Source: Helicobacter sp. CLO-3 (GTDB taxonomy: Bacteria > Campylobacterota > Campylobacteria > Campylobacterales > Helicobacteraceae). Taken from it: a stretch of 47,182 nucleotides of DNA. The position numbers were made by a program, and so were the translations under genes. The stretch is taken from the NCBI RefSeq assembly GCF_001854545.1, contig NZ_MLQN01000019.1:1-47182 (forward strand), written 5' to 3'. This document shows, in pieces, positions 1 through 47,182 of this stretch. The notes beneath the pieces were generated by a model that saw only the letters and a program-made list of their open reading frames with translations, searched no databases and was not told the origin of the DNA. Positions within the stretch are counted from its first letter, which is position 1. Each line of letters starts with the position of its first letter.

Positions 1-379
1 AAGATCCTCGCCGCACTAGAGAACTACTAAAACCACTAAGGCCCTATATGCAAAAAGTTCGCTTTACTACAAAGATTGGCTACTATACACCTTGGCTGTA
101 TAGGATTCTTAAAAAAATTAAGCGAAATTTTGTTTAAGAAACAAAAAATTAATAAAATTTTATAGATAATTTTAACAAAATATATTTTTATTCTCTGAAT
201 GCTTCAAGCTAACAATTTTACACTTTCGAACAAAAATTCGAAATAAGAGAAGTGCAAAATCGCTGTGTATAAATCGCAGAATCTAGCTAAAATACGATTT
301 TGTTTTGCCCATTTTATTTGCTAGATTTTGCAAATTGTTTGCGTAAAAAAATTATCTAAAAATCACCAAAAGGACACAT

Positions 380-1207
380 ATGCAAGCAGGGATTATAGGG
401 CTTGGGTTGATAGGCGGGAGTATGGGGCTGGCACTTCGCAAAAGCGAGGGCTTCACGCGCATCATCGGGCATGATGTCAATGCGCTTCACTGCCAGCAAG
501 CGCTACTACTTGGGCTAGTGGATGAGTGCGTGGATTTTGAGCAAATTTTGAAATGTGATGTGATATTTATCGCCACGCCGCTTGATGCGATAATCTCGAT
601 ACTTCAAAGCATCGATTCGCTGCCTTCAACCACTACTATCATCGATCTAGGCGGGGCGAAAGAGCAAATCATCCGCGCCGTGCCAGAGCAAATACGCAAA
701 AACTTCATCGCCGCCCATCCCATGAGCGGGACAGAAAACTATGGTCCAAATGCCGCGCTAGAGGGACTTTTTTATAATAAAATCGTGATTTTGGCAGATC
801 TAGAAAATAGCGGCGAGCTGCAAGTAGCACTAGCAAAGCAAATATTTAATGACATAGGCATGCGCATCATCAAAATGAGTGCCAAAGAGCATGATAGGCA
901 TGTGGCGTTTATCTCGCATCTGCCGCATGTGATTTCATTTGCGCTGGCAAACACGGTGCTTTCACAAGAAGAGCCGCAAAATATTTTGGCACTCATTGGC
1001 GGGGGCTTCAAGGATATGAGTCGCATCGCCAAAAGCTCGCCTATCATGTGGCGCGATGTGTTTGCGCAAAACAAGCAGAATCTGCTGGATTCTATCGAGT
1101 GCTTTGGCAAGGAGATGATATACGCGGAGACGCTTATCAAAGAGGAGCGCTGGGAGGATCTCATAGAGTGGATGAAGCGCGCAAATTCGCTGCATGAGTT
1201 TATGTAG
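380..1207 (+). CDS. tyrA: Prephenate dehydrogenase (TyrA family), NAD-binding
   Basis: N-terminal Rossmann GxGxxG (GLGLIGGSMGLAL) and a TyrA-type HPMSG motif (AAHPMSGTE). ATG at 380 follows a weak SD-like AAAAGGA. Length 275 aa fits monofunctional TyrA. Confidence 0.75.
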   Translation: MQAGIIGLGLIGGSMGLALRKSEGFTRIIGHDVNALHCQQALLLGLVDECVDFEQILKCDVIFIATPLDAIISILQSIDSLPSTTTIIDLGGAKEQIIRAVPEQIRKNFIAAHPMSGTENYGPNAALEGLFYNKIVILADLENSGELQVALAKQIFNDIGMRIIKMSAKEHDRHVAFISHLPHVISFALANTVLSQEEPQNILALIGGGFKDMSRIAKSSPIMWRDVFAQNKQNLLDSIECFGKEMIYAETLIKEERWEDLIEWMKRANSLHEFM

Positions 1208-1729
1208 ATTCTGTGTCTTGTGTGGATTTTGGGGTAAATTTTGGAGCGCAGAGTGGGTATCTGGTGCAAAGCAAACATGAAGTGCAATAGGTATTGAAGT
1301 AAAGCAGGCGCAGAATCTAGATTTTAGATTCTCGTTTTGCGGAGATAAAATAGCAAATCCAAGAAAGGCGGGGCTAAGAAAACCCCGCAAGCCCTAGCGC
1401 TTAACATTTATCCTAATTTTAAAGCCAAAAAGCTTGAAATTTAGATATAATGCAAACGCAAGGCTTTTGTTATGCTTCCTCATAACTCCGCCTTTACATT
1501 GGAATGCGCCCCAATATAAATTGGGGCGAGGTATTATACTGCTTTCACGCTTATATTGCGATTTATGCCACCGATTGCCACTCAAATAAACAAATTTCAA
1601 ATCCAAAATCCAGATTCTAATCAAACGCAAGATTAATGCCAAACAAGCGCCCTGCCCTGCTCTAGCTCTGCTTTGCAAAATTTCGCAAGATTCTCTAAAA
1701 TCCCGCAAATTTTCGCGCGCTATCTCACA

Positions 1730-2227
1730 CTATTTCCCGCCACTAGTATTCCCTAGAATCCTCGCATGCGTGATGGCAATAGCGATGGCATCGGTGATGT
1801 CTAGCGGTTTTATCTCTGCTTTGATGCCTAGAATCTGCTTCACCATAAACGCCACTTGATTTTTATCCGCCTTGCCATTGCCTGTGATTGCCTTTTTCAC
1901 TTGCAGCGGCGTGTATTCGGCGAAGTTGCCTATATCTTGCAGGATTTTTAGGCTGATAGCGCCACGCATTTGTGCTAGCTTCAGCACGCTTTTGGGATTA
2001 TAAGCATAGAAAATATCCTCCATCGCCACAGAATCTATTTTGTGCTCTTTTAGCACCAAATCTATGCCTTCGACAAATTCGAGAATCTGGCTTTGCAAAT
2101 CACGCTCTTTTATTTTGATAAACCCAGCTTCTATGAGCTTCAGCGCGCCAGCATTTGCACTCGTGCCACTAGAAATGACAGCATAGCCACAATTCCTGCT
2201 TCCCGGATCAATCCCAAGCACTATCAT
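1730..2227 (-). CDS. ruvC: Crossover junction endodeoxyribonuclease RuvC
   Basis: [19 protein letters not shown]-terminus (RNase H-like fold with catalytic Asp), length 165 aa, typical of RuvC. Confidence 0.9.
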
Positions 2228-2256
2228 AATTTCAAATCCTGTATATTTGTTTTATG

Positions 2257-2387
2257 TTTTTCACATATTGTTTTTGCTAGAATCCTGCGTTCTAAACGCG
2301 CTATTTTAGTGCATAAGCGCTATGAGATTCGTTAAATTTGCTAAATTATTCACGCAAATGATAAAAGTTATTCACATATTTTTCACT
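2257..2387 (+). promoter_or_regulatory. Cluster of four DnaA-box-like 9-mers upstream of dnaA: candidate oriC1 and dnaA promoter region
   Basis: TTTTTCACA at 2257-2265, TTATTCACG at 2346-2354, TTATTCACA at 2368-2376, TTTTTCACT at 2379-2387. All are in the same orientation in the ruvC-dnaA intergenic region. Each is 1-2 mismatches from the canonical TTATCCACA and close to Helicobacter-type T(T/C)ATTCACA boxes. Confidence 0.55.
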
Positions 2388-2464
2388 AGCTTAGCGCGCC
2401 AATGTGACAAACCAAAGCAAGACAAATTCAAAACACCAGCACAGCAAACTAGCAAGGAGAATCT

Positions 2465-3784
2465 ATGATTTGGGATGAAGTGCTTCAGCATATCAAAAAA
2501 GAAGTATCGCCTCAAGAATTTGATAAATATATTTCTTTGATGAAATACGATGAAAACGCCTCCAAAAGCAACCTTGCCGTATTTATCGTCCCAAACCCTT
2601 ACATAAAAACATGGATAGAAACCAGCTACGCCGAAAGCATCGCGCATATCTTTGAAATCATCAATAAAACCAAAACCGAGGTAAAAATCGAAGTCGCCAA
2701 AGAAAAACAAGGCAATAAAAGCCAAAAAGCCAAAAACCAGCGCATACAAGAACAGCATTTCCTAAACTCGCAACAAACCTTTGATAACTTCGTAGTAGGA
2801 AGCAGCAACGAGCACGCCTTCACCGTCGCCGAAAGCGCCGCCAAGCGCCAAGCCACCGCGTTTAACCCGCTGCTGATATACGGGCACACCGGACTTGGCA
2901 AAACGCACCTTTTATACGCGATAGGCAACTTTGCAATGGAACATCGCAAAAAAGTGATATACATAACCGCCGAAGAGTTTATGAATGAATACCACAAACA
3001 CCTAAAACAGCGCACTATGGATGCTTTTAGAGATGTGTATCGCAATTGTGATTATCTGCTTATTGATGATGTGCAGTTTCTAGGCGGGAAGAGCAACTTG
3101 CAAGAGGAGTTTTTCAACACTTTTGAGGCGCTGTATAAAAGCAAAAAACAAATCGTCATGACTTCTGATAAACTACCAAAGCAAATCCAAGGACTAGAGG
3201 AGCGGATAAGGTCGAGGTTTGAAGGCGGGATGATGATGGAAATCCAGCCCCCAGAGATAGAGACAAAGGTGCGCATCATCGAGCAAAAATGCCGCGACAA
3301 CCAAATAAATATGGATAAAGAAACCATAAACTTCCTAGCAGAAAACATAAATGAAAACATCCGCCAGATTGAGAGCGTAATACTCAAGCTAAACTTCCAG
3401 CACTCCATAACAAACCAGCCCATAAGCATATCTATGGCAAAAAATGTCCTAAAAGAAATCCAAAAAGAAGCCAATGAAGAAATCGGGCTAGAAAAAATCA
3501 TAAACGCCGTCGCTAAAGAATGCAATGTAAAACCAAGCGAAATCATCTCCAAATCGCGCACCTCGCGCATCGTGCAAGCAAGGCATCTAGTCATCTATCT
3601 CACAAGAACACTCGCTTCATCGATAGATTCTATGGGGATGCTCGCACAAAAGCTAAATATGAAAGACCACAGCGCGATTTCAAAGGCATTCACCCAAATC
3701 AGCAAAAAGATAGAAAGCGATGAGAATCTAAAACGACTCTCAAAAGAGCTAAAAAACAAAATACAAAACGAAAAAAGCCTATAA
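2465..3784 (+). CDS. dnaA: Chromosomal replication initiator protein DnaA
   Basis: AAA+ Walker A GHTGLGKTHLL, Walker B LLIDDVQFL, C-terminal DnaA-box-binding domain (IVQARHLVIYLTRTL). Strong SD AAGGAG before ATG at 2465. Confidence 0.95.
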   Translation: MIWDEVLQHIKKEVSPQEFDKYISLMKYDENASKSNLAVFIVPNPYIKTWIETSYAESIAHIFEIINKTKTEVKIEVAKEKQGNKSQKAKNQRIQEQHFLNSQQTFDNFVVGSSNEHAFTVAESAAKRQATAFNPLLIYGHTGLGKTHLLYAIGNFAMEHRKKVIYITAEEFMNEYHKHLKQRTMDAFRDVYRNCDYLLIDDVQFLGGKSNLQEEFFNTFEALYKSKKQIVMTSDKLPKQIQGLEERIRSRFEGGMMMEIQPPEIETKVRIIEQKCRDNQINMDKETINFLAENINENIRQIESVILKLNFQHSITNQPISISMAKNVLKEIQKEANEEIGLEKIINAVAKECNVKPSEIISKSRTSRIVQARHLVIYLTRTLASSIDSMGMLAQKLNMKDHSAISKAFTQISKKIESDENLKRLSKELKNKIQNEKSL

Positions 3785-3803
3785 TCTGCTATAATACGCG
3801 CGG

Positions 3804-3925
3804 TGAAATGTCGTGAAAAGTCAAAGACAAAAATATCACTTAGCAAATCTCGCAAAATAGGGCGCTAGGATATGTTTTTCACTTTTTCACGAAGACTACT
3901 AATACTTCTAATTTCATAATAAAAA
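3804..3925 (+). promoter_or_regulatory. Second DnaA-box cluster plus AT-rich tract between dnaA and dnaN: candidate oriC2 / DNA-unwinding region
   Basis: Inverted boxes GTGAAAT (3804-3810) and CGTGAAAAG (3812-3820). Direct TTTTTCAC at 3875-3882 and TTTTTCACG at 3883-3891. AT-rich run taatacttctaatttcataataaaaa follows at 3899-3925. Confidence 0.5.
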
Positions 3926-3934
3926 GGAGCAGCG

Positions 3935-5035
3935 ATGAAAATCACGCTAAACAAGACAAACTTCGAAATGATCCTAAACAACTTCCAATCATTTCTCGAC
4001 AAAAAAGACTCATCACAAATCACATCCCATATCTACCTAGAAACTATGGGTGATAAGCTACTTATGAAAGCGACAGATTATGAGATCTCTATCCAATCAA
4101 AGATTGATATCTTGCAAAACGCAGAGGATGGCATCGCTACGATAGAGGGCAAAAAAATACTTCCCATCATCAAACAACTAAAAGATGGCGAAGTCACACT
4201 AGAAACAAAAGACAGCCAAATACTTGTAAAACAAGGAAAGGCGAAGTTTAAGCTTTCTACATTTAACGCAGCAGAATTCAACAACGCCACAAAATTCCCA
4301 GAAATCAGCGAAAATGACACAAAGATAAATCTAGATTCTATCGATTTCATCAAATCAATCGAGAAAGTGGCAGTGGCAGCGGATTCTAGCGCGCACAAAA
4401 TAGATAATCATCGCATCGAGCTCACAGGGACACTTATCGATGTGAAAGATTATTATTGCAACTTTGTAGGCACAGATACTAGAAGACTAGCGATAATCCG
4501 CCAAAACACCCAATCTATCGGCACGCAACTTTCTATCATCATCCCCAAACGCGCGATTTTAGAGATAAAAAAGCTCTTTTCTGATGATTTTGAGATATTT
4601 TTCTCACAGACGATGCTTTTTGTGCGCTCGCAAAATTACGCGTTTTCTACCAAGCTCATAAATGGCAAATATCCAGACTATGAGAAAATCATCCCAAAAG
4701 ATTTCAAAATGCAGCTAAAACTGCCAAAAAGAGACATCGAAGAAGCGATAAACCTCATCAAATCATTATCAGTAAATGTCAAAATCACGCTAGATTCTAA
4801 TGGCTTGCTTTTTGAAGCGATGAGCTCTGAAGAGCTAGAATCTGCTAGCACGCAAATCGAGCTTCCACTAGAGATACCAGAGCCTATCACGCTTGGGATG
4901 AATGCGCAATATATCTTAGATTTCTTGCGATATATCAATGTGGCAGAGTTTGAGATTTTGATAAATGAAGCGAATATGCCTTTTATGCTTAGAGATGAAA
5001 ATTACTCTACTATCATTATGCCAGTGCTTTGCTAG
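3935..5035 (+). CDS. dnaN: DNA polymerase III beta sliding clamp
   Basis: 366 aa, three-domain beta clamp architecture, position immediately after dnaA, strong SD AAAGGAG before the ATG. Confidence 0.9.
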   Translation: MKITLNKTNFEMILNNFQSFLDKKDSSQITSHIYLETMGDKLLMKATDYEISIQSKIDILQNAEDGIATIEGKKILPIIKQLKDGEVTLETKDSQILVKQGKAKFKLSTFNAAEFNNATKFPEISENDTKINLDSIDFIKSIEKVAVAADSSAHKIDNHRIELTGTLIDVKDYYCNFVGTDTRRLAIIRQNTQSIGTQLSIIIPKRAILEIKKLFSDDFEIFFSQTMLFVRSQNYAFSTKLINGKYPDYEKIIPKDFKMQLKLPKRDIEEAINLIKSLSVNVKITLDSNGLLFEAMSSEELESASTQIELPLEIPEPITLGMNAQYILDFLRYINVAEFEILINEANMPFMLRDENYSTIIMPVLC

Positions 5036-5087
5036 GATCTAAAAGCTAGAATCTAGATTCTAGTAAGATTCTGCGCCACAAAGCTAA

Positions 5088-7460
<2,373 letters not shown>

Positions 7461-7668
7461 GGTGCGTTTAGTAGTGTTTGCTAGGCGCGCTTAGCTGTAA
7501 GCGCGTGAAGCGCGTAAAAGTGTTTTGGCGTGCGTGGTGCGTATGTAGCGCGCTTTAAGCGTTTGAAGTAATAAGTTTGGCAAATCTAGCGATTTAGCAA
7601 AATCTATGGGTTTATGTGAAATCTTAGGCAAAATCTATTGATTGAAATGAGTTTAGTAGGGAAATTTG

Positions 7669-7929
7669 ATGTTTGATTTTTTTCGTAGAGAAAATGTGAC
7701 TATCGTTGATGGCGTAGAGATCGTCTCTAGGAGCATAGATTTTGGCTTTTTGGCGATTTTTGCGTTTTCATTTATGGTTGGGATTTTTATCTATTTTTTG
7801 CCTACTTTTATCGCTGTTATGCGAAATCACAAGGATAAATTACTAATTTTTATCATAAATATTAGCTTTGGCTGGAGCGTGCTTGGCTGGATTGTCGCGC
7901 TTGGCATTAGCTTTATGAAAAAAGATTAG
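7669..7929 (+). CDS. Small two-helix membrane protein, possibly superinfection-immunity (Imm_superinfect)-like
   Basis: 86 aa from the ATG at 7669 (the track begins at a TTG 3 nt upstream). Two hydrophobic helices and a C-terminal GWSVLGWIVALGISF motif that resembles the GWxGWIxAL signature I recall for the PF14373 family. Assignment is tentative. Confidence 0.4.
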   Translation: MFDFFRRENVTIVDGVEIVSRSIDFGFLAIFAFSFMVGIFIYFLPTFIAVMRNHKDKLLIFIINISFGWSVLGWIVALGISFMKKD

Positions 7930-8305
7930 ATTCTAGCTTTTATATTGCATCATCTTGAACCAGCATTCGAAATTCATCCAAAAACATCGCTTTAAACGCC
8001 AAAAATACTAGAATCTAACCCGCCAAACACCCCAAAACTCATCAAATAGCAAATCGTTGAAATAAACGCCATTCAAGCGCGTTTAACGCTACAAAACTTT
8101 TTGAGCTAATTAAACATAATCTGTGCGGTTATCAGCGATAATTAGCAAAAGTGCTATAAAACTTTTGAAATGCTTGAAATGCCTTGAAACTTCTTAAATC
8201 CCATAAAATCATAGCTAGAATGCAGAATCTAGATTCTAGGCTCTAGCATCCTTAGCACTAAAGATTTTTTATAGCTTCCTAGTTTTTCTATCTAGAATCT
8301 AGATT

Positions 8306-9067
8306 CTACTTCACATCTTTTAGCACAAGCTCCACCGGGCAATGATCGCTGCCATGTATTTCTGGGTGGATTCCAGCGCTTTGGAGTTTGGATTCTAGCG
8401 CGCGCGAGCAGAGAAAATAATCAATCCGCCACCCCGTGTTATTCGCCCTCGCCTTTCCCATATAGCTCCACCAAGTATAAGCGCCTTCTTTGTCCGGGTA
8501 AAAATGCCTAAAAGTATCGATAAACCCAGAATCCAAAAGCGCGCTCATCTTCTCGCGCTCCTCATCTGTAAAACCTGCGTTGCGGCGATTTGTTTTTGGA
8601 TTTTTGAGATCGATTTCTTTATGCGCGACATTGAGATCGCCACACACGATGACACCTTTATGTTTTTCTAGATTTTTCAAAAACGCACGAAAATCATCCT
8701 CCCACTCCATGCGATATTCCAAGCGTTCCAGCTCGCGCTTGCTATTTGGCGTATAAACATTAACAAGATAAAAGTCATTATATTCTGCGGTGATGATGCG
8801 CCCTTCTTTGTCATGATGCGTGATCCCCATGTCATAGGCGACATTTAAAGGCGCTTTTTTGCTAAAAATCGCCACGCCAGAATAGCCCTTTTTTTCCGCA
8901 CTATTCCAGTATTCCTCATAGTTTGGGAAGTCAAAAGTTGCTTGTTCGCGTAGCATTTTAGATTCTTGTATGCAAAACACATCCGCATCAACAGCGTTAA
9001 AAAACTCCATAAACCCCTTATTCATGCATGCGCGCAATCCATTGACATTCCAAGAAATAAGCTTCAT
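8306..9067 (-). CDS. xthA: Exodeoxyribonuclease III (AP endonuclease)
   Basis: MKLISWNVNGLRA N-terminus, EEP-family catalytic motifs (CIQESK, GDLNVAHKEIDL, SDHCPV). 253 aa. Confidence 0.9.
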   Translation of the reverse strand: MKLISWNVNGLRACMNKGFMEFFNAVDADVFCIQESKMLREQATFDFPNYEEYWNSAEKKGYSGVAIFSKKAPLNVAYDMGITHHDKEGRIITAEYNDFYLVNVYTPNSKRELERLEYRMEWEDDFRAFLKNLEKHKGVIVCGDLNVAHKEIDLKNPKTNRRNAGFTDEEREKMSALLDSGFIDTFRHFYPDKEGAYTWWSYMGKARANNTGWRIDYFLCSRALESKLQSAGIHPEIHGSDHCPVELVLKDVK

Positions 9068-9209
9068 TTACGCGCTCCTTACTCTAGAATTTAAAAAATC
9101 CAAACGAGAATCTAAACTTGCCGCCCATAGCCAACATAGCCCAAATGCCCCAGCCCCAAACAGCCAAATATAGCCTAAACGCTCCAAACACTCCAAACGC
9201 CCAAAATAC

Positions 9210-10598
9210 CTATTTTTGCTCTTTTTTCTGGCTTATTTTATCTAGCAAGTTTTTGCCTAGCTCACTTTGTGCGAGCCCTTCAAGCATCGCGCCTAGTTGC
9301 GTGCCACCTTTTGCAGAGAAAAATTCACTTACACTTTTTAGCCCTTCATTGACATTGCCATTGCTCGCATTTGCGATGATTTTGATATCTGCTTTATCAA
9401 GCGCTTTTGCTTGCTCGATGCCTATGGCTTGAGAGGCTTCGATTTGGCGGATTGAGATGAGGTAGTTTTGATAGCCTTGATTTTCGCCTATTTCTTGTGC
9501 GAGTGAGATTTGCGCTTCGATTGGCGCCATTTGCATGAGCTTTTCACTTTGGGCTTTTGCAGCACCTTCTAGCTCGATACCTTTTGATTCTTTGCTTTTC
9601 ATTTCTAGCAGGGCTTCTGCCTCGCGCTTTTTAGATTCTAGCAGGGCTTCAGCTTTTAAGATATCTTTTTGCTTATCACCTTCTGCGTTGATGATGGCGG
9701 TTTGCTTGATTTCTTCAGCCTTTACGACATTGACATCTTTTGTGATTTCTGCGCGCTTGATGTCAGCGACTTTGATGACTTCCATTTCTTTTTCTTTGGT
9801 GACTTTTTCTTGCTCTTTGACAAGCTGTGCGGCTTTTTGCGCGGAGATATCGACTTCTCTTTGAGATTCTACGGTTTTTAGTCCCACGACTTGTTTTGCG
9901 ATTTGCTCTTGGATCTGCGTGGCTTGTTCGGCGTTGATTTCAGCGATTTCAGCATTTTTGATATTTTCTGCCACTTCGACGCGACTTTGCATTTCGATAA
10001 GAGATTTTTTCTTTTCCATGATATTGCGGATGACATTAGAATCTTGGCTATCTCTTATATCCATAAGCTCCAAATTTTTAACCGTTTCAACGCCCCAGCT
10101 TGCGAGCTGTTCGCGCACTTCTTTGGTAAAGCTATCGCCAAAAGTGCTTCTTGAGTGCATGATGTCTTCAATCTCATGAGAAGAAAGTATCGTCCTAACA
10201 GAGCCTTGAATAATCGCGCGCAACTGCTCGATAAGCTCATCAAAGCTGCTTACTCTTTGGGCTGCGACATTAGAATCTTTGATACGAAAAAAGGCAGTAA
10301 TATCCACGATAAAAGGCACCCTGCCCTTATCATAGGCTTCATAGCCATTGAGATTTATGTCAAACACAGAAACAGGCAAAACGATTTTTGTCACCCCAAA
10401 AATAGGCACCCAAGAGGGCCACTCATAGTAAGTGTTGCCATTTCCAGTGTCTTTGCCAAAAGAAGTGGTGTTTTTGGCAGATTGGATGATATGCACTTCA
10501 TTTGTCGCCACCACGCGGCGGAAAAGCAGCGCCACCAAAACAATCACCACAAGCAGCGCCAGCAAAGCGCCAACCAGAATCGAAACAAAACTTATCAT
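9210..10598 (-). CDS. Flotillin-like SPFH/band-7 membrane protein
   Basis: N-terminal TM helix (ISFVSILVGALLALLVVIVLVALL), SPFH domain, long EA-rich coiled coil (AEIAEINAEQATQIQEQIAK; EAEALLEMKSKE). The likely ATG start at 10598 (AAGGA 8 nt upstream) is preferred over the TTG at 10604. Confidence 0.8.
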   Translation of the reverse strand: MISFVSILVGALLALLVVIVLVALLFRRVVATNEVHIIQSAKNTTSFGKDTGNGNTYYEWPSWVPIFGVTKIVLPVSVFDINLNGYEAYDKGRVPFIVDITAFFRIKDSNVAAQRVSSFDELIEQLRAIIQGSVRTILSSHEIEDIMHSRSTFGDSFTKEVREQLASWGVETVKNLELMDIRDSQDSNVIRNIMEKKKSLIEMQSRVEVAENIKNAEIAEINAEQATQIQEQIAKQVVGLKTVESQREVDISAQKAAQLVKEQEKVTKEKEMEVIKVADIKRAEITKDVNVVKAEEIKQTAIINAEGDKQKDILKAEALLESKKREAEALLEMKSKESKGIELEGAAKAQSEKLMQMAPIEAQISLAQEIGENQGYQNYLISIRQIEASQAIGIEQAKALDKADIKIIANASNGNVNEGLKSVSEFFSAKGGTQLGAMLEGLAQSELGKNLLDKISQKKEQK

Positions 10599-10699
10599 AG
10601 TCAATCCTTATTAAGCAAAATTTGCCAAAAAGCATAACATAAAATTTATTTTCAAAAAATAAAATGCTACAATTAACACAAAAAGCAGAAAGGAAAACT

Positions 10700-11692
10700 A
10701 TGTCAAATGCTCTTATACAAAGCTTTGATACAGCGCTAAGTGAAAGGAAGCTTTCAAGGGATATCATCGATGAATTTGACAAAGAGGAAAAAAGGCAATC
10801 CGCCGCGCTTTGTGAAAATATCAAGGGCAATGTGGCGCATTTTGAGCAAAGTGATGGATTTATTTTTGAGACGCTAAATGCGATTAAGGCAAATATAGAT
10901 TCTATCAATCCGCATAATTTTAAGCTCTCATTCTTTGATAAAATCTTTGGCAAGCAGACGCAGAAATTTAAAAAATATTTTGAAAAATTTAGCACAAATA
11001 AAAGCTTTTTGAATCAGCTTGTGGCAAAGCTTGATGAAGGCAAAGAGATTTTGACAAGGGATAATATCACGCTTGCGCTTGAGGTGGAGAAAAATGCGAA
11101 TCTAAGCGCACTACTACAAGCAAAGCTAGATATTCTCAAAGAAGCTGATTTGTATGCGGAAAATAAGCTTAAAGAGATCGAAAACGACGCTTTGAAAGGG
11201 GATTTTGAAAAGCAGATTCTCTTTGTGCTAAAGCAAAAAATCATCGATCTAAGCCAGCAAATCGCCGTGCATACGCAAGGTGAGCTTGCGCTAAAAACGC
11301 TTATAAATAATAACAAAGAGCTTATCAACGCTGTCGAGCGCACAAAGGTGGTGACGCTCAATGCGCTAAGCGTGGCGATAATCACCGCGCAAGGCTTGGA
11401 GCAGCAAAAGCGCGTTTTAAACGCGGTGCAGGGGATAAACGAGCAGACAAGTGACCTCATCGCGCATAATGCAAAAGCGCTAAAAGAGCAAGGCAAGGCT
11501 ATCCAAGAGGGCGCAAGTGAAGCGATGCTAGATATGGAGAAGCTAAAGGGCGCGTTTGATGATGTTTTGGATGCTTTGCATTCTGCGCAAGAATACAAGC
11601 AAAACGCGCTGCCAAAAATGCGCGAAAATATCAAAGTTTTTGATTCTTATCTTGCGAAAGCTGCGCATTTAAATAAGGCAAACTTTGGCTGA
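10700..11692 (+). CDS. All-helical coiled-coil protein, possibly TelA-like toxic-anion-resistance family
   Basis: About 330 aa from the ATG at 10700, which has SD AAAGGA at 6-nt spacing (the track start at 10664 has no SD). Predicted entirely helical. The TelA-like call rests only on length and composition and is tentative. Divergently transcribed from the flotillin gene. Confidence 0.35.
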   Translation: MSNALIQSFDTALSERKLSRDIIDEFDKEEKRQSAALCENIKGNVAHFEQSDGFIFETLNAIKANIDSINPHNFKLSFFDKIFGKQTQKFKKYFEKFSTNKSFLNQLVAKLDEGKEILTRDNITLALEVEKNANLSALLQAKLDILKEADLYAENKLKEIENDALKGDFEKQILFVLKQKIIDLSQQIAVHTQGELALKTLINNNKELINAVERTKVVTLNALSVAIITAQGLEQQKRVLNAVQGINEQTSDLIAHNAKALKEQGKAIQEGASEAMLDMEKLKGAFDDVLDALHSAQEYKQNALPKMRENIKVFDSYLAKAAHLNKANFG

Positions 11693-12383
11693 TTTTATCA
11701 CAAGATTTAATAAAAATTTAGAAAAAATAGATTCCCTCGCGCTGTCGTTTTATGAAAAAGATTTGCTTTTTAGCGCGTATTACAATCACCTAAACCATCT
11801 TGAGATAAGCCCGCAGGCAAGGGAGCTTATGAAGGCGCTTGGCATAAGTTTTAGGCATAAAAATATTATTTTTGATTCTGAAATATTAGAATCTAAAACG
11901 CTAGAATCTAACCAAAGCAAAGTGCAAAATAATCAAGCCAAAGCGCAAAAAGAGCCCAAAGAACGCGCGCTAAGCCTTTTTGAATGCGAGAATAAAGCAA
12001 AGGCTTTGCAGACTCAAAGCGAGCATTTTTTGGAGCAAATTAAGCTAAACCTTGAAAAAACGCTTCATCCACAAGAGCTCGCGTTTTTAAAAATTAGCGC
12101 AATTTATCAAAAACTAGAGCAAGAAAAAGCGCGCTTGCAAGAGGCTTTGAGCGAGCTTACTGCAAACTTTTTGCAAGGATTTGAAAACCTTGAAGCACCT
12201 TTGCAGACTGAAATCACACAAAAGGCCAATGCGCTCACGCGCGCGCTAGAAAAGCAAAAAAATCTCTCCGCAAAACTCTGCTTTAAAATCCTAGAAATAA
12301 AAAACGCCCAGACAAAAAATACCACTTCACTTGAAACGCTTATAAACGAGCTAGACGCGTATTTACAAAATATAAAACATTAA
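11685..12383 (+). CDS. Hypothetical coiled-coil protein (TTG start overlapping the upstream stop)
   Basis: 232-aa ORF whose TTG at 11685 overlaps the TGA of the preceding gene (coupling). K/E/Q-rich coiled-coil composition. No recognisable motif. Confidence 0.45.
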   Translation: MADFITRFNKNLEKIDSLALSFYEKDLLFSAYYNHLNHLEISPQARELMKALGISFRHKNIIFDSEILESKTLESNQSKVQNNQAKAQKEPKERALSLFECENKAKALQTQSEHFLEQIKLNLEKTLHPQELAFLKISAIYQKLEQEKARLQEALSELTANFLQGFENLEAPLQTEITQKANALTRALEKQKNLSAKLCFKILEIKNAQTKNTTSLETLINELDAYLQNIKH

Positions 12384-13190
12384 TAAAAGGAGTAAAACAT
12401 ATATTGCAAGTATAAGCGGCCTAACCCACCATTTATGAAGAATTCCCTTGTTGGTTGCGGTATTTTTGCCTGTTTCTTCTGAATTTTTGGACGCAAAAAT
12501 TTCTAGATTCTGTATAAAATTTTTCATTAGCTTTCTTTGGGCGAGTTCTTTTTGGCGCGATTTTATGTCAAAATTTGCCCTTTTTGATTTGAATGTATTT
12601 TGTTGATGTAGATATACGATTTTTGAATCTTCCGCGTTTGGCGTGATTTGTGTAATTTGCGTGATTTGCGAATCCCAGCCATCTTCTGAATCTTTTATAA
12701 TTTTAGAAACTTTTACAATTTGTGAATCTTTTGTGTTTTGCAAATCCTGTTTGGGAGCGGGCGTTTGGGGATTCTGCGCTTTTGGGGCGGGTGTATTTGG
12801 TGTTGAAATTTTTGCCTCTAAAATTTTTTGTTTGGAAATTCTTGATTCGGAAACTCTTGGCGCTGATGTTTTTGGAAATGTTTTTGTAGAAAGCGTTTTT
12901 TGTGCTCGCTCTTGCGTTTGAAAATGCGCCTGCGCTCGTGCCTGAGAATGCGTTTGCGAATGCAAATGCGCCTGCGATTTTCTTGCCTTTAGTGCTTCTG
13001 CGAAGCTTTTTTCCTCATTTGTGGCATTTGTCGCATCATTTTCATCCAAAATATTTTTGAGATTTTTCTCCAAATCCTGCGTATAGCCATCAAGCCTTTT
13101 GCCAAACTTTTGCCCTTCTTGCGCTCTTTTGGCGCGACTAGATTCTCTTTGCTCCCTTCGCTGCTGCGCTTTTTGTAAAAACTCATTCAT
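12363..13190 (-). CDS. Hypothetical tail-anchored membrane protein with a low-complexity K/Q/P-rich cytoplasmic region
   Basis: C-terminal TM anchor WWVRPLILAIYVLLLLLMFYIL. Internal tandem QITQITQIT encoded by repeats at 12643-12672. Start placed at the ATG at 13190 (MNEF; GAGGG 9 nt upstream) rather than the track start at 13250. Confidence 0.5.
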   Translation of the reverse strand: MNEFLQKAQQRREQRESSRAKRAQEGQKFGKRLDGYTQDLEKNLKNILDENDATNATNEEKSFAEALKARKSQAHLHSQTHSQARAQAHFQTQERAQKTLSTKTFPKTSAPRVSESRISKQKILEAKISTPNTPAPKAQNPQTPAPKQDLQNTKDSQIVKVSKIIKDSEDGWDSQITQITQITPNAEDSKIVYLHQQNTFKSKRANFDIKSRQKELAQRKLMKNFIQNLEIFASKNSEETGKNTATNKGILHKWWVRPLILAIYVLLLLLMFYIL

Positions 13191-13568
13191 CTTCAAACCC
13201 TCGCAAAATATTAAAATCTCGCATTTTGCCAAAACCTTGCTAAAAATCATTTTAGATTCTAGGCATTGGCTTTTGAAATCTCTCTAGCACGATAAATAGC
13301 GTGCTGTTTGCTAGAATCTAGCGTGATTTTGCGTTTTAGATTCTACTATCATTTTTTCGCACTTTTCGCATTTGTCGCTGATGCGTTTCACGCGTTGCTA
13401 ATGTATCATCGCGCTTATGGCATTGTATTTATTTCATACGCATCAAATTTTCTAGCTTTTTGTTATTTTTAAGCAAACATTTAAACAAATTAAGGCAAAA
13501 TCCGAGTTTGATTTAAATTCTGCGATACTTGCTTTTATCCTGCATCGTATGTGTTTATCGTATCTTTT

Positions 13569-13644
13569 GGCTCGATAGCTCAGTCGGTAGAGCAGCAGAC
13601 TGAAAATCTGCGTGTCGGCAGTTCGATTCTGCCTCGAGCCACCA
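13569..13644 (+). tRNA. tRNA-Phe (anticodon GAA)
   Basis: 76-nt cloverleaf read manually. Acceptor stem GGCTCGA/TCGAGCC, D-arm GCTC-AGTCGGT-AGAGC, anticodon stem GCAGA/TCTGC with loop CTGAAAA (anticodon GAA), T-arm GGCAG-TTCGATT-CTGCC, encoded 3' CCA. Confidence 0.9.
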
Positions 13645-13759
13645 TTTTTAAATCCTTGCTTTTAGCTTTTTTGCACTTCTTTTTGATTTATTTTCACTTT
13701 TTCTATTTTTTATTTTATTTAGCGCGTTTAGATTCTGCTTTTACTAGAATCCATTTTTA

Positions 13760-14086
13760 TTATCGCGGTGCAAACATTATCACCCACGCACCAGCCAGCG
13801 CCAAACACCCGCCGATGATATCCCAAATATCTGGTTTGAATCCATCTAGCGCCATAGCCCACGCGATAGAAACAGCGATAAATATCCCGCCATACGCCGC
13901 ATACACGCGCGCAAATCCCTCCACCTGCCAAGTCGCCACGACACCATAAAGCACTAGCAACGCACCCCCACAAACGCCAATCCACGCACTTTTGCCCTCT
14001 CTAAGCCACAGCCACACAAGATACCCTCCGCCCACTTCACAAACCGCCGCAAGCAGAAAAATCGCAAAAGATTTTAGCATAAGCAT
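13760..14086 (-). CDS. ynfA: YnfA/UPF0060-family small inner-membrane protein
   Basis: About 108 aa from an internal Met. LKSFAIFLLAAVCEVGGGYLVWLWL ... RVYAAYGGIFIAVSIAWAMALDGFKP closely matches E. coli YnfA as I recall it ([21 protein letters not shown] ... RVYAAYGGVYV). Four TM helices. Confidence 0.8.
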   Translation of the reverse strand: MLMLKSFAIFLLAAVCEVGGGYLVWLWLREGKSAWIGVCGGALLVLYGVVATWQVEGFARVYAAYGGIFIAVSIAWAMALDGFKPDIWDIIGGCLALAGAWVIMFAPR

Positions 14087-14340
14087 GAAATTCCTTGTGG
14101 ATTTTATAAAAATCGCGCACAAAATAAAAATAAATCATATAAAAAATAAAAATAAATTAGCCAAGACTCCAGAATCTAATCAGAATCTAAAGCGATTTTA
14201 AATATTTTAGATTCTGCCACTTTATCTTGCTAATATATTTTAACCGCCCTGCCCTATTTTAAACCTTATCTAAAACCAGAATCTAAATCACAAAGCGCAC
14301 AAAATAAAAATATCAAATCACTAAAAATCATCAAAATAAA

Positions 14341-14580
14341 CTAAAACACCAACATCTCGCGTTTGATTTTATTGAGCCTATCTATCTGCTCTTTTAGCCT
14401 ATCTACTTGCTCATTTAGCTGCTCTAGCACCGACATTTGCAGCTCTTCTGGCATATCCATAGACCCGCGCTTTATCATGATATAATCCACAAAATCGATT
14501 TTCCCCATGCCTAGCAGAATCTGGATTTCATCGCGGATTTCCTCGATTTTGGCGATGATTTCATTTATCCTTTCAAACAT
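14341..14580 (-). CDS. Small (79 aa) coiled-coil hypothetical protein, co-transcribed downstream of kpsF
   Basis: 8-nt overlap with the kpsF stop. Heptad-like E/I/R-rich sequence. No known motif. Confidence 0.45.
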   Translation of the reverse strand: MFERINEIIAKIEEIRDEIQILLGMGKIDFVDYIMIKRGSMDMPEELQMSVLEQLNEQVDRLKEQIDRLNKIKREMLVF

Positions 14581-15589
14581 TTTTATCTCCTTTTATGCCG
14601 ATGTGTATGAGCGTATGTAGGTGCAGCACGCCCAGTATTTTATCATCATTATCCACGACTATTAGCAGTTGGATTTTGTTTTCTTCGATGAAATCCAGCG
14701 CTTGGCTGGCAAGCTTACTTTCATCGCGCCATACCTTTGGTGCGCGCGTGGCAAACTCAATCGCTGGCGCGTTTAAATCAAAATCCTCTCTCATCATCGC
14801 GCGGCGCAAATCCCCATCGCTTAGAATCGCCACAAGCTTGTCATTTTTGGTGATGAGCGCGCTTCCTAGTCGTTTTTCACTCATCGTGATTATCGCGCTT
14901 TTTAGCGGCGTTCTTTCATCGATTATGGGGAGATTCTCTTTTTGCATTATGTCAGAAACTTTGATGAAAAGCCTTTTGCCAAGGCTACCTCCGGGATGAA
15001 AACTGCCAAAATCCATTTTGTCAAACTCGCGCGCTTTCATAAGGCACGCCGCCAGCGCATCGCCCATAGCAAGCGTTAGCGTTGTCGAGCTCATGGGCGC
15101 GGCGTTTATCGGGCAGGCTTCTTTGCCGATAGCTATCGGCAAGAAATAATCGCCCATTTGGCTAAGTGGCGATGCGCTTGATTTGCTCATCGTGATTATC
15201 GCGCGGCTTAGGCGTTTGAGATGTGGCATGATTTCTAGCACTTCGGCACTTTCGCCGCTGTAGCTAATCACTAGCATAATATCGCGCGCGCCCACCATGC
15301 CAAGATCGCCATGCAGCGCTTCTGTGGGGTGGAGGAAAAAGCTAGGCGTGCCCGTGCTTGCGAGCGTGGCGGCTATTTTTTTGCCGATATGCCCGCTTTT
15401 GCCTACGCCACACACGATGAGCTTGCCGCCGTTGCTGCTAGATTCTAGTATGGCTTTGATGATTTCTTGCCAGTTTATTTGTGTCATTTTTTTGGCAGAA
15501 TCTAGCAATTCTTGCGCCTCTTTTTCTAGCGTCTCGGCGGCTATTTTGGCAAAATCTAATGAGAGGTTTTTGAAAATGTCTTTTTGCAT
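14573..15589 (-). CDS. kpsF: Arabinose-5-phosphate isomerase (KpsF/KdsD; SIS plus tandem CBS domains)
   Basis: SIS motif GKLIVCGVGKSGHIGKKIAATLASTG, C-terminal CBS pair. SD AAGGAAAAAA before the ATG. Sits next to rnj-ksgA as HP1429 does in H. pylori. Confidence 0.9.
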   Translation of the reverse strand: MQKDIFKNLSLDFAKIAAETLEKEAQELLDSAKKMTQINWQEIIKAILESSSNGGKLIVCGVGKSGHIGKKIAATLASTGTPSFFLHPTEALHGDLGMVGARDIMLVISYSGESAEVLEIMPHLKRLSRAIITMSKSSASPLSQMGDYFLPIAIGKEACPINAAPMSSTTLTLAMGDALAACLMKAREFDKMDFGSFHPGGSLGKRLFIKVSDIMQKENLPIIDERTPLKSAIITMSEKRLGSALITKNDKLVAILSDGDLRRAMMREDFDLNAPAIEFATRAPKVWRDESKLASQALDFIEENKIQLLIVVDNDDKILGVLHLHTLIHIGIKGDKNV

Positions 15590-15852
15590 TTTTTTCCTTA
15601 GATTCTGGGTTTGGATTCTGACTGTGGCTGGGCGCTTAGAATCTAGCTGGGATTAGCGCGCTTTGATTTTGCTTTTAGATTCTGGTTTGGATTTTACTTC
15701 TAGATTCTAGCGCCAGAATCTAAATCGCGCCTGTTGTTTAAATCAAAGCGCCCAAATCAAGCCACGCCAAAAAAAGCGCACCCAAATACACGCACCGAAT
15801 CGCGCCAAATACGCCTTTTAAGCCACAATTGCGCGCCCTTAAGCCACAAAAT

Positions 15853-18219
15853 CTACGCCGTAAAAATATGCGTCAAAATCGCCGGATATTTTTTCATGCG
15901 CTTAAATATGAGCTTTCGCACGATGTTTCGCACTTCTGCTTCGATTTGCTTTTTGTCGTTGAAAAGCTCTTTGCGCGCTGATCGCACCGCCATTTCTAGC
16001 GTGCCTATTATCTCATCTTTGACTTCTTTTACCTCTTCGCTACTCACCACGCCTATCATTTCCACTTCTAGCGAGCGGATTTTTTGCTCGGCTTTGTTGA
16101 TAAACGCCACGATACTCACAAGCCCACATTCTGCGAGATCTTGGCGGTCTTGCACGGTGGCATTATCGATTTGTTTATTCACTTGATTATCGATGAAAAC
16201 CTTGCCGCTTTTGACATTGCCGCATTTTCGCATGAAGCTTGGATTTACCTCGATTTGATCGCCATCTTCCATAAGCAATATATTTTTCTCCGGCACGCCA
16301 CATTTTACCGCGGTGTCTTTGTGCTTTGAGACATGGTTATACTCGCCATGCACTGGGAGGAAAAATTTGGGCTTGGTGAGGCGTAGCATCAGCTTTTGCT
16401 CTTCTTGCGCGGCATGCCCGCTTACATGTATCTCGCTGAAATCCTGATATGCCACGCTAGCGCCCGCTTTCATGAGGAAATTTAGCACCGCAGAGACAGA
16501 GCCTTCATTGCCCGGGATCGCTTTGGCAGAGAGGATGACTAGGTCAGTGGATTTGATTTTGACATGTCGATGCTCATCTGTCGCCATGCGATAAAGCGCG
16601 CTCATCGTCTCGCCTTGTGAGCCGGTGGTGACTATCAGCACTTCATGATCTGGGTATTTTTCTATCTCATGCGCTTCGATGAAAATATTGCTCGGAAGCT
16701 CGATATAGCCAAGTTCTCGCGCGATGTCGAGGTTTTTTTCCATAGAGCGCCCTATCACTGCGACTTTGCGCCCATATTTTAGCCCATAGCTGATAGCCTG
16801 ATACACGCGGTGGATATTTGAGCTAAAGGTGCTCATTATCACGCGCCCGGTGGCGTTTTTAAATAGAGAGTCAAAAGTAGGTCCTACGACGGCTTCGCTT
16901 TGCGTGCAGCCACTTTTATGCGAGTTGGTAGAATCGCTTAGCAATAGCATCACGCCCTGCTCGCCATAATGCGCCAAGCGGTGCAAATCTGTAGGAAGGT
17001 TGTCGATAGGCGTGTGGTCGATTTTGAAATCGCCGGTGTGGATGATAAGCCCCGCTTCTGTTTGTATCGCAAGCGCGCTAGAATCTATGATAGAGTGTGT
17101 GATATGTATCCACTCTATTTCAAACTCGCCGATTTTGATAGGCTGGCGCTTTTGCACCACGCGAAAGCATGAGCGGAATTTTTTGAGCCCGTGCTCATCA
17201 AATTTATTGCCTATCATGCCAAGTGCGAGCGGCGTGCCATAAAGGGGGAATTGAAACTTTTTGAAAAGATAGGGCACAGCGCCGATGTGGTCTTCATGCG
17301 CGTGCGTGATGACGATGCCAGCGACTTTGTCTTTGATGCTTTCAAGGTATTGAAAATCAGGGATCAAAATATCCACGCCATGCATATTTTCTTCCGGGAA
17401 GCTCATCCCCACATCAATGATAATCGCGGAGTTTTCCGTCTCCATCACCATCATATTTCCGCCGATCTCGCCAAGCCCGCCAAGTGGCGTGATTTTCACT
17501 TTTGCTTTGGTGTCTAGGTTTAGCTTGTTGTGCGGGTTTAGGCTGTTTTTTTGGATTCTGGTGTTGGTCTCTACGCCCCGTTTCAAATCTTTGTGAAATG
17601 CGAGATTGCCGCGCTCATTGATCCCTTGCACTTCGCGCGCACCTTCTGGCGTGTCGTATGTAGGCGCGCTAAATCCTTGTCTAGGAAACATGCGGCGCTG
17701 TTTTGGCGCGCCAGAATCTTGCGCGTTTTGTGGTACGTTTGGATTTTGCATATTTGGATTTTGGGCGCTTGGATTCTGCGTCATATTTTGTGGCGCGTGG
17801 TTTTGCTGTGGTGCGCGGGTGTTTGGTGAATGCGCGTTGTGCGTGTTGTTCGCGTTTTTGTAGCCATTTCGCTGGTTGTGGTTGCGTTGCGCGTGCTGTG
17901 AGTTTTGCGGATTTTGCTGATACCCGCCGCCAAATTCCCTGTTAGATTCTCGGTTGCCTTCTTTATTAGATTCTCGATTGCCCTCTCGATTGTCTCTGCC
18001 AAAATCGCGCCTAGAATCCTTGCTAGAATCTCTATTTGCATCTTTGCCAAAATCTCTAGATTCTCGGTTGGCTTCTTGATTGTCTCTGCCTCGATTATCT
18101 CTGCCTCCATTATCTCTACCTTGATTATCTCTGCTTCCGCCAAATCGATTGCCAAAAAATCGCTTTTTCTCTGGCGCGCCTTGGTTTTCTGCTGTGTTGT
18201 TTGGTGTGTTTTCGTTCAT
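15853..18219 (-). CDS. rnj: Ribonuclease J with a ~230-aa repetitive R/D/N/G/Q-rich N-terminal extension
   Basis: Metallo-beta-lactamase HxHxDH motif (ITHAHEDHIGAVPYL), beta-CASP and C-terminal domains. The first ~230 aa are low-complexity (GNRESNKEGNRESNREF; RDNQGRDNGGRDNRGRDN). SD AAGGAAAG before the ATG. Confidence 0.9.
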   Translation of the reverse strand: MNENTPNNTAENQGAPEKKRFFGNRFGGSRDNQGRDNGGRDNRGRDNQEANRESRDFGKDANRDSSKDSRRDFGRDNREGNRESNKEGNRESNREFGGGYQQNPQNSQHAQRNHNQRNGYKNANNTHNAHSPNTRAPQQNHAPQNMTQNPSAQNPNMQNPNVPQNAQDSGAPKQRRMFPRQGFSAPTYDTPEGAREVQGINERGNLAFHKDLKRGVETNTRIQKNSLNPHNKLNLDTKAKVKITPLGGLGEIGGNMMVMETENSAIIIDVGMSFPEENMHGVDILIPDFQYLESIKDKVAGIVITHAHEDHIGAVPYLFKKFQFPLYGTPLALGMIGNKFDEHGLKKFRSCFRVVQKRQPIKIGEFEIEWIHITHSIIDSSALAIQTEAGLIIHTGDFKIDHTPIDNLPTDLHRLAHYGEQGVMLLLSDSTNSHKSGCTQSEAVVGPTFDSLFKNATGRVIMSTFSSNIHRVYQAISYGLKYGRKVAVIGRSMEKNLDIARELGYIELPSNIFIEAHEIEKYPDHEVLIVTTGSQGETMSALYRMATDEHRHVKIKSTDLVILSAKAIPGNEGSVSAVLNFLMKAGASVAYQDFSEIHVSGHAAQEEQKLMLRLTKPKFFLPVHGEYNHVSKHKDTAVKCGVPEKNILLMEDGDQIEVNPSFMRKCGNVKSGKVFIDNQVNKQIDNATVQDRQDLAECGLVSIVAFINKAEQKIRSLEVEMIGVVSSEEVKEVKDEIIGTLEMAVRSARKELFNDKKQIEAEVRNIVRKLIFKRMKKYPAILTHIFTA

Positions 18220-19421
18220 TTTCTTTCCTTTATTTGGTTGTGTATTTGGTGATACTTTTGTGTGCTAAGCTCATGCGGGCGCGTATTTGGCGCGATATCT
18301 AGCCGCGCAAAAATGGATTCTAGCGTCGCTTTGTCATAGCGGCTTGCAAGATTGTTTAGCAGTTTTTTGCGTGGTGCGGAAAATGCCGCTTTTAGCATAT
18401 TTTCAAAGCTATTTGAAATCTGCCAAGCGTTTGTTTCGCGCGTTTTGCTAGTTTTGCTCGCCTCGCTAACCTCACTTGCTTTTTTGCCTTGCCTTGCCAG
18501 CTTCGCTTTGCTTATTAGCTCCGCTCCGCTTTGTCGCTCCACTTCGCCTTTTTCGCTAGTTTCGCTATTTTTGCCAGCCTTGCTTTTTTGGCTTTTTTGC
18601 TCCATTTGGCTAGTCGCGTTTATCTCGCCTTTTTGCGTAAAATCTTGCGCGCTATTTATGCTAGCTTGGCTAACTCGCATGCTTTGCATCGCACAATCGC
18701 ACGGCGCTTTTGAAGCGTATTTTTTATGAGAAAATACCGCAGAAGTCACCTTTGGCATCGGCTCAAACGCCTCTTTTGGCACTTCAAAAAGCAGCCTCGT
18801 CTCGCCCACACTTTGTGCCAGCACGCTAAGCGCGCAAAACTCGCTCTGCCCCTCATCCGCGCAAAACTTCAGCGCGACCTCTTTTTGCGTCATCACCACA
18901 AAGCCCTCGCATAGCGGATCTTTTAGCAGATTTATCACGATGCGCGTGGCTATGTAATATGGCAGATTTGACACGAGGATATAGGGTTCATCCGCCAGCC
19001 ATGCATACACTTCTTGCATGCTTTGAGATTCTCGCTCCGCTTTGTTTGGCGCGCCAGAATCCGAATGTTTAGATTCCACTTTAGATTCTAGGCTTTTAGA
19101 ATCCATATTTTTGGATTCTGCGCCAGCGCTTGCATTTAGCGCGTTTAGCGGGATAGATAGGACATCTTTTTGCACGAGGCTAAAAGTGTGCGGAAAAATA
19201 CGCGATGAAAACCGCCGCAACACAAAAGAACACAGATCGGCATCAATCTCATAGGTGGTAAGGCTTGAGATCTGCAATAGCCGCTCTGACAAATCACCCA
19301 AACCAACGCCGATTTCTACTAGCTTGCGATGCTGCAGCAGCTCGGAGCTCACTTGGAGGATTTTATCCAGATACAAAGGATCTTTTAAAAAATTCTGCCC
19401 GAATTTCTTTTTGGCTTGCAA
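18216..19421 (-). CDS. rsmA: 16S rRNA (adenine1518/1519-N6)-dimethyltransferase RsmA/KsgA carrying two low-complexity insertions
   Basis: KKFGQNFL N-terminus, SAM motif VEIGVGLGDLSE, NLPYYIATRIV, FxVPxxAFxPxPKV. It is 401 aa versus the ~270 aa typical, because of insertions at aa ~95-140 and ~240-335. A 4-nt overlap with the rnj start implies an operon. A TTG start is inferred. Confidence 0.85.
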   Translation of the reverse strand: MQAKKKFGQNFLKDPLYLDKILQVSSELLQHRKLVEIGVGLGDLSERLLQISSLTTYEIDADLCSFVLRRFSSRIFPHTFSLVQKDVLSIPLNALNASAGAESKNMDSKSLESKVESKHSDSGAPNKAERESQSMQEVYAWLADEPYILVSNLPYYIATRIVINLLKDPLCEGFVVMTQKEVALKFCADEGQSEFCALSVLAQSVGETRLLFEVPKEAFEPMPKVTSAVFSHKKYASKAPCDCAMQSMRVSQASINSAQDFTQKGEINATSQMEQKSQKSKAGKNSETSEKGEVERQSGAELISKAKLARQGKKASEVSEASKTSKTRETNAWQISNSFENMLKAAFSAPRKKLLNNLASRYDKATLESIFARLDIAPNTRPHELSTQKYHQIHNQIKERK

Positions 19422-19697
19422 AAATACAACCTTTGTTTTGTAAATCTATTTTAAGATTTTGATATCTGAATATGGCAAATAATTTAAGCTTGCCAAATAA
19501 ATATCGCGTATTGTATCGAGTTTTTCATTAATTATTTGTAAATAATAAGTATGATTTCATAATTTTAAAGCCCAGCGAGAATCCGCGAGAGAATCTGCGC
19601 GAAAATCTATGCCAAAATTTACGCGAGAATCCGCACTTGGTAAGAATCTATAAAATCTAGCGGCAAATCATAGAGCGACAGCAAAGGAGCGGCATCA

Positions 19698-20525
19698 ATG
19701 AATCATCTAGCAAAGCGCATCATCCCATGCCTTGATATCAAAAATGGCAAGGTCGTCAAGGGGGTGAATTTTGTCGGTTTGCAAGATGTGGGCGATCCGC
19801 TAGAGCTAGCAAAGCTCTATAATGATGCGGGCGCGGATGAGCTCGTGATCCTAGACATCACGGCGACTTTTGAGCATCGGCAGATCATCGCTGATCTCAT
19901 CCGAAATATCGCCAAAGAGGTGTATATACCGCTGACTATCGGCGGGGGCATACGCACGCTTGATGATATGTATCTGCTGCTTGATGCGGGCGCGGATAAA
20001 ATCAGCCTCAATAGCACCGCGATAAAAAATCCAGAGCTCATCGAGCAGGCGGCGAAACGATTTGGCTCGCAGTGCGTGGTGATAGCTATCGATGTGAGGA
20101 GTGAAAATTGGGAGGGGGCTTTGCAAGGTGGGCGAAATGGAGGCGCGCAAGCCAACTCTACAAAAATCCATCACACCAAAAAAGAAGTCTATATAAAAGG
20201 TGGCAGGGAAAACACAGGTATAGAGATGTGCGAATGGGCGAAGATCTGCGAGGATAAAGGCGCGGGCGAGTTTCTGCTTACGAGCATGGATACTGATGGC
20301 ACGAAAAATGGCTATGATATCGATGCGCTGACGCAGTTGCGAGAATCTGTGAGTCTGCCTATCATCGCTTCTGGTGGTGCAGGGAAAATGGAGCACATTG
20401 CGGAGGTTTTTGAGATGGATGTGGCGGATGCTGCGCTTGCGGCTAGCATTTTTCATAATAATGAAATCACGATAGCGGATTTGAAACGCTATCTAGATTC
20501 TCGTGGCATCCCTGTGAGAATCTAG
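19698..20525 (+). CDS. hisF: Imidazole glycerol phosphate synthase cyclase subunit HisF
   Basis: [17 protein letters not shown]-terminus, (beta/alpha)8 HisF motifs, [16 protein letters not shown] ~20-aa Gly/Asn-rich insertion ([20 protein letters not shown]) is present. SD AAAGGAG. Confidence 0.9.
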
Positions 20526-20661
20526 CGCGAGAATCCAAAAATGAAAAAATTTTGGAATGAGAAAATCCAAAGATGTCAAAATTTTAAGGTGCGAGAATCC
20601 AAAATGTCAGAATCCAAAGCGCGGCAAAATACTAAAATACCAGAATCTAAAAGGGCTTGAT

Positions 20662-21219
20662 ATGCTGATTTGTGCGGGACGAAATGAATTTATCAAATAC
20701 GCGACACCCATAGGCGTGGGGCTGGTGGAAGCTAGCATCGGGCTTACGCGATTGTGTTTGCGAGAGTCTATCGAGAAGCTGACTTTCATCGGCACGGCGG
20801 GTGCGTATTCTTATGATTTGCCGCTGCTTTCTTTGTGCGCGAGTAAGCAGGCTACGCAGATAGAGAGCGGGTTTTTGTCTGGCGAGTGTTATACGCCGCT
20901 GGAGAATTGCATCGCGATAGAAAATCAAGCTGTTTCACGGGAAACATTGGAGAGCATTTCTGAAGTGCTGGTAAATTCCTCCAACTACATCACGACCAAT
21001 CCCAATATTTCCAACAAAATGACGAGCGCTGGAATCCTGCTAGAAAATATGGAATTTTTTGCCGTTTTGCGTGTGGCGCAAGAATTTAACATCCCGACTT
21101 TGGGCGTGTTTTGTATCACTAATTATTGCAATGAAAACGCACATCGCGATTTTCTGCTAAACCATGCCAAAGCAAAAGCCAAGCTAGAAGAGTATATCGA
21201 TGGCAAAAAATATCTATAG
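20662..21219 (+). CDS. PNP/UDP-phosphorylase-fold nucleosidase family protein (MTA/futalosine nucleosidase-like); function uncertain
   Basis: 185 aa from the ATG at 20662, which has SD AAAGGG. The 35 codons upstream in the track ORF derive from AGAATCCAAA repeats and are probably not translated. The nucleosidase-like call rests on length and the nucleoside-phosphorylase-like LICAGRNE motif. Overlaps the rlmN start by 20 nt. Confidence 0.4.
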
Positions 21220-22291
21220 CTACAGCGTCGCCGAGCTAGAATCCATCCTTGCCGCGCGCAAGATTCCGAAGTATCGAGCCAAGCAGATTTATCACTGGGC
21301 TTATGTGCGCTATGAGAAAGATTTCACCGCTATGCAAAATCTGCCAAAAGATTTGCGCGAGATGTTGGCGCAGGAGTTTAGCGCGCAGAATCTGACTCTA
21401 GCCACGCTAGAAGAAAGCAAAGATGGCAGCAAAAAATATCTTTTCCAAACGCGAGATGGACATACATTTGAAAGTGTGTTTCTAAAAATGCGCGATAAAA
21501 AGCTCGATAGTGAGGGCAAAATCATCGAGAGTGAAAAATACACCTTCTGCATCTCTAGTCAAATCGGCTGCAAGGTGGGCTGTGCTTTTTGCTCGACAGC
21601 GAAGGGCGGGTTTGTCCGCGATCTAGAATCCGGCGAGATAGTCGAGCAGGTGCTCGAGCTAAAAAGGCGCAACAACCTCGCACCAGAAAAACGAGTAAAT
21701 ATAGTGTATATGGGTATGGGCGAGCCGCTGAATAATTTTGAGAATCTGACGCACGCGATACAAATCATCGCTGACTTGAATGGCTTATCCATATCGCCCA
21801 AGCGGCAGACGATCTCTACTAGCGGCGTGAGTCCGCATATCGATAGGCTGGGTGAGGAGAATCTAGGCGTGCAGCTGGCTATCTCTCTGCACGCGGTGGA
21901 TGATGCGCTACGCTCGAAACTTATGCCTATAAACAAGGAGTATAATATACAGAGCATCATCGATGCGGTGCGGCGGTTTCCCATCGATGCGCGCAAAAGG
22001 GTGATGTTTGAATACCTAGTGATAAAGGATCTAAACGATGATCTAGCGAGCGCAAAAAAACTGCTAAAGCTACTAAATGGCATCAAGGCGAAGGTGAATC
22101 TGATTTTGTTTAACCCGCATACTGGCTCGAAGTTTGGTCGCCCGGATGAGAAAAAGGTCAAAGATTTTGCGGATTATTTGATATCTAAGGGCTTGCTTGC
22201 TACTATTAGAGAATCCAAAGGTTTGGATATTTCAGCGGCGTGCGGACAGCTGCGGGAGAAAAAGCTCGCCAAAGAAAAAGTTGGAGTATGA
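21200..22291 (+). CDS. rlmN: 23S rRNA/tRNA adenine-C2 methyltransferase RlmN (radical SAM)
   Basis: Radical-SAM cysteine cluster CxxxCxFCST ([14 protein letters not shown]), second conserved Cys in GxSxSxxG...AACGQL. 363 aa. Confidence 0.9.
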
Positions 22292-22683
22292 GAATGCTTT
22301 GGGCGATGCGCTTGAAATATTTGCGGTGGCTGAAAATGTCTAAGTTTGGTTAGATGTGTTTAAGGCGGCTAAAAAATATTTGTGGTGCATTTGGATTTTG
22401 GTGCGATATTCTGATGTAATGTTTCACATGAAACTATGATTAGATTTGTGTCAGATTTTATGCTAGATTCTGCGCTTGATTTGGTATCGGATTCTGGTGT
22501 TTGGATTTTGTGACAGTAAATATGAAGCCAGAATCTAGCGCAGGATTTATACCAGCGGATTTATGCCAAATGGTAGAATCTAGATTCTGCCATCAAGCGC
22601 ACAAAAGCTAGAATCCAAAAGCCAAACAAAGTCACAAACAAAACCATAAACAAACCACAAACCAAATCACAAAAGGAGAGAAA

Positions 22684-22791
22684 ATGGAGCCATTGGAAAT
22701 ATTTTTGCTGGTGTTTTTGCTGGCAGTTTTGATAGGTGGTGTCAGCGCGTATGTATTTTTCATCAATGATAAAAACGACAAAAGAGGTTAA
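22684..22791 (+). CDS. 35-aa single-TM peptide ORF immediately upstream of queH (not in the supplied ORF track)
   Basis: ATG at 22684 preceded by SD AAAGGAGAG. Encodes MEPLEIFLLVFLLAVLIGGVSAYVFFINDKNDKRG. Its TAA at 22789-22791 lies 2 nt before the queH ATG. A CA-rich leader precedes it. Confidence 0.4.
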   Translation: MEPLEIFLLVFLLAVLIGGVSAYVFFINDKNDKRG

Positions 22792-22793
22792 AA

Positions 22794-24080
22794 ATGCTAG
22801 TGCATATTTGCTGTTCTGTGGATAGTCATTATTTTTTGAGCGAATTGCAGAAGGAGTTTCCGGGTGAGAAATTTACCGGATTTTTCTACAATCCAAACAT
22901 ACATCCAAAAAGCGAGCATGACCTGCGGCTTAGTGATGTGCGTAGAAGCTGTGAGATGCTAGGCATTAGCTTGATTGAAGGCAAATACGATGATACGAGC
23001 TGGTGTGAAGGCGTGCGCGGATTGGAAAATGAGCCGGAGAAGGGCGATAGATGCGTGCGATGCTTTGATATCCGCCTAGAAGAAAGCGCAAAAATCGCGC
23101 TAGAGCTTGGCGAGCAGAGATTTACCACGACTCTGCTCTCAAGCCCCATGAAAGAGCAAGAGGTGCTTTATCAGCAAGGCGATCAAATAGCGCAGATGCA
23201 TGGACTGGATTTTATCAAGATAAATGTCCGCAGTAATGGCGGCGTGCAGCGTCAAAATGAGCTAGCCAAAAAGGATAATCTCTATCGCCAAAATTATTGC
23301 GGGTGTAAATACGCGCTTACCAAGCAGCGCGAGAAGCAAGAGCGATTTAGCCTAGAATCCATAAGCGAGATAGGGCGGCGCGCACTGCCCGGGAGCATCG
23401 AGGAGCGACAAGAGACATTTGATAAGCGCAATCATTTGGAGCGAAATGGCAGGGACTATATACTGACGCAGAGAAAAATGCGGATATATCGTCTGCTATG
23501 GGGTAAAATCTCTTATAATGATGCTGTGATACCTAGCTATATTTTGGCGCATTCTGATAGCAGGAGTGCTAGGGTCGGCGCTATCGTCTGGATAAAAACT
23601 AGCGTAAAAATACCAAACAATGCACGAGCAAATCTGCTAAATCCGCCAGCATATTTGCCAACAAATTCGCCCACATATTCGTCCGCACATTCTCCCGCAC
23701 ATTTGCAAGGTTTTAGAGATACAAATGCGCTAGATTCTGGACTAGAATCCAAAAAAGTGGAAAAATCAGAAAAAGTAGAAAAATCAGATTCTGATGCTTT
23801 GCATATACATCTAGGCTTTGGCAAAAAGGATGATGCGCTGTTTATTTGTATGAAAGATTTCAACAAGCTTGCTTGCAGTGCCTATAAAAGAGCGCTAGAT
23901 ATGCTGTATCATCCGCCACGCTATGAAGTGGAGCTAGATATCCGCGCTTGTATTTGTGGCAGCGAGACGACAAATCCTATCATCATCATAGATAAGCCAA
24001 CCGAGCAGAATCTAAAGGTGGAGATAAAATCGCTTTTTCAAGAAGAGAAGGTATTTTGCATCACCGAAGCAGCGCGCTAG
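22794..24080 (+). CDS. queH: Epoxyqueuosine reductase QueH (DUF208) with a ~200-aa C-terminal extension
   Basis: N-terminal MLVHICCSVDS and CxxC ... CGCKYA cysteine motifs characteristic of DUF208/QueH. The C-terminal half carries an ESKKVEKSEKVEKSDSD low-complexity segment and a further Cys-containing region. Confidence 0.8.
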   Translation: MLVHICCSVDSHYFLSELQKEFPGEKFTGFFYNPNIHPKSEHDLRLSDVRRSCEMLGISLIEGKYDDTSWCEGVRGLENEPEKGDRCVRCFDIRLEESAKIALELGEQRFTTTLLSSPMKEQEVLYQQGDQIAQMHGLDFIKINVRSNGGVQRQNELAKKDNLYRQNYCGCKYALTKQREKQERFSLESISEIGRRALPGSIEERQETFDKRNHLERNGRDYILTQRKMRIYRLLWGKISYNDAVIPSYILAHSDSRSARVGAIVWIKTSVKIPNNARANLLNPPAYLPTNSPTYSSAHSPAHLQGFRDTNALDSGLESKKVEKSEKVEKSDSDALHIHLGFGKKDDALFICMKDFNKLACSAYKRALDMLYHPPRYEVELDIRACICGSETTNPIIIIDKPTEQNLKVEIKSLFQEEKVFCITEAAR

Positions 24081-24419
24081 ATTTGCGCGCTTAGATTCTG
24101 GTGTTTAGATTGTGGAGTTTGGATTCTAGTTTTGGCGTTTAGATTCTAGATTTTAGCTTTTGGATTCTGGCGCGCAAGTTTGCAAATGGATTCTAGCTCA
24201 AAATCTAGCACAAGATTCTAGCGCGTTTTGATAGCAGAATCTATGCAAAACCGCTTTATCTAGAATCCACTTTTTAAATATATTTCACCTATTTTTAGGG
24301 ATAAGATTCTAGAAAAGCATATAAAAGTCAATCAAATATTTTGAGTCAAAACGCGCAAAAACCACAACAAAACAAAAGCGCAAAATATAAACACCATAAG
24401 CCCACGCAAAAAATCAAAA

Positions 24420-24600
24420 AACGCAGAATCTAAATTTGCCAACCTCTCAAATTAAACCCAGCTAACCAAACCCATTCAATCAAATCCGGCCAACCAAACC
24501 CAGCAAATCAAACCCCACCCCAAAAACCCCACCCCAAAACTTTAGCTCCAAAACTTGAAGCCAAAATTTTGCTCCAAAACCCCACCCCAAAACTCAATAA
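24420..24600. repeat. Degenerate CA-rich tandem repeats (CCAAAAYC / CCCCACCCCAAAA units) in the queH-fabZ intergenic region
   Basis: ccccaccccaaaa occurs three times, with repeated aaccaaaccc / ccaaaac units. Similar degenerate arrays occur at 36180-36300 and 46900-47100. Confidence 0.5.
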
Positions 24601-24646
24601 TCACAATAATAAAACATAATAAAGCAAAAATTAGAAAATATTAATG

Positions 24647-24652
24647 TATAAT
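24647..24652 (+). promoter_or_regulatory. Candidate -10 element (TGTATAAT) for the fabZ-lpxA-clpX-mreBC operon
   Basis: TATAAT at 24647-24652 preceded by TG, about 50 nt upstream of the preferred fabZ start. Follows a 560-bp repeat-rich intergenic region. Confidence 0.35.
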
Positions 24653-24703
24653 GGCGCACTTTTTCTTGATTTAAAAAGGCATTCTCGAGTTGAAAGGCAC
24701 TCC

Positions 24704-25219
24704 ATGACGGACACAAAAGCGACAGAGACAGACATAACACTAGATGTAAATCAGATTAAAAAAATCCTTCCGCATCGCTACCCCTTGCTTCTTGTCGATC
24801 GCATCACGAAGTTTCAGCCAAATGCGTTTATCGAGGGCTACAAAAATGTGACGATAAATGAAGAAATCTTCCTAGGGCATTTTCCCAACAAGCCCATATA
24901 TCCGGGCGTGATGATTATTGAGGGCATGGCGCAAGCGGGCGGCGTGCTGGCGTTTATGAGTATGTGGGGCGATGATTTGGCTGCTGCGGAGAACAAAATC
25001 GTGTATTTTATGACGATAGACAAGGTAAAATTCCGCGTGCCAGTGGTGCCCGGCGATAGGCTCGAATACCGCCTAGAAGTCATCAAAAACAAAGGCGCGG
25101 TGTGGGCGCTTGATGCCAAAGCATTTGTGGATGGCAAAATGGTGTGCGAAGCGGAGCTAAAAGCGATGGTCGCCGATAATGACAACGCTGACAACGCCAG
25201 CAACAGCGCACGAGGCTAG
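24704..25219 (+). CDS. fabZ: 3-hydroxyacyl-[ACP] dehydratase FabZ
   Basis: Hotdog-fold motifs LPHRYPLLLVDRI, GHFPNKPIYPGVMIIEGMAQ. Start placed at the ATG at 24704 (SD GAAAGG), because the track start at 24644 overlaps the candidate -10. Asp/Asn-rich C-terminal tail. Confidence 0.9.
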   Translation: MTDTKATETDITLDVNQIKKILPHRYPLLLVDRITKFQPNAFIEGYKNVTINEEIFLGHFPNKPIYPGVMIIEGMAQAGGVLAFMSMWGDDLAAAENKIVYFMTIDKVKFRVPVVPGDRLEYRLEVIKNKGAVWALDAKAFVDGKMVCEAELKAMVADNDNADNASNSARG

Positions 25220-25221
25220 CA

Positions 25222-26013
25222 ATGAGTCAGAGCAAAATCGCAAAAACAGCCATCATCGCCAAAGGCGCGCAAATCGATGAGGGCGTGGAAATCGGGGATT
25301 TTTGCGTCATCGGCGAAGGGGTAAAAATCGCCAGCGGCACCAAACTCTATAATGGCGTGACGATACTAGGCGACACCACTATCGGCAGGGATAACACCAT
25401 ATTCCCCTACGCCGTGCTAGGCACGATACCACAAGACCTAAAATATGCCGGCGAAAAAGTAGAGCTCATCATCGGCGATCGCAACTCTATCCGCGAGCAT
25501 TGTATGTTTAACCCCGGCACGGAAGGTGGCATCGGCAAAACAATCATCGGTAATGACAATCTTTTCATGGCATTCGTGCATATCGCGCATGATTGCGTCG
25601 TGGGAAATCACTGCATCCTTGCCAACAACGCCACGCTAGGCGGGCATATCGCGTTGGGCGATTATGTAAATATCGGCGGGATGACGCCGGTGCATCAGTT
25701 TGTGCGTATAGGCGATGGCGCGATGATAGCGGGCGCTTCTGCTTTGTCGCAAGACATACCGCCTTATTGCATGGCAGAGGGCAATCGCGCTGTGATTCGC
25801 GGGCTAAACAAACACCGCATGCGAAAGCTATTTGAAAGCACAGAGATAGATGCGATAAGCCACCTTTACAAAGAGCTTTTTGCCGCGACTTCTATGCGCG
25901 CACTCGCTCAAGAAAAGCTAGATTCTGCCCCAGAGCTAGAATCTATCACCAATATCTGTCGCTTTGTCGTAGAATCCGAGCGCGGCATTCCAATACGCAA
26001 GGGGAAAGAATGA
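25222..26013 (+). CDS. lpxA: Acyl-[ACP]--UDP-N-acetylglucosamine O-acyltransferase LpxA
   Basis: Left-handed beta-helix hexapeptide repeats, 263 aa, in the fabZ-lpxA arrangement conserved among Gram-negatives. Confidence 0.9.
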
Positions 26014-27293
26014 AGCGAGTTTGCGATTTTTGCGGACAAGAGCGCGAAGCAAACCAAGTCATACAAGGCGCTGGCGGGCGCAATGGTAGCAATATCTGCA
26101 TATCATGCATAGGCGGGCTATACAAAAGCATCGCGCAATCAGGCATCGATATGGATTCTATGCCTAGCACTTCCAAAGAGCGCTTGGATGGCGATAGATT
26201 CTCCTTGCAAAACATCCCCACACCAAAAGAGATGAAAGCAAGGTTGGATGATTATGTGATAGGGCAGGATAGCGCGAAAAAAGTCTTTTCTGTCGCGGTT
26301 TATAACCACTACAAAAGAATCGCTAGCAATATGGCAAGCGCGAATAATAGCGATGATGTCGAGATTTCCAAATCAAACATTTTGCTGATAGGCCCCACAG
26401 GCAGCGGCAAAACGCTTATGGCGCAGACTTTGGCGCGATTTTTGGATGTGCCTATCGCAATTTCTGATGCGACAAGTCTCACAGAAGCGGGCTATGTCGG
26501 CGAAGATGTGGAAAATATCCTAACGCGCCTCTATCAAGCAGCGGGGAATGATGAGAAAAAGGCGCAAATGGGGATAGTGTTTATCGATGAGATTGACAAA
26601 ATCTCGCGCCTTTCCGAAAACCGCTCTATCACGCGCGATGTGAGCGGGGAGGGCGTGCAGCAGGCATTGCTAAAGATAATCGAGGGAAGCGTGGTAAATA
26701 TCCCACCAAAAGGCGGCAGAAAGCATCCAAACCAAGAATTTATCCAAATAGACACGACCAATATTTTATTTATCTGCGGTGGTGCGTTTGATGGGCTTAG
26801 TGACATCATCAAGCGGCGCATGGGGAGCAATACGCTAGGCTTTGGACAGACGCAAAAAACAAAAGATGAGCGCGAGGATGTGCTAGAGCTTGTGGAGCCT
26901 GATGATTTGGTGAGCTATGGGCTGATACCAGAGCTTATCGGGCGGCTGCATATCATCGCCACGCTAAAGCCTATCACCAAAGAAGCGATGATAGAGATTC
27001 TGACAAAGCCCAAAAACTCGCTAATCAAGCAGTATCAAAAGCTTTTTGAGCTCGATGATGTGGAGCTTGAGTTTGAGGAGGGCGCGGTGGAGAAAATCGC
27101 AGAGCTTGCAATCGCTAGGAAAACAGGGGCGCGCGGGCTGCGAGCGATCATCGAGGAATTTACCACGGATATTATGTTTGATTTGCCCTCCATGCGTAAT
27201 TGCAAGGTGGTGATTACCAAAGATTGCATCGAGCACAAATCCAAACCTCTCGTGCTAAAGCGCAAAAAAATATCTAAAGTTCAAGGAGCGTAG
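26010..27293 (+). CDS. clpX: ATP-dependent Clp protease ATP-binding subunit ClpX
   Basis: N-terminal C4 zinc finger (CDFCG ... CISCIG), Walker A GPTGSGKT, Walker [10 protein letters not shown], sensor and arginine-finger regions. ATGA overlap with lpxA. Confidence 0.95.
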
Positions 27294-27295
27294 AA

Positions 27296-28336
27296 GTGTT
27301 GTTAAACAAACTTATTGGAATGTTTTCGCATGATATTGCGATAGATTTAGGCACAGCAAATACGATAGTGTTGCTAAAAGGGCAGGGCATCATCATCAAT
27401 GAGCCCTCAATCGTGGCGGTGCGCGTGGATCGCTTCGATAGGGATGGCGAGATCCTAGCAGTGGGGCATGAAGCCAAAGAAATGGTAGGCAAAACCCCAA
27501 GCGGAATCCAAGCCATACGCCCGATGAAAGATGGCGTCATCGCGGATTTTGATGTGACAGAGAAGATGATACGCTACTTCATCGAAAAAGCGCATAACCG
27601 CAAATCGCTCATCCGCCCGCGCATCATGGTGTGCGTGCCTTATGGGCTTACTGGCGTGGAGCGCAAAGCGGTGAAAGAATCTGCTATGAGTGCGGGTGCT
27701 AGAGAAGTCTATCTCATAGAAGAGCCCATGGCAGCAGCGATAGGCGCAGGGCTTCCTATCAAAGAGCCACAAGGAAGCCTCATCGTAGATATTGGCGGTG
27801 GCACGACAGAGATCGGCGTCATTTCTCTTGGCGGACTCGTGATATCCAAATCCATCCGCGTAGCAGGCGATAAGCTAGACATGGCTATCGTAAATCATGT
27901 GCGCAAACATTACAACCTCCTCATCGGCGAGCGCGCGGGCGAAGAGATAAAAATCCAAATCGGCGCAGCAGCGCCGCTAGAGCAGCCGCTATCTATGCAG
28001 ATAAAAGGGCGCGATCAAGTAAGCGGACTGCTAAACACCATAGAGCTTACGAGCGAGGATATACGCGAGGCTATCAAAGATCAGTTGCGCGAGATAAGCG
28101 GCGCGGTAAAAAGCGTCATCGAAGCGGTGCCGGCGGATCTTGCGGGCGATTTGGTGGAAAATGGACTCACGCTTACTGGCGGGGGCGCGCTTATACGCGG
28201 GCTTGATAGGTATCTCTCTGATGCGATTAAGCTACCGGTATTTATCGGCGATGAGCCGCTGCTAGCAGTCGCCAAAGGCACGGGCAAAGCTATCGAAGAG
28301 CTAGACATCCTGCATAATACCAGTCGCTATGAATAG
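27296..28336 (+). CDS. mreB: Rod-shape-determining actin homologue MreB (GTG start)
   Basis: MLLNKLIGMFSHDIAIDLGTANTIV matches the MreB N-terminus as I recall it for H. pylori (MIFSKLIGLFSHDIAIDLGTANTIV). SD AAGGAG 7 nt before the GTG. 346 aa. Confidence 0.95.
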   Translation: MLLNKLIGMFSHDIAIDLGTANTIVLLKGQGIIINEPSIVAVRVDRFDRDGEILAVGHEAKEMVGKTPSGIQAIRPMKDGVIADFDVTEKMIRYFIEKAHNRKSLIRPRIMVCVPYGLTGVERKAVKESAMSAGAREVYLIEEPMAAAIGAGLPIKEPQGSLIVDIGGGTTEIGVISLGGLVISKSIRVAGDKLDMAIVNHVRKHYNLLIGERAGEEIKIQIGAAAPLEQPLSMQIKGRDQVSGLLNTIELTSEDIREAIKDQLREISGAVKSVIEAVPADLAGDLVENGLTLTGGGALIRGLDRYLSDAIKLPVFIGDEPLLAVAKGTGKAIEELDILHNTSRYE

Positions 28337-28350
28337 CCGGCGGGACGCCC

Positions 28351-29157
28351 ATGCGCTACCAATCTTTGACAATCGCCGTTGTTTTGCTAGCGATTGTTTT
28401 TATCGCTGTAGATTCTAGCAAGTTTTTGCAAAGACATATCGCAGCAGTGGGCGATGGGATAAAGATTTTTGTCCTAGATTCTAAAGATTCCATATCGCTT
28501 TCTTATCGCAAATACATCTCTCAAGCACAATCCATAGAAGAATACGAACAAAAGCTAAAAGACTATGAAAGACTAGAGCTAGAGCTAAAACACGCGCAAA
28601 ATGAGCTTGATAATCTCGTGGTGTTTGACACACAGCAGGCGTTTTATAATGATGCTAGATTCTTGCCCTCCAGAGCGTATTCTTATGTGAATATGGGCGA
28701 TTATAGTCGCGTGTGGCTAAACTTTGATGTGAAAGATTATCCAGAGGATAGAATCTTTGGCGTGGTGCAGGATAATAAGGTGCTAGGCATTGCTATCATG
28801 GAGGATGGGCGGCTGATGGGGCTGCTAAATGGCGACAAAAAAAGCAGCTATAGCGTGTATGTGGGTGATGAAAAAGTGCCCGCTATCGTGCATGCTAGCG
28901 CGCTTACGAGCGATAATATCACCGCGGATTTCATCCCCTCATGGAAAAAGATAAACATAGGCGATCAGGTTTTCACCAGCGGGCTAGATGGGATATTTAT
29001 CGAGGGCATAGCGGTGGGCGAGGTGGTGAGCGTGAATTATGATTTTGGCTATATTTCTGCGGAAGTGAAGCCATACGCGCAGCAAACCGGGCTTGGATAT
29101 ATGTGGCTAATAGACACCAATGTCCCGGTGCAAACTAGCGCAAAAGAGGCGTTTTGA
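28351..29157 (+). CDS. mreC: Rod-shape-determining protein MreC
   Basis: N-terminal TM helix, coiled-coil segment (KLKDYERLELELKHAQNELDNL) and a C-terminal beta-rich domain. Immediately follows mreB. Confidence 0.7.
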   Translation: MRYQSLTIAVVLLAIVFIAVDSSKFLQRHIAAVGDGIKIFVLDSKDSISLSYRKYISQAQSIEEYEQKLKDYERLELELKHAQNELDNLVVFDTQQAFYNDARFLPSRAYSYVNMGDYSRVWLNFDVKDYPEDRIFGVVQDNKVLGIAIMEDGRLMGLLNGDKKSSYSVYVGDEKVPAIVHASALTSDNITADFIPSWKKINIGDQVFTSGLDGIFIEGIAVGEVVSVNYDFGYISAEVKPYAQQTGLGYMWLIDTNVPVQTSAKEAF

Positions 29158-29190
29158 TAGCACAAATGCCTAAAACAAAATAGGCGCATC

Positions 29191-32019
29191 ATGCAAAAAT
29201 ATCTTGAGATGCTGCATTCTGCTAAAAGCAAGCAAGAATTGCGCGCGGTGCTGCTTGGCATCATCGGTGCTATCGTGGCAGAATCGCGCGAAGTTTTGGC
29301 TAGAGAAAATGCGGGCAAGGCGAGTAAAGCGGGCAAGGCTATCGGCGGGGGCGTGGAAGGTGGTGCAGAATCTAAAAATGCCAGCACAGATTCTCGCAAT
29401 GCAGCATCTGGTGCAGAATCTAAAAATATAGATTCTAGCGATACTCATAACAAGCCACAAAGCATATTCTATCAAGCAAGTTTTTTGAGAGAGATATCCC
29501 AGTACCACGATATCTTTATACAAATTTTTAGCATTTTTCGAGACAAACTTTTTGGGATTCTTGATAGTGGCGATATTTTGGATTCTGCGTTTTTGTATTT
29601 GGCATTTATCGCGCCGGCGGATTTGGAGCTGGATGAGCGATTTTTGCCATTTATCCGCCTTGCAGATAAAATGCTAGCGCGGGATTCTAGCGACGCCAGC
29701 GTTGCAAGTCAAGCAACTATGACAAGCCCAGAAGAATGGGTGATGCTAACCGAGCTTGGTGCTATCGCCAGAGTGCTATACGCGCCGATGCATCAAAGCA
29801 GAAGCATTTTTGCTAGCATGCAAAAAAGCGCACCATGTGAAACAAGCGCGACAATCAAAGACAAAATAGCAGAATCTAGCTCGCCAAAATCTGACTTGCC
29901 AGAATCTATAGATTCTGCAAATCCTGCACCAAACAGCGCGCTAGAATCTAGCTCACTAGAATCTAGCCTGCAAAACACAAGCGCCAGCGCATTAGATTCT
30001 AGCATATCAGAATCCACACCATCCATATTGTCCGCACCATCCGCGCCCTGCTCTACGCGCGCCACTTCACACACGACATCCGCGCCACGCGACGCGCTAG
30101 ATACCAACCCGCTAGATAGCCTCATGTTTTTTACTACGAACATGCTTTTGACTAGCATAGATAGCCTGCCAGCGAGTCAATGCATCAAATTTATCATGGA
30201 AGCGTTTGAGGTTTTCAAACTCGGCTTTTCTTTGCTAAAGCCAGCACTTCATGGTGCGTTTGCGCGCGCGAGTAGTCCTATCATGCGGCGCAATATTTGC
30301 AATTGGCAGCTGCATATTTTTTGGAATATCCCGCATTTGTTTAACAATCGCGAGTGGCTTTGCCTCTATGATCTATGGAAAAGCGAGCTATACAGAATGA
30401 TAGCGCGCGCGGAATCTCTTGGTGTCGTAGAATCTGGCGCGCCAGATTTTGCACTACTATCCGCGCTTGATGAGGTGCTGTATATGCAGTTTTTCATCTA
30501 TCATATGTGTGGCAATAGCTTTAGCACGCAAGAGCAATGGCGCGCGTTTAATGATGAAGTTTCTAGAAAAACCACGCCGCTATATAAGGCATTTAGTGAT
30601 AAATTTCTGCCAAAACTAGATTCTGGACTAGAATCTAGTTTAGAATCCACCGCTAGCCAGCAACCCAAGCAACCCCAACAGCCCACCAAACAAAAGCAAA
30701 AGCGCATCGTCATAGGATTTTTGCGCGATCGCATAGTAGAAAACTCCCCTTTCAAAATCGAATACAGCCTTTTCAAAAACCTCCTTTCACATGAGGAATT
30801 TGCCAAGCGTTATGAGATCAAAATCTACTGCATGAGCCTCATAGAAAAATCAGAAAATAACCCTATCCCCCTCGCTAAAATCGCTAGCCTAAACATAGAA
30901 ACCATAGACATCGGACTAGGATTTAACAAAGCAGGATTCTACAACTCGCATTTGCAAAAAGCCTTGGCACTCCGCGAAATCATCCAAAAAGATGGCGTGC
31001 AAGTGCTTATCAGCCCAAATAATGGCTATGGGATCAGTGATTTTCTGCTGGCTAGCAGGAGCGCGCGCGTGCAGGTGTTTTACACGCATGGCAATTTTGT
31101 GTATGATATTTGTGGGATTGATGCGCGTATGACGCATATTTGCGATAATCAGCGCGAGATTATCCACGAGGGCTTTAGCTTTTATGGGATTCCGGTGAAA
31201 ATGGATGATGAGTTTTACACACCCACACTTCCGCCTGCGCTCATAGAATCCGAGCGCGCCAAATATCCGCTGGATAAAAAAATCATGGGCGTGATAGGGC
31301 GGCTTACCAAAATAGATTCTGCTCCTTATCTGCGCGCGATTTGTGAGATTCTAGAAAAGCGCGAGGATTGGATATATCTTGCATGCGGGCTTGGCAATGA
31401 GCAAGAAATCCGCCGCAAAATAGATGCTATCGCGCCAGAGCTCTCCGGCAGGTTTTTCTTCGCTGGTTATGTAGATAGCGGGGTGTATGGGCATATTATT
31501 GACTTTTGGGCGGATAGTTTTCCTATGGAGCAGGGCGAGAGTCGCATCGAGTATGTGGCGAAATCGCGTGGGCTGGCGCTGCGCTACTATCGCACTCCAG
31601 AATCTAGCCTGCTAGCGCAAGTGGCAAATCAGCTAGAATCCACGCGCGGCGTGATAGAGGAGATCTGCGCGGATTCTCATGCGCTTGGCGAGATTTTGGG
31701 CGAGGGTGGTGCCGAGTGCGCTGGGGTTGAGCGCGCTGGAGTTGGCGCAAATAGATTATTTGAGGATTTTGCTAGCTACAAAAGTGTGGCGATAGAGTTT
31801 TTTAAGAATCTAAGCGCGTTTGATGAAGCGGAGTATGTGGCTAAAGCATTGGCCATCACGCAAGATTTTGGGGGAAATAGTGGCGTCGATATGGATGTCA
31901 ATATCAACACAAAGCACTTATTGCAGATCCAAAGCGCGCTGCATCGCATGAGTGGCGAGATAAAATCGCGCCTTGGCGAGCGATATTTTCTAGACTTTTT
32001 GCATAGATTTGGCGTTTGA
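29191..32019 (+). CDS. Large (942 aa) protein: N-terminal helical plus Ser-rich low-complexity region fused to a C-terminal GT41 (OGT/HMW1C-like) glycosyltransferase domain
   Basis: The C-terminal ~440 aa align by eye with GT41 consensus segments. RIVIGFLRDRIVENSP matches LRVGYVSSDFGNHP. VQVLISPNNGYGISDFLLASRSARVQVFYTHGNFVYDICGIDARMTHICD matches [48 protein letters not shown]. The N-terminal ~500 aa are helical and interrupted by AESK/DSS/LESS low-complexity runs. Confidence 0.55.
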   Translation: MQKYLEMLHSAKSKQELRAVLLGIIGAIVAESREVLARENAGKASKAGKAIGGGVEGGAESKNASTDSRNAASGAESKNIDSSDTHNKPQSIFYQASFLREISQYHDIFIQIFSIFRDKLFGILDSGDILDSAFLYLAFIAPADLELDERFLPFIRLADKMLARDSSDASVASQATMTSPEEWVMLTELGAIARVLYAPMHQSRSIFASMQKSAPCETSATIKDKIAESSSPKSDLPESIDSANPAPNSALESSSLESSLQNTSASALDSSISESTPSILSAPSAPCSTRATSHTTSAPRDALDTNPLDSLMFFTTNMLLTSIDSLPASQCIKFIMEAFEVFKLGFSLLKPALHGAFARASSPIMRRNICNWQLHIFWNIPHLFNNREWLCLYDLWKSELYRMIARAESLGVVESGAPDFALLSALDEVLYMQFFIYHMCGNSFSTQEQWRAFNDEVSRKTTPLYKAFSDKFLPKLDSGLESSLESTASQQPKQPQQPTKQKQKRIVIGFLRDRIVENSPFKIEYSLFKNLLSHEEFAKRYEIKIYCMSLIEKSENNPIPLAKIASLNIETIDIGLGFNKAGFYNSHLQKALALREIIQKDGVQVLISPNNGYGISDFLLASRSARVQVFYTHGNFVYDICGIDARMTHICDNQREIIHEGFSFYGIPVKMDDEFYTPTLPPALIESERAKYPLDKKIMGVIGRLTKIDSAPYLRAICEILEKREDWIYLACGLGNEQEIRRKIDAIAPELSGRFFFAGYVDSGVYGHIIDFWADSFPMEQGESRIEYVAKSRGLALRYYRTPESSLLAQVANQLESTRGVIEEICADSHALGEILGEGGAECAGVERAGVGANRLFEDFASYKSVAIEFFKNLSAFDEAEYVAKALAITQDFGGNSGVDMDVNINTKHLLQIQSALHRMSGEIKSRLGERYFLDFLHRFGV

Positions 32020-32132
32020 GATTCCAAACTATGCAAAACCATGCAAAGCACCCAGAATCTAGATTCTGGTAATTTGACAGCTTAAAGCTAGCGCAAAATC
32101 CAGCCAAACCAAAGAAGCAAAAAGGAGCAAAC

Positions 32133-33200
32133 ATGATAACCAAATATCCAAAAATCCGCCCCAGCACAAAAGGCACAAAAAACGCAAAAAGTGCAAAAGG
32201 CGTAAAAAGCGTAAAATGTTTCACAAAGCACATATTAATGTCGCAAATATCGCGCATATTAACATCTTGCGCGCTTAGCATCGCGATATGCTTCCTCGCC
32301 ACAAGCGCACTAGAATCCACAGAATTAGGCCAGCGCCCACAAGCCACAAACACCACAAACGCTGCAAACATCATCACAAGCACCACAAACACCACAAGTG
32401 CAAATAGCACCATACAACCCATAAGCGCAAGCATCACCCAGCAAGCTCCCAAAACACCACAGCGATACACCACCGATCTAGAGGAAGTGGGCTTACACAT
32501 GCAGTTTGTATGGCTGAAGTCAAACCTGCCTTATGCAGAGCATGACAATGACACTTTTGCGCACTTTCCTGCATGGCATTTCCCTATAATGCAGCCTTAT
32601 AACACCAGCTTTTTGACGCGCCAGCTTCTTCCCAAGCCTGAATATGTGGTCAATATGCAGTGGGCGGATGGCAGCTATGATGATAGCATGCCTTTTTGGC
32701 TTTGGCTGTATTGGGGGATGTCGGATAGTATGATATTGGATATGGATGATAAAAGCCTGTGTTTTTCTGCCAAAGGTGTCGGCTGTCTGCTGCCCTATGC
32801 GCCAAAATTTAAAAAAGACGCCGCGCTTTACGCCCTGCCAAAAGTGGATTCTGATACGCTGCATAAGCTATCAAGCGACGATATCGTGTTTCCTGTGGCG
32901 CTTAGCAGTGATGGCAAGTTTTATCAAGTGATAGTTTTCCCGCAGATGCAGGGCATCACCAAACAAAAAACCGCAGAGGATGCGTATGAGTATATGGATT
33001 CTCTTGTGGAGCAGGGGAGGGTGCCGCTCAATGGATTTGTCAAAAAATCTGTGATAAAAAAGCTAAATAAAGGCAACCCTCTGACAAAAATCGATCCAAA
33101 CTACTCCGATGCGCCGGTATTTTTCACGCTGCCTTTTGATATAGATTTCAAATATATGGATGAGGAGAAGCGAGCGCATTTCAAAGCGGTGGATGAGTAG
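32133..33200 (+). CDS. Hypothetical membrane-anchored or secreted protein with a T/N-rich sequon-dense segment
   Basis: Strong SD AAAGGAG 6 nt before the ATG. Lys-rich N-region, then a hydrophobic segment (ILTSCALSIAICFLATSA), then ATNTTNAANIITSTTNTTSANSTIQ (three NX(S/T) sequons in 25 aa), then a ~250-aa W/Y/D-rich globular region. No recognisable family. Confidence 0.6.
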   Translation: MITKYPKIRPSTKGTKNAKSAKGVKSVKCFTKHILMSQISRILTSCALSIAICFLATSALESTELGQRPQATNTTNAANIITSTTNTTSANSTIQPISASITQQAPKTPQRYTTDLEEVGLHMQFVWLKSNLPYAEHDNDTFAHFPAWHFPIMQPYNTSFLTRQLLPKPEYVVNMQWADGSYDDSMPFWLWLYWGMSDSMILDMDDKSLCFSAKGVGCLLPYAPKFKKDAALYALPKVDSDTLHKLSSDDIVFPVALSSDGKFYQVIVFPQMQGITKQKTAEDAYEYMDSLVEQGRVPLNGFVKKSVIKKLNKGNPLTKIDPNYSDAPVFFTLPFDIDFKYMDEEKRAHFKAVDE

Positions 33201-33308
33201 GCGCGGATGAATGGGCGGCAAGTGCAGGGCAAAAGCATGAAATGCTAAGGTAGGGCGCGTTTATCGCGCTTTGGCTTTATCTAGTGCATTTAGAAAAAGG
33301 TAGCCAAA

Positions 33309-34436
33309 ATGACAAAAACAGCACAAACAGCACAAACAGCACAAACAGCACAAATACCAGCAGTGGTAAAATATGTAAAACACCAGCTAGGCGCATATTT
33401 TGTGCGCTTTATGCGTTTTATGCGCTTTGCTTGGCTAAGTGCCTTGCTGTTTGCAAGTGCGGCTAGCGCTTCAGATTTTGTCTATGGGCGCGCGATTATC
33501 GCTAGCGATAAGGTATTTTTCCTCGCAGATCGCGGCGCAAGGTCTGGCAACACGCCACCGCCAAACTACATCATGCCAAATCAAGTATTTGCATTTAGCC
33601 ATTTTGACAGAAGTGGCAGAAACGACAAATCTTCGCTTTGCGGGGACTCTAGCCAAAAAATCGCAGATGATAGCGGTATAGTGCGCTGCATCACCCCAAA
33701 AAGCACCAATATAGTCATAAACCCCGCTTTGCATGTTAACATCATGCGACTAAAAATAAGCGCGCAAGAATCATCACTAGATAAATTGTCACCGGATGAA
33801 TCGTCACCAGCAGAATCTAGTCTAGGCAAATCTAGCCCCGCAAAATCCAGCGCGCGCCAATACAAAGAAATAAGCAAGCGCTATGGCTTTGGGCGCAATG
33901 AGCGGAATGGTATCGTGCAGTGGGGCTGGACGACTTCTGATATACCTGATGATGTGCTGGGATTTCAAGAGGTGGTGCTGGCGCATAGTGATAGCGCGCT
34001 GAAGCTTTATAAAGAGCCTTTGCTAGAATCTGAAATCATCCTGCAAGGCGTGCATGCGAGCTCTAGCGCGATACTGCCGCGCACAGCAGAATCTAAAAGA
34101 GCGCGCGATGATATAGCGAGTGGCAAAAAGATAGTGCCAGATGCTACGACTGCGAATATGGCGCTGCTGGCAATCCCAGAGGTGTTGTTTGAAAGCTATT
34201 TGGGCGATCGTATATTTTTGGTAGGGTATGTGGAGGGTGAAAAAAATAGCGCTTCGCCAAACAAAGCAGAATCCAAATCAAGGCCTCGAGCAGAATCCAA
34301 GCAAACAGAATCCCAAGCGGAATCTAAAAATAAGGCAGAATCCAAAAAAGGCAGATTCTACCAAGCGATAGTGGTGCGCGATGAGTCGGTGTATTTTTGG
34401 GATATTTTGCAGAAAATGAATTACAATCCACGATAA
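33309..34436 (+). CDS. Hypothetical secreted protein with an N-terminal (TAQ)4 repeat and Ser/Glu/Lys-rich low-complexity runs
   Basis: SD AAAAAGG. Hydrophobic signal-like segment FAWLSALLFASAASASD after an extended N-region. A 9-nt repeat x4 at 33321-33356. AESK-type C-terminal repeats. Confidence 0.55.
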   Translation: MTKTAQTAQTAQTAQIPAVVKYVKHQLGAYFVRFMRFMRFAWLSALLFASAASASDFVYGRAIIASDKVFFLADRGARSGNTPPPNYIMPNQVFAFSHFDRSGRNDKSSLCGDSSQKIADDSGIVRCITPKSTNIVINPALHVNIMRLKISAQESSLDKLSPDESSPAESSLGKSSPAKSSARQYKEISKRYGFGRNERNGIVQWGWTTSDIPDDVLGFQEVVLAHSDSALKLYKEPLLESEIILQGVHASSSAILPRTAESKRARDDIASGKKIVPDATTANMALLAIPEVLFESYLGDRIFLVGYVEGEKNSASPNKAESKSRPRAESKQTESQAESKNKAESKKGRFYQAIVVRDESVYFWDILQKMNYNPR

Positions 34437-35980
34437 ATAAGCAAAATAGCTCCAAAAACTTACCAAAAGTAGAAGGCGCTACGCTTGCTTTATCAGATAC
34501 GCCAGCAAATCTTGCAAAAGCTAACCTCACGCTTTTTGACAATCAATACTCTGGAATAAAACAGCGCGCATACATAAGCCATGCGCTAGAGAATCTAGAT
34601 AGCATAAAAGTAGAGTTCAACTTAGATGATGAGAGGATCTATCTAGCAGATTCTAGCGTTTTGCCGCTGCTTCCCATAAGTCAAGAGATAGATTATTATC
34701 TAAGCGCGGAGGATCGTGCCAACCTTGCGACTATCGCGCGCAGCAGAGGCATGCTAAAGATCCCAGCGACGCTAAATATCACGCTAGATTATAGCTTGGG
34801 CGAGCATGTGGCGCTGGAGCCTGAGGTAAAGCTAGTCTCTCTAAGTAGCAAAGGGTCAAAATCTACTAACGCAGCAGCGCAAATCAGGGGATTGGCACCA
34901 AATAATGCAGCACCAAATAATGCAGGATTTATACCACAAAGCACCGATACCCAAACGCACAAAAAACTATACGAGCGCTCATGTATGAGCGAGAATCTAG
35001 TGCGTAAAGGGTTTTTGGAGATTTATTCTATTGATAAAGAAGAGATTGATAAAAACGACATCGCCAAAGATTCTGCAGATTCTACAGGCTCTATAGATTC
35101 TGCGCAAGGCGATTCTGACAAAGCCAAAAACATGCTCTACACACTCTATATCAGCAAAATAGACGCAGCAAATAGCATACTGCTAACAAGGCCTGCAGAA
35201 TCCGCAGCGCAAAACACCCTCAAAAACAAGGAGTTCGCATCCAAAGATTTTATCCAAATTTGCTATGGCTTTGCGAGCGATAAAGATGGGATTAAGTGCA
35301 TGCCTTTTGGCTTCGTGCGCGCGGATGATATCATCTCTTGCAGGGACTATGATAGCAAAAATGCGCCAGATTATGCGCTGGCAAAAGCGGTGCTAAAAGC
35401 CATTAGCGAGCTAGAATCTAAGCCGATAGATTCTACTAGCTTTGCGCTTTATAAAAGCGGCGCAGAAAATAGCGGGCAAGCGCAAACGCAGACACTAATA
35501 GGGCAGATTACCAAAGTAAAAAGCCTAAAAGAAGGCATAGAGCTAGCAAAAAGCTATAAAATGGATGATATATCACTGCTAGAGCAGATACCAAAAGACA
35601 GCACCACGCCAAATGCTAGCAAGGCAAAAGCGCGCCAAACGCCACAAGCGCCTTATGGCAGCGATAGAAGAGTGCGCTACAATCGCGGGAGAGATTATGT
35701 AGAGCCAGAAGCGGAGGCGCATTTCATTTTCCTAAACGAACCAAAAGCGCTAGAAAAGCTAGCCAGCAAATCACAGCTCAAATCCCAGCCACTAGGCGAC
35801 ACGACTTTGCTTTATACAAAGCGTCCTTTTGGTGGCGAAAAAGACATCCGCGCCCTGCTAAAAAAGCCCAAGCAATCAGACTTCACCCAAGAGATTTTGG
35901 CGATATATCATAGAAATATCTATATTTTTAGCGAGGATAGTGTGATATATTTGGATGGGCGCAAGCTGCTTGATAGATGA
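34397..35980 (+). CDS. Hypothetical 527-aa protein (TTG start, 40-nt overlap with the upstream gene)
   Basis: Long ORF with protein-like composition. No signal peptide or known motif seen. The start is uncertain: TTG at 34397, and the first in-frame ATG is far downstream. Could be translationally coupled or a frameshifted continuation. Confidence 0.45.
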   Translation: MGYFAENELQSTINKQNSSKNLPKVEGATLALSDTPANLAKANLTLFDNQYSGIKQRAYISHALENLDSIKVEFNLDDERIYLADSSVLPLLPISQEIDYYLSAEDRANLATIARSRGMLKIPATLNITLDYSLGEHVALEPEVKLVSLSSKGSKSTNAAAQIRGLAPNNAAPNNAGFIPQSTDTQTHKKLYERSCMSENLVRKGFLEIYSIDKEEIDKNDIAKDSADSTGSIDSAQGDSDKAKNMLYTLYISKIDAANSILLTRPAESAAQNTLKNKEFASKDFIQICYGFASDKDGIKCMPFGFVRADDIISCRDYDSKNAPDYALAKAVLKAISELESKPIDSTSFALYKSGAENSGQAQTQTLIGQITKVKSLKEGIELAKSYKMDDISLLEQIPKDSTTPNASKAKARQTPQAPYGSDRRVRYNRGRDYVEPEAEAHFIFLNEPKALEKLASKSQLKSQPLGDTTLLYTKRPFGGEKDIRALLKKPKQSDFTQEILAIYHRNIYIFSEDSVIYLDGRKLLDR

Positions 35981-36321
35981 GCTAAATAAGCTAAATAAGA
36001 TTTAAGCTAGGTGGATTCTGGCTTTTGGCGCTTGCATTTTGTGGTGTGGCTTTTTGCGCGCGTGCGAGGGCGAGAAGGCAAAAAGGCGGGCGCGGGTGTG
36101 TGGATATAGATTCTAGCTTTTGGCGCATATCTTGCGCGCTTTGTTTGAGTTTGGCACTTTTGGCAAATCTAGAATCTAAAAGGCAAAATCCAAAAAGCAG
36201 AATCTAAACCCAGAATCCAGAATGAAAAACCAAGAATCCAAAACCAAAAAGCCCAAAAAACCTACAATCTAAACTCAAAAACCCAAATCCACCCCTCCAA
36301 ACATCTATCATGATTTCCCGG

Positions 36322-37644
36322 CTATTTATCGCGCCAGAGGCTAGACAAACGCTCAATATTTGCAAAAAGCTCATTTGAAGCCGCTTCCATCGCTTTAAAA
36401 TCCTGCACCACAGCGCCCTCATCCGCTTTGTCATAGGCTTTTTGCACGCCAACTTTTGCGGATTCTATGACTATTTGGTGCGTCCTTATGATATTTGCCA
36501 GCGCGTCATTATTGGCGTAGAGTTTTTGCCCGCGATTTTCTAGCCAGCATCCAAAAAGCCCCGCCAGCTCATCTTGGATGCCCTCGCTATCGCTACCATT
36601 TAGCACCCTATCATACGCATTTGCTTTGAAAATCAGATAATCAAGCATCAATAGATTCCCAGACAAGCCAGAGATGACAGATTTCGCATCCTTGCTTACA
36701 GCGTTTGAGCCCTCCATTGTCTCTTGCAGCACCTCTTTGAAATCGCCCATCATTTGGTTAAACGCCTCCATTTGCGCATTCATCGACTGCGAGTTGTCAT
36801 ACACAGAGTTGGTATCTTGCTGAAATACATTGATTTGTGTTTGGATTTCTTTCGTGGCGGTTTGTGTTTTTTCTGCTAGCTTTCGCACCTCATCCGCCAC
36901 GACAGCAAATCCGCGCCCATGCTCGCCCGCCCGCGCAGCTTCGATAGCGGCGTTTAGCGCGAGTAGGTTTGTCTGCTCGGCGATGTCATCTATCGCGCTT
37001 ACGATAGAGCGCATCTCTTCGCTGCGCTTGGCTATGGCATCAGCGTAAGAGGAGTTTGTGGAGATGAGCTGGGATATTTGCTCGAGCGCTTCTAGCGTGC
37101 TTGCTATTTTGCTGTAGTTTGCCTCGCTTTTTTGCGCGGTGGATTCTACGACGCTTAGCATATTTTCTAGGCGCGTGTTTGAGGTGGTGAAGCTTTTTTG
37201 CATGAAGCGCTGCTGCTTGAGATTCTCATTTATTTGGCTTAGCGTGGTGGTGAGATTTTGGTGTTTGCTTAGGGCGAGCGCGGTTTGTATCGCATGCACG
37301 CTTTTATTTATCTGCGCGCCGACATTGCCTAGATTTGGCAGCAATCCGCTAGTGAGAAATGGGCGGAATCTAGTGCTACTAGCACTACTAGTCGCCGCTG
37401 TAGTTTCGCGCATAAAAGTCTCTAGCTGATCTAGCATCTGATTTATCCCATGCGAAATTTTGCCAACATCCAGATTGCAGCGCTCCGTGATCCGCGGCTC
37501 GAAATTCCCCGCATTCATCTCATCGACGACCGCCAAAATCTTTTTCATATGATTGCGCGCGATTTTTATCCTATAGCCTTGCTCTAGCATCACTGCCAAA
37601 AGCACCAAACACACAACGCCTAAAATCCATACAGCTATTATCAT
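36322..37644 (-). CDS. Membrane-anchored methyl-accepting chemotaxis-type transducer (TM, HAMP-like, MCP signalling domain, possible C-terminal CZB-like domain)
   Basis: N-terminal TM ([19 protein letters not shown]). Highly conserved MCP signalling motif [34 protein letters not shown]. The C-terminal ~110 aa carry His/Cys/Trp residues (FGCWLENRG ... IRTHQIV) reminiscent of a chemoreceptor zinc-binding domain. Confidence 0.85.
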
Positions 37645-37704
37645 TTTTGCTCCTTTTATTTATTTTTGCTCGCTATGTTATTGCTTATTTATTCGCCCAC
37701 CTAT

Positions 37705-38208
37705 TTATTTGTCTGCCAGCTTCTCGCCCACTTGCAAATGCATGACAAAGTCCTCATAGCACGCGCCAAGATTCTCGAAAAATTCGCCAAACACTTGCGC
37801 GCCCGCCTTTATCCCGCCGCTAGATTCTGCTTGACACATTTTTGCATAAAGCTCGCCTATCTTTTGCACGCCCTCCCTGCTAGGCTCTCTACGCACCGAG
37901 TAGTATCCGATGATTTGCCCGCGCGCATCAAATGAAGGCGTGACATTGACAAACACCCAGTAAAAATCACCATTTTTGGCGAGATTTTTGACATAGACAT
38001 TTACTTCGCGCCCTTTGGTGATATGCTCCCACAGATACGCAAACACCGCGCGCGGCATATCCGGATGGCGCACGATAGAATGCGGCTTGCCTATAAGTTC
38101 GTTCTCGCAGAATCCAGAAATCTCCACAAACGCGTCATTGCAATAGGTGATTTTGCCCTTTGTGTCGGTTTTGGATACCAAAAATCCCTTTACCATTTTT
38201 TCGCTCAT
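37705..38208 (-). CDS. Cytoplasmic PAS-domain protein (CetB/Aer-like energy-taxis sensor partner)
   Basis: 167 aa from the ATG at 38208 (SD AGGA). PAS core (ITYCNDAFVEISGFCENELIGKPHSIVRHPDMP) of the FAD-binding Aer-type. Lies 60 nt upstream of, and co-oriented with, the MCP gene. Confidence 0.8.
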   Translation of the reverse strand: MSEKMVKGFLVSKTDTKGKITYCNDAFVEISGFCENELIGKPHSIVRHPDMPRAVFAYLWEHITKGREVNVYVKNLAKNGDFYWVFVNVTPSFDARGQIIGYYSVRREPSREGVQKIGELYAKMCQAESSGGIKAGAQVFGEFFENLGACYEDFVMHLQVGEKLADK

Positions 38209-38358
38209 TTTGTGTCCTTTGGCTTTAGTTTGCGGAAGTATAGGAAAAAGCGCGTGGCGGTTGTATAAGTTATTTGGGTAAAAATACAAGTTTTTTGATT
38301 TATGTTAAGCATTGTTTCGTATAATTCGCAGAATCTAAAATTTTGAAGGAGCTTAACA

Positions 38359-39426
38359 ATGGAAAAGGCAAATAATCGCGACAATTTCGGCAATCCCGAT
38401 AACTCTAATAACCCCAATAATCGCAGAAACTTTATCAAAGCCGGCGTGGGTGCTTGCGCGGTGCTGGGATTTGGCGGGGCATTGTCGAGCTTGGGCGCAA
38501 AAGGCGCGGATTCTACTAAAACAGATTCTGGCAAAGCGGATTCTGGCAAATCTGGCAAAATAGATTCTAGCAAACTAGATTCTAGTAAAGCGGATTCCAC
38601 CAGCACTTCAGAATCTAGCGCAAAGCAAGAATCCATCACGCTAAATAATGGCGTGCAAATGCCACTCATCGGACTTGGGACTTACGCACTCACCGGCGCG
38701 CAAGGTGTCAGCGTAGTCAAAGAAGCGGCAAAGCTTGGCTATCGCCTCTTTGACACCGCGCAAATGTATAACAACGAGCGCGAGGTGGCGCAGGGTTTGC
38801 GTGAAAGTGGCGTGGCGCGTGAAAAGCTTTTTATCATGACAAAACTTTCAAGCGATATGAGTTATGAAGAGACGAAGCGCCATATCGATAGGACTTTGGC
38901 GGAGATGAAGCTGGAGTATTTTGACTTGCTTTTGTTGCATCGCGATTTTTCATCAAGAGATGCGATGTATAGGGCGATGGAGGAATTTTACGCGCAAGGC
39001 AAGCTAAAAGCGCTTGGCATCTCAAATTTTCGAGAAAAGGCGTATTTGGACTTTATCAAAACCTGCAAGATAATGCCTGCGGTCAATCAAATGGAGACGC
39101 ATATTTTCTTGCAGCACAGCGCGTATCAAAAGTTTATGCGTGAAAATGGTGGGTGCGCGCTGCAGTCGTGGAGTCCTTTTGATTCTGGGCGCAAGGGGTT
39201 TTTCACAAATGAAATTCTGATGAAAATCGCCAAAAAGCATAATAAAAGTGTCGCGCAAGTGGCTTTGCGCTGGCTTACACAGCGCGGTGTGGTGGCGATA
39301 CCAAAAACCTCTAAAATAGAGCGGCTGAAAGAGAATCTAAATATCTTTGATTTTGTGCTTGATGAATCCGACCTCGCACAAATTGCCAAACTAGACACCG
39401 GCAAAAGTTCTGTCGGCTGGTGGTGA
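38359..39426 (+). CDS. Tat-exported aldo/keto reductase
   Basis: Twin-arginine signal (NRRNFIKAGVGACAVLGFGGALSSLGA). AKR motifs (GLGTYAL, LFDTAQMYNNE, LLLHRDF, ISNF). A Ser/Asp/Lys-rich low-complexity insertion (DSGKADSGKSGKIDSSKLDSSKADSTSTSESS) sits just after the signal peptide. Confidence 0.85.
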   Translation: MEKANNRDNFGNPDNSNNPNNRRNFIKAGVGACAVLGFGGALSSLGAKGADSTKTDSGKADSGKSGKIDSSKLDSSKADSTSTSESSAKQESITLNNGVQMPLIGLGTYALTGAQGVSVVKEAAKLGYRLFDTAQMYNNEREVAQGLRESGVAREKLFIMTKLSSDMSYEETKRHIDRTLAEMKLEYFDLLLLHRDFSSRDAMYRAMEEFYAQGKLKALGISNFREKAYLDFIKTCKIMPAVNQMETHIFLQHSAYQKFMRENGGCALQSWSPFDSGRKGFFTNEILMKIAKKHNKSVAQVALRWLTQRGVVAIPKTSKIERLKENLNIFDFVLDESDLAQIAKLDTGKSSVGWW

Positions 39427-39487
39427 GTAGATAAAAATTTTGTGCGATAGTGCATGCATCAAAATCTAAGAAATCCAAGGCAAAAGC

Positions 39488-39976
39488 ATGGCATACACGA
39501 TAAAAGAAGTCGAAAAACTAACCGGTGTGAGCGCGCATACGATTAGGTATTGGGCGAAGCGCGGGCTGTTTTCACATATCGAGCGCGATGAAAACAATGT
39601 GCGCTATTTTTCAGAGCGCGATTTGCAATGGGTGGCGCTGGCGCAGTGCATGCGCGAGACTGGCATGAGTATCGCTAAAATCAGCGAGTTTGTCGAGCTT
39701 TGCAAGCTAGGCGATAGCAGCATCCCCCAGCGACTTGAGATGATAAAGGCTCAAGAACGCGAGATCATCGCCACTTTGCAAAGCTATGAAAAAGCGCTCA
39801 AAGTCGTGCAAAAAAAGATAGAATCCTATGAAAACGCCCTAAGCACGCAAAAGCCAGACGCGCTTACTTTGGGGAGTGATGAGAGGCTTCGCGATTACTA
39901 CAAACAAGATCGCGCCTACAAAAGCCTGCAAGACAACGCCAGCGGCAAAAGAAAGCTCGCAAAACGCAAAAAATAA
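39488..39976 (+). CDS. MerR-family transcriptional regulator
   Basis: N-terminal MerR HTH (YTIKEVEKLTGVSAHTIRYWAKRGLF), coiled-coil dimerisation helix, basic C-terminal tail. 162 aa. Confidence 0.85.
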   Translation: MAYTIKEVEKLTGVSAHTIRYWAKRGLFSHIERDENNVRYFSERDLQWVALAQCMRETGMSIAKISEFVELCKLGDSSIPQRLEMIKAQEREIIATLQSYEKALKVVQKKIESYENALSTQKPDALTLGSDERLRDYYKQDRAYKSLQDNASGKRKLAKRKK

Positions 39977-40111
39977 TCACGCAGTCAAAAAAGGGCGAAA
40001 TCATAAAAATAAAAATGCTAAAAAACCAAGTAAAATACAAGCACGATTTGACACAAACAAAATCAGCAAACAATATCAACAGGCAATCTGGAAAATTTAA
40101 AAAGGAGCCAA

Positions 40112-41314
40112 ATGCCCCTCACGCAAAATAATAGTAAAAATCTCACCATAGGATTTTTGTGTGGCAAAAAAGAGCTTGGGACGAGCGCGGCTTATTGCAA
40201 AGCACTTTTTGCGCTTAAACAAATATATCGCTGTCGCTTGGTGCTTTTTGGCAATGCAATAACGCAAAATCTTTACTCACAATGCGACTTCATCGATGAG
40301 AATCTAGACATGGGCGAGCCGGACACCAGCATCAAAAGCCCCAAATCGCGCGAGCAAATCGCTACGATAAATAGCTGTGCGCTTGATTATCTTATCGTCG
40401 CTGATGCAAAAAGCGCATTTATTAGATTTTGTCTCACCACTAGCGCTAGGCGCGTCATCTGCGGGCTCAAAGCTATCAGCCTGCTATCATGGCGCACGCG
40501 CACCATCCCCATATATGCCAGCGCAAAATACGCCAATACACATTATGATGATTTGCTGCTTTATTTTGCTCGCAGGATAAACCCCAGAATCTATGAAGCG
40601 CGCGTAGGCGAGGTGGATTTCTCGCATGCTAGATTTTATGCAGATGATAAAGCGAAGCAAAAAGTGGATGTTTTTCTGGCAAAACATGGCGTAGAAAAAG
40701 CATTTGTAATATCAGGCAAAGCTAGCGCAGAATCTGTAGAATCTAAAGCTAGTGTATCGGGCATGGATTCCGCATGCCTTGTTGCCCCCCCCCCTATCGA
40801 GAAATCACTATTTGACAAATCACATACTAGCCACCGCCCAAAGCTAATCCTCATAAATCCTTTCAATGTAAATAACCCGCACACGCTTCCGCTCGTGTAT
40901 TGGCTAGAGCTTATCGCGCGCATAAGCCAAAATAGCGCATATAAAGTGGTGATAGCGACTTATCCAGCGGTGGCGGAGTCGTTTGCCCGTGCGCTAGATT
41001 CTCTGCCAAATAATGTGCGCGAGCGCATCGCGGTGTTTCACAACGACGCAAACCTCCTAAATCTGGTGGCTTTGCTTGAGAAAATGGACTGCCTCATATC
41101 CCCAAGCACCGGCACGATACACATAGCAAATGTGCTAAAAATCCCTGCTATAGGACTATACGCAGACTATGATAGAGGCAGATGGGGGCATGAAAATATC
41201 CGCTATGTCTGCGTGCCAGATAGAGCGCAAAATCTCACACAAGTGCAATGTCAAGGGATTATCGCAAATACCATAAGTCTAGTGGATTCTATTTGTCAAG
41301 TAGAATCCAAATAG
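40112..41314 (+). CDS. GT9-family (ADP-heptose:LPS heptosyltransferase-like) glycosyltransferase carrying an in-frame poly-C tract
   Basis: The C-terminal domain carries the GT9 signature (KLILINPFNVNNPHTLP ... MDCLISPSTGTIHIANVLKIPAIGLYAD, comparable to LLISNDSGPMHLAAALG). SD AAAGGAG. A C10 run at 40785-40794 encodes APPP. Confidence 0.75.
   Translation: MPLTQNNSKNLTIGFLCGKKELGTSAAYCKALFALKQIYRCRLVLFGNAITQNLYSQCDFIDENLDMGEPDTSIKSPKSREQIATINSCALDYLIVADAKSAFIRFCLTTSARRVICGLKAISLLSWRTRTIPIYASAKYANTHYDDLLLYFARRINPRIYEARVGEVDFSHARFYADDKAKQKVDVFLAKHGVEKAFVISGKASAESVESKASVSGMDSACLVAPPPIEKSLFDKSHTSHRPKLILINPFNVNNPHTLPLVYWLELIARISQNSAYKVVIATYPAVAESFARALDSLPNNVRERIAVFHNDANLLNLVALLEKMDCLISPSTGTIHIANVLKIPAIGLYADYDRGRWGHENIRYVCVPDRAQNLTQVQCQGIIANTISLVDSICQVESK
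40785..40794 (+). repeat. Homopolymeric C10 tract inside the GT9 glycosyltransferase ORF (candidate phase-variation switch)
   Basis: gttg-CCCCCCCCCC-tatcgag counted directly. It is in frame in this sequence, so it is read as the ON state. Confidence 0.8.
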
Positions 41315-41407
41315 TCTATCGCCAAAGCGGCACATATTGCATCTGTAAGCAAAATATAAGCCGCACAAAGTATAATTAGCCTTTATCAAACTTTAAAGAT
41401 TCTCATA

Positions 41408-42874
41408 ATGTCAGATGAAAAAACATTCCTTGATTTGGGGCTGAAAAAGCCCGTTTTGCGAGGCGTGGAGCGAGCAGGCTTCACTACGCCAAGTCCTATA
41501 CAAGCTCAAGCAATCCCGGCAATTTTGAAAGGTGGCGATCTTATCGCTCAAGCACAGACAGGCACAGGAAAGACAGCGGCTTTTGTGCTGCCTATACTCC
41601 ACAGCCTGCATAATAGCGGCGAGATAGAAGCGCTCATCATCACGCCTACGCGCGAGCTTGCGATGCAGATTAGCGATGAGGCGTTTAAGCTGGGTAAATT
41701 TTGCAATACGCGCACGATTTGCGTGTATGGCGGGCAGAATATCAAGCATCAAATAAGCTTTTTGGATAAAAATCCACAAATCATGATTGCCACGCCCGGA
41801 AGGCTACTAGACCATCTCAAAAACAATCGCTTGCGGAGATTTGCCCCGCGCATAGTCGTGCTGGATGAGAGCGATGAGATGCTAGATATGGGATTTTTGG
41901 ATGATATAGAAGAGATTTTTAGCTATTTGCCAGAAGATATTCAGGTGCTGCTTTTCTCCGCGACCATGCCAAAACCCATAAAAGAACTAGCCGATAAGAT
42001 TCTGCTAAATCCCACAAGCATCAAAATCACGCCCACCGAAGTCGCCAACACCGACATAGCGCAGCGATACTATGTCATCAATGAAAGCGAGCGCAACGAA
42101 GCGATAATCCGCCTGCTAGATACGCAAAATCCCTCTTGTTCTATCATTTTCACGCGCACCAAAAAAGAAGCCGACACGCTAAATAATTTCCTCTGCGCGC
42201 AAGGGCACGAGTCTGTCGCGCTGCATGGCGATCTAGACCAGCGCGCGCGCCGCGATGCAATAACTTCTTTTAAAAACAAGCAAGTGCGGATTCTGGTGGC
42301 TACAGATGTGGCTAGCAGGGGCTTAGACATAAGTAATGTAAGCCATGTGTTTAACTACCACATCCCGCTAAACCCAGAAAGCTACATCCACCGCATAGGG
42401 CGCACAGGCAGAGCTGGCAAAAAGGGCGTGGCTATCACGCTAGTAAGCCCGCTAGAGTATAAAGAACTGCAAAGAATCCAAGATGATATAGGCAGCAAGC
42501 TAGAGCTGTTTGAGATGCCTTTTGACCCGGCGCAAAAGCTGCAAAAAATCCTAGATATAAAGATTTCTGATGAAGCGATAGATGCATATAGCCAGCTAAG
42601 CGATCAGACAGAGCCTACACAGCTTTGCTTGAAGCTTTTGACGCATTATCTAGATGGCAACAAAATAGGCGCTAGTATGCCTAGCCTAGAGCAAATAGCA
42701 GCAGAATCTAAAAAAGAAAGCGCTAGCAAACATCGCTCGAGATCACATAGTAAATCAAGCGGACATGGCGGGCAAACCGGACATGGCGCACAGGGCGGGG
42801 GCAATCGTCGCAACTCTAGCAACAAATCATCGCACAAAGGCTACGACAACAAAAACAAGGAGCGCAACCGATGA
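41408..42874 (+). CDS. DEAD-box ATP-dependent RNA helicase (RhpA/DeaD-like) with a Gly/Ser/His/Arg-rich C-terminal tail
   Basis: Q-motif (FTTPSPIQ), motif I AQTGTGKT, motif II read as VLDESDEM, SAT, HRIGRTGRAG. Low-complexity tail SKHRSRSHSKSSGHGGQTGHGAQGGGNRRN. Confidence 0.9.
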   Translation: MSDEKTFLDLGLKKPVLRGVERAGFTTPSPIQAQAIPAILKGGDLIAQAQTGTGKTAAFVLPILHSLHNSGEIEALIITPTRELAMQISDEAFKLGKFCNTRTICVYGGQNIKHQISFLDKNPQIMIATPGRLLDHLKNNRLRRFAPRIVVLDESDEMLDMGFLDDIEEIFSYLPEDIQVLLFSATMPKPIKELADKILLNPTSIKITPTEVANTDIAQRYYVINESERNEAIIRLLDTQNPSCSIIFTRTKKEADTLNNFLCAQGHESVALHGDLDQRARRDAITSFKNKQVRILVATDVASRGLDISNVSHVFNYHIPLNPESYIHRIGRTGRAGKKGVAITLVSPLEYKELQRIQDDIGSKLELFEMPFDPAQKLQKILDIKISDEAIDAYSQLSDQTEPTQLCLKLLTHYLDGNKIGASMPSLEQIAAESKKESASKHRSRSHSKSSGHGGQTGHGAQGGGNRRNSSNKSSHKGYDNKNKERNR

Positions 42875-43803
42875 AAGAATCTACCTATATCTGGAAAAAT
42901 GGAAAACTAATCGCATGGAAAGATGCGACTACGCATGTGCTTAGTCATACTTTGCACTATGGAAATGCGGCGTTTGAAGGCACTAGGGCGTATATGACGC
43001 CAAAGGGCTTGGCGATTTTTAGGCTGGATGAGCACTGCAAACGATTGCTAAATTCTTGCAAGATTTTGCGTATCAATTGCCCTTATTCGCTAGAGGAGCT
43101 AAAAGCCGCGCATATCGAGCTATTGAAGGCAAATCGCGCGGATTTTGCTAGCAATGTATATATCCGCCCGCTAGTGTATCTAGGCTATGGCGTGATGGGT
43201 GTGTCGCATATCAAAGCGCCAGTAGAGACGATAATCGCTGCGTGGGAATGGGGCGCGTATCTTGGCGAAGATGGCATAAATAATGGCATACGCGTAAAAA
43301 CTAGCTCTTTTGCACGCAATCCAGTGCGCTCGACTATGGGTAAAGCAAAAGCTGCGGCAAACTACCTAAACTCGCAAATGGCAAAATACGAAGCGCTGGC
43401 TTGTGGCTGTGATGAGGCATTGCTGCTGGATGAGTGCGGGTTTGTCGCGGAGGGAAGTGGCGAGTGCTTTTTCATCGTGCGCGATGGCAAGCTCATCACC
43501 CCGCCACACGACTACACCCTAGAATCTATCACGCAAGACACCACCATAGCGCTGGCAAAGGATCTTGGCATCGAAGTCATCGAGCGCAATATCACGCGCG
43601 ATGAGGTTTATATCGCGGATGAGGCGTTTTTCACCGGTACAGCCGCAGAGATCACGCCTATCAAAGAGGTGGATTTCTACACCATAGGCTCTGGTGGTGC
43701 AGGCGCTGTCACGAAGCTTTTGCAGACAGAATTTACAAGCCTCATAAATGGCGACAAAATCCAGAATCCAAAATATGCCAAATATCTAACTTTTATCGAC
43801 TAA
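42871..43803 (+). CDS. ilvE: Branched-chain amino acid aminotransferase (PLP fold type IV)
   Basis: IWKNGKLIAWKDATTHVLSHTLHYGNAAFEGTRAY N-terminus, EcFxxxxG motif, 310 aa. ATGA overlap with the helicase stop. Confidence 0.9.
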   Translation: MKESTYIWKNGKLIAWKDATTHVLSHTLHYGNAAFEGTRAYMTPKGLAIFRLDEHCKRLLNSCKILRINCPYSLEELKAAHIELLKANRADFASNVYIRPLVYLGYGVMGVSHIKAPVETIIAAWEWGAYLGEDGINNGIRVKTSSFARNPVRSTMGKAKAAANYLNSQMAKYEALACGCDEALLLDECGFVAEGSGECFFIVRDGKLITPPHDYTLESITQDTTIALAKDLGIEVIERNITRDEVYIADEAFFTGTAAEITPIKEVDFYTIGSGGAGAVTKLLQTEFTSLINGDKIQNPKYAKYLTFID

Positions 43804-43821
43804 ATTAAGCAAAGGATTAGC

Positions 43822-44925
43822 ATGCCTATCGATCTAAACGAACATCTAAAACGCAAAAATCAAACGCCACCAGACAGAAAAGATGCGCCAAACAACGACC
43901 GCGATAATCGCAACAATCGCGGAGATGGTCCCAACAACGCGCCGCGCAGAAATTCGGATTCTCAAAAAAATCCTTTTAATGCTAATTTAAACATCCCGCC
44001 AAATATGATAAATGGCAAGCTAGTGACTATCGCTGCGATTGTTGTGATTTTGGCGCTGCTTTTTGTCATGGCGCGACCTTTTGTAGTGATAAACTCTGGC
44101 GAAGTGGGGATAAAAGTGCATCTAGGTGCGTATCAAAAGCAGCCGCTTGAAGCGGGCTTGCATTTTTTCATCCCCGGGATTGAGCATGTCATCATCGTGG
44201 ATACGCGCGTAAAAACGCTGCATTTCACGAGCAATGAAGACATGGAGCGCAAAAATAACCAAAGCATCGCACAAAAAGTCCCTATCCAAGTGCGCGATAA
44301 GCTGGGGCTTGATGTGGCTATCGAGCTTACGCTAAAATACCAGCTGGACCGCGCCAAAGTCTCTGACACTATCCGCGAATATACGACGCTTTGGGATGAG
44401 GTCATCATCGTGCCCGGAATCTTGGAGGTCGTGGGAAGCGTGATAGGGAACTACCATGCCGAGGAGCTTCCAAGCAAAAGAGATGAGATAGCAAACCTCA
44501 TCGCTACCAATTTCCAAAACAAAATCAACGCCATCCGCGATAAGCCGGTGCGCTTAGATTCTGTGGAGCTGCGTAAAATCATTTTGCCACCAGAAGTGAA
44601 AAACAAAATCGAGCAAGTCCAAGTAGCCAAACAAGAAGCCGAGAAGGCAAAAGAAGAGGCGCGTGCGTTGCGCGAGCGCTCACAAGGTAAGGCAGATGCC
44701 GCGATCATCGAGGCAAAAGGGCAGGCTAGGGCAAACCAGCTGGTGAGCGAAAGCCTATCGCAAAGACTGCTAGAGCTGCGACAAATCGAGATGCAAGGCA
44801 AGTTTAACGACGCGCTTAGAGAAAACAAAGATGCGCAGATTTTCTTGACACCCGGCGGCGCTGTGCCAAATATATGGGTAGATAGCAAAAATCCGCGCCT
44901 AAACTCCTCGATATCAGGCAAGTAA
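43822..44925 (+). CDS. SPFH/band-7 (HflK/HflC/prohibitin-like) membrane protein
   Basis: Low-complexity N-terminus, a single TM (LVTIAAIVVILALLFVMA), SPFH domain (GEVGIKVHLGAYQ ... ), and a C-terminal coiled coil (KQEAEKAKEEARALRER ... ). This is the second SPFH protein in the window. Confidence 0.7.
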   Translation: MPIDLNEHLKRKNQTPPDRKDAPNNDRDNRNNRGDGPNNAPRRNSDSQKNPFNANLNIPPNMINGKLVTIAAIVVILALLFVMARPFVVINSGEVGIKVHLGAYQKQPLEAGLHFFIPGIEHVIIVDTRVKTLHFTSNEDMERKNNQSIAQKVPIQVRDKLGLDVAIELTLKYQLDRAKVSDTIREYTTLWDEVIIVPGILEVVGSVIGNYHAEELPSKRDEIANLIATNFQNKINAIRDKPVRLDSVELRKIILPPEVKNKIEQVQVAKQEAEKAKEEARALRERSQGKADAAIIEAKGQARANQLVSESLSQRLLELRQIEMQGKFNDALRENKDAQIFLTPGGAVPNIWVDSKNPRLNSSISGK

Positions 44926-44928
44926 GCT

Positions 44929-45897
44929 TTGCAAAACTCGCGACAAGAAGCAGGGCAAAGCGCGCAAGCGGATTTGAAAAAAGGCGCGCAGCAAAACGCG
45001 CTACATGGCACACTACAAAAAAGCGCGCGACAAGATAGCGGCGCGCAGCAAGAAGTCCCAAAGCTAGATTGGCAAAAATCTAGCCTCATCCCAGCTATCG
45101 TGCAAGATGCCACGAGCAAAGAAGTGCTAATGCTCGCTTTTATGGATAAAGAAGCCTTCGCATTGACGCTGCAAACAAGGCAGATGCATTATTTCTCCCG
45201 CTCCAAAGGCAGAATCTGGAAAAAAGGCGAAACCAGCGGACACATACAGCGCGTGAAATCGGCGTTTGTGGATTGCGATAATGATGCACTATTATTTTTG
45301 GTAGAGCAGGTGGGTGCGGCGTGTCACACAGGAAACAAAAGCTGCTTTTTTCAAAGTATCGGCGAAGTGGATTCTGGTGTGAATTTGGGCGCGAAAACCG
45401 CTGGCGCAGAATCTGCTAGCCAAAAATCTAAAATAGTAGAATCTAAAAAGGCAGAATCTGAAGGCGCAGAATCCAAAAACTACGCGACACATTTAGATTC
45501 TGCTAATTCTGTGGATTCTACCACTTTAGCCACCCCCGTACCAAAACCAAACTCCGCCTTCGCATACGACATTTACGGCGTCATCGACACGCTTTACCAC
45601 ACGCTTTTGGAGCGCAAATTTGCCAAAGGCGACACCTCCTACACCGCATCGCTTTATGAAAAAGGCGTCAATACCTTTGGCAAAAAAATCATCGAAGAAG
45701 CCGGCGAAGTCGTGCTCGCGCTAAAAGACGCCGACCGGGCGCAAATCGTGTATGAATGCGCGGATTTGGTATATCATGTGATGGTGGGGCTGGCGTATAA
45801 CAACATCCACCCAGAGCAGATTTCCCAAGAGCTTGCGCGGCGTTTTGGGCTTAGCGGCATCGATGAAAAGGCGCAGCGCAAGGCAAATAAAGCATAA
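44929..45897 (+). CDS. hisIE: Bifunctional phosphoribosyl-AMP cyclohydrolase / phosphoribosyl-ATP pyrophosphatase HisIE with an internal low-complexity linker
   Basis: HisI motifs (LIPAIVQD, CDNDALLFLVEQVGAACHTGNKSCFF). HisE motifs (LYHTLLERK ... EEAGEVVLA ... ECADLVYHVMV). The domains are joined by an AESASQKSKIVESKKAESEGAESKN segment. TTG start at 44929, with a ~45-aa N-terminal extension. Confidence 0.85.
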   Translation: MQNSRQEAGQSAQADLKKGAQQNALHGTLQKSARQDSGAQQEVPKLDWQKSSLIPAIVQDATSKEVLMLAFMDKEAFALTLQTRQMHYFSRSKGRIWKKGETSGHIQRVKSAFVDCDNDALLFLVEQVGAACHTGNKSCFFQSIGEVDSGVNLGAKTAGAESASQKSKIVESKKAESEGAESKNYATHLDSANSVDSTTLATPVPKPNSAFAYDIYGVIDTLYHTLLERKFAKGDTSYTASLYEKGVNTFGKKIIEEAGEVVLALKDADRAQIVYECADLVYHVMVGLAYNNIHPEQISQELARRFGLSGIDEKAQRKANKA

Positions 45898-46131
45898 AAG
45901 CAAAATAGCCAAATAGCGCGATGCAAGGCGATTCAAGCTTTAAACCACAGCCAAAGCTTCGCCCAAGCGCGCTTTGATTTAAGCTTATTAGCCTAGCAAA
46001 CGATATAATTAGCACCAAAACCCAAAACGACGACCAAAAAATATCACAAAACAGCACAAAATATCGCCAACCATGCGCTGGCATCGAGATAGCTAACTCA
46101 AAAAGTGATAAAATCAAAACAAGGGGCTTGC

Positions 46132-46665
46132 ATGAAAGAGATTTTGACACTAAAATCACTCATCACCACCGCAAGCGCGCATGTCGCCCTGCCAGAAAGC
46201 GCGGTATTTATGCTATTTTTCTTGGTGTTTGTGTTTGTATTTTTTTTCTCGCTCATTTTTTGGCGCTATCGCGGCGTTTTCGCGCTTTGCTTTGTGCTTC
46301 AGGGGGCGATTTTGTGCGCGACGCCCTTTGGCGTGGCGTTTGTGATGCGCCACTTCCTCTATCCCATCGAGGTAAATTACGCGCGCTTTGCGCCATTTGT
46401 CTATACGAGCGGTTTTAGCTTTGATGTCGAGATAAAAAACAGAGGCAAACTGCCTATCAAAGAATGCATGCTAACCATCACCTCCACGCACGAAAACCCC
46501 GCGCAAAGCAGGCTAGTCGCCCTGCGCGACACGCTACTCCCGCAAGCCGCATATACCAAAAGCGTAAAGCTAGATTTAAAGCCACGAGAATCCTATCGCT
46601 GGGAAGGCATTATTGACAGCTACTCATACGGCGACAACTACAAAAGCACCCTCGATTGCCATTGA
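46132..46665 (+). CDS. Hypothetical membrane protein
   Basis: ATG at 46132 with SD AAGGGG (the track starts at an upstream GTG). Two or three TM helices (FMLFFLVFVFVFFFSLIFW; LCFVLQGAILCATPFGVAFV) then a ~100-aa soluble domain. Contains a T8 run at 46240-46247. Confidence 0.55.
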   Translation: MKEILTLKSLITTASAHVALPESAVFMLFFLVFVFVFFFSLIFWRYRGVFALCFVLQGAILCATPFGVAFVMRHFLYPIEVNYARFAPFVYTSGFSFDVEIKNRGKLPIKECMLTITSTHENPAQSRLVALRDTLLPQAAYTKSVKLDLKPRESYRWEGIIDSYSYGDNYKSTLDCH

Positions 46666-46764
46666 TTGGGCTTTTCTAGAATCTAATTTCCTGCCATCAT
46701 CAAAGAAGCTGACGCTTTGCTAAAGAAACTTACTTTATTTATTTTTGCCACTACCTGCGCTTTC

Positions 46765-46879
46765 CGTCATTGCGAGACTTGCGTTAGCAAGGCGAAGCAA
46801 TCCAGAGGATAGCCAAAATCACAAAATCATAATTTTTCTAAATAGATTGCTTCAGATTCTGCGAATCCTCGCAATGACG
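46765..46879. repeat. About 115-bp imperfect inverted-repeat element downstream of the last gene (two nested arm pairs)
   Basis: cgtcattgcgag (46765-46776) pairs with ctcgcaatgacg (46868-46879). cgaagcaatc (46793-46802) pairs with gattgcttc (46845-46853). Internal small hairpin cttgcg-tta-gcaag. Confidence 0.5.
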
Positions 46880-47182
46880 ATTAAAAGCATCTACTAAACC
46901 ACGCCTAGAATCCGCTCACCAAAAACTCCAAAATCACTCAAAATCTCGTCTAGATTCTAGACCAGAACCTGACCCAAAATCTAGCCCCAAATCTAATCCA
47001 AAATCCGCTCAAATTTTGATCCAAAAATCTCTCAAAATCCAATCCCAGAATCTAGCTCCAAATCTACCCCCAAAATCCACCTACAAAACTGCCCCAGATT
47101 CCTATCATTTTTACTTCATTATGATAATACATTTTATTTGTGTTTCTTTTATTCACATTTGATTTACTTTTTTCGCCACTTT

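Follow-up and report, generated by a model that had tools for sequence, protein, structure and literature searches.

The question raised by this locus is why one short word recurs throughout it, inside genes as well as between them, and what drives its accumulation. For the whole stretch of DNA analysed (47,182 nt, hereafter the window), the original prediction was that the 7-mer AGAATCT/AGATTCT is heavily over-represented, often as part of a 14-bp palindrome. Exact k-mer counting confirmed the excess, with 159 copies against 8.3 +/- 2.8 expected, or against 23 expected under a Markov-3 model. The hexamer AGAATC/GATTCT was found 248 times (5.3 per kb) where 31.2 +/- 5.5 copies were expected, and the degenerate form AGAATCY was enriched 18.8x (235 sites against 12.5 expected). 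No earlier description of the AGAATCY word was found in the literature on Helicobacter.

1-47182, both strands: whole window, 248 AGAATC/GATTCT sites, 235 of them AGAATCY, about one per 190-200 bp

Identity and orientation of the enriched word

In the window AGAATCC was enriched 13.8x and its mirror variant GGAATCT just 2x, and hence the enriched unit is oriented. The true motif is the asymmetric 7-mer AGAATCY(A), A being mostly the next base. The view of the 7-mer as a palindrome was thus half right: the 14-mer is palindromic, but the motif itself is not, and the 14-mer is confined to this species among those sampled. The iterated unit HIP1 of cyanobacteria (GCGATCGC) is likewise present at comparable density in coding and non-coding DNA with a methyltransferase target inside the word; however, the HIP1 palindrome is perfect and rich in G+C, whereas AGAATCY is asymmetric, A+T-rich and belongs to an unrelated phylum.

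The two strands carried AGAATCY about equally (125 sites on the plus and 110 on the minus strand, p = 0.36) in a window that lies within one replichore and adjoins oriC. Chi and the FtsK-orienting KOPS are also short, lineage-specific, over-represented words, which are read by DNA-processing motors, and the Chi word of B. subtilis is a very frequent 5-mer. We know of no Chi described for Helicobacter AddAB. AGAATCY could in principle be such a signal, switching the AddAB helicase-nuclease from DNA degradation to recombination and so marking self DNA, but we regard this as quite improbable: Chi and KOPS words strongly follow the direction of replication, which AGAATCY does not, and known Chi words are enriched far less than 19x.

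Most single-mismatch neighbours of AGAATCY were depleted, not mildly enriched, with most transversion neighbours down to 0.25-0.5x, as though swept into the word; GAWTC was enriched in the window and GASTC depleted. Both observations favour a model like that proposed for HIP1, of biased repair or gene conversion that needs no DNA uptake, in which a lineage-specific methyltransferase, nicking or mismatch-processing activity centred on GAWTC would turn near-cognate into cognate sequences and the word would be a functionless by-product. The words truly avoided in the window were ACGT (1 vs 66 expected), GTAC (4 vs 43) and GAATTC (3 vs 20), and RAATTY was depleted as well (85 vs 154 expected, 0.6x). 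Since restriction targets are avoided and AGAATCY is enriched, the suggestion of a restriction target under selection does not explain the excess. The spacing between sites was clustered and uneven (CV 1.26); in the loci sampled, the longest site-free stretch was at most 1.4 kb and no islands were seen.

Palindromes, hairpins and intergenic clusters

The 14-mer AGAATCTAGATTCT consists of two AGAATCTA sites placed head to head with the central TA in common. It was present in five perfect copies, against 0.00 expected in 100 dinucleotide shuffles, each at the position given in the original prediction. All five had been called intergenic, which held for four; the copy at 8294 overlaps a stop codon. 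The palindromes and other intergenic site groups are the following (unstranded unless a strand is given; z for the hairpin).

5048-5061: perfect 14-mer AGAATCTAGATTCT, 13 nt past the dnaN stop and ahead of gyrB, third GATTCT at 5067, stem up to 8 bp, z = -2.3
8224-8237: perfect 14-mer between a convergent Imm_superinfect-like gene and exonuclease gene, z = -0.8
8294-8307: perfect 14-mer, sharing 2 nt with the stop of the exonuclease gene (minus strand, 8306-9067), z = -0.4
22575-22588: perfect 14-mer in the rlmN-queH spacer, stem lengthened to 10 bp by flanking bases, z = -2.3
32054-32067: perfect 14-mer, 35 nt 3' of the stop of the 942-aa ORF, z = -1.7
1312-1332: spaced inverted pair AGAATCTAGATTTTAGATTCT between convergent genes, z = -2.9
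15600-15721: six intergenic sites clustered between the genes for SIS-CBS and RNase J
19575-19631, plus strand: (GCGAGAATCTAC) x 4.8 as a degenerate tandem array ahead of a hisF-like gene
24094-24310: intergenic cluster downstream of queH, six GATTCT, two AGAATC and one more GATTCT

Gene 3' ends lie close to all five 14-mers and to several spaced inverted pairs, and flanking bases extend the stem in three of the five 14-mers and in the pair at 1312 (z = -1.7 to -2.9). This would suit a role in transcription termination or RNA processing, or a small mobile element of the REP or MITE type. However, the hairpins have A/U-rich stems without a U tract, two of the five were indistinguishable from shuffled sequence, and about 72% of all sites are single copies within genes, in either orientation. 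An intrinsic terminator, with a G+C-rich stem and then a U tract, was therefore rejected for these weak hairpins. A conserved extragenic unit of 20 nt or more, as in a REP or MITE, was also sought and rejected: the repeat families have just the short word in common, tRNA-Phe was the sole Rfam match on the window, and the 14-mer was absent from all 18 related Helicobacteraceae loci. Among the species sampled, the head-to-head arrangement is limited to this one. In viral contigs, a scan for the 14-mer gave 120 single hits, which is chance level, and AGAATC was not the top word of the contigs densest in sites. We consider an origin as terminator, processing signal or mobile element very improbable; at most, the word has a secondary use in the hairpins close to gene 3' ends. 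Neither the bidirectional terminator nor the selfish simple repeat first suggested thus accounts for the enrichment, the latter because there is no longer unit and sites arise by substitution in aligned orthologues.

Sites in coding and intergenic DNA

Coding DNA carried AGAATC/GATTCT at 4.4 per kb and intergenic DNA at 10-11 per kb; the estimate first made by eye was roughly 4-10 per kb. Intergenic DNA was the most enriched compartment, with 65 AGAATC sites against 3.1 +/- 1.9 expected (21x). Coding DNA held 178 sites against 45 +/- 6 after synonymous-codon shuffling, an excess of about fourfold, and each of the six frame and orientation classes was 2-10x over the same shuffle. It had been allowed at the outset that codon bias for Glu-Ser or Asp-Ser might produce the signal, and 72% of the coding sites do sit in the two frames that encode these dipeptides. 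Nevertheless, the codon preceding GAA-TCY ended in A in 68 of 72 cases (94%, against 26% in the background), so the motif constraint extends over codon boundaries, and Campylobacter orthologues with identical peptides had zero sites. An artefact of composition, codon usage or dipeptides was therefore rejected on the intergenic excess, the synonymous shuffle, the six frames and the preceding codon, and we give it practically no chance. The codon pairs GAA-TCT (44 vs 12 expected) and GAT-TCT (58 vs 18 expected) were over-used, and the dipeptides themselves were inflated (ES 1.5x, DS 1.8x). A matching codon and dipeptide signature has been described by Findlay and Redfield for USS and DUS (PMC2817400).

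The densest gene and the arrays in or near genes are listed below.

29191-32019, plus strand: 27 sites in a 942-aa ORF of unknown family, at 9.5 per kb more than in any other long gene of the window
38506-38597, plus strand: in-gene array of 15-nt period, GATTCT encoding Asp-Ser of a DS-x3 pentapeptide repeat in the N-terminal extension of an aldo-keto reductase
45425-45479, plus strand: in-gene array of 15-nt period, AGAATC encoding Glu-Ser at the HisI/HisE junction of HisIE
46973-47077, plus strand: degenerate array (CCCAAAATCTAG) x 8.8, made of the relaxed form AAAATCT

The 27 sites of the 942-aa ORF match the number first estimated there. Its label 'GT41' was backed by no Pfam or NCBIfam match. 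Constrained genes carried a low site load (0-1.5 per kb in MreB, FabZ and DnaA), whereas low-complexity extensions and linkers carried 7-24 per kb. The N-terminal extension of the aldo-keto reductase had 22.7 sites per kb, compared with 2.6 in its catalytic domain, and the inter-domain linker proper of HisIE (aa 177-217) had about 24. Local site density follows protein constraint, not regular spacing. This counts against sites selected for the binding of an abundant chromosomal protein (a nucleoid-associated protein, condensin loader or global regulator) that needs one site per few hundred bases, though the high intergenic density, a half-symmetric site (AGA-W-TCT) suited to a dimeric reader and a mild orientation bias relative to gene ends (p = 0.026) would agree with such a reader.

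Lineage variants and the origin of the word

Relatives were compared over loci of about 20 kb around gyrB. In these loci AGAATCT was the variant of enterohepatic Helicobacter, including H. fennelliae, GGAATCG that of Wolinella (9.6x), and CGGATCT (45x) and CGAATCT (8x) were found in one each of two other Helicobacteraceae MAGs. The lineage variants are mutually exclusive. Campylobacter loci were enriched in RAATTY instead (1.8-2.6x), and the loci of H. mustelae, Sulfurospirillum and Hydrogenimonas had no enriched word of this kind. The H. pylori lineage was represented, weakly, by its phage KHP30, which had 9 sites in 26 kb and no enrichment. In the GyrB codon alignment, the motif was formed through synonymous choice at invariant residues (GDSAG, DKILK), and the convergent amino-acid change YIEAN -> YIESN makes it in three lineages. 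The closest relative keeps 39% of sites, compared with 14.7% of frame-matched hexamers (p = 3e-4), and retention in more distant species was at background level.

These results show that a directional force drives any sequence towards AGAATCY, and that it acts at the level of DNA rather than of proteins or RNA. New sites are made by point substitution in place and by small tandem duplications, and they last wherever protein function permits. Relatives keep equal site density though single sites turn over, and the variant differs from one deeper lineage to the next. Retention above background in the closest relative is a further point for binding sites of a chromosomal protein, but site positions turn over between species. 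We know of no nucleoid protein that pushes an exact word to ~19x in coding DNA or causes convergent amino-acid changes such as that in GyrB, and we consider this explanation unlikely.

The anatomy of the word resembles most closely that of the DUS of Neisseriaceae and the USS of Pasteurellaceae, and of the roles first suggested, a DNA-uptake-like self-recognition sequence fits best. Like DUS and USS, AGAATCY is a short exact word, probably in thousands of copies, massively over-represented inside and outside genes, equal on both strands without replication-strand skew, denser outside genes and present as inverted pairs after genes; within genes it shows a frame bias, inflates the encoded peptides and prefers poorly conserved genes and positions, and it originates by substitution, with distinct 'dialects' in related lineages. 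There are also differences: DUS and USS are 9-12 nt long, at about 1 per kb, whereas AGAATCY is about 7 nt, at about 5 per kb, clustered, and surrounded by depleted single-mismatch neighbours. We tentatively favour, at somewhat less than even confidence, the view that AGAATCY is a lineage-specific, genome-saturating iterated word, kin to DUS, USS and HIP1, which would serve as a self-DNA tag through recombination-coupled drive. The force would be a lineage-specific DNA-recognition activity during DNA exchange or recombinational repair. DNA bearing the word would be preferentially taken up, kept or copied, and the word would therefore spread by molecular drive and in the end mark self DNA.

Several observations sit uneasily with this self-DNA tag. 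The word is shorter than DUS or USS and five times denser, its spacing is clustered, and most of its single-mismatch neighbours are depleted. H. hepaticus, an enterohepatic Helicobacter that itself stands outside the motif counts, is reported to be without the comB competence locus (PMC3895553). Contigs of the window's species were 99.97-100% identical across samples and five H. fennelliae strains 99.7-99.9% identical, so frequent recombination is not evident in these near-identical strains; of the 62 columns that vary among the five strains, 2 fell in motifs (1.4 expected), too few for statistical power.

With GAWTC as its core, or GATC in one of the variants, the word falls into a recognised class of targets for N6-adenine methyltransferases, so AGAATCY may be read methylated, as Campylobacter jejuni reads RA(m6A)TTY. 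C. jejuni imports DNA only if it is methylated by CtsM at RAATTY (PMC10046745), and in Synechococcus 7002 methylated HIP1 sites increase transformation. The Campylobacter mark comes from a sister family in the same phylum, and GAATCY is one position off RAATTY, but RAATTY is depleted in this window and its enrichment in the Campylobacter loci is far weaker than that of AGAATCY. GAWTC is also a subset of GANTC, the target of CcrM/HinfI-class adenine methylation, and such enzymes are present in H. pylori and Campylobacter. However, methylated GANTC and GAWTC are under-represented in Alphaproteobacteria (PMC8919816), and methylation alone hence does not yield enrichment; here GAWTC is enriched and only GASTC depleted.

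The same comparison weighs on biased repair. In its favour, the lineage variants all retain a core of the methyltransferase-target class (GAWTC or GATC), GANTC-family enzymes are able to narrow to GAWTC (PMC8919816), and competence is not needed, which agrees with the report that comB is missing from H. hepaticus. On the other hand, N6-adenine methylation makes no deamination mismatch, so the logic of very-short-patch repair does not transfer; the motif is depleted, not enriched, wherever GANTC or GAWTC methylation has been documented, and no candidate enzyme pair was identified in the window and the gyrB loci. Biased repair is accordingly a minority explanation in our judgement, though one that deserves real weight.

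With respect to the family, it is possible, if doubtful, that Helicobacteraceae hold an unrecognised family of self-DNA recognition words with a GAWTC/GATC core and lineage-specific flanks (AGAATCY, GGAATCG, CGGATCTA, CGAATCTA), probably N6-methylated and read by the DNA uptake or recombination machinery. Uptake-sequence biology would then have arisen independently a third time, in words that correspond evolutionarily to CtsM/RAATTY. To our knowledge, sequence-specific self-recognition in natural transformation has been established in two bacterial families only, besides the methyl mark of C. jejuni, and the origin and change of specificity of such words are still debated. Mutually exclusive variants within one family, beside a sister family in which methyl-dependent filtering of DNA uptake is proven, provide a natural series for distinguishing drive from selection. 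AGAATCY is also a sharp taxonomic signature for metagenome binning. Should DNA entry depend on the word or on its methylation, constructs that include it could make enterohepatic Helicobacter and Wolinella much more tractable genetically. Whatever the mechanism, AGAATCY measurably alters the proteins of this organism, which contain additional Glu-Ser and Asp-Ser and, in their linkers, pentapeptide repeats.

The oriented word and its setting

The heptamer AGAATCT/AGATTCT, claimed in the original prediction to be overrepresented, occurs 159 times in the window against 8.3 ± 2.8 expected, and the hexamer AGAATC/GATTCT 248 times (5.3 per kb) against 31.2 ± 5.5. The 14-bp perfect palindrome AGAATCTAGATTCT was found in five copies, each exactly where it had been predicted, with 0.00 expected from 100 shuffles, and the commonest 9- to 14-mers of the window all derive from the AGAATCY word. 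The logo around AGAATC showed C or T on the 5' side, and T (64%) or C (31%) followed by A (68%) on the 3' side. AGAATCC was enriched 13.8-fold whereas its mirror variant GGAATCT reached only 2-fold, indicating that the unit is the oriented word AGAATCY(A) (single site, AGAATCTA; contrasting sequence, AGACTCTA). The palindromic picture first proposed needs amending, since this word is asymmetric and looks palindromic only with T at the Y position; the 14-mer consists of a pair of head-to-head AGAATCTA sites with the central TA common to both, and the opposite arrangement, GATTCTAGAATC, has zero occurrences in the window. Most single-mismatch neighbours do not exceed expectation, among them the depleted AGAGTCT and AGACTCT; AAAATCT alone is clearly raised (3.4-fold).

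Several other words are extremely scarce in the window, presumably through restriction avoidance: ACGT (1 vs 66 expected), GTAC (4 vs 43), GAATTC (3 vs 20) and GATC (82 vs 164). CTAG, a word that is scarce in most bacteria, exceeds expectation here (319 vs 125), largely because of the motif's TCTAG flank.

The window is the replication-origin region of the Helicobacter chromosome, with prephenate dehydrogenase, ruvC (minus strand), dnaA, dnaN and gyrB followed by about 35 housekeeping genes; it holds one tRNA-Phe gene, and an Rfam search of the window returned nothing beyond this tRNA. Its first 17.5 kb match contig FZRC01000044.1 (GCA_900199605.1) at 100% identity, and among named relatives H. 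fennelliae is nearest in GyrB (78% identity). The clusters of DnaA-box-like words on either side of dnaA resemble an oriC in two parts, of the kind seen in H. pylori; on that reading almost all of the window would belong to a single replichore.

Features of the window
2228-2464 and 3785-3934: clusters of DnaA-box-like words (TTATTCACA, TTTTTCAC) in the spacers flanking dnaA on either side
7669-7929: small Imm_superinfect-family membrane protein, directly after gyrB (in relatives' loci: L206 5715-5957, L207 12322-12573, L208 12348-12596)
22677-22790: short ORF for a hydrophobic peptide (MEPLEIFLLVFLLAVLIGGVSAYVFFINDKNDKRG) in the rlmN-queH spacer, downstream of the palindrome at 22575
24440-24600, 36200-36290 and 46973-47095: A/C-rich degenerate tandem arrays (AAACCCCACCCCAA, AAAACCAAAAACCC, CCCAAAATCTAG) in spacers
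29191-35980: four successive ORFs (942, 355, 375 and 527 aa) with no Pfam or NCBIfam match

The 942-aa ORF (29191-32019) contains 27 sites, the very number estimated earlier; the 'GT41' label it had been given finds no support in the domain searches. The Imm_superinfect gene directly follows gyrB here and also in H. mustelae, H. fennelliae and others, a pairing conserved with no obvious rationale. The A/C-rich arrays lie mostly on the upstream side of genes, and the downstream sides are G/T-rich.

Sites in spacers and proteins

Codon or dipeptide bias, named in the original prediction as a possible source of the signal, does not account for it. Intergenic DNA is the most enriched: its 5.9 kb hold 65 AGAATC, where separate shuffling of each spacer gives 3.1 ± 1.9, and the 178 coding sites compare with 45 ± 6 in a synonymous-codon shuffle that held each protein and total codon usage fixed; a codon artefact is thus rejected or at most marginal. 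Glu-Ser (xxA-GAA-TCY) or Asp-Ser (GAT-TCT) is encoded by 72% of coding sites, and all six frame/orientation classes exceed the synonymous-shuffle null 2- to 10-fold. The codon pairs GAA-TCT (44 vs 12 expected) and GAT-TCT (58 vs 18) are in excess, the dipeptides ES and DS are inflated 1.5- and 1.8-fold, and the codon ahead of GAA-TCY has A as its last base in 68 of 72 cases (background 26%); where that codon specifies Ala, it is GCA in 17 of 19 cases (25% overall). The constraint therefore spans codon boundaries and has altered the proteins themselves.

Site density follows protein constraint, from 0-1.5 per kb in MreB, FabZ and DnaA to 6-10 per kb in proteins of unknown family, and an individual protein carries its sites in low-complexity extensions and linkers. 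Such long segments occur on several housekeeping enzymes, and in most of these the motif is unusually dense.

Enzymes with low-complexity extensions or linkers
15853-18219: RNase J, N-terminal extension (250 aa, GRDN/NRES-rich) with 10.7 sites per kb vs 1.2
18216-19421: KsgA, 170-aa C-terminal extension, not unusually motif-rich
22794-24080: QueH, 250-aa C-terminal extension with 6.6 sites per kb vs 0
38359-39426: aldo-keto reductase, N-terminal extension (Tat-like signal and DS-rich linker) with 22.7 sites per kb vs 2.6 in the domain
44929-45897: HisIE, inter-domain linker with 24 sites per kb

Some of the extension and linker sites lie in arrays repeating every 15 nt, which code for pentapeptides of the form DS-x3 or ES-x3; the spacer arrays are degenerate, with periods of 9-14 nt. 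No repeat unit longer than the short word was found in the window, and a REP-like element is accordingly rejected or marginal. So is a polar word of the Chi or KOPS type, as the oriented word is divided 125 (+) to 110 (-) between the strands (p = 0.36) although nearly all of the window probably belongs to one replichore. Orientation in spacers is mildly biased, with sense GATTCT downstream of genes and AGAATC upstream (p = 0.026). Folding z-scores of the five 14-mers were -2.3, -0.8, -0.4, -2.3 and -1.7, and that of a spaced pair at 1312 was -2.9; none of the six has a U tract, and a terminator role is likewise rejected or marginal. With a T in front, the motif includes TAGAAT, a near-consensus -10 hexamer on which several promoter-scan hits depend (e.g. 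1614-1642, 4812-4841, 10013-10042, 11878-11907 and 17990-18017); spurious or antisense promoters may thus arise from the word.

Lineage variants and turnover of sites

Relatives were sampled as gyrB ± 10 kb from 80 genomes, plus additional loci from protein look-ups. Enterohepatic Helicobacter loci carry the same word at 2.3-4.4 AGAATC per kb, shared by H. magdeburgensis, H. labetoulli, H. fennelliae, H. sp. TUL, MIT 00-7814 and several MAGs. The top word is GGAATCG in Wolinella (9.6-fold), CGGATCT(A) in one Helicobacteraceae MAG (45-fold) and CGAATCT(A) in a second (8.2-fold), all dispersed and strand-equal. No such word was seen in the sampled loci of H. mustelae, Sulfurospirillum and Hydrogenimonas or in H. 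pylori phage KHP30. In C. concisus and related Campylobacter loci AGAATCY is absent (0 vs about 7 expected), and GAWTC is nearly missing from the C. concisus loci (3-13 sites per 22 kb). RAATTY is 1.8- to 2.6-fold over-represented in C. concisus, C. gastrosuis and a Campylobacter MAG (L036, L056, L059), and only 1.1-fold in Campylobacter sp. MIT 97-5078 (L024). The AGAATCTAGATTCT 14-mer was found in none of 18 related Helicobacteraceae loci (L006-L023), nor in those of H. mustelae, H. fennelliae and the 85% relative. Two Helicobacteraceae loci (L011, L023) have 10-13 long poly-C/poly-G runs (CCCCCCCC) per 22 kb, likely phase-variation tracts.

In a gyrB codon alignment each species has about 7 sites, part shared and part lineage-specific, and Campylobacter has zero. 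The motif is made by synonymous choice at invariant GyrB residues (GDSAG, DKILK, EENPN) and by amino-acid change at variable ones, with independent changes of YIEAN to YIESN in three lineages and of KD[T/V/A/N]K to KDSK in many. Of the 36 window sites in ten orthologous genes, 14 (39%) recur unchanged in the closest relative (GyrB identity 84%), compared with 14.7% of frame-matched hexamers (p = 3e-4); in more distant species retention drops to background level (10-19% vs 12-13%). These results show that a persistent, directional, DNA-level force acts on the genome, with turnover of sites.

A candidate self-DNA tag

Among known phenomena, only the uptake sequences of Neisseriaceae (DUS) and Pasteurellaceae (USS) and the cyanobacterial palindrome HIP1 appear, by our comparison, to unite the following traits: a short word, exact and repeated thousands of times without strand polarity; an excess between genes, along with inverted pairs; a bias towards certain frames, along with inflated peptides; a leaning towards positions free of constraint; sites that arise by substitution; and variants that differ between lineages. 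The same coding signatures were described for USS and DUS by Findlay and Redfield (PMC2817400). AGAATCY differs from DUS and USS in being shorter and denser, with clustered spacing and depleted near neighbours. Full-text literature, whose coverage is incomplete so that an earlier notice is possible, yielded no published description of the word in Helicobacter or Wolinella, and it is absent from surveys of abundant bacterial oligonucleotides.

A serious rival is a bias in repair or gene conversion that involves no DNA uptake, and the reported lack of comB in H. hepaticus (PMC3895553) counts against an uptake reading, as does the near-clonality of the strains sampled within species. Selection for sites of an abundant DNA-binding protein is also to be taken seriously. 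A methylated form of the word meets the caveat that methylated GANTC and GAWTC show under-representation, and no enrichment, in Alphaproteobacteria (PMC8919816). Methylation is linked to DNA entry elsewhere: transformation of Synechococcus 7002 is up to 100-fold higher with methylated HIP1 sites, and C. jejuni restricts import to DNA methylated by CtsM at RA(m6A)TTY (PMC10046745), a mark one position apart from GAATCY. The lineage variants all retain a GAWTC or GATC core, both adenine-methyltransferase target classes found in Campylobacterota. Based on the match with DUS, USS and HIP1, these precedents and the retained core, we favour the inference that the word would act as a self-DNA tag, possibly read in methylated form, spreading through these genomes by recombination-coupled drive.

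Follow-up and report, generated by a model that had tools for sequence, protein, structure and literature searches.

Conserved enzymes of the intestinal Helicobacter sp. CLO-3 carry low-complexity segments in which a hyperabundant AGAATCT-core DNA motif recurs, and we consider it probable (roughly 0.65) that this reflects DNA-level enrichment of the motif, which is tolerated in weakly constrained segments that resize in-frame. The DNA analyzed here is one contig of 47,182 nucleotides (the window), and all statistics refer to this 47-kb window plus ∼44 kb from one sister lineage. An initial annotation of the window had described a long repeat-containing extension of RNase J and similar insertions in other proteins, and had interpreted them as ongoing, motif-driven expansion. 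The underlying observation is confirmed, and the interpretation as a whole is partly supported.

The octamer AGAATCTA occurs 113 times in the window (60 + strand and 53 − strand copies) compared with 1.71 ± 1.17 in dinucleotide shuffles, an excess of ∼66-fold that corresponds to 2.4 octamers/kb, or ∼3 copies per gene. Octamer densities are 5.9/kb for intergenic sequence, 3.9/kb where coding DNA is of low complexity, and 1.3/kb in the remaining coding DNA. When 18 insert segments are delimited (see below), they contain 7.8 octamers/kb and 18.7 motif hexamers/kb, versus 9.8 hexamers/kb in intergenic DNA, so the same motif recurs in most inserts, at a density above the intergenic one. The reverse complement of AGAATCTA is TAGATTCT, and symmetry is limited to the 7-mer AGAWTCT; perfect 14-nt palindromes (AGAATCTAGATTCT) are present in 5 copies, and the motif includes GAWTC, a subset of GANTC, although no methyltransferase gene was identified in the window. 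The GC content of CLO-3 is 38–50%.

The motif is also clade-specific. Its usual form is S-Y-AGAATCTA-R in CLO-3 (flanks C-C/Y…A) and T-AGAATCT-T/A in H. cinaedi. The AGAATCT core is found at 1.1–3.6/kb in nine enterohepatic loci and at 0–0.3/kb in H. pylori and Helicobacter sp. 13S00482-2, and H. cetorum, H. vulpis, and Campylobacter have almost no copies of the AGAATCTA octamer. Intergenic copies are conserved at 76%, well above the 41.5% of other 8-mers. We found no description of an AGAATCT-core motif in the literature searched.

The rnj ORF (15853-18219, − strand) encodes a 788-aa protein that is, by sequence, RNase J, a β-CASP metallo-β-lactamase ribonuclease. Its Pfam domains (PF00753 Lactamase_B; PF22505 β-CASP, 3.5e-50; PF07521 RMMBL; and PF17770 RNase_J_C) start at aa 251, its zinc-binding HxHxDH motif (H306-A-H-E-D-H311) is invariant in the homologue alignment, and it matches the solved H. 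pylori RNase J (8cgl_A, E = 2.8e-284; 7pcr_A, E = 1.2e-269) from aa 132/238. The start codon (ATG, 18219-18217) shares bases with the stop codon of ksgA (ATGA) and has AGGA 8–11 nt upstream. The region ahead of the catalytic core contains the following features.

18139-18219, − strand: aa 1–27, basic/aromatic (KKRFFGNRFG), recognizable in other Helicobacter RNase J sequences compared by eye.
17929-18138, − strand: aa 28–97, an R/N/G/D/S/E-rich repeat block with (G)RDNx four times and then NRES/RDF/KDS units.
18078-18134, − strand: 15-nt × 3.8 tandem array with the unit GATTATCTCTGCCTC (given for the + strand; TRF, 85% matches, score 86).
17964-18092, − strand: a block of 129 nt (43 aa) that the sister lineage, with an RNase J of 734 aa, lacks; weak self-similarity at a 24-nt offset.
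17695-17928, − strand: aa 98–175, N/Q/P/A/H-rich with QNP-type units, and with 5-, 6-, and 10-aa indels among three related lineages.
17509-17694, − strand: aa 176–237, a pre-core segment conserved across Helicobacter (…ERGNLAFHKDLKRGVETN…), not low-complexity, with a predicted helix at aa 206–226.

In total, 237–242 residues precede the core, of which ∼175–190 are low-complexity and predicted to be disordered. Residues 1–230 (17530-18219) are 53% R/D/N/G/Q and 9% hydrophobic, compared with 23 and 34%, respectively, in the core. Residues 1–205 are modeled as coil without secondary structure (AF2 pLDDT 26–36, from a shallow alignment that leaves even the core only moderately confident; composition 56% R/D/N/G/Q and 7% hydrophobic), and the alignment has no conservation upstream of ∼aa 191 other than the short N-terminal KKRFF-like motif. 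Composition, domain start, and the H. pylori match therefore bear out the proposed ∼230-aa R/D/N/G/Q-rich extension. The accompanying claim that the head is built from 12–15-nt repeats applies to roughly aa 28–97 and not to the remainder of the 230 aa, because the rest of the head is compositionally biased but only weakly periodic. The block at aa 28–97 holds three AGAATCTA octamers, translated R-E-S-N/R, whereas the 15-nt array, which encodes the four (G)RDNx units, is not the AGAATCTA motif. A repeat search also detected a 34-nt unit in three copies in the head (spacings of 24 and 90 nt).

All Helicobacter RNase J proteins are reported to have an N-terminal extension with little sequence similarity, and that of H. 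pylori is predicted to be disordered and is unresolved by cryo-EM (PMC3592473, PMC10700544; PDB 7PCR, 8CGL). Alignment and modeling place CLO-3 RNase J in this Helicobacter-type class, with at least 100 pre-core residues that are poorly conserved and predicted to be disordered. As in H. pylori, the predicted disorder lies ahead of the metallo-β-lactamase core; however, 237 residues precede it in CLO-3 and 132–136 in H. pylori. The conserved pre-core segment is shared (aa 191–247 align with H. pylori 95–150), and the excess consists of a lineage-specific R/D/N/E/S repeat block plus a Q/N/P block; two close relatives deviate from this excess by 9 and 54 residues. The CLO-3 head, at 242 pre-core residues, is the longest when compared with 120 RNase J homologues (range 104–233 aa, median 132, maximum outside the CLO-3 clade 192), and total lengths are 734, 779, and 788 aa in close lineages and 642–757 aa elsewhere. 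A disordered head is ancestral and already known genus-wide (PMC3592473, PMC10700544), and what is new is its lineage-specific expansion in CLO-3, although part of this "expansion" could be deletion in the relatives.

Insert limits in the other proteins were set by ortholog alignments, structure-sequence alignments, and AF2 pLDDT, and the delimited segments include the following.

18993-19142, − strand: KsgA insert 1, aa 94–143, AESK/LESK/VESK-rich, 5 motif hexamers; most orthologues lack the insert.
18432-18716, − strand: KsgA insert 2, aa 236–330, in the linker from the methyltransferase domain to the C-terminal domain; 285 nt, no motif copy.
20103-20183, + strand: HisF loop insert, aa 136–162, where solved HisF has a turn of ∼5 residues; no motif copy.
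23640-23798, + strand: QueH variable region, aa 283–335, within a Helicobacter-specific C-terminal domain; an 18-nt × 2.1 repeat encodes KVEKSE/KVEKSD.
29314-29490, + strand: GT41-like insert 1, aa 42–100, two AESK units; pLDDT <50 at aa 46–89.
29818-30090, + strand: GT41-like insert 3, aa 210–300, LES/AES/LDS/IDS-rich, 6 octamers; pLDDT <50 at aa 213–304.
30622-30705, + strand: GT41-like insert 5, aa 478–505, in the linker from the helical to the GT-B domain; pLDDT <50 at aa 476–502; 25–29 aa longer in two sister lineages.
33747-33875, + strand: 375-aa protein, low-complexity segment 1, ESS/DES/AESS units; 15-nt × 2.9 repeat.
34239-34349, + strand: 375-aa protein, low-complexity segment 2, AESK five times, from GCAGAATCCAA/GCGGAATCTAA units.
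35027-35131, + strand: 527-aa protein, D/S/K-rich segment; 9-nt × 3.8 repeat (AGATTCTAC).
38500-38646, + strand: aldo/keto reductase (AKR), spacer after the twin-arginine signal peptide, ADSGK/LDSSK units, 7 motif hexamers; 48% of the DNA in motif units.
42680-42871, + strand: DEAD-box helicase, C-terminal low-complexity tail, one motif octamer; small in-frame indels versus the sister lineage.
45355-45591, + strand: HisIE interdomain linker, aa 143–221, which is ∼11 residues in solved HisIE; 7 motif hexamers, 15-nt × 3.7 repeat; 33 aa shorter in the sister lineage.

The seven insertions previously listed outside RNase J were all recovered at or near their proposed positions. For each of them, and for two large inserts in KsgA (18216-19421) that had been missed, the corresponding position in orthologues or solved structures is a short loop or linker. 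Orthologue alignments and models with pLDDT <50 exactly at insert sites support reading these segments as insertions specific to the lineage, placed in loops, linkers, and tails, and not as conserved structured regions. Most of the affected proteins are housekeeping enzymes of the cytoplasm. The label GT41 for the 942-aa protein (29191-32019) stands at the level of the fold and not at that of Pfam: no Pfam match, including Glyco_transf_41 (PF13844), was found even at E ≤ 1, whereas in a Foldseek search of the PDB with its AF2 model (mean pLDDT 67) the top 23 matches are SPY, human OGT, and Xanthomonas OGT (E = 5e-9 to 2e-6, TM 0.3–0.5). The model suggests an OGT/SPY-like architecture with a helical-repeat N-terminal domain and a GT-B catalytic domain; pLDDT is also <50 at aa 166–176, and the low stretches are flanked by helices with pLDDT near 90. 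Among 43 homologues PF13844 is precomputed in one, and NCBI names others "glycosyltransferase (family 4)".

The motif is not the sole builder of these inserts, because ∼19% of insert DNA lies within 10-nt motif units (81% lies outside them) and 4 of the 18 inserts are motif-free: the HisIE N terminus, GT41-like insert 2, KsgA insert 2, and the loop in HisF. The HisF insert, which had been assigned to the ESK/DSS type, is of a different composition type, and the same loop is 45 nt longer in the sister lineage, with one AGAATCTA. The encoding had also been stated too literally: GCAGAATCTAAA, described as the source of AESK, encodes AESK in four of its eight copies and QNLK in one (three are intergenic), and the 12-mer CTAGATTCTAGC, described as the source of LDSS, is a single intergenic copy at 15700, whereas TAGATTCT is translated as Leu/Ile/Val-Asp-Ser 24 times. 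"Motif-built" thus overstates the contribution of the motif, and so does "motif-driven", given the motif-free segments, the bulk of the insert DNA, and the RNase J 15-nt GRDN array, which is a different repeat.

Codon usage provides evidence on the level at which the bias acts. Coding copies of the octamer are read as xESx (29 copies), L/I/V-D-S (24), xNL (11), or in other frames (4). Glu-Ser is encoded by GAA-TCT in 43 of 104 cases (41% versus 12% expected, p = 1e-14), with A preceding it in 40 of the 43, and Asp-Ser by GAT-TCT in 58 of 97 (60% versus 19% expected, p = 7e-19); TCT makes up 52% of Ser codons after Glu/Asp and 16% elsewhere. Loci from H. cinaedi, Ca. H. avicola, and further enterohepatic lineages share this bias; the H. 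pylori, H. cetorum, Wolinella, and Campylobacter loci examined do not have it. This codon-pair bias therefore places the cause at the DNA level and not at the peptide level.

Length differences between lineages concentrate in the same segments. Compared with a 95.5%-identical relative (L087), all 10 in-frame indels in ksgA and rnj fall within inserts. Compared with the sister lineage, 44 of 51 coding indels are multiples of 3 (9 of 83 in non-coding DNA), and 26 of these 44 in-frame indels lie in low-complexity segments (15% expected, p = 3e-11). The indel DNA contains 19.5 motif hexamers/kb, with 14 copies observed versus 2.4 and 4.6 expected from coding and low-complexity DNA, respectively (P = 0.003 for the latter). 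Junction microhomology averages 2.06 nt versus 0.84 (P = 0.001), the motif itself lies at two junctions, and some indels are exactly one motif-bearing unit (GCAGAATCTAAG, GAATCTAAC, CAGATTCTA); the tandem-duplication signature is weak or absent for many individual indels.

Within CLO-3, an identical 788-aa RNase J is present on 7 contigs from independent assemblies, and the six compared with the window (different samples, one isolate genome and five metagenomes/read sets, up to 22 kb) are 99.4–99.98% identical in DNA, have no more than a single short gap in any aligned block, and have no length change in rnj or any insert segment. Based on these data, the segments are neither assembly artifacts nor hypervariable, and the indel rate is not high. 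"Ongoing" expansion applies only between lineages that share 92–95% identity, and the six CLO-3 contigs compared showed no variation of this kind.

In the account that we favor, some genome-wide DNA-level process would enrich and maintain the hyperabundant AGAATCT-core motif in CLO-3 and its enterohepatic relatives. Coding copies persist almost solely in three frames without stop codons or bulky residues, namely xxA GAA TCT Axx (Glu-Ser), the reverse xTA GAT TCT (Leu/Ile/Val-Asp-Ser), and AG AAT CTA (Asn-Leu). Because the encoded hydrophilic dipeptides would be harmless in unstructured protein parts, the motif could reach intergenic-like or higher density in weakly constrained places such as disordered tails, surface loops, interdomain linkers, and post-signal-peptide spacers. 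Such segments resize through in-frame gain or loss of 9–129-nt units. The probable mechanism is slippage or unequal exchange among short imperfect repeats, for which copies of the motif would supply part of the microhomology; the units are multiples of three, so the frame is preserved. As an outcome, conserved enzymes would gain lineage-specific ES/DS/K/A-rich low-complexity inserts that are presumably translated and mostly nearly neutral. Consistent with this, dN/dS is 0.54–0.77 for the two KsgA inserts together and 0.04–0.07 for the KsgA core. The RNase J head (dN/dS 0.09–0.19; core, 0.02–0.03) should not be grouped with the KsgA inserts, because it is ancestral, genus-wide, and under purifying selection. 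There, the spacer between KKRFF and the pre-core helix would have grown to ∼150 residues in the CLO-3 lineage, as an R/D/N/E/S repeat block with three motif octamers and a Q/N/P block.

Ordinary slippage might instead expand low-constraint segments while the motif piles up as a passenger of a genome-wide force, with no role in creating or resizing inserts. Motif-free inserts, the 81% of insert DNA that is non-motif, and the unrelated arrays of RNase J (15 nt) and QueH (18 nt) are all compatible with this, and the low-complexity coding density of the motif is close to the intergenic one, as expected if it tracks lack of constraint. We regard this as unlikely, although not negligibly so, given that between-lineage indel DNA exceeds the low-complexity background in motif hexamers, that several indels are exactly one motif-bearing unit and two junctions use the motif as microhomology, and that delimited inserts exceed the intergenic density. 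The AGAATCT-core word may also be an undescribed driven element of enterohepatic Helicobacter (a candidate uptake or self-recognition sequence, possibly via GAWTC methylation in the way that RAATTY is read by Campylobacter, or HIP1-like). Its spread would then be remodeling the proteome, with an apparent rough doubling of the Glu-Ser and Asp-Ser frequencies, and essential enzymes, among them the degradosome nuclease RNase J, would be seeded with disordered inserts of variable length; we put this forward tentatively, as a possibility with the odds somewhat against it.

Selection on the peptides, in which ES/DS/K-rich segments serve as functional spacers or disordered regions (RNase J condensates, exported-protein tethers) and the motif is a by-product, is improbable. 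It is in keeping with the purifying selection on the RNase J head, with the position of the AKR spacer after a Tat signal, where a flexible linker could help, and with the requirement for the H. pylori head for full RNase J activity and its proposed role in foci (PMC3592473, PMC10700544), contributions known from H. pylori alone. However, GAA-TCT and GAT-TCT are over-used 3–4-fold relative to genomic codon usage with a flanking A in 40 of 43 cases, the same word is commonest in non-coding DNA, the KsgA inserts are nearly neutral, and the targets are mostly cytoplasmic. Assembly errors, mis-called starts, or unrecognized gene splits are very improbable sources of the repeats. Annotated starts do vary (AKR 355/255 aa, HisIE 322/307/269/235 aa, KsgA 401/378 aa), and the putative N-terminal 40 aa of HisIE rest on a TTG start; against this, the contigs agree as above, the KsgA, HisF, QueH, HisIE linker, and GT41-like inserts sit between conserved domains in one continuous frame, between-lineage indels keep frame, and the N-terminal motif of RNase J is conserved across species, with a start codon that follows an RBS and shares bases with the ksgA stop.

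By analogy, the phenomenon resembles both uptake-sequence/proteome coevolution and cyanobacterial HIP1. In Haemophilus, Actinobacillus, and Neisseria, DNA uptake sequences (USS/DUS) and the proteome have coevolved (Findlay & Redfield 2009, PMC2817400). Shared traits are a hyperabundant word, preferred coding frames, raised frequency of the encoded peptides, location in poorly conserved genes or positions, and a DNA-level cause; the CLO-3 motif, in another taxon, is denser and concentrated in length-changing low-complexity insertions and not merely in substituted positions. As with DUS, over-representation within the window is strong in both orientations and the word is common to related species, with dialects, and absent from distant relatives, and an uptake role is by this analogy a candidate. 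H. pylori itself reportedly has no uptake sequence.

HIP1 (GCGATCGC) is a cyanobacterial octamer that is 15–300-fold over-represented, can exceed one copy per gene, occurs both inside and outside coding regions, and is more strongly conserved than neutrality predicts, with its function unresolved (Elhai 2015, PMC4390886; Xu et al. 2018, PMC5861425). The CLO-3 octamer is likewise over-represented, multicopy per gene, and conserved above background in intergenic DNA, but it is not a perfect palindrome, and assignment to a HIP1-type perfect palindromic octamer was rejected on its reverse complement. Low-complexity insertions in Plasmodium falciparum housekeeping proteins are attributed to nucleic-acid-level pressure (see also PMC7534687, PMC3140889), and in both systems lineage-specific, fast-evolving, length-polymorphic loop segments of conserved enzymes have a composition that mirrors DNA-level bias; there, global AT-richness gives Asn/Lys runs, whereas in CLO-3 one oligonucleotide and short imperfect repeats are involved. 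Phase-variable simple-sequence contingency loci of Helicobacter and Campylobacter share short intragenic repeats and copy-number change by slippage, but the CLO-3 units are multiples of three with no on/off switching. A phase-variable contingency repeat was rejected on the in-frame indels (44/51 versus the sister lineage, 10/10 versus L087), and a hypervariable one on the constant segment lengths of six same-lineage contigs. We know of no described association of HIP1 with low-complexity protein inserts.

CLO-3 offers a clean bacterial example in which a DNA-level force, a hyperabundant oligonucleotide, probably writes low-complexity peptide into conserved enzymes, and in which evidence from synonymous sites distinguishes DNA pressure from selection on the peptide. 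The natural series of RNase J head lengths could be used to probe the role of the head in RNA binding and in foci or condensates. If the motif is an uptake or recognition signal, it would raise the question of DNA self-recognition in Helicobacter and would bear on the transformation of poorly tractable enterohepatic species.

RNase J is encoded on the minus strand as a 788-aa protein, and the same protein was found in assembly GCA_001677375.1. Its Lactamase_B, beta-CASP, RMMBL, and RNase_J_C domains all lie from residue 251 on (Pfam), the solved H. pylori RNase J matches it with E=2.8e-284, and the first residue of the crystallized core construct 7PCR falls opposite residue 238, which leaves a head of 237 aa before the catalytic core. 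The rnj ATG at 18219 shares ATGA with the upstream ksgA stop and is preceded by AGGA. By reading the translation and the alignments by eye, we divided the head into four parts, which are listed with the gene and the repeat array of the head.

15853-18219, minus strand: rnj (ORF call), of which 17530-18219 is the 5' third
Residues 1-27: short N-terminal segment with the basic/aromatic motif KKRFFGNRFG (alignment, translation)
Residues 28-97: R/N/G/D/S/E-rich part (69% R/D/N/G/Q), with (G)RDNx four times and then NRES-, RDF-, and KDS-type units
Residues 98-175: N/Q/P/A/H-rich block with QNP-type units
Residues 176-237: genus-wide conserved segment (…ERGNLAFHKDLKRGVETN…), in which a helix is predicted at residues 206-226
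18078-18134: array of 3.8 copies of a 15-nt unit, GATTATCTCTGCCTC (TRF)

This array is the single clear one of the head, TRF showing otherwise weak 7-9-nt periodicities; a repeat search adds a 34-nt unit in three copies. A KKRFFGNRFG-type motif is also visible in RNase J of H. fennelliae, H. mustelae, H. cetorum, and other homologues. In an AlphaFold2 model built on a 14-sequence alignment, which is shallow enough that confidence in the core is also moderate, residues 1-205 have a pLDDT of 26-36 and no secondary structure. The existence of such a head is not new because H. pylori RNase J is described as having an N-terminal extension of 132 residues (Redko et al., PMC3592473), which was not resolved by cryo-EM, is predicted to be disordered, and is of unclear function (Tejada-Arranz et al., PMC10700544). 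What is new in the CLO-3 head is how long it is: the pre-core length is 242 aa, whereas the 120 best homologues have a median of 132 aa and a maximum, outside the CLO-3 clade, of 192 aa.

Segments in other proteins were delimited by alignment to solved structures and to orthologues from syntenic loci. These loci came from a profile search of genome contigs with the RNase J alignment; the matches listed were mostly from Campylobacterota, ∼12 of them from Helicobacter, and included neither the CLO-3 genome nor H. fennelliae.

KsgA/RsmA (18216-19421, minus strand), residues 94-143: insert in a loop (structure and orthologue alignment)
KsgA/RsmA, residues 236-330: insert in the linker from the methyltransferase domain to the C-terminal domain (structure and orthologue alignment)
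HisF, residues 136-162: insert where solved HisF has a ∼5-residue turn
QueH (22794-24080), residues 283-335: variable region within a conserved Helicobacter-specific C-terminal domain
HisIE (44929-45897): interdomain linker of 80 residues, against ∼11 in the solved protein
Aldo/keto reductase (38359-39426): spacer of 49 residues after a twin-arginine signal

Both KsgA inserts had been missed by the initial annotation. KsgA is 401 aa long (378 aa if an alternative start is used), and its orthologues are mostly 244-296 aa (344 aa in one rough ORF call); the extra length is due to the two inserts. In QueH, the Pfam domain (residues 1-176) is followed by a C-terminal domain of ∼240 aa, which is conserved in Helicobacter and Wolinella orthologues and is without a Pfam or PDB sequence match. 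Public annotations place the start of the aldo/keto reductase so as to give 355 or 255 aa, the long form comprising the twin-arginine signal (RRNFIKAG) and the low-complexity spacer. Those of HisIE give 322, 307, 269, or 235 aa; the first 40 residues of the long form hinge on a TTG start and contain a 105-nt block missing in the sister lineage.

A 942-aa protein (29191-32019) carries at least five clade-specific inserts, and its orthologues range from 653 to 1033 aa. AlphaFold2 gives pLDDT <50 at residues 46-89, 166-176, 213-304, 476-502, and 837-853, flanked by helices with pLDDT of ∼90. Four of these five stretches are delimited inserts, and the fifth is a C-terminal region that varies among orthologues. 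The GT41 label first given to this protein holds at the level of the fold, as the best Foldseek matches of the model are all GT41 enzymes (SPY, OGT, and Xanthomonas OGT, E ∼5e-9). Neither Pfam (E≤1) nor a PDB sequence search returned a match, so that the fold search alone identified it.

Nei-Gojobori estimates of dN/dS against two relatives were 0.09-0.19 for the RNase J head and 0.02-0.03 for its core, and 0.54-0.77 for the two KsgA inserts together and 0.04-0.07 for the KsgA core. These values, with the conservation of frame, argue that the segments are translated. They show a head that behaves as a constrained, presumably functional disordered region and KsgA inserts that appear to be nearly neutral passengers. 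Since the one is constrained and the others are near neutral, the single category into which they had been placed holds two kinds of object.

The octamer AGAATCTA/TAGATTCT occurs 113 times in the window, compared with 1.71 ± 1.17 expected from dinucleotide-preserving shuffles of the whole window. Its consensus is S-Y-AGAATCTA-R. About two flanking positions per side are informative and none past about ±2 nt, which rules out a longer mobile element of the MITE or REP kind and makes the motif a free-standing short word. A Chi- or KOPS-like role is ruled out by the lack of strand skew (60 copies on the plus strand, 53 on the minus strand), although the contig, with dnaA, dnaN, and gyrB at its left end (2465-7460), probably adjoins the replication origin. 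The sole RNA gene found in the window is one tRNA-Phe (GAA) at 13569-13644.

Of three classes of DNA, intergenic sequence had the highest motif density (5.9/kb), followed by low-complexity coding sequence (3.9/kb) and the rest of the coding sequence (1.3/kb). The entropy-based mask behind these values also flags coiled-coil and transmembrane segments and so underestimates the contrast; we therefore repeated the count on 18 alignment-delimited inserts (2,940 nt), which contain 7.8 octamers/kb and 18.7 AGAATC hexamers/kb. In these 18 segments, 10-nt motif units cover only ∼19% of the nucleotides, and four segments are free of the motif (the second KsgA insert, the HisF loop, the putative HisIE N terminus, and the second insert of the GT41-like protein). 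Within genes, the motif is read as xxA GAA TCT Axx (x-Glu-Ser-x) in 29 copies, on the reverse strand as xTA GAT TCT (Leu/Ile/Val-Asp-Ser) in 24, as AG AAT CTA (x-Asn-Leu) in 11, and in frames other than these three in 4. The initial annotation had taken many of the inserts to be encoded by two 12-mers; GCAGAATCTAAA is present in 8 copies, 4 of which code for AESK and 4 of which do not, and CTAGATTCTAGC proved to be a single intergenic copy.

Synonymous sites bear on whether selection for the peptides could have produced the word. Glu-Ser is encoded by GAA-TCT in 43 of 104 cases (12% expected by codon usage, p=1e-14) and by GAA-TCC in 28 more, and Asp-Ser by GAT-TCT in 58 of 97 (19% expected, p=7e-19). 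TCT makes up 52% of Ser codons after Glu or Asp versus 16% elsewhere, and 40 of the 43 GAA-TCT pairs are preceded by A. This bias in codon pairs and in the preceding A indicates that the peptides came with the DNA word and not the word with the peptides. The codon-pair excess and ∼2-fold more ES/DS dipeptides per coding kb were also found in the sister lineage, H. cinaedi, Ca. H. avicola, and other enterohepatic loci, and were not seen in the H. pylori, H. cetorum, H. vulpis, Wolinella, and Campylobacter loci.

An identical 788-aa RNase J is encoded on 7 contigs. The comparison with the window took in six of these, each from another sample: an isolate genome and five assemblies from metagenomes or read sets. 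Their DNA identity to it is 99.4-99.98% across stretches of up to 22 kb, and no aligned block has more than one short gap. Near identity across different samples excludes both an assembly artefact and rapid, phase-variation-like instability; a contingency locus is ruled out by the kept frame and the lack of hypervariability. Length change is seen at greater distance. On a 95.5%-identical contig, RNase J has 779 aa and KsgA is shorter; all 10 indels in ksgA and rnj are multiples of three, all 10 lie in low-complexity segments, and several consist of one motif-bearing unit each (for example, GCAGAATCTAAG and GGCAATCGAGAATCTAATAAAGAA).

In the sister lineage (a 91-kb scaffold, 92-94% identical), RNase J has 734 aa, HisF 289 aa, the GT41-like protein 992 aa, and HisIE, by choice of start codon, 232 or 254 aa. 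Over ∼35 kb aligned by a fast progressive method, which makes boundaries inside repeats approximate, 44 of 51 coding indels are multiples of three versus 9 of 83 non-coding ones. The low-complexity mask accounts for 26 of these 44 in-frame indels, an excess over the expected share of 15% (p=3e-11). The indel DNA, in which gained and lost sequence is pooled because the indels are unpolarised, contains the hexamer at 19.5/kb (14 seen; 2.4 expected from coding DNA, or 4.6 from low-complexity DNA, P=0.003). This excess favours some part for the motif in the expansion of the inserts, rather than its merely settling there. Microhomology at the junctions is modestly raised (2.06 nt versus 0.84 nt, P=0.001) and at two junctions is the motif itself. 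A tandem-duplication signature (best in-frame self-match within ±200 nt) is significant for some indels only, and simple tandem duplication is not claimed as the origin of every insert.

The same comparison revealed other differences. In the sister lineage, one 885-aa ORF takes the place of the overlapping ORFs of 375 aa (33309-34436) and 527 aa (34397-35980), with the junction near 34398. What separates the two arrangements is a 1-nt indel within a TTTTTGGG run (G3 in the window, G4 in the sister lineage), which may reflect a slippage site, an error of sequencing, or a pseudogene with a frameshift. A protein identical to the 375-aa product has no entry in the protein collection. Opposite 35980-36322, the sister-lineage locus (L092, 2285-4637) is ∼2.3 kb longer: its 885-aa gene and chemoreceptor gene are separated by an MFS transporter gene and an ORF of 197 aa. 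A further insertion in that lineage, of 275 nt, lies at about position 38233 of the window, at the upstream end of a PAS-domain ORF (37705-38289).

Outside genes, 25 of 33 motif copies (76%) are intact in the sister lineage versus 41.5% of other intergenic 8-mers. The motif is often paired as 14-nt perfect palindromes, AGAATCTAGATTCT, which are intergenic and lie mostly just downstream of stop codons. Examples are as follows.

5048-5061: 14-nt palindrome
8224-8237: 14-nt palindrome
8294-8307: 14-nt palindrome
22575-22588: 14-nt palindrome
32054-32067: 14-nt palindrome

The AGAATCT core occurs at 1.1-3.6/kb in the enterohepatic loci L002, L004, L005, L008 (H. cinaedi), and L012, where it is the top or near-top octamer family and its preferred flanks differ by species in the manner of dialects. 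It is nearly or fully absent from gastric species (contrast set L003, L007, and L009-L011); in H. pylori there were 0 copies in 19.7 kb versus ∼2.4 expected by chance. In Campylobacter loci (L019-L024, L031, L033, and L037), the commonest octamers all contain AAATTT (∼2/kb) and match the RAATTY methylation motif, which the literature ties to discrimination of transforming DNA in C. jejuni.

The traits of the motif are those expected of a maintained or driven element, a candidate sequence for uptake or recognition, or a HIP-like word linked to methylation. A limited literature search returned no description of the octamer or of an enterohepatic Helicobacter uptake sequence. The nearest parallel is found in Pasteurellaceae and Neisseria, whose uptake sequences have coevolved with the proteome: they have preferred frames, approximately double the frequency of the tripeptides they encode, and favour poorly conserved positions (PMC2817400). 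A second is the cyanobacterial octamer HIP1, which is over-represented 15-300-fold and still debated as to function (PMC5861425, PMC4390886). The CLO-3 motif differs from both in taxon, in sequence, and in being tied to length-variable low-complexity inserts. In this last respect, the inserts recall the low-complexity insertions of Plasmodium, for which an origin at the level of nucleic acid has been proposed.

The best-supported account has four steps. A clade-wide process acting on DNA would enrich and maintain the word with the AGAATCT core. Copies within genes would survive in frames that encode hydrophilic dipeptides and accumulate where structural constraint is low. Such segments may also be resized by in-frame slippage between short imperfect repeats, to which motif copies would contribute. 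Proteins that are otherwise conserved would thereby gain ES/DS-rich inserts, specific to the lineage, in their loops, linkers, tails, and post-signal spacers. The initial observation of translated repeats is confirmed with minor corrections (the KsgA inserts and the 12-mer counts). Its interpretation is supported in part, as to a cause at the DNA level and not as to one category for all segments or to the motif as the only builder, since some inserts are motif-free and some tandem arrays are made of other units. We class the phenomenon as a hyperabundant DNA word shaping protein sequence, on top of the known disordered head of Helicobacter RNase J, and the finding would matter more if the motif were a recognition signal.

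Follow-up and report, generated by a model that had tools for sequence, protein, structure and literature searches.

What do the three consecutive open reading frames (ORFs) of 355, 375 and 527 codons downstream of a 942-codon glycosyltransferase (GT) gene encode, and are their products substrates of that enzyme? The window analysed here is a 47,182-nt stretch of DNA from Helicobacter sp. CLO-3. An earlier note on it had proposed adhesin-like substrates of a GT41 N-glycosyltransferase after the HMW1/HMW1C model, which, if true, would have been a second case of HMW1C-style protein N-glycosylation, in Helicobacter; this was not borne out. The best reading, to which we give an even chance, is that the locus carries a two-gene, lineage-restricted module encoding an exported envelope pair, probably associated with peptidoglycan.

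Gene structure at the locus

The ORFs, the NTT/NTT/NST cluster, the (TAQ)4 repeat and the Ser-rich runs described before were all found at their positions (Table 1). However, the three consecutive hypothetical proteins are really the products of two genes. Comparison of the reading frames indicated that the 375-aa and 527-aa ORFs are a single gene (gene 2) of about 890 codons, broken by a 1-bp deletion that left GGG in place of GGGG at 34398-34400. When one G was inserted at this site, an 890-aa ORF with no stop was obtained. Gene 2 was intact in relatives (885 aa in L007, 819 aa in L012 and 632 aa in H. canis), and all three proteins ran uninterrupted across the junction (...ESVYFW/GY...); the BLASTP alignment of the 885-aa protein with the 632-aa protein crossed it with an E value of 5e-51. 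The 375-aa ORF comprises gene 2 residues 1-362 and 13 out-of-frame codons, and the 527-aa ORF comprises the rest. The overlap that had been noted at the TTG of the 527-aa ORF is real (40 nt), but the frameshift alone makes the TTG look like a "start", and annotation should treat 375/527 as one disrupted gene. The deletion would leave CLO-3 with a truncated, exported 375-aa fragment and 527 codons without an export signal.

Table 1. Positions in the window of the ORFs and features discussed in the text
Feature	Position	Strand	Basis or remark
942-aa cytoplasmic GT41-like (OGT/SPY-type) glycosyltransferase; context gene outside the two-gene module	29191..32019	+	AF2 model and Foldseek
Perfect palindrome CCAGAATCTAGATTCTGG, gap between the GT gene and the 355-aa gene	32052..32070		Inverted AGAWTCT pair
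355-aa ORF (gene 1)	32133..33200	+	ATG start
355-aa gene, residues 1-60: basic N-region and hydrophobic segment ISRILTSCALSIAICFLATSAL	32133..32312	+	Kyte-Doolittle, AF2 helix
355-aa gene, residues 61-117: disordered T/N/S/Q-rich linker with NTT/NTT/NST sequons	32313..32483	+	pLDDT, TRF
355-aa gene, residues 118-355: conserved beta-rich domain, SH3b-like fold, Cys pair C210/C218	32484..33200	+	Fold comparison
Terminator-like hairpin, gap between the 355-aa gene and gene 2	33251..33273	+	Consensus scan: 9-bp stem, 5 GC pairs, T-rich tail; pattern match only
Gene 2, ~890-aa exported protein of the 632/885-aa family, frameshifted	33309..35980	+	One-G repair, BLASTP across the junction
375-aa ORF	33309..34436	+	ATG start
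Perfect 9-bp tandem repeat AAACAGCAC x4.3, encoding (TAQ)4 in the N-region ahead of the signal peptide	33316..33354	+	Repeat scan
Frameshift site	34393..34400	+	TTTTTGGG in the window, TTTTTGGGG in the close relative L007
527-aa ORF	34397..35980	+	TTG start

Alternatively, the split could be functional, with two separate translation products or with ribosomal frameshifting or transcriptional slippage at TTTTTGGG; we consider this very unlikely. The same frameshifted sequence was found in two more assemblies of the contig (L001, GCA_001677375.1; L002, ERR6337362), and the two halves of gene 2 gave equal dN/dS values (0.39 and 0.37), as a functional split would have it. However, the three assemblies possibly all come from one strain, and pairwise dN/dS is blind to recent inactivation. 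Moreover, the sequence T TTT TGG G does not fit the X XXY YYZ pattern of a slippery heptamer, three lineages make one uninterrupted protein, and no signal peptide was found on the 527-aa piece. A split was also seen in gene 2 of L020, about 35 codons upstream of the CLO-3 junction; it arose independently, and it counts on the side of a functional split.

Export signals of the two proteins

A strong Shine-Dalgarno sequence (AAGGAG) lies 6 nt before the ATG of gene 1. The N-region of the 355-aa protein carries a charge of +10 (10 K/R, zero D/E) and is followed by its single hydrophobic segment at residues 39-60 (Kyte-Doolittle 2.1), with a helix at 28-58 in the AF2 model; the membrane-anchor or signal segment that had been placed beside the sequons was thus recovered. 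The segment may be either a Sec signal peptide, with possible cleavage at ATSA/LE, or an uncleaved signal anchor. By a manual rule check, the Sec signal pattern (positive N-region, hydrophobic core, small residues at -3/-1) is present in both the 355-aa (TSA/LE) and the 375-aa (ASA/SD) products, and cleavage-like sites were found in orthologues as LQA/EW, AFG/SD and AHA/DF. Where present, the N-termini of relatives showed a hydrophobic, signal-peptide-like leader, and the 355-aa orthologues carry ordinary short signal peptides in place of the CLO-3 leader. We take both proteins to be exported by the Sec route; in CLO-3, the hydrophobic segment of the 355-aa protein may stay as an inner-membrane anchor.

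The signal peptide of gene 2 reads ...WLSALLFASAASA/SDFVYGRA, and the mature N-terminus is conserved as SDFxYGRA. The N-terminal (TAQ)4 of the 375-aa protein was confirmed as a perfect repeat, and it is degenerate in L007. No family or fold was detectable for the gene 2 protein, which would act, at about 890 aa when intact, as an exported and constant downstream partner of gene 1.

The 355-aa protein also carries a linker, residues 60-116 of which had a pLDDT below 50 in the AF2 model. Its sequon patch falls within a degenerate 9-bp/27-bp tandem repeat at 32344-32430 (TRF arrays 32344-32397 and 32379-32430). The linker was missing from every family member outside the CLO-3 lineage in the orthologue comparison, and its dN/dS was 0.58, compared with 0.25 in the folded domain. 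It is a lineage-specific product of the tandem repeat.

The folded domain of the gene 1 product

The domain was modelled by AF2 with a pLDDT of 80-98 from an 11-sequence alignment, and the model shows an SH3-type beta-barrel fold, with an SH3_3-like core at about residues 232-266 (LYALPKVDSDTLHKLSSDDIVFPVALSSDGKFYQV). Its best fold matches were periplasmic or cell-wall-binding modules, although nothing was significant in the Foldseek search against the PDB (best E 0.1). The SH3_3 profile (PF08239) fell on the FYQV core in two homologue fragments, P0118 (17.7 bits, E 0.004) and P0117 (16.2 bits, E 0.012), both under the Pfam gathering score of 27, and it did not match the 355-aa protein of the window. 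None of the 355-, 375- and 527-aa proteins reached the threshold of a Pfam or NCBIfam family, in agreement with the earlier view that they have no recognisable family. The model gives the exported 355-aa protein a fold of the cell-wall-binding (bacterial SH3) type.

Endolysins, autolysins and NlpC/P60 enzymes have SH3b domains that bind the cell wall. The closest known counterparts are such wall-binding domains (Pfam SH3_3/SH3_5), namely those of the phage phiSM101 endolysin Psm (4KRT), NlpC/P60 proteins (3PVQ, 6SQX, 3M1U, 6BIM), AtlE R2ab (7KWI) and lysostaphin (4LXC), although the sequence likeness to SH3b families stays under all family thresholds and the Foldseek matches stay below significance. 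Unlike the SH3b hydrolases, the 355-aa protein has no attached catalytic domain, and we know of no SH3b family with the W-rich PFWxWxxW motif and CX7C pair seen here. By analogy, the domain may have a periplasmic ligand, either peptidoglycan or a different glycan of the envelope. Small SH3-like barrels are widespread, and proteins or nucleic acids are also among their ligands; the fold therefore does not settle what is bound here.

In CLO-3, the protein consists of a long basic N-region, a hydrophobic segment, a disordered T/N/S spacer and the conserved 230-residue beta-rich domain, and in all other lineages the SH3b domain comes straight after an ordinary signal peptide. This arrangement recalls the Helicobacter pylori cell-shape protein Csd5, whose SH3 domain reportedly binds peptidoglycan. 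By description, both are Helicobacter envelope proteins in which a membrane segment at the N-terminus precedes an SH3-type domain in the periplasm. However, Csd5 is much smaller, and its gene is not next to mreBC, where gene 1 and gene 2 lie in CLO-3.

Distribution and genomic context of the pair

About ten real relatives were found among 1.84 billion (1.84e9) representatives. The module is confined to a few gut species of Helicobacter. It occurs in about seven lineages, in five of them after mreB-mreC-GT and in two elsewhere, and the two genes were together in every examined lineage, including L018, L019, L020 and L021. At L018 (GCA_003364195.1), the pair encodes 256 aa and 546 aa, with an E value of 3e-14 to the 632-aa protein of H. 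canis; at L021, gene 1 is duplicated in tandem. Identity between Helicobacter lineages was 28-42%, and dN/dS was 0.25-0.39 in both genes, indicating purifying selection. The earlier fallback of a species-specific surface-protein set came close to this picture of exported proteins in few lineages. The constant pairing suggests that the two proteins are partners, and the synteny behind mreB-mreC and the GT gene in most carriers suggests a role in the cell envelope. For an unannotated, very narrow two-gene family, the analysis provides a gene model, an SH3b-like fold for one member, the range of taxa that carry it and a role at the cell wall that can be tested.

It is also conceivable, if unlikely, that these proteins evolve fast and lie on the outer surface as adhesin- or antigen-like molecules, with repeats that serve antigenic or length variation. 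The narrow distribution and rapid divergence (28-42% identity, dN/dS 0.25-0.58), the in-frame tandem repeats ((TAQ)4 and the 9/27-bp linker repeat) and the independent disruptions of gene 2 in CLO-3 and L020 would be expected of such proteins. However, the repeats are short and confined to single lineages, a G3/G4 tract falls below the length that is typical of contingency loci, no lipobox Cys was found behind the leader peptide, and no autotransporter, TPS or Hop/HP_OMP domain was found. The fold matches to periplasmic or cell-wall-binding modules likewise favour a periplasmic pair over surface adhesins.

The upstream glycosyltransferase and the question of its substrate

The AF2 model of the 942-aa GT (pLDDT 71, pTM 0.70) shows a TPR-like helical N-domain followed by GT-B (about 505-800), which is the architecture of GT41 enzymes, and helices at the C-terminus. 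The N-domain holds two Ser-rich inserts, at residues 48-89 and 214-304, that are disordered and specific to the lineage. The top 29 Foldseek matches in the PDB were all OGT/SPINDLY structures (E 4.5e-8 to 9e-6, 675-797 aligned columns), with GT4 enzymes only from rank 30, so that the earlier assignment to GT41 was upheld at the level of the fold. The HMW1C-type N-glycosyltransferase was not: no HMW1C/NGT structure appeared among the best 50 matches, and the enzyme is of OGT/SPY type. Like Thermobaculum terrenum OGT (5DJS), Xanthomonas XcOGT (2VSN), human OGT and Arabidopsis SPY (8DTH), it combines a helical-repeat N-domain with GT-B, although identity to these structures is just 11-13% and the disordered inserts are its own. 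Pfam and NCBIfam gave no match for the GT, PF13844 (Glyco_transf_41) included, and a PDB profile search was empty; PF13844 faintly matched only 1/16 GT homologues (P0026, E 2e-5). The hhalign comparison of the family profile with an approximate human OGT C-terminal fragment was not significant. K707 is invariant in the family alignment, and its context GRLTKIDS resembles by eye NQLYKIDP of human OGT, whose catalytic-site lysine is K842. The GT gene lies after mreC at every examined locus that has it, and to our knowledge this fixed position in enterohepatic Helicobacter has no known counterpart. The target of such an OGT/SPY-like GT41 enzyme at a fixed place after mreBC could merit a search.

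We then considered the glycosylation-substrate idea. The three sequons N73, N86 and N91 do lie within 25 aa (residues 71-95, ATNTTNAANIITSTTNTTSANSTIQ), but they are no denser than local composition predicts: in shuffled versions of the 36-residue linker, at least three sequons occurred in 23% of trials (P=0.23). The whole protein has 6 sequons against 2.1 expected (P=0.007), an excess due to one low-complexity patch, the linker. No sequon falls in the 375-aa piece, and the 527-aa piece carries 4, where 4.1 would be expected; no sequon position is conserved among the 355-aa orthologues, which carry 0-1 each. The likeness of the GT to O-glycosyltransferases that carry TPRs (OGT/SPY) makes NX(S/T) sequons the wrong signal to look for. 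The Ser-rich runs (ESS, AESK, DSS) that had been noted in the 375-aa protein are present, but nothing special to these proteins: they are in-frame copies of the genome-wide over-represented word AGAWTCT, like the ES/DS-rich inserts in the 942-aa GT and in an aldo-keto reductase. Sequence signs of a glycosylation target were found in neither protein, nor any sign that the GT modifies them.

Linkage was likewise incomplete. The pair occurs without adjacent mreC/GT at L018 and L019, and the GT without the pair in H. cholecystus, Helicobacter sp. 13S00477-4 and a blackcap-gut MAG (L005, L011 and L013), where a GT4-like gene and/or a methyltransferase gene comes next downstream. The co-occurrence of GT and pair thus spoke in part against the earlier note. 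The locus shares with HMW1/HMW1C (NGT) of Haemophilus influenzae a cytoplasmic GT41-class gene beside exported proteins, but differs in its OGT/SPY-like enzyme and in its few, unconserved and composition-explained sequons; no TPS, haemagglutinin or POTRA/ShlB domain was found in the proteins or their neighbours, and no TPS adhesin or HMW1B-like transporter nearby. As a candidate, an HMW1C/NGT system fails on strict co-occurrence of enzyme and substrate and on a conserved sequon-rich substrate, with 3/6 sequons in the repeat-derived linker. The HMW1/HMW1C substrate model is not supported.

In another form of the idea, either or both proteins receive sugars from the cytoplasmic GT41-like enzyme before Sec export, on Ser/Thr rather than Asn in view of the OGT/SPY-like fold, with the linker and Ser-rich inserts as acceptors. 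We regard this as improbable. The GT41 fold is there, as are disordered, acceptor-like S/T-rich segments; the pair lies directly 3' of the GT in five of seven lineages, some about 35% identical, and the three genes of H. canis, which overlap or have 37 bp between them, are likely to be co-transcribed. However, the linker and inserts are confined to the CLO-3 lineage, whereas the GT is conserved where the orthologues lack them, and the inserts derive from a genome-wide word that also enters the GT and an aldo-keto reductase. The GT4-like and methyltransferase genes beside pair-free GTs suggest glycan assembly instead. Adjacency in five of seven lineages could still be a functional link to which we give too little weight. 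More speculatively, and with a low probability, the pair and the OGT-like GT behind mreB-mreC may form an undescribed envelope system of enterohepatic Helicobacter, for example a peptidoglycan scaffold for cell shape or sheath/flagellar insertion, perhaps O-glycosylated in the cytoplasm before export; in that case, Sec substrates would be modified by a bacterial enzyme of the OGT type.

The AGAWTCT word

The palindrome CCAGAATCTAGATTCTGG is 1/5 AGAATCTAGATTCT palindromes in the window; it could form a hairpin, and no T-run follows it. Strong over-representation of AGAWTCT was found at all module-bearing loci and at 0/3 module-free loci. This correlation is most likely phylogenetic; more remotely, the periplasmic pair could be linked to the word, for example through sequence-selective DNA uptake.

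Gene content downstream of the glycosyltransferase gene

The 942-aa, 355-aa and 527-aa proteins are recorded as WP_066455761, WP_066455764 and WP_066455770, all three under the name "hypothetical protein", and the identical stretch also occurs in GCA_001677375.1 and in the Logan assembly of ERR6337362. The earlier note had described three consecutive proteins of 355, 375 and 527 aa, none with a recognisable family, behind a GT41 glycosyltransferase (GT) gene, and had proposed the first of them as a candidate substrate of the GT after the HMW1/HMW1C model. All three ORFs were found as described. The absence of a known family was likewise borne out, as Pfam and NCBIfam were empty for the window proteins, no match above threshold was obtained in Pfam, NCBIfam or PHROGs for these proteins and their orthologues, and PDB sequence and profile searches with the GT and both downstream families returned either nothing or chance-level matches. 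Literature searches yielded nothing relevant on CLO-3, H. canis glycosyltransferases or AGAATCT. The observation as a whole was real but wrongly parsed, since the three ORFs represent two genes. What the evidence supports best is a lineage-restricted module of two exported proteins, a small SH3b-type one (gene 1, the 355-aa protein) and a large one (gene 2) that is disrupted in this strain.

Gene order around the module in the window
Feature	Position	Strand	Remark
fabZ, lpxA	before clpX	+	
clpX	26010-27293	+	
mreB	27296-28336	+	
mreC	28351-29157	+	
942-aa GT gene	29191-32019	+	directly before the three ORFs
355-aa protein gene (gene 1)	32133-33200	+	
Chemoreceptor and PAS protein	beyond the three ORFs	opposite	
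Aldo-keto reductase	38359-39426		

In the metagenomic relative L007, whose GT is 85% identical to the window GT, a single 885-aa gene stands in the place of the 375-aa and 527-aa ORFs. DNA alignment at the junction showed a single difference, TTTTTGGG in the window versus TTTTTGGGG in L007, and one G added there opens an 890-aa ORF. The string ESVYFWGY is also read straight across the junction in the orthologues from H. canis (632 aa) and locus L012 (819 aa). We rejected programmed frameshifting as the principal explanation, given that the site does not form a canonical slippery heptamer and that the gene is uninterrupted in these relatives. Both halves of gene 2 gave similar dN/dS values against L007 (0.39 and 0.37), and on these sequence comparisons the disruption in CLO-3 looks recent. 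The 527-aa piece lacks a hydrophobic leader, so the exported product in CLO-3 would be the 375-aa N-terminal fragment. Separately, the gene 2 orthologue on another metagenomic Helicobacter contig (L020, 9466-12133) is also split, into ORFs of 409 and 475 aa, and the frame change there lies near G-runs, some 35 codons upstream of the position affected in CLO-3; this may be a second independent disruption or an assembly error.

The gene 2 family (632/885 aa) carries a signal peptide, a conserved mature N-terminus SDFxYGRA and the conserved motifs LPISQEIDYYL and YGGDRxVSYDR; relatives were sought in Pfam, PDB and PHROG, and none was found. Partial paralogy between the two families was considered and not accepted: the hhalign match covered just 20 columns (D-x-v-F...FYQ) at 17% probability, and this likeness between the gene 2 family and gene 1's SH3b core was weak and not significant.

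Distribution of the module

We found gene 1 and gene 2 adjacent in every lineage seen. Co-occurrence with the GT gene had been proposed as a check on the substrate idea, and it held in part. The pair follows the mreC-linked GT in five lineage groups, namely CLO-3/L007, the H. canis group (L003, L009, L014 and L015), L012, L020/L016, and L021 (GCA_965313165.1), where a tandem duplication of gene 1 has left paralogues of 276 and 267 aa (6640-8320) flanked by the GT and gene 2. However, the pair follows nhaA in L018 (GCA_003364195.1) and a cytochrome c gene and an Impact_N gene in L019, with neither GT nor mreC within reach of the pair at either locus. Conversely, in H. cholecystus, Helicobacter sp. 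13S00477-4 and a blackcap-gut MAG the pair is missing, and what comes after the mreC-linked GT is a GT4-like gene, a methyltransferase or both. Thus, the pair and the GT often lie together, yet neither is obligatorily linked to the other.

The 355-aa protein is predicted to carry an SH3b-like domain

When 1.84 billion representatives were scanned exhaustively with HMMER, 11 matches to the gene 1 family emerged, about 10 of them real; these were 250-324 aa long or fragments and carried signal peptides. A word-indexed homology search with the 355-aa protein returned its own cluster only, a search with the concatenated alignment of the two families retrieved nothing beyond near-identical 632-aa proteins of H. 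canis, and all that degenerate-pattern scans of genomes and metagenomes contributed were H. canis-like loci. Across the gene 1 alignment D203, K207, L209, C210, G217, C218, P221, K227, D250, F253, Y264, Q265, I267, N300 and F302 are invariant. AlphaFold2, run on this alignment, modelled residues ~120-340 with a pLDDT of 80-98, while residues 1-28 and 60-116 stayed below 50. Foldseek ranked NlpC2 and an endolysin (phage phiSM101 Psm, 4KRT) at the top for this model, though not significantly, and, independently of this, two homologue fragments gave sub-threshold matches to Pfam SH3_3 (E 0.004 and 0.012) over the counterpart of window residues ~232-266. From the predicted fold and these matches we concluded that the conserved domain is SH3b-like, and a second barrel probably lies N-terminal to it. 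By analogy, this SH3b-type protein would probably bind peptidoglycan.

The start codon of this protein is credible, with AAGGAG 6 nt upstream. The proposed hydrophobic segment was confirmed at residues 39-60, the sole strong one (Kyte-Doolittle 2.1), after a +10 N-region. A lipoprotein was rejected, since no hydrophobic stretch precedes the Cys of LTSC in the leader, and in the orthologues that Cys is missing.

Sequons and the type of the glycosyltransferase

The 355-aa protein does contain the peptide on which the substrate idea was based, ATNTTNAANIITSTTNTTSANSTIQ, at residues 71-95; the sequons (NX(S/T)) in it are at N73, N86 and N91. The whole protein holds 6 sequons versus 2.1 expected (whole-protein shuffles, P=0.007). 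The cluster is present, but it is not denser than chance in its own surroundings: within the 36-residue T/N/S-rich linker, local composition alone gives at least three sequons in 23% of shuffles. The linker sits inside a degenerate 9-bp/27-bp tandem repeat, and composition together with this short repeat explains the cluster. The linker evolves faster than the folded domain (dN/dS 0.58 vs 0.25) and is present in the window and L007 only; in H. canis (253-aa orthologue), L009/L014, L012 and the remoter homologues P0114-P0120, the conserved domain follows the signal peptide directly or via a short spacer. Gene 1 orthologues have no sequon or one, at no aligned position, the 375-aa piece has none, and the 527-aa piece has 4 versus 4.1 expected.

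The window GT had no Pfam match, and one of 16 GT homologues matched PF13844 faintly. In its AlphaFold2 model (pLDDT 71), a helical N-domain interrupted by two disordered inserts precedes the GT-B domain, and further helices make up the C-terminus. The best 29 Foldseek matches were OGT/SPY enzymes of bacterial, human and plant origin, followed by GT4 enzymes, and HMW1C was absent among the best 50. The GT41 label thus stands at fold level, but the enzyme resembles the O-transferase subtype and not HMW1C. By eye, GRLTKIDS of the GT resembles the OGT K842 motif, a likeness that hhalign did not confirm: the GT family gave no significant match to a C-terminal fragment of human OGT. With the sequon excess explained by composition and repeat, the sequons unconserved and the GT of OGT/SPY type, the glycosylation-substrate idea is unsupported. 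It keeps a small probability, because O-glycosylation of disordered S/T segments ahead of export would in principle be open to an OGT-like enzyme. The linker is predicted by AlphaFold2 to be disordered.

The CLO-3 GT is ~170 aa longer than its H. canis orthologue because of disordered Ser/Glu/Asp-rich inserts (residues 48-89 and 214-304, pLDDT <35), and the length of these inserts differs even among CLO-3 and the relatives nearest to it, whose whole GT proteins measure 942, 992 and 1033 aa. At the three pair-less Helicobacter loci, a GT4-like glycosyltransferase lies after the mreC-linked GT (L005 11950-13107, L011 10078-12221, L013 10037-11188), and a SAM-methyltransferase is also present at one of them. 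The GT4-like neighbours suggest that the GT41-like enzyme helps build a glycan rather than acting alone.

Low-complexity runs and the genomic word AGAWTCT

The (TAQ)4 stretch of the 375-aa piece was verified as a perfect 9-bp repeat. The Ser-rich runs are also present but reflect the genome at large and are no special mark of these proteins, since over-representation of the word AGAWTCT extends across the whole window. It occurs in 159 copies per 47 kb versus 7.6 expected from composition, and in coding sequence in 109 versus 20.2 +/- 4.1 copies (synonymous-codon shuffles). Its density outside genes is 2.5 times that inside them, the two strands carry it without bias (60/53), and it is found in nearly every 1-kb bin. 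It has the 8-mer forms AGAATCTA/TAGATTCT and five perfect AGAATCTAGATTCT palindromes (5048, 8224, 8294, 22575 and 32054), while GASTC is depleted (23 vs 80). Where the word falls inside genes, its translation is nearly always Glu-Ser or Asp-Ser, and this gives rise to the ESS, DSS and AESK strings; these correspond to in-frame AGAATC/GATTCT (27, 9 and 10 copies in the 942-, 375- and 527-aa proteins).

AGAWTCT is also over-represented in L003, L007, L009, L012, L014, L018, L020 and L021. Enrichment is 7-27x at all module-bearing loci (H. canis/CLO-3-type) and 2-3x at three module-free loci (H. cholecystus-type), a correlation to be regarded as phylogenetic until shown otherwise. In its behaviour AGAWTCT resembles a DNA uptake sequence or a genomic word under some other selection; a literature search found nothing on it. 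The aldo-keto reductase in the window bears a long N-terminal extension, KTDSGKADSGKSGKIDSSKLDSSKADSTSTSESS, of AGAWTCT-derived Asp-Ser/Glu-Ser repeats, which stands behind a Tat/Sec-like-looking leader, RRNFIKAGVGACAVLG.

Follow-up and report, generated by a model that had tools for sequence, protein, structure and literature searches.

The window, by which we mean the whole 47,182-base stretch of Helicobacter sp. CLO-3 DNA that was analyzed, contains a gene for a 400-aa glycosyltransferase of the GT9 fold, and the reading frame of this gene runs through an uninterrupted tract of ten C's. The 400-aa translation is an exact match to the NCBI protein WP_070957738.1 / OHU82946.1 (Helicobacter sp. 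CLO-3). The gene, its domains and its upstream neighbor are laid out as follows:

39488-39976: MerR-family (NmlR-like) gene, directly upstream of the GT9 gene
40102..40107, + strand: AAGGAG ribosome-binding site, 4 nt upstream of the ATG at 40112 (read from sequence)
40112..41314, + strand: GT9-fold glycosyltransferase gene, 400 aa, in the ON frame in the CLO-3 assembly (ORF, translation, PF01075, AlphaFold/Foldseek)
40145..40684, + strand: N-terminal Rossmann-like (acceptor-side) domain, residues 12-191 (AlphaFold secondary structure, pLDDT)
40700..40831, + strand: disordered interdomain linker, residues 197-240, pLDDT about 30 (AlphaFold model)
40785..40794, + strand: C10 homopolymeric tract, the proposed mutable switch (read from sequence)
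40841..41308, + strand: C-terminal Rossmann-like (nucleotide-sugar-binding) domain, residues 244-399 (Pfam 244-371, invariant columns, model)

The AlphaFold model of the protein (pLDDT 83, pTM 0.80) consists of two confident Rossmann-like halves, residues 12-191 and 244-399, separated by a 44-residue linker that holds the tract residues 225-228. Alignment identified the linker as a lineage-specific insertion, which homologues of H. aurati, H. muridarum, and the H. bilis type either lack or have in a short form, and the C-terminal domain carries two motifs that are invariant in the family alignment, namely NPF (249-251) and SPSTGxxH (330-337). The surroundings of the tract read cttgttgCCCCCCCCCCtatcgag, in which the ten C's occupy 40785-40794, and codons 40784-40795 (GCC CCC CCC CCT) encode Ala225-Pro226-Pro227-Pro228 in frame. 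An earlier, sequence-only reading of this DNA had placed an in-frame C10 encoding Ala-Pro-Pro-Pro in the linker between two Rossmann-like halves, a placement borne out here by both the sequence and the model.

Runs of this kind are otherwise missing from the window, where the C10 tract is the only C/G run of at least 6 bases and the next longest is 5. If bases are treated as independent, 0.010 C runs of at least 10 bases are expected in the window, and a first-order Markov model gives an expectation of 0.0013. Based on codon usage in the 36 long ORFs of the window, the probability that Ala-Pro-Pro-Pro is encoded as at least ten C's is 0.006, and CCC-CCC is used for none of the 13 other Pro-Pro dipeptides in the window ORFs. 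A simple-sequence-repeat contingency locus was taken to carry a G/C homopolymer of at least about 8 bases within a reading frame or promoter, and the C10 tract within ORF 40112-41314 is such a homopolymer.

When tract lengths from 6 to 14 were simulated, full-length protein was obtained at C7, C10, and C13, while all other lengths gave products truncated at 233-245 aa. Natural alleles follow the same rule. Across six datasets (the window, with C10, and five public assemblies), tract lengths of C9, C10, and C11 were found in otherwise identical backgrounds, the five assemblies having 0 mismatches to the window over about 5-10.7 kb and differing from it, if at all, in tract length alone:

GCA_001677375.1: C9; 10,736 bp match, 0 mismatches, 1 gap
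SRR25010925: C9; 7,576 bp match, 0 mismatches
GCA_900199605.1: C10; 100% identical to the window
ERR6131609: C10; 100% identical to the window
ERR13194227: C11; 5,545 bp match, 0 mismatches

These lengths are taken from assembly consensus sequences, any single one of which could in principle carry a consensus or homopolymer error, and the six datasets may represent fewer independent isolates, as the NCBI assemblies may all stem from one strain (CLO-3). The gene is intact at 400 aa in the C10 alleles (two assemblies and the window), split into 244 + 179 aa in the C9 alleles (two assemblies), and split into 234 + 178 aa in the C11 allele (one assembly). Deposited protein P0017 (244 aa, ending APPLSRNHYLTNHILATAQS) is exactly the simulated C9 product, and deposited protein P0003 (234 aa, ending APPPYREITI) is exactly the simulated C11 product. 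Judging from these two natural products and the AlphaFold model, the N-terminal domain is the sole folded part remaining in OFF alleles, the C-terminal domain being lost through the frameshift, although at the DNA level the C-terminal half past the tract is still perfectly open, with 0 mismatches. Length variation in the sense of ON and OFF frames occurring in near-identical genomes is thus present as the C9/C10/C11 series, which constitutes direct allelic evidence for a change in tract length between datasets.

We consider it probable, at roughly 85%, that this two-domain GT-B, CAZy GT9-like glycosyltransferase is switched on and off stochastically and reversibly via slipped-strand mispairing in its coding poly-C tract. 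Lengths of 3n+1 (7, 10, 13) would leave the frame intact, with one proline gained or lost in the disordered linker, a change that should be structurally harmless according to the model. Any other length would shift the frame within the linker, with a stop 6 codons past the tract in the frame after one extra C and 17 codons past it in the frame after one C fewer. The OFF product would be an N-terminal domain of 233-245 aa that lacks the nucleotide-sugar-binding domain and for this reason is predicted to be inactive. Helicobacter and Campylobacter are known to lack MutS1/MutL mismatch repair. In C. jejuni, G tracts switch at 1e-4 to 1.6e-3 per division (PMC8355987). On both grounds, the length of the C tract would be expected to change through replication slippage at a high rate. 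The sequence-only reading had proposed a slipped-strand ON/OFF switch in the interdomain linker of this GT9 gene, and the natural C9/C10/C11 alleles in otherwise identical DNA bear this out; its prediction that a change of one C truncates the protein before the C-terminal domain agrees with products of 244 aa (C9) and 234 aa (C11) against 400 aa (C10), and the invariant tract length across isolates that it had named as contrary evidence was not seen, since length varies between assemblies.

Tracts at the same site extend well beyond CLO-3. C10 is retained at five sister-lineage loci of about 90-92% DNA identity despite differing flanking codons, and two sister lineages have C10 (ON) in 12 of 12 recovered contigs, with no OFF alleles among them. 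The tract is both kept across diverged lineages and over-represented relative to codon usage, the two signs of selection that were sought. A homologue of 46% protein identity has C9 in the ON state and C8 in the OFF state (221 aa) at the same linker site, and a common allele of that lineage has its tract interrupted as C3-T-C5; in at least one lineage, a substitution interrupts the tract and so locks the gene ON. Elsewhere the homopolymer is poly-G: H. bilis has G7 and G13 (ON) and G11 and G12 (OFF), the complete genome CP019645 being one with G11. The H. canis tract is G10 (ON), and in H. zhangjianzhongii a G11 tract (OFF) splits the gene into 202 + 220 aa. Further relatives also have tracts at the linker site, and homologue tract lengths overall range from 7 to 14 in genes that are intact or split, and ON and OFF alleles occur side by side within several lineages. 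No tract was present in the homologues of H. aurati, H. muridarum, or H. trogontum, and when JGI metagenome contigs were scanned for the conserved sequence flanking the tract on the right (TAYCGAGAAATCACTATTTGACAAA), none matched.

These relatives belong to the same GT9 subfamily as the CLO-3 gene, with E-values of 1e-38 to 1e-223, and comprise enterohepatic helicobacters (H. bilis XJ32_08310/08315, H. canis, H. zhangjianzhongii, H. saguini, and H. sp. MIT 01-3238) and members of the Campylobacter lari group (C. armoricus and C. novaezeelandiae). In most of them, as in CLO-3, the interdomain linker has a G/C tract, and alleles are found both intact and split. Compared with 175 kb of flanking DNA, the family genes have a 14-fold higher density of runs of at least 7 G's or C's (p = 6e-7). 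When 1.84 billion representative proteins were searched with HMMER, 13 N-terminal-fragment representatives were retrieved, each from a different 50%-identity cluster, and 10 of the 13 end just past GGG/GGGG or PP.

The same observations bear on whether the tract might merely encode Pro-Pro-Pro, with C9 and C11 being homopolymer miscalls or consensus errors and no biological switching taking place. Homopolymers of 9-11 bases are error-prone on several platforms, the comparison was made at assembly level between otherwise identical assemblies that may be re-sequencings of one strain, and the 12 of 12 sister-lineage contigs with C10 would fit such a view. However, C9 was found twice, in separate datasets, and C11 in another one, and the uninterrupted run has been retained over 8%-10% nucleotide divergence against codon usage (p = 0.006). 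Many species also have G/C tracts (7 to 14) at the same site in intact and split genes, including the finished H. bilis genome, and a 14-fold tract enrichment in the gene family cannot be a sequencing artifact; miscalling, which the sequence-only reading had also named as contrary evidence, does not account for this family-wide pattern and is an improbable explanation. Nor do we find it convincing that the gene is decaying, with the frameshifted copies being pseudogenes heading for loss rather than a reversible OFF state, an explanation we rate slightly below miscalling. Split copies are indeed common in the family, many Helicobacter species lack the gene, and its contexts vary, but the OFF alleles differ by tract length alone and keep an open downstream half with 0 mismatches. 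ON and OFF alleles moreover coexist within several lineages, and the uninterrupted tract has been retained over long divergence, with at least one lineage having an ON-locking tract interruption. Judged from the deposited sequences, the allele pattern is that of a maintained contingency locus and not of decay.

Least probable of all, in our estimation, is that frameshifted alleles still give active enzyme, either through transcriptional or translational slippage or through separately expressed halves that associate as in split GT-B enzymes, in which case the tract would tune the level of activity. RNA polymerase is known from other systems to slip on long homopolymers, and gene callers give a C-terminal-half ORF of 178-179 aa with an ATG or TTG start just before the tract. 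Yet the internal ATG at 40775 is not preceded by a Shine-Dalgarno-like sequence, and no family member was seen with separately initiated halves in the absence of a tract. Reversible switching by slippage in the poly-C tract thus remains the preferred reading of the locus.

The sequence-only reading had called the enzyme heptosyltransferase-like and its role LPS modification, and here the results were less accommodating. Membership in GT9 with a GT-B fold follows from the profile match together with the two Rossmann-like domains, which are nearest to solved GT9 structures. The Pfam GT9 profile (PF01075) matches residues 244-371, in the C-terminal half only, with 39.8 bits (E = 4e-10; cut-off 22), and the best Foldseek matches to the model were WaaF (1psw), a Veillonella GT9 protein (3tov), and WaaC (2h1h), each with a probability of 1.0, TM-scores of 0.58-0.77 depending on match and normalization, and sequence identities of only 11%-13%. 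The equivalog models for heptosyltransferases scored far below their cut-offs, with 29.1 bits against 185.3 for HepI (TIGR02193) and 17.5 bits against 134.6 for HepII (TIGR02195). No significant match was obtained when PDB sequences were searched with a profile, and E-values up to 10 brought only a weak alignment to WaaC.

Two Asp residues of WaaC, Asp13 (N-terminal GD motif) and Asp261 (VDTG motif), are ones that we take to be important for heptosyltransferase activity, and both appear to be replaced in the CLO-3 protein. The WaaC sequence SVDTGLSH aligns with SPSTGTIH, replacing Asp261 by Ser332, albeit in a weak alignment (E = 2.2), and the residue after the invariant Gly23 is Thr24, where H. 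bilis-type relatives have GLGDN. WaaC and WaaF thus share with the CLO-3 protein the GT-B fold, PF01075, and a C-terminal xxTGxxH motif, whereas the CLO-3 protein differs in its 44-residue disordered linker, in Thr24 in place of the "GD" Asp, and in Ser332 in place of Asp261. The H. pylori GT9 enzymes HP0279, HP1191, HP1284, HP0479, and HP1283 were compared alongside WaaC and WaaF, and no H. pylori protein is among the named homologues of the CLO-3 gene. A word-index protein search with family alignment yielded no homologue that was from H. pylori or otherwise characterized, and the gene is accordingly not tied to a known LPS step. The GT9 fold therefore stands, while "heptosyltransferase" is not supported. 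As for the target, we infer that the enzyme would decorate a surface glycan, most probably the outer core or O-chain of LPS or LOS, and switching would then diversify the surface of the population.

The gene does not lie in a glycan-biosynthesis cluster. Its neighbors in the window encode MCP, PAS, aldo-keto reductase, MerR, DEAD helicase, IlvE, Band7, and HisIE, homologues outside the CLO-3 lineage group adjoin dnaG, glmS, MCP, or recA genes, and linkage to LPS core or heptose-synthesis genes was found neither in the window nor in the neighborhoods of other species. LPS genes are scattered across the genome in H. pylori, and for this reason the missing linkage counts only weakly against membership among heptosyltransferases. 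The gene had been placed in an accessory block, but its G+C content of 0.42-0.47 is that of its flanks and synteny around it is conserved in sister lineages, so an accessory island was rejected. The MerR gene does lie beside it, directly upstream as had been noted, but this adjacency is limited to the CLO-3 lineage group, and a functional link to the MerR/NmlR-like regulator was rejected as unsupported. Promoter and terminator scans around the gene performed no better than on shuffled sequence, and an Rfam search of the window detected only a tRNA, located elsewhere.

The mechanism, slipped-strand phase variation, is well known from the glycosyltransferases of H. pylori and C. jejuni and will come as no surprise to specialists. 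The closest known systems are the phase-variable LPS/LOS glycosyltransferase genes futA (HP0379) and futB (HP0651) as well as futC (HP0093/94) of H. pylori, and wlaN, cgtA, and others of C. jejuni, which have in common with the CLO-3 locus a poly-C or poly-G tract, about 8-14 bases long, in the coding sequence, frameshift ON/OFF control, a glycosyltransferase as the target, and a host-adapted member of the Campylobacterota without classical mismatch repair. The CLO-3 enzyme differs in having a GT9 fold, whereas the Fut enzymes belong to CAZy GT10/GT11. Its tract lies within a disordered interdomain linker, unlike those of fut, wlaN, and cgtA in this comparison. Frameshifts in homopolymeric tracts have been described for the fut genes of H. 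pylori (PMC6892558), and the same work (PMC6892558) does not describe any H. pylori GT9 gene as phase variable. Literature searches on CLO-3, phase-variable heptosyltransferases, H. bilis homopolymeric tracts, and the assembly accessions, together with one of the PhasomeIt Campylobacter catalogue, turned up no description of this GT9 subfamily as phase variable.

Relatives mostly have poly-G tracts encoding Gly, while the CLO-3 group and its 46%-identity relative have poly-C encoding Pro, and the tracts therefore cannot be identical by descent. Tentatively, and as a possibility rather than the expected outcome, we suggest that an uncharacterized GT9 subfamily of enterohepatic Helicobacter and lari-group Campylobacter, which also includes tract-free and "locked" relatives, evolved a mutable homopolymer in the same disordered hinge at least twice (poly-C/Pro and poly-G/Gly), and that the CLO-3 clade, in which both signature heptosyltransferase Asp residues appear to be replaced, may transfer a sugar other than heptose. 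In that case a contingency switch might land preferentially in the hinge, since a change of length that keeps the frame would be neutral there, the family-wide pattern being one in which the disordered hinge of a GT-B enzyme is repeatedly used as a switch site, and transfer of a non-heptose sugar by the CLO-3 clade enzyme would, if true, be a new GT9 activity.

CLO-3 belongs, with its relatives H. bilis and H. canis, to the enterohepatic helicobacters found in humans and animals. To our knowledge, the surface glycans and immune-evasion mechanisms of this group are almost unstudied, and the locus offers a concrete and easily assayed contingency gene for them. Relatives are annotated merely as "glycosyltransferase family 9" or "hypothetical", and annotations list OFF alleles as two "hypothetical" or partial genes, hiding an intact switchable gene.

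The gene under study encodes a protein that exactly matches WP_070957738.1/OHU82946.1 of Helicobacter sp. CLO-3 and carries, as the sequence-only reading had stated, an in-frame run of exactly ten C's (cttgttgCCCCCCCCCCtatcgag), with codons 40784-40795 (GCC CCC CCC CCT) read as Ala225-Pro-Pro-Pro228.

40112..41314, forward strand: GT9-fold glycosyltransferase gene, 400 aa (ORF, Pfam, model)
4 nt 5' of the ATG of that ORF, forward strand: AAGGAG (sequence)
40785-40794, forward strand: C10 tract, within the ORF

The tract is real and not a chance run. It is the sole C or G run of at least 6 in the 47,182 bases, where run lengths end at 5 and then jump to 10, and C runs of at least 10 would be expected 0.010 times with independent bases and 0.0013 times under a first-order Markov model. 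Given codon usage in 36 long ORFs of the window (CCC, 20% of Pro codons; GCC, 15% of Ala codons), A-P-P-P would be written as C10 or longer with a probability of 0.006, and CCC-CCC is used in 0 of the 13 other Pro-Pro dipeptides of the window.

Different tract lengths were found on otherwise identical DNA, the tract itself being the lone gap in all three comparisons with non-C10 alleles.

Table. Alleles on DNA identical to the window (locus and source; alignment; tract; gene)
L009, GCA_001677375.1 (MAMQ01000068); 10,736 bp, 0 mismatches, 1 gap; C9; split, 244 + 179 aa
L010, Logan SRR25010925; 7,576 bp, 0 mismatches, 1 gap; C9; 244-aa truncated product
L002, GCA_900199605.1; 7,203 bp, 0 mismatches; C10; intact
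L003, Logan ERR6131609; 5,043 bp, 0 mismatches; C10; intact
L001, Logan ERR13194227; 5,545 bp, 0 mismatches, 1 gap; C11; split, 234 + 178 aa

When tract lengths of 6-14 were simulated in the window sequence and translated, the full-length protein was obtained at 7, 10, and 13 (3n+1, the ON state), with a stop at 233-245 aa for all other lengths (OFF). Two deposited truncated proteins end exactly as simulated, P0017 (...APPLSRNHYLTNHILATAQS) as the C9 product and P0003 (...APPPYREITI) as the C11 product. Both OFF types therefore occur naturally, and the earlier expectation that gain or loss of one C truncates the protein ahead of its C-terminal domain is borne out, as the entire domain is deleted.

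Public annotation presents OFF alleles as two genes, a "hypothetical protein" and a "glycosyltransferase family 9" (L009 5001-6202, BA723_06235/BA723_06240; L039 1501-2524 in H. bilis CP019645, XJ32_08315/XJ32_08310), so that a single switchable gene is hidden in databases. The representative of the 90% protein cluster holding the window protein is itself the 234-aa truncated form.

Residues 244-371 match Pfam GT9 (PF01075; 39.8 bits vs. a cut-off of 22). An AlphaFold2 model built with 17 homologues (pLDDT 83, pTM 0.80) has Rossmann-like halves at residues 12-191 and 244-399, and its best bacterial Foldseek matches in the PDB are E. coli WaaF (1psw), a Veillonella GT9 protein (3tov), and E. 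coli WaaC (2h1h), each with probability 1.0 at 11%-13% identity. Together, these identify the protein as a divergent enzyme of GT9-type GT-B fold. The tract was correctly placed between the two halves: residues 225-228 lie midway along a 44-residue linker (197-240) predicted to be disordered (pLDDT about 30). In the homologue alignment this linker is only about 5-15 residues long in H. aurati, H. muridarum, and H. bilis-type proteins, and the long form is an insertion specific to the CLO-3 lineage group.

The uninterrupted C10 is kept in two sister lineages (P0002, 11 contigs with four loci read; P0001, one contig) despite differing adjacent codons, at 85%-86% protein and about 90%-92% DNA identity to the window. 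A Helicobacter lineage at 46% protein identity (G+C 38%) has C9 at the homologous linker site in the ON state (STPPQQ), a C8 allele truncated at 221 aa, and a 391-aa protein (P0028) with an extra Pro and altered sequence past the tract (STPPPTHTQ). Its most frequent allele (66 contigs) is interrupted by one substitution, ACCCTCCCCCAA instead of ACCCCCCCCCAA (L016 3953-5119, from uncultured Helicobacter sp. BRZ_RC bin31, against L011 5650-5658), which would effectively lock the gene ON.

In H. bilis orthologues (a cluster of 103 members), the linker instead encodes Gly in a poly-G tract. The gene is ON with G7 (isolate 37372_8) or G13 (ATCC 51630) and OFF with G12 or G11, and the G11 alleles include the finished genome CP019645 (XJ32_08315 + XJ32_08310); G14 is implied by one truncated protein. 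Related tracts are G10 in H. canis (ON), G11 in H. zhangjianzhongii (OFF, split 202 + 220 aa), G9 in an uncultured Helicobacter (ON), and G10 in Helicobacter sp. MIT 01-3238; none is present in H. aurati, H. muridarum, or H. trogontum. As the coding strand carries poly-C (Pro) in some clades and poly-G (Gly) in others, the tracts do not derive from one ancestral tract, and a mutable tract was apparently gained more than once at the same hinge. Tract position also differs within the family, since G9 lies at the gene's 5' end in C. taeniopygiae and C. aviculae (L029 3989-3997 and L031 3989-3997), just 5' of the homologue-matched region and not in the linker. In C. novaezeelandiae, G10 lies close to the start of a second GT9 copy, which is split.

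Across 23 genome loci, 27 kb of family genes held 11 G/C runs of at least 7 and 175 kb of flanks held 5, so that such runs were 14 times denser in the genes (binomial p = 6e-7). Only 71 clusters reached E < 1e-30 when 1.84 billion representative proteins were searched exhaustively with HMMER; their named members all belong to Helicobacter or lari-group Campylobacter and carry no annotation beyond "glycosyltransferase family 9" or "hypothetical". Among 13 N-terminal-fragment representatives retrieved (each from a different 50%-identity cluster), 10 end a few residues past GGG/GGGG or PP.

Other tracts were observed nearby. The C. novaezeelandiae locus L035 has three within 2.5 kb (3447-3455, G9; 4596-4605, G10; 5852-5861, C10) among apparent tandem GT9 paralogues, one split at the tract. 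About 3 kb 3' of the GT9 gene, two H. bilis contigs carry further long G/C tracts (L022 7918-7928, C11; L023 7890-7902, C13, and 8140-8148, G9), with lengths that differ between the two strains. They seem to lie between minus-strand ORFs or at the 5' ends of these, and are probably additional phase-variable loci.

Tract length in any single assembly may be a homopolymer miscall, but miscalls do not account for C9 recurring in two datasets, for a tract conserved against codon usage, or for a family-wide ON/OFF pattern that includes a finished genome. Gene decay, with OFF copies as pseudogenes, is unlikely because OFF alleles bear no further lesion (0 mismatches), several lineages contain both ON and OFF alleles, and in one lineage a substitution locks the gene. 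It is very improbable that frameshifted alleles are active through leaky expression or complementation between split domains, the internal ATG having no ribosome-binding site before it. We regard the CLO-3 tract gene as a true contingency locus, with a probability of about 0.85; the proposal of slipped-strand phase variation in a GT9 gene was essentially correct given the C9/C10/C11 alleles, tract conservation, and family ON/OFF pattern.

GT-B enzymes lacking the nucleotide-sugar domain are inactive, and the OFF product, without this domain, would be inactive. In-frame length changes would be tolerated owing to linker disorder, as supported by H. bilis ON alleles with two or four Gly. Phase variation of glycosyltransferase genes through homopolymeric tracts is textbook knowledge for H. 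pylori and C. jejuni. Slipped-strand mispairing would change the tract length in the CLO-3 gene at a high rate, in line with what is established for C. jejuni G/C tracts, changing at 1e-4 to 1.6e-3 per division without functional mismatch repair (PMC8355987), and for H. pylori fut genes (PMC6892558). We found neither this family nor any GT9 gene described as phase variable in the searchable literature, and H. pylori GT9 genes are given without phase variation described for them (PMC6892558). What this locus adds is direct allelic evidence, together with a disordered hinge between domains that has apparently served repeatedly as a switch site.

The enzymatic activity and target proposed earlier remain guesses. 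For "heptosyltransferase", NCBIfam heptosyltransferase I/II equivalog models score far under cut-off (29 vs. 185; 17.5 vs. 135), and two motifs differ:

40178-40183, forward strand: Gly23-Thr24 (homologue alignment)
41099-41122, forward strand: SPSTGTIH segment, Ser330-His337 (alignment to WaaC)

WaaC SVDTGLSH aligns to SPSTGTIH, placing Ser332 at Asp261, in a weak alignment (E = 2.2) that agrees with the fold match. At the N-terminal G-D motif, the CLO-3 clade has Thr24 in place of the Asp (ELGTS; GLGDN in H. bilis-type relatives), and Glu21, two residues before Gly23, is conserved instead in this clade and its close relatives. The "GD" Asp and Asp261 (VDTG) are presumably important in WaaC-type heptosyltransferases; since both look substituted, the donor sugar or catalytic arrangement may differ from classical GT9 enzymes. 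As for "LPS modification", no characterized H. pylori GT9 was among the homologues found, and annotated neighbors (MCP, PAS, aldo-keto reductase, MerR/NmlR-like regulator, DEAD helicase, IlvE, Band7, HisIE) form no glycan cluster. Nothing in the composition marks an "accessory block", and adjacency to the MerR regulator holds in the window but is lineage-specific, with homologues elsewhere adjoining dnaG, glmS, MCP, or recA. At window 33316-33354, at the extreme 5' end of ORF 33309-34436, a 9-bp unit (AAACAGCAC) is repeated in tandem (4.3 copies, 100% match); the repeat is an in-frame triplet multiple, and its copy number could be variable.
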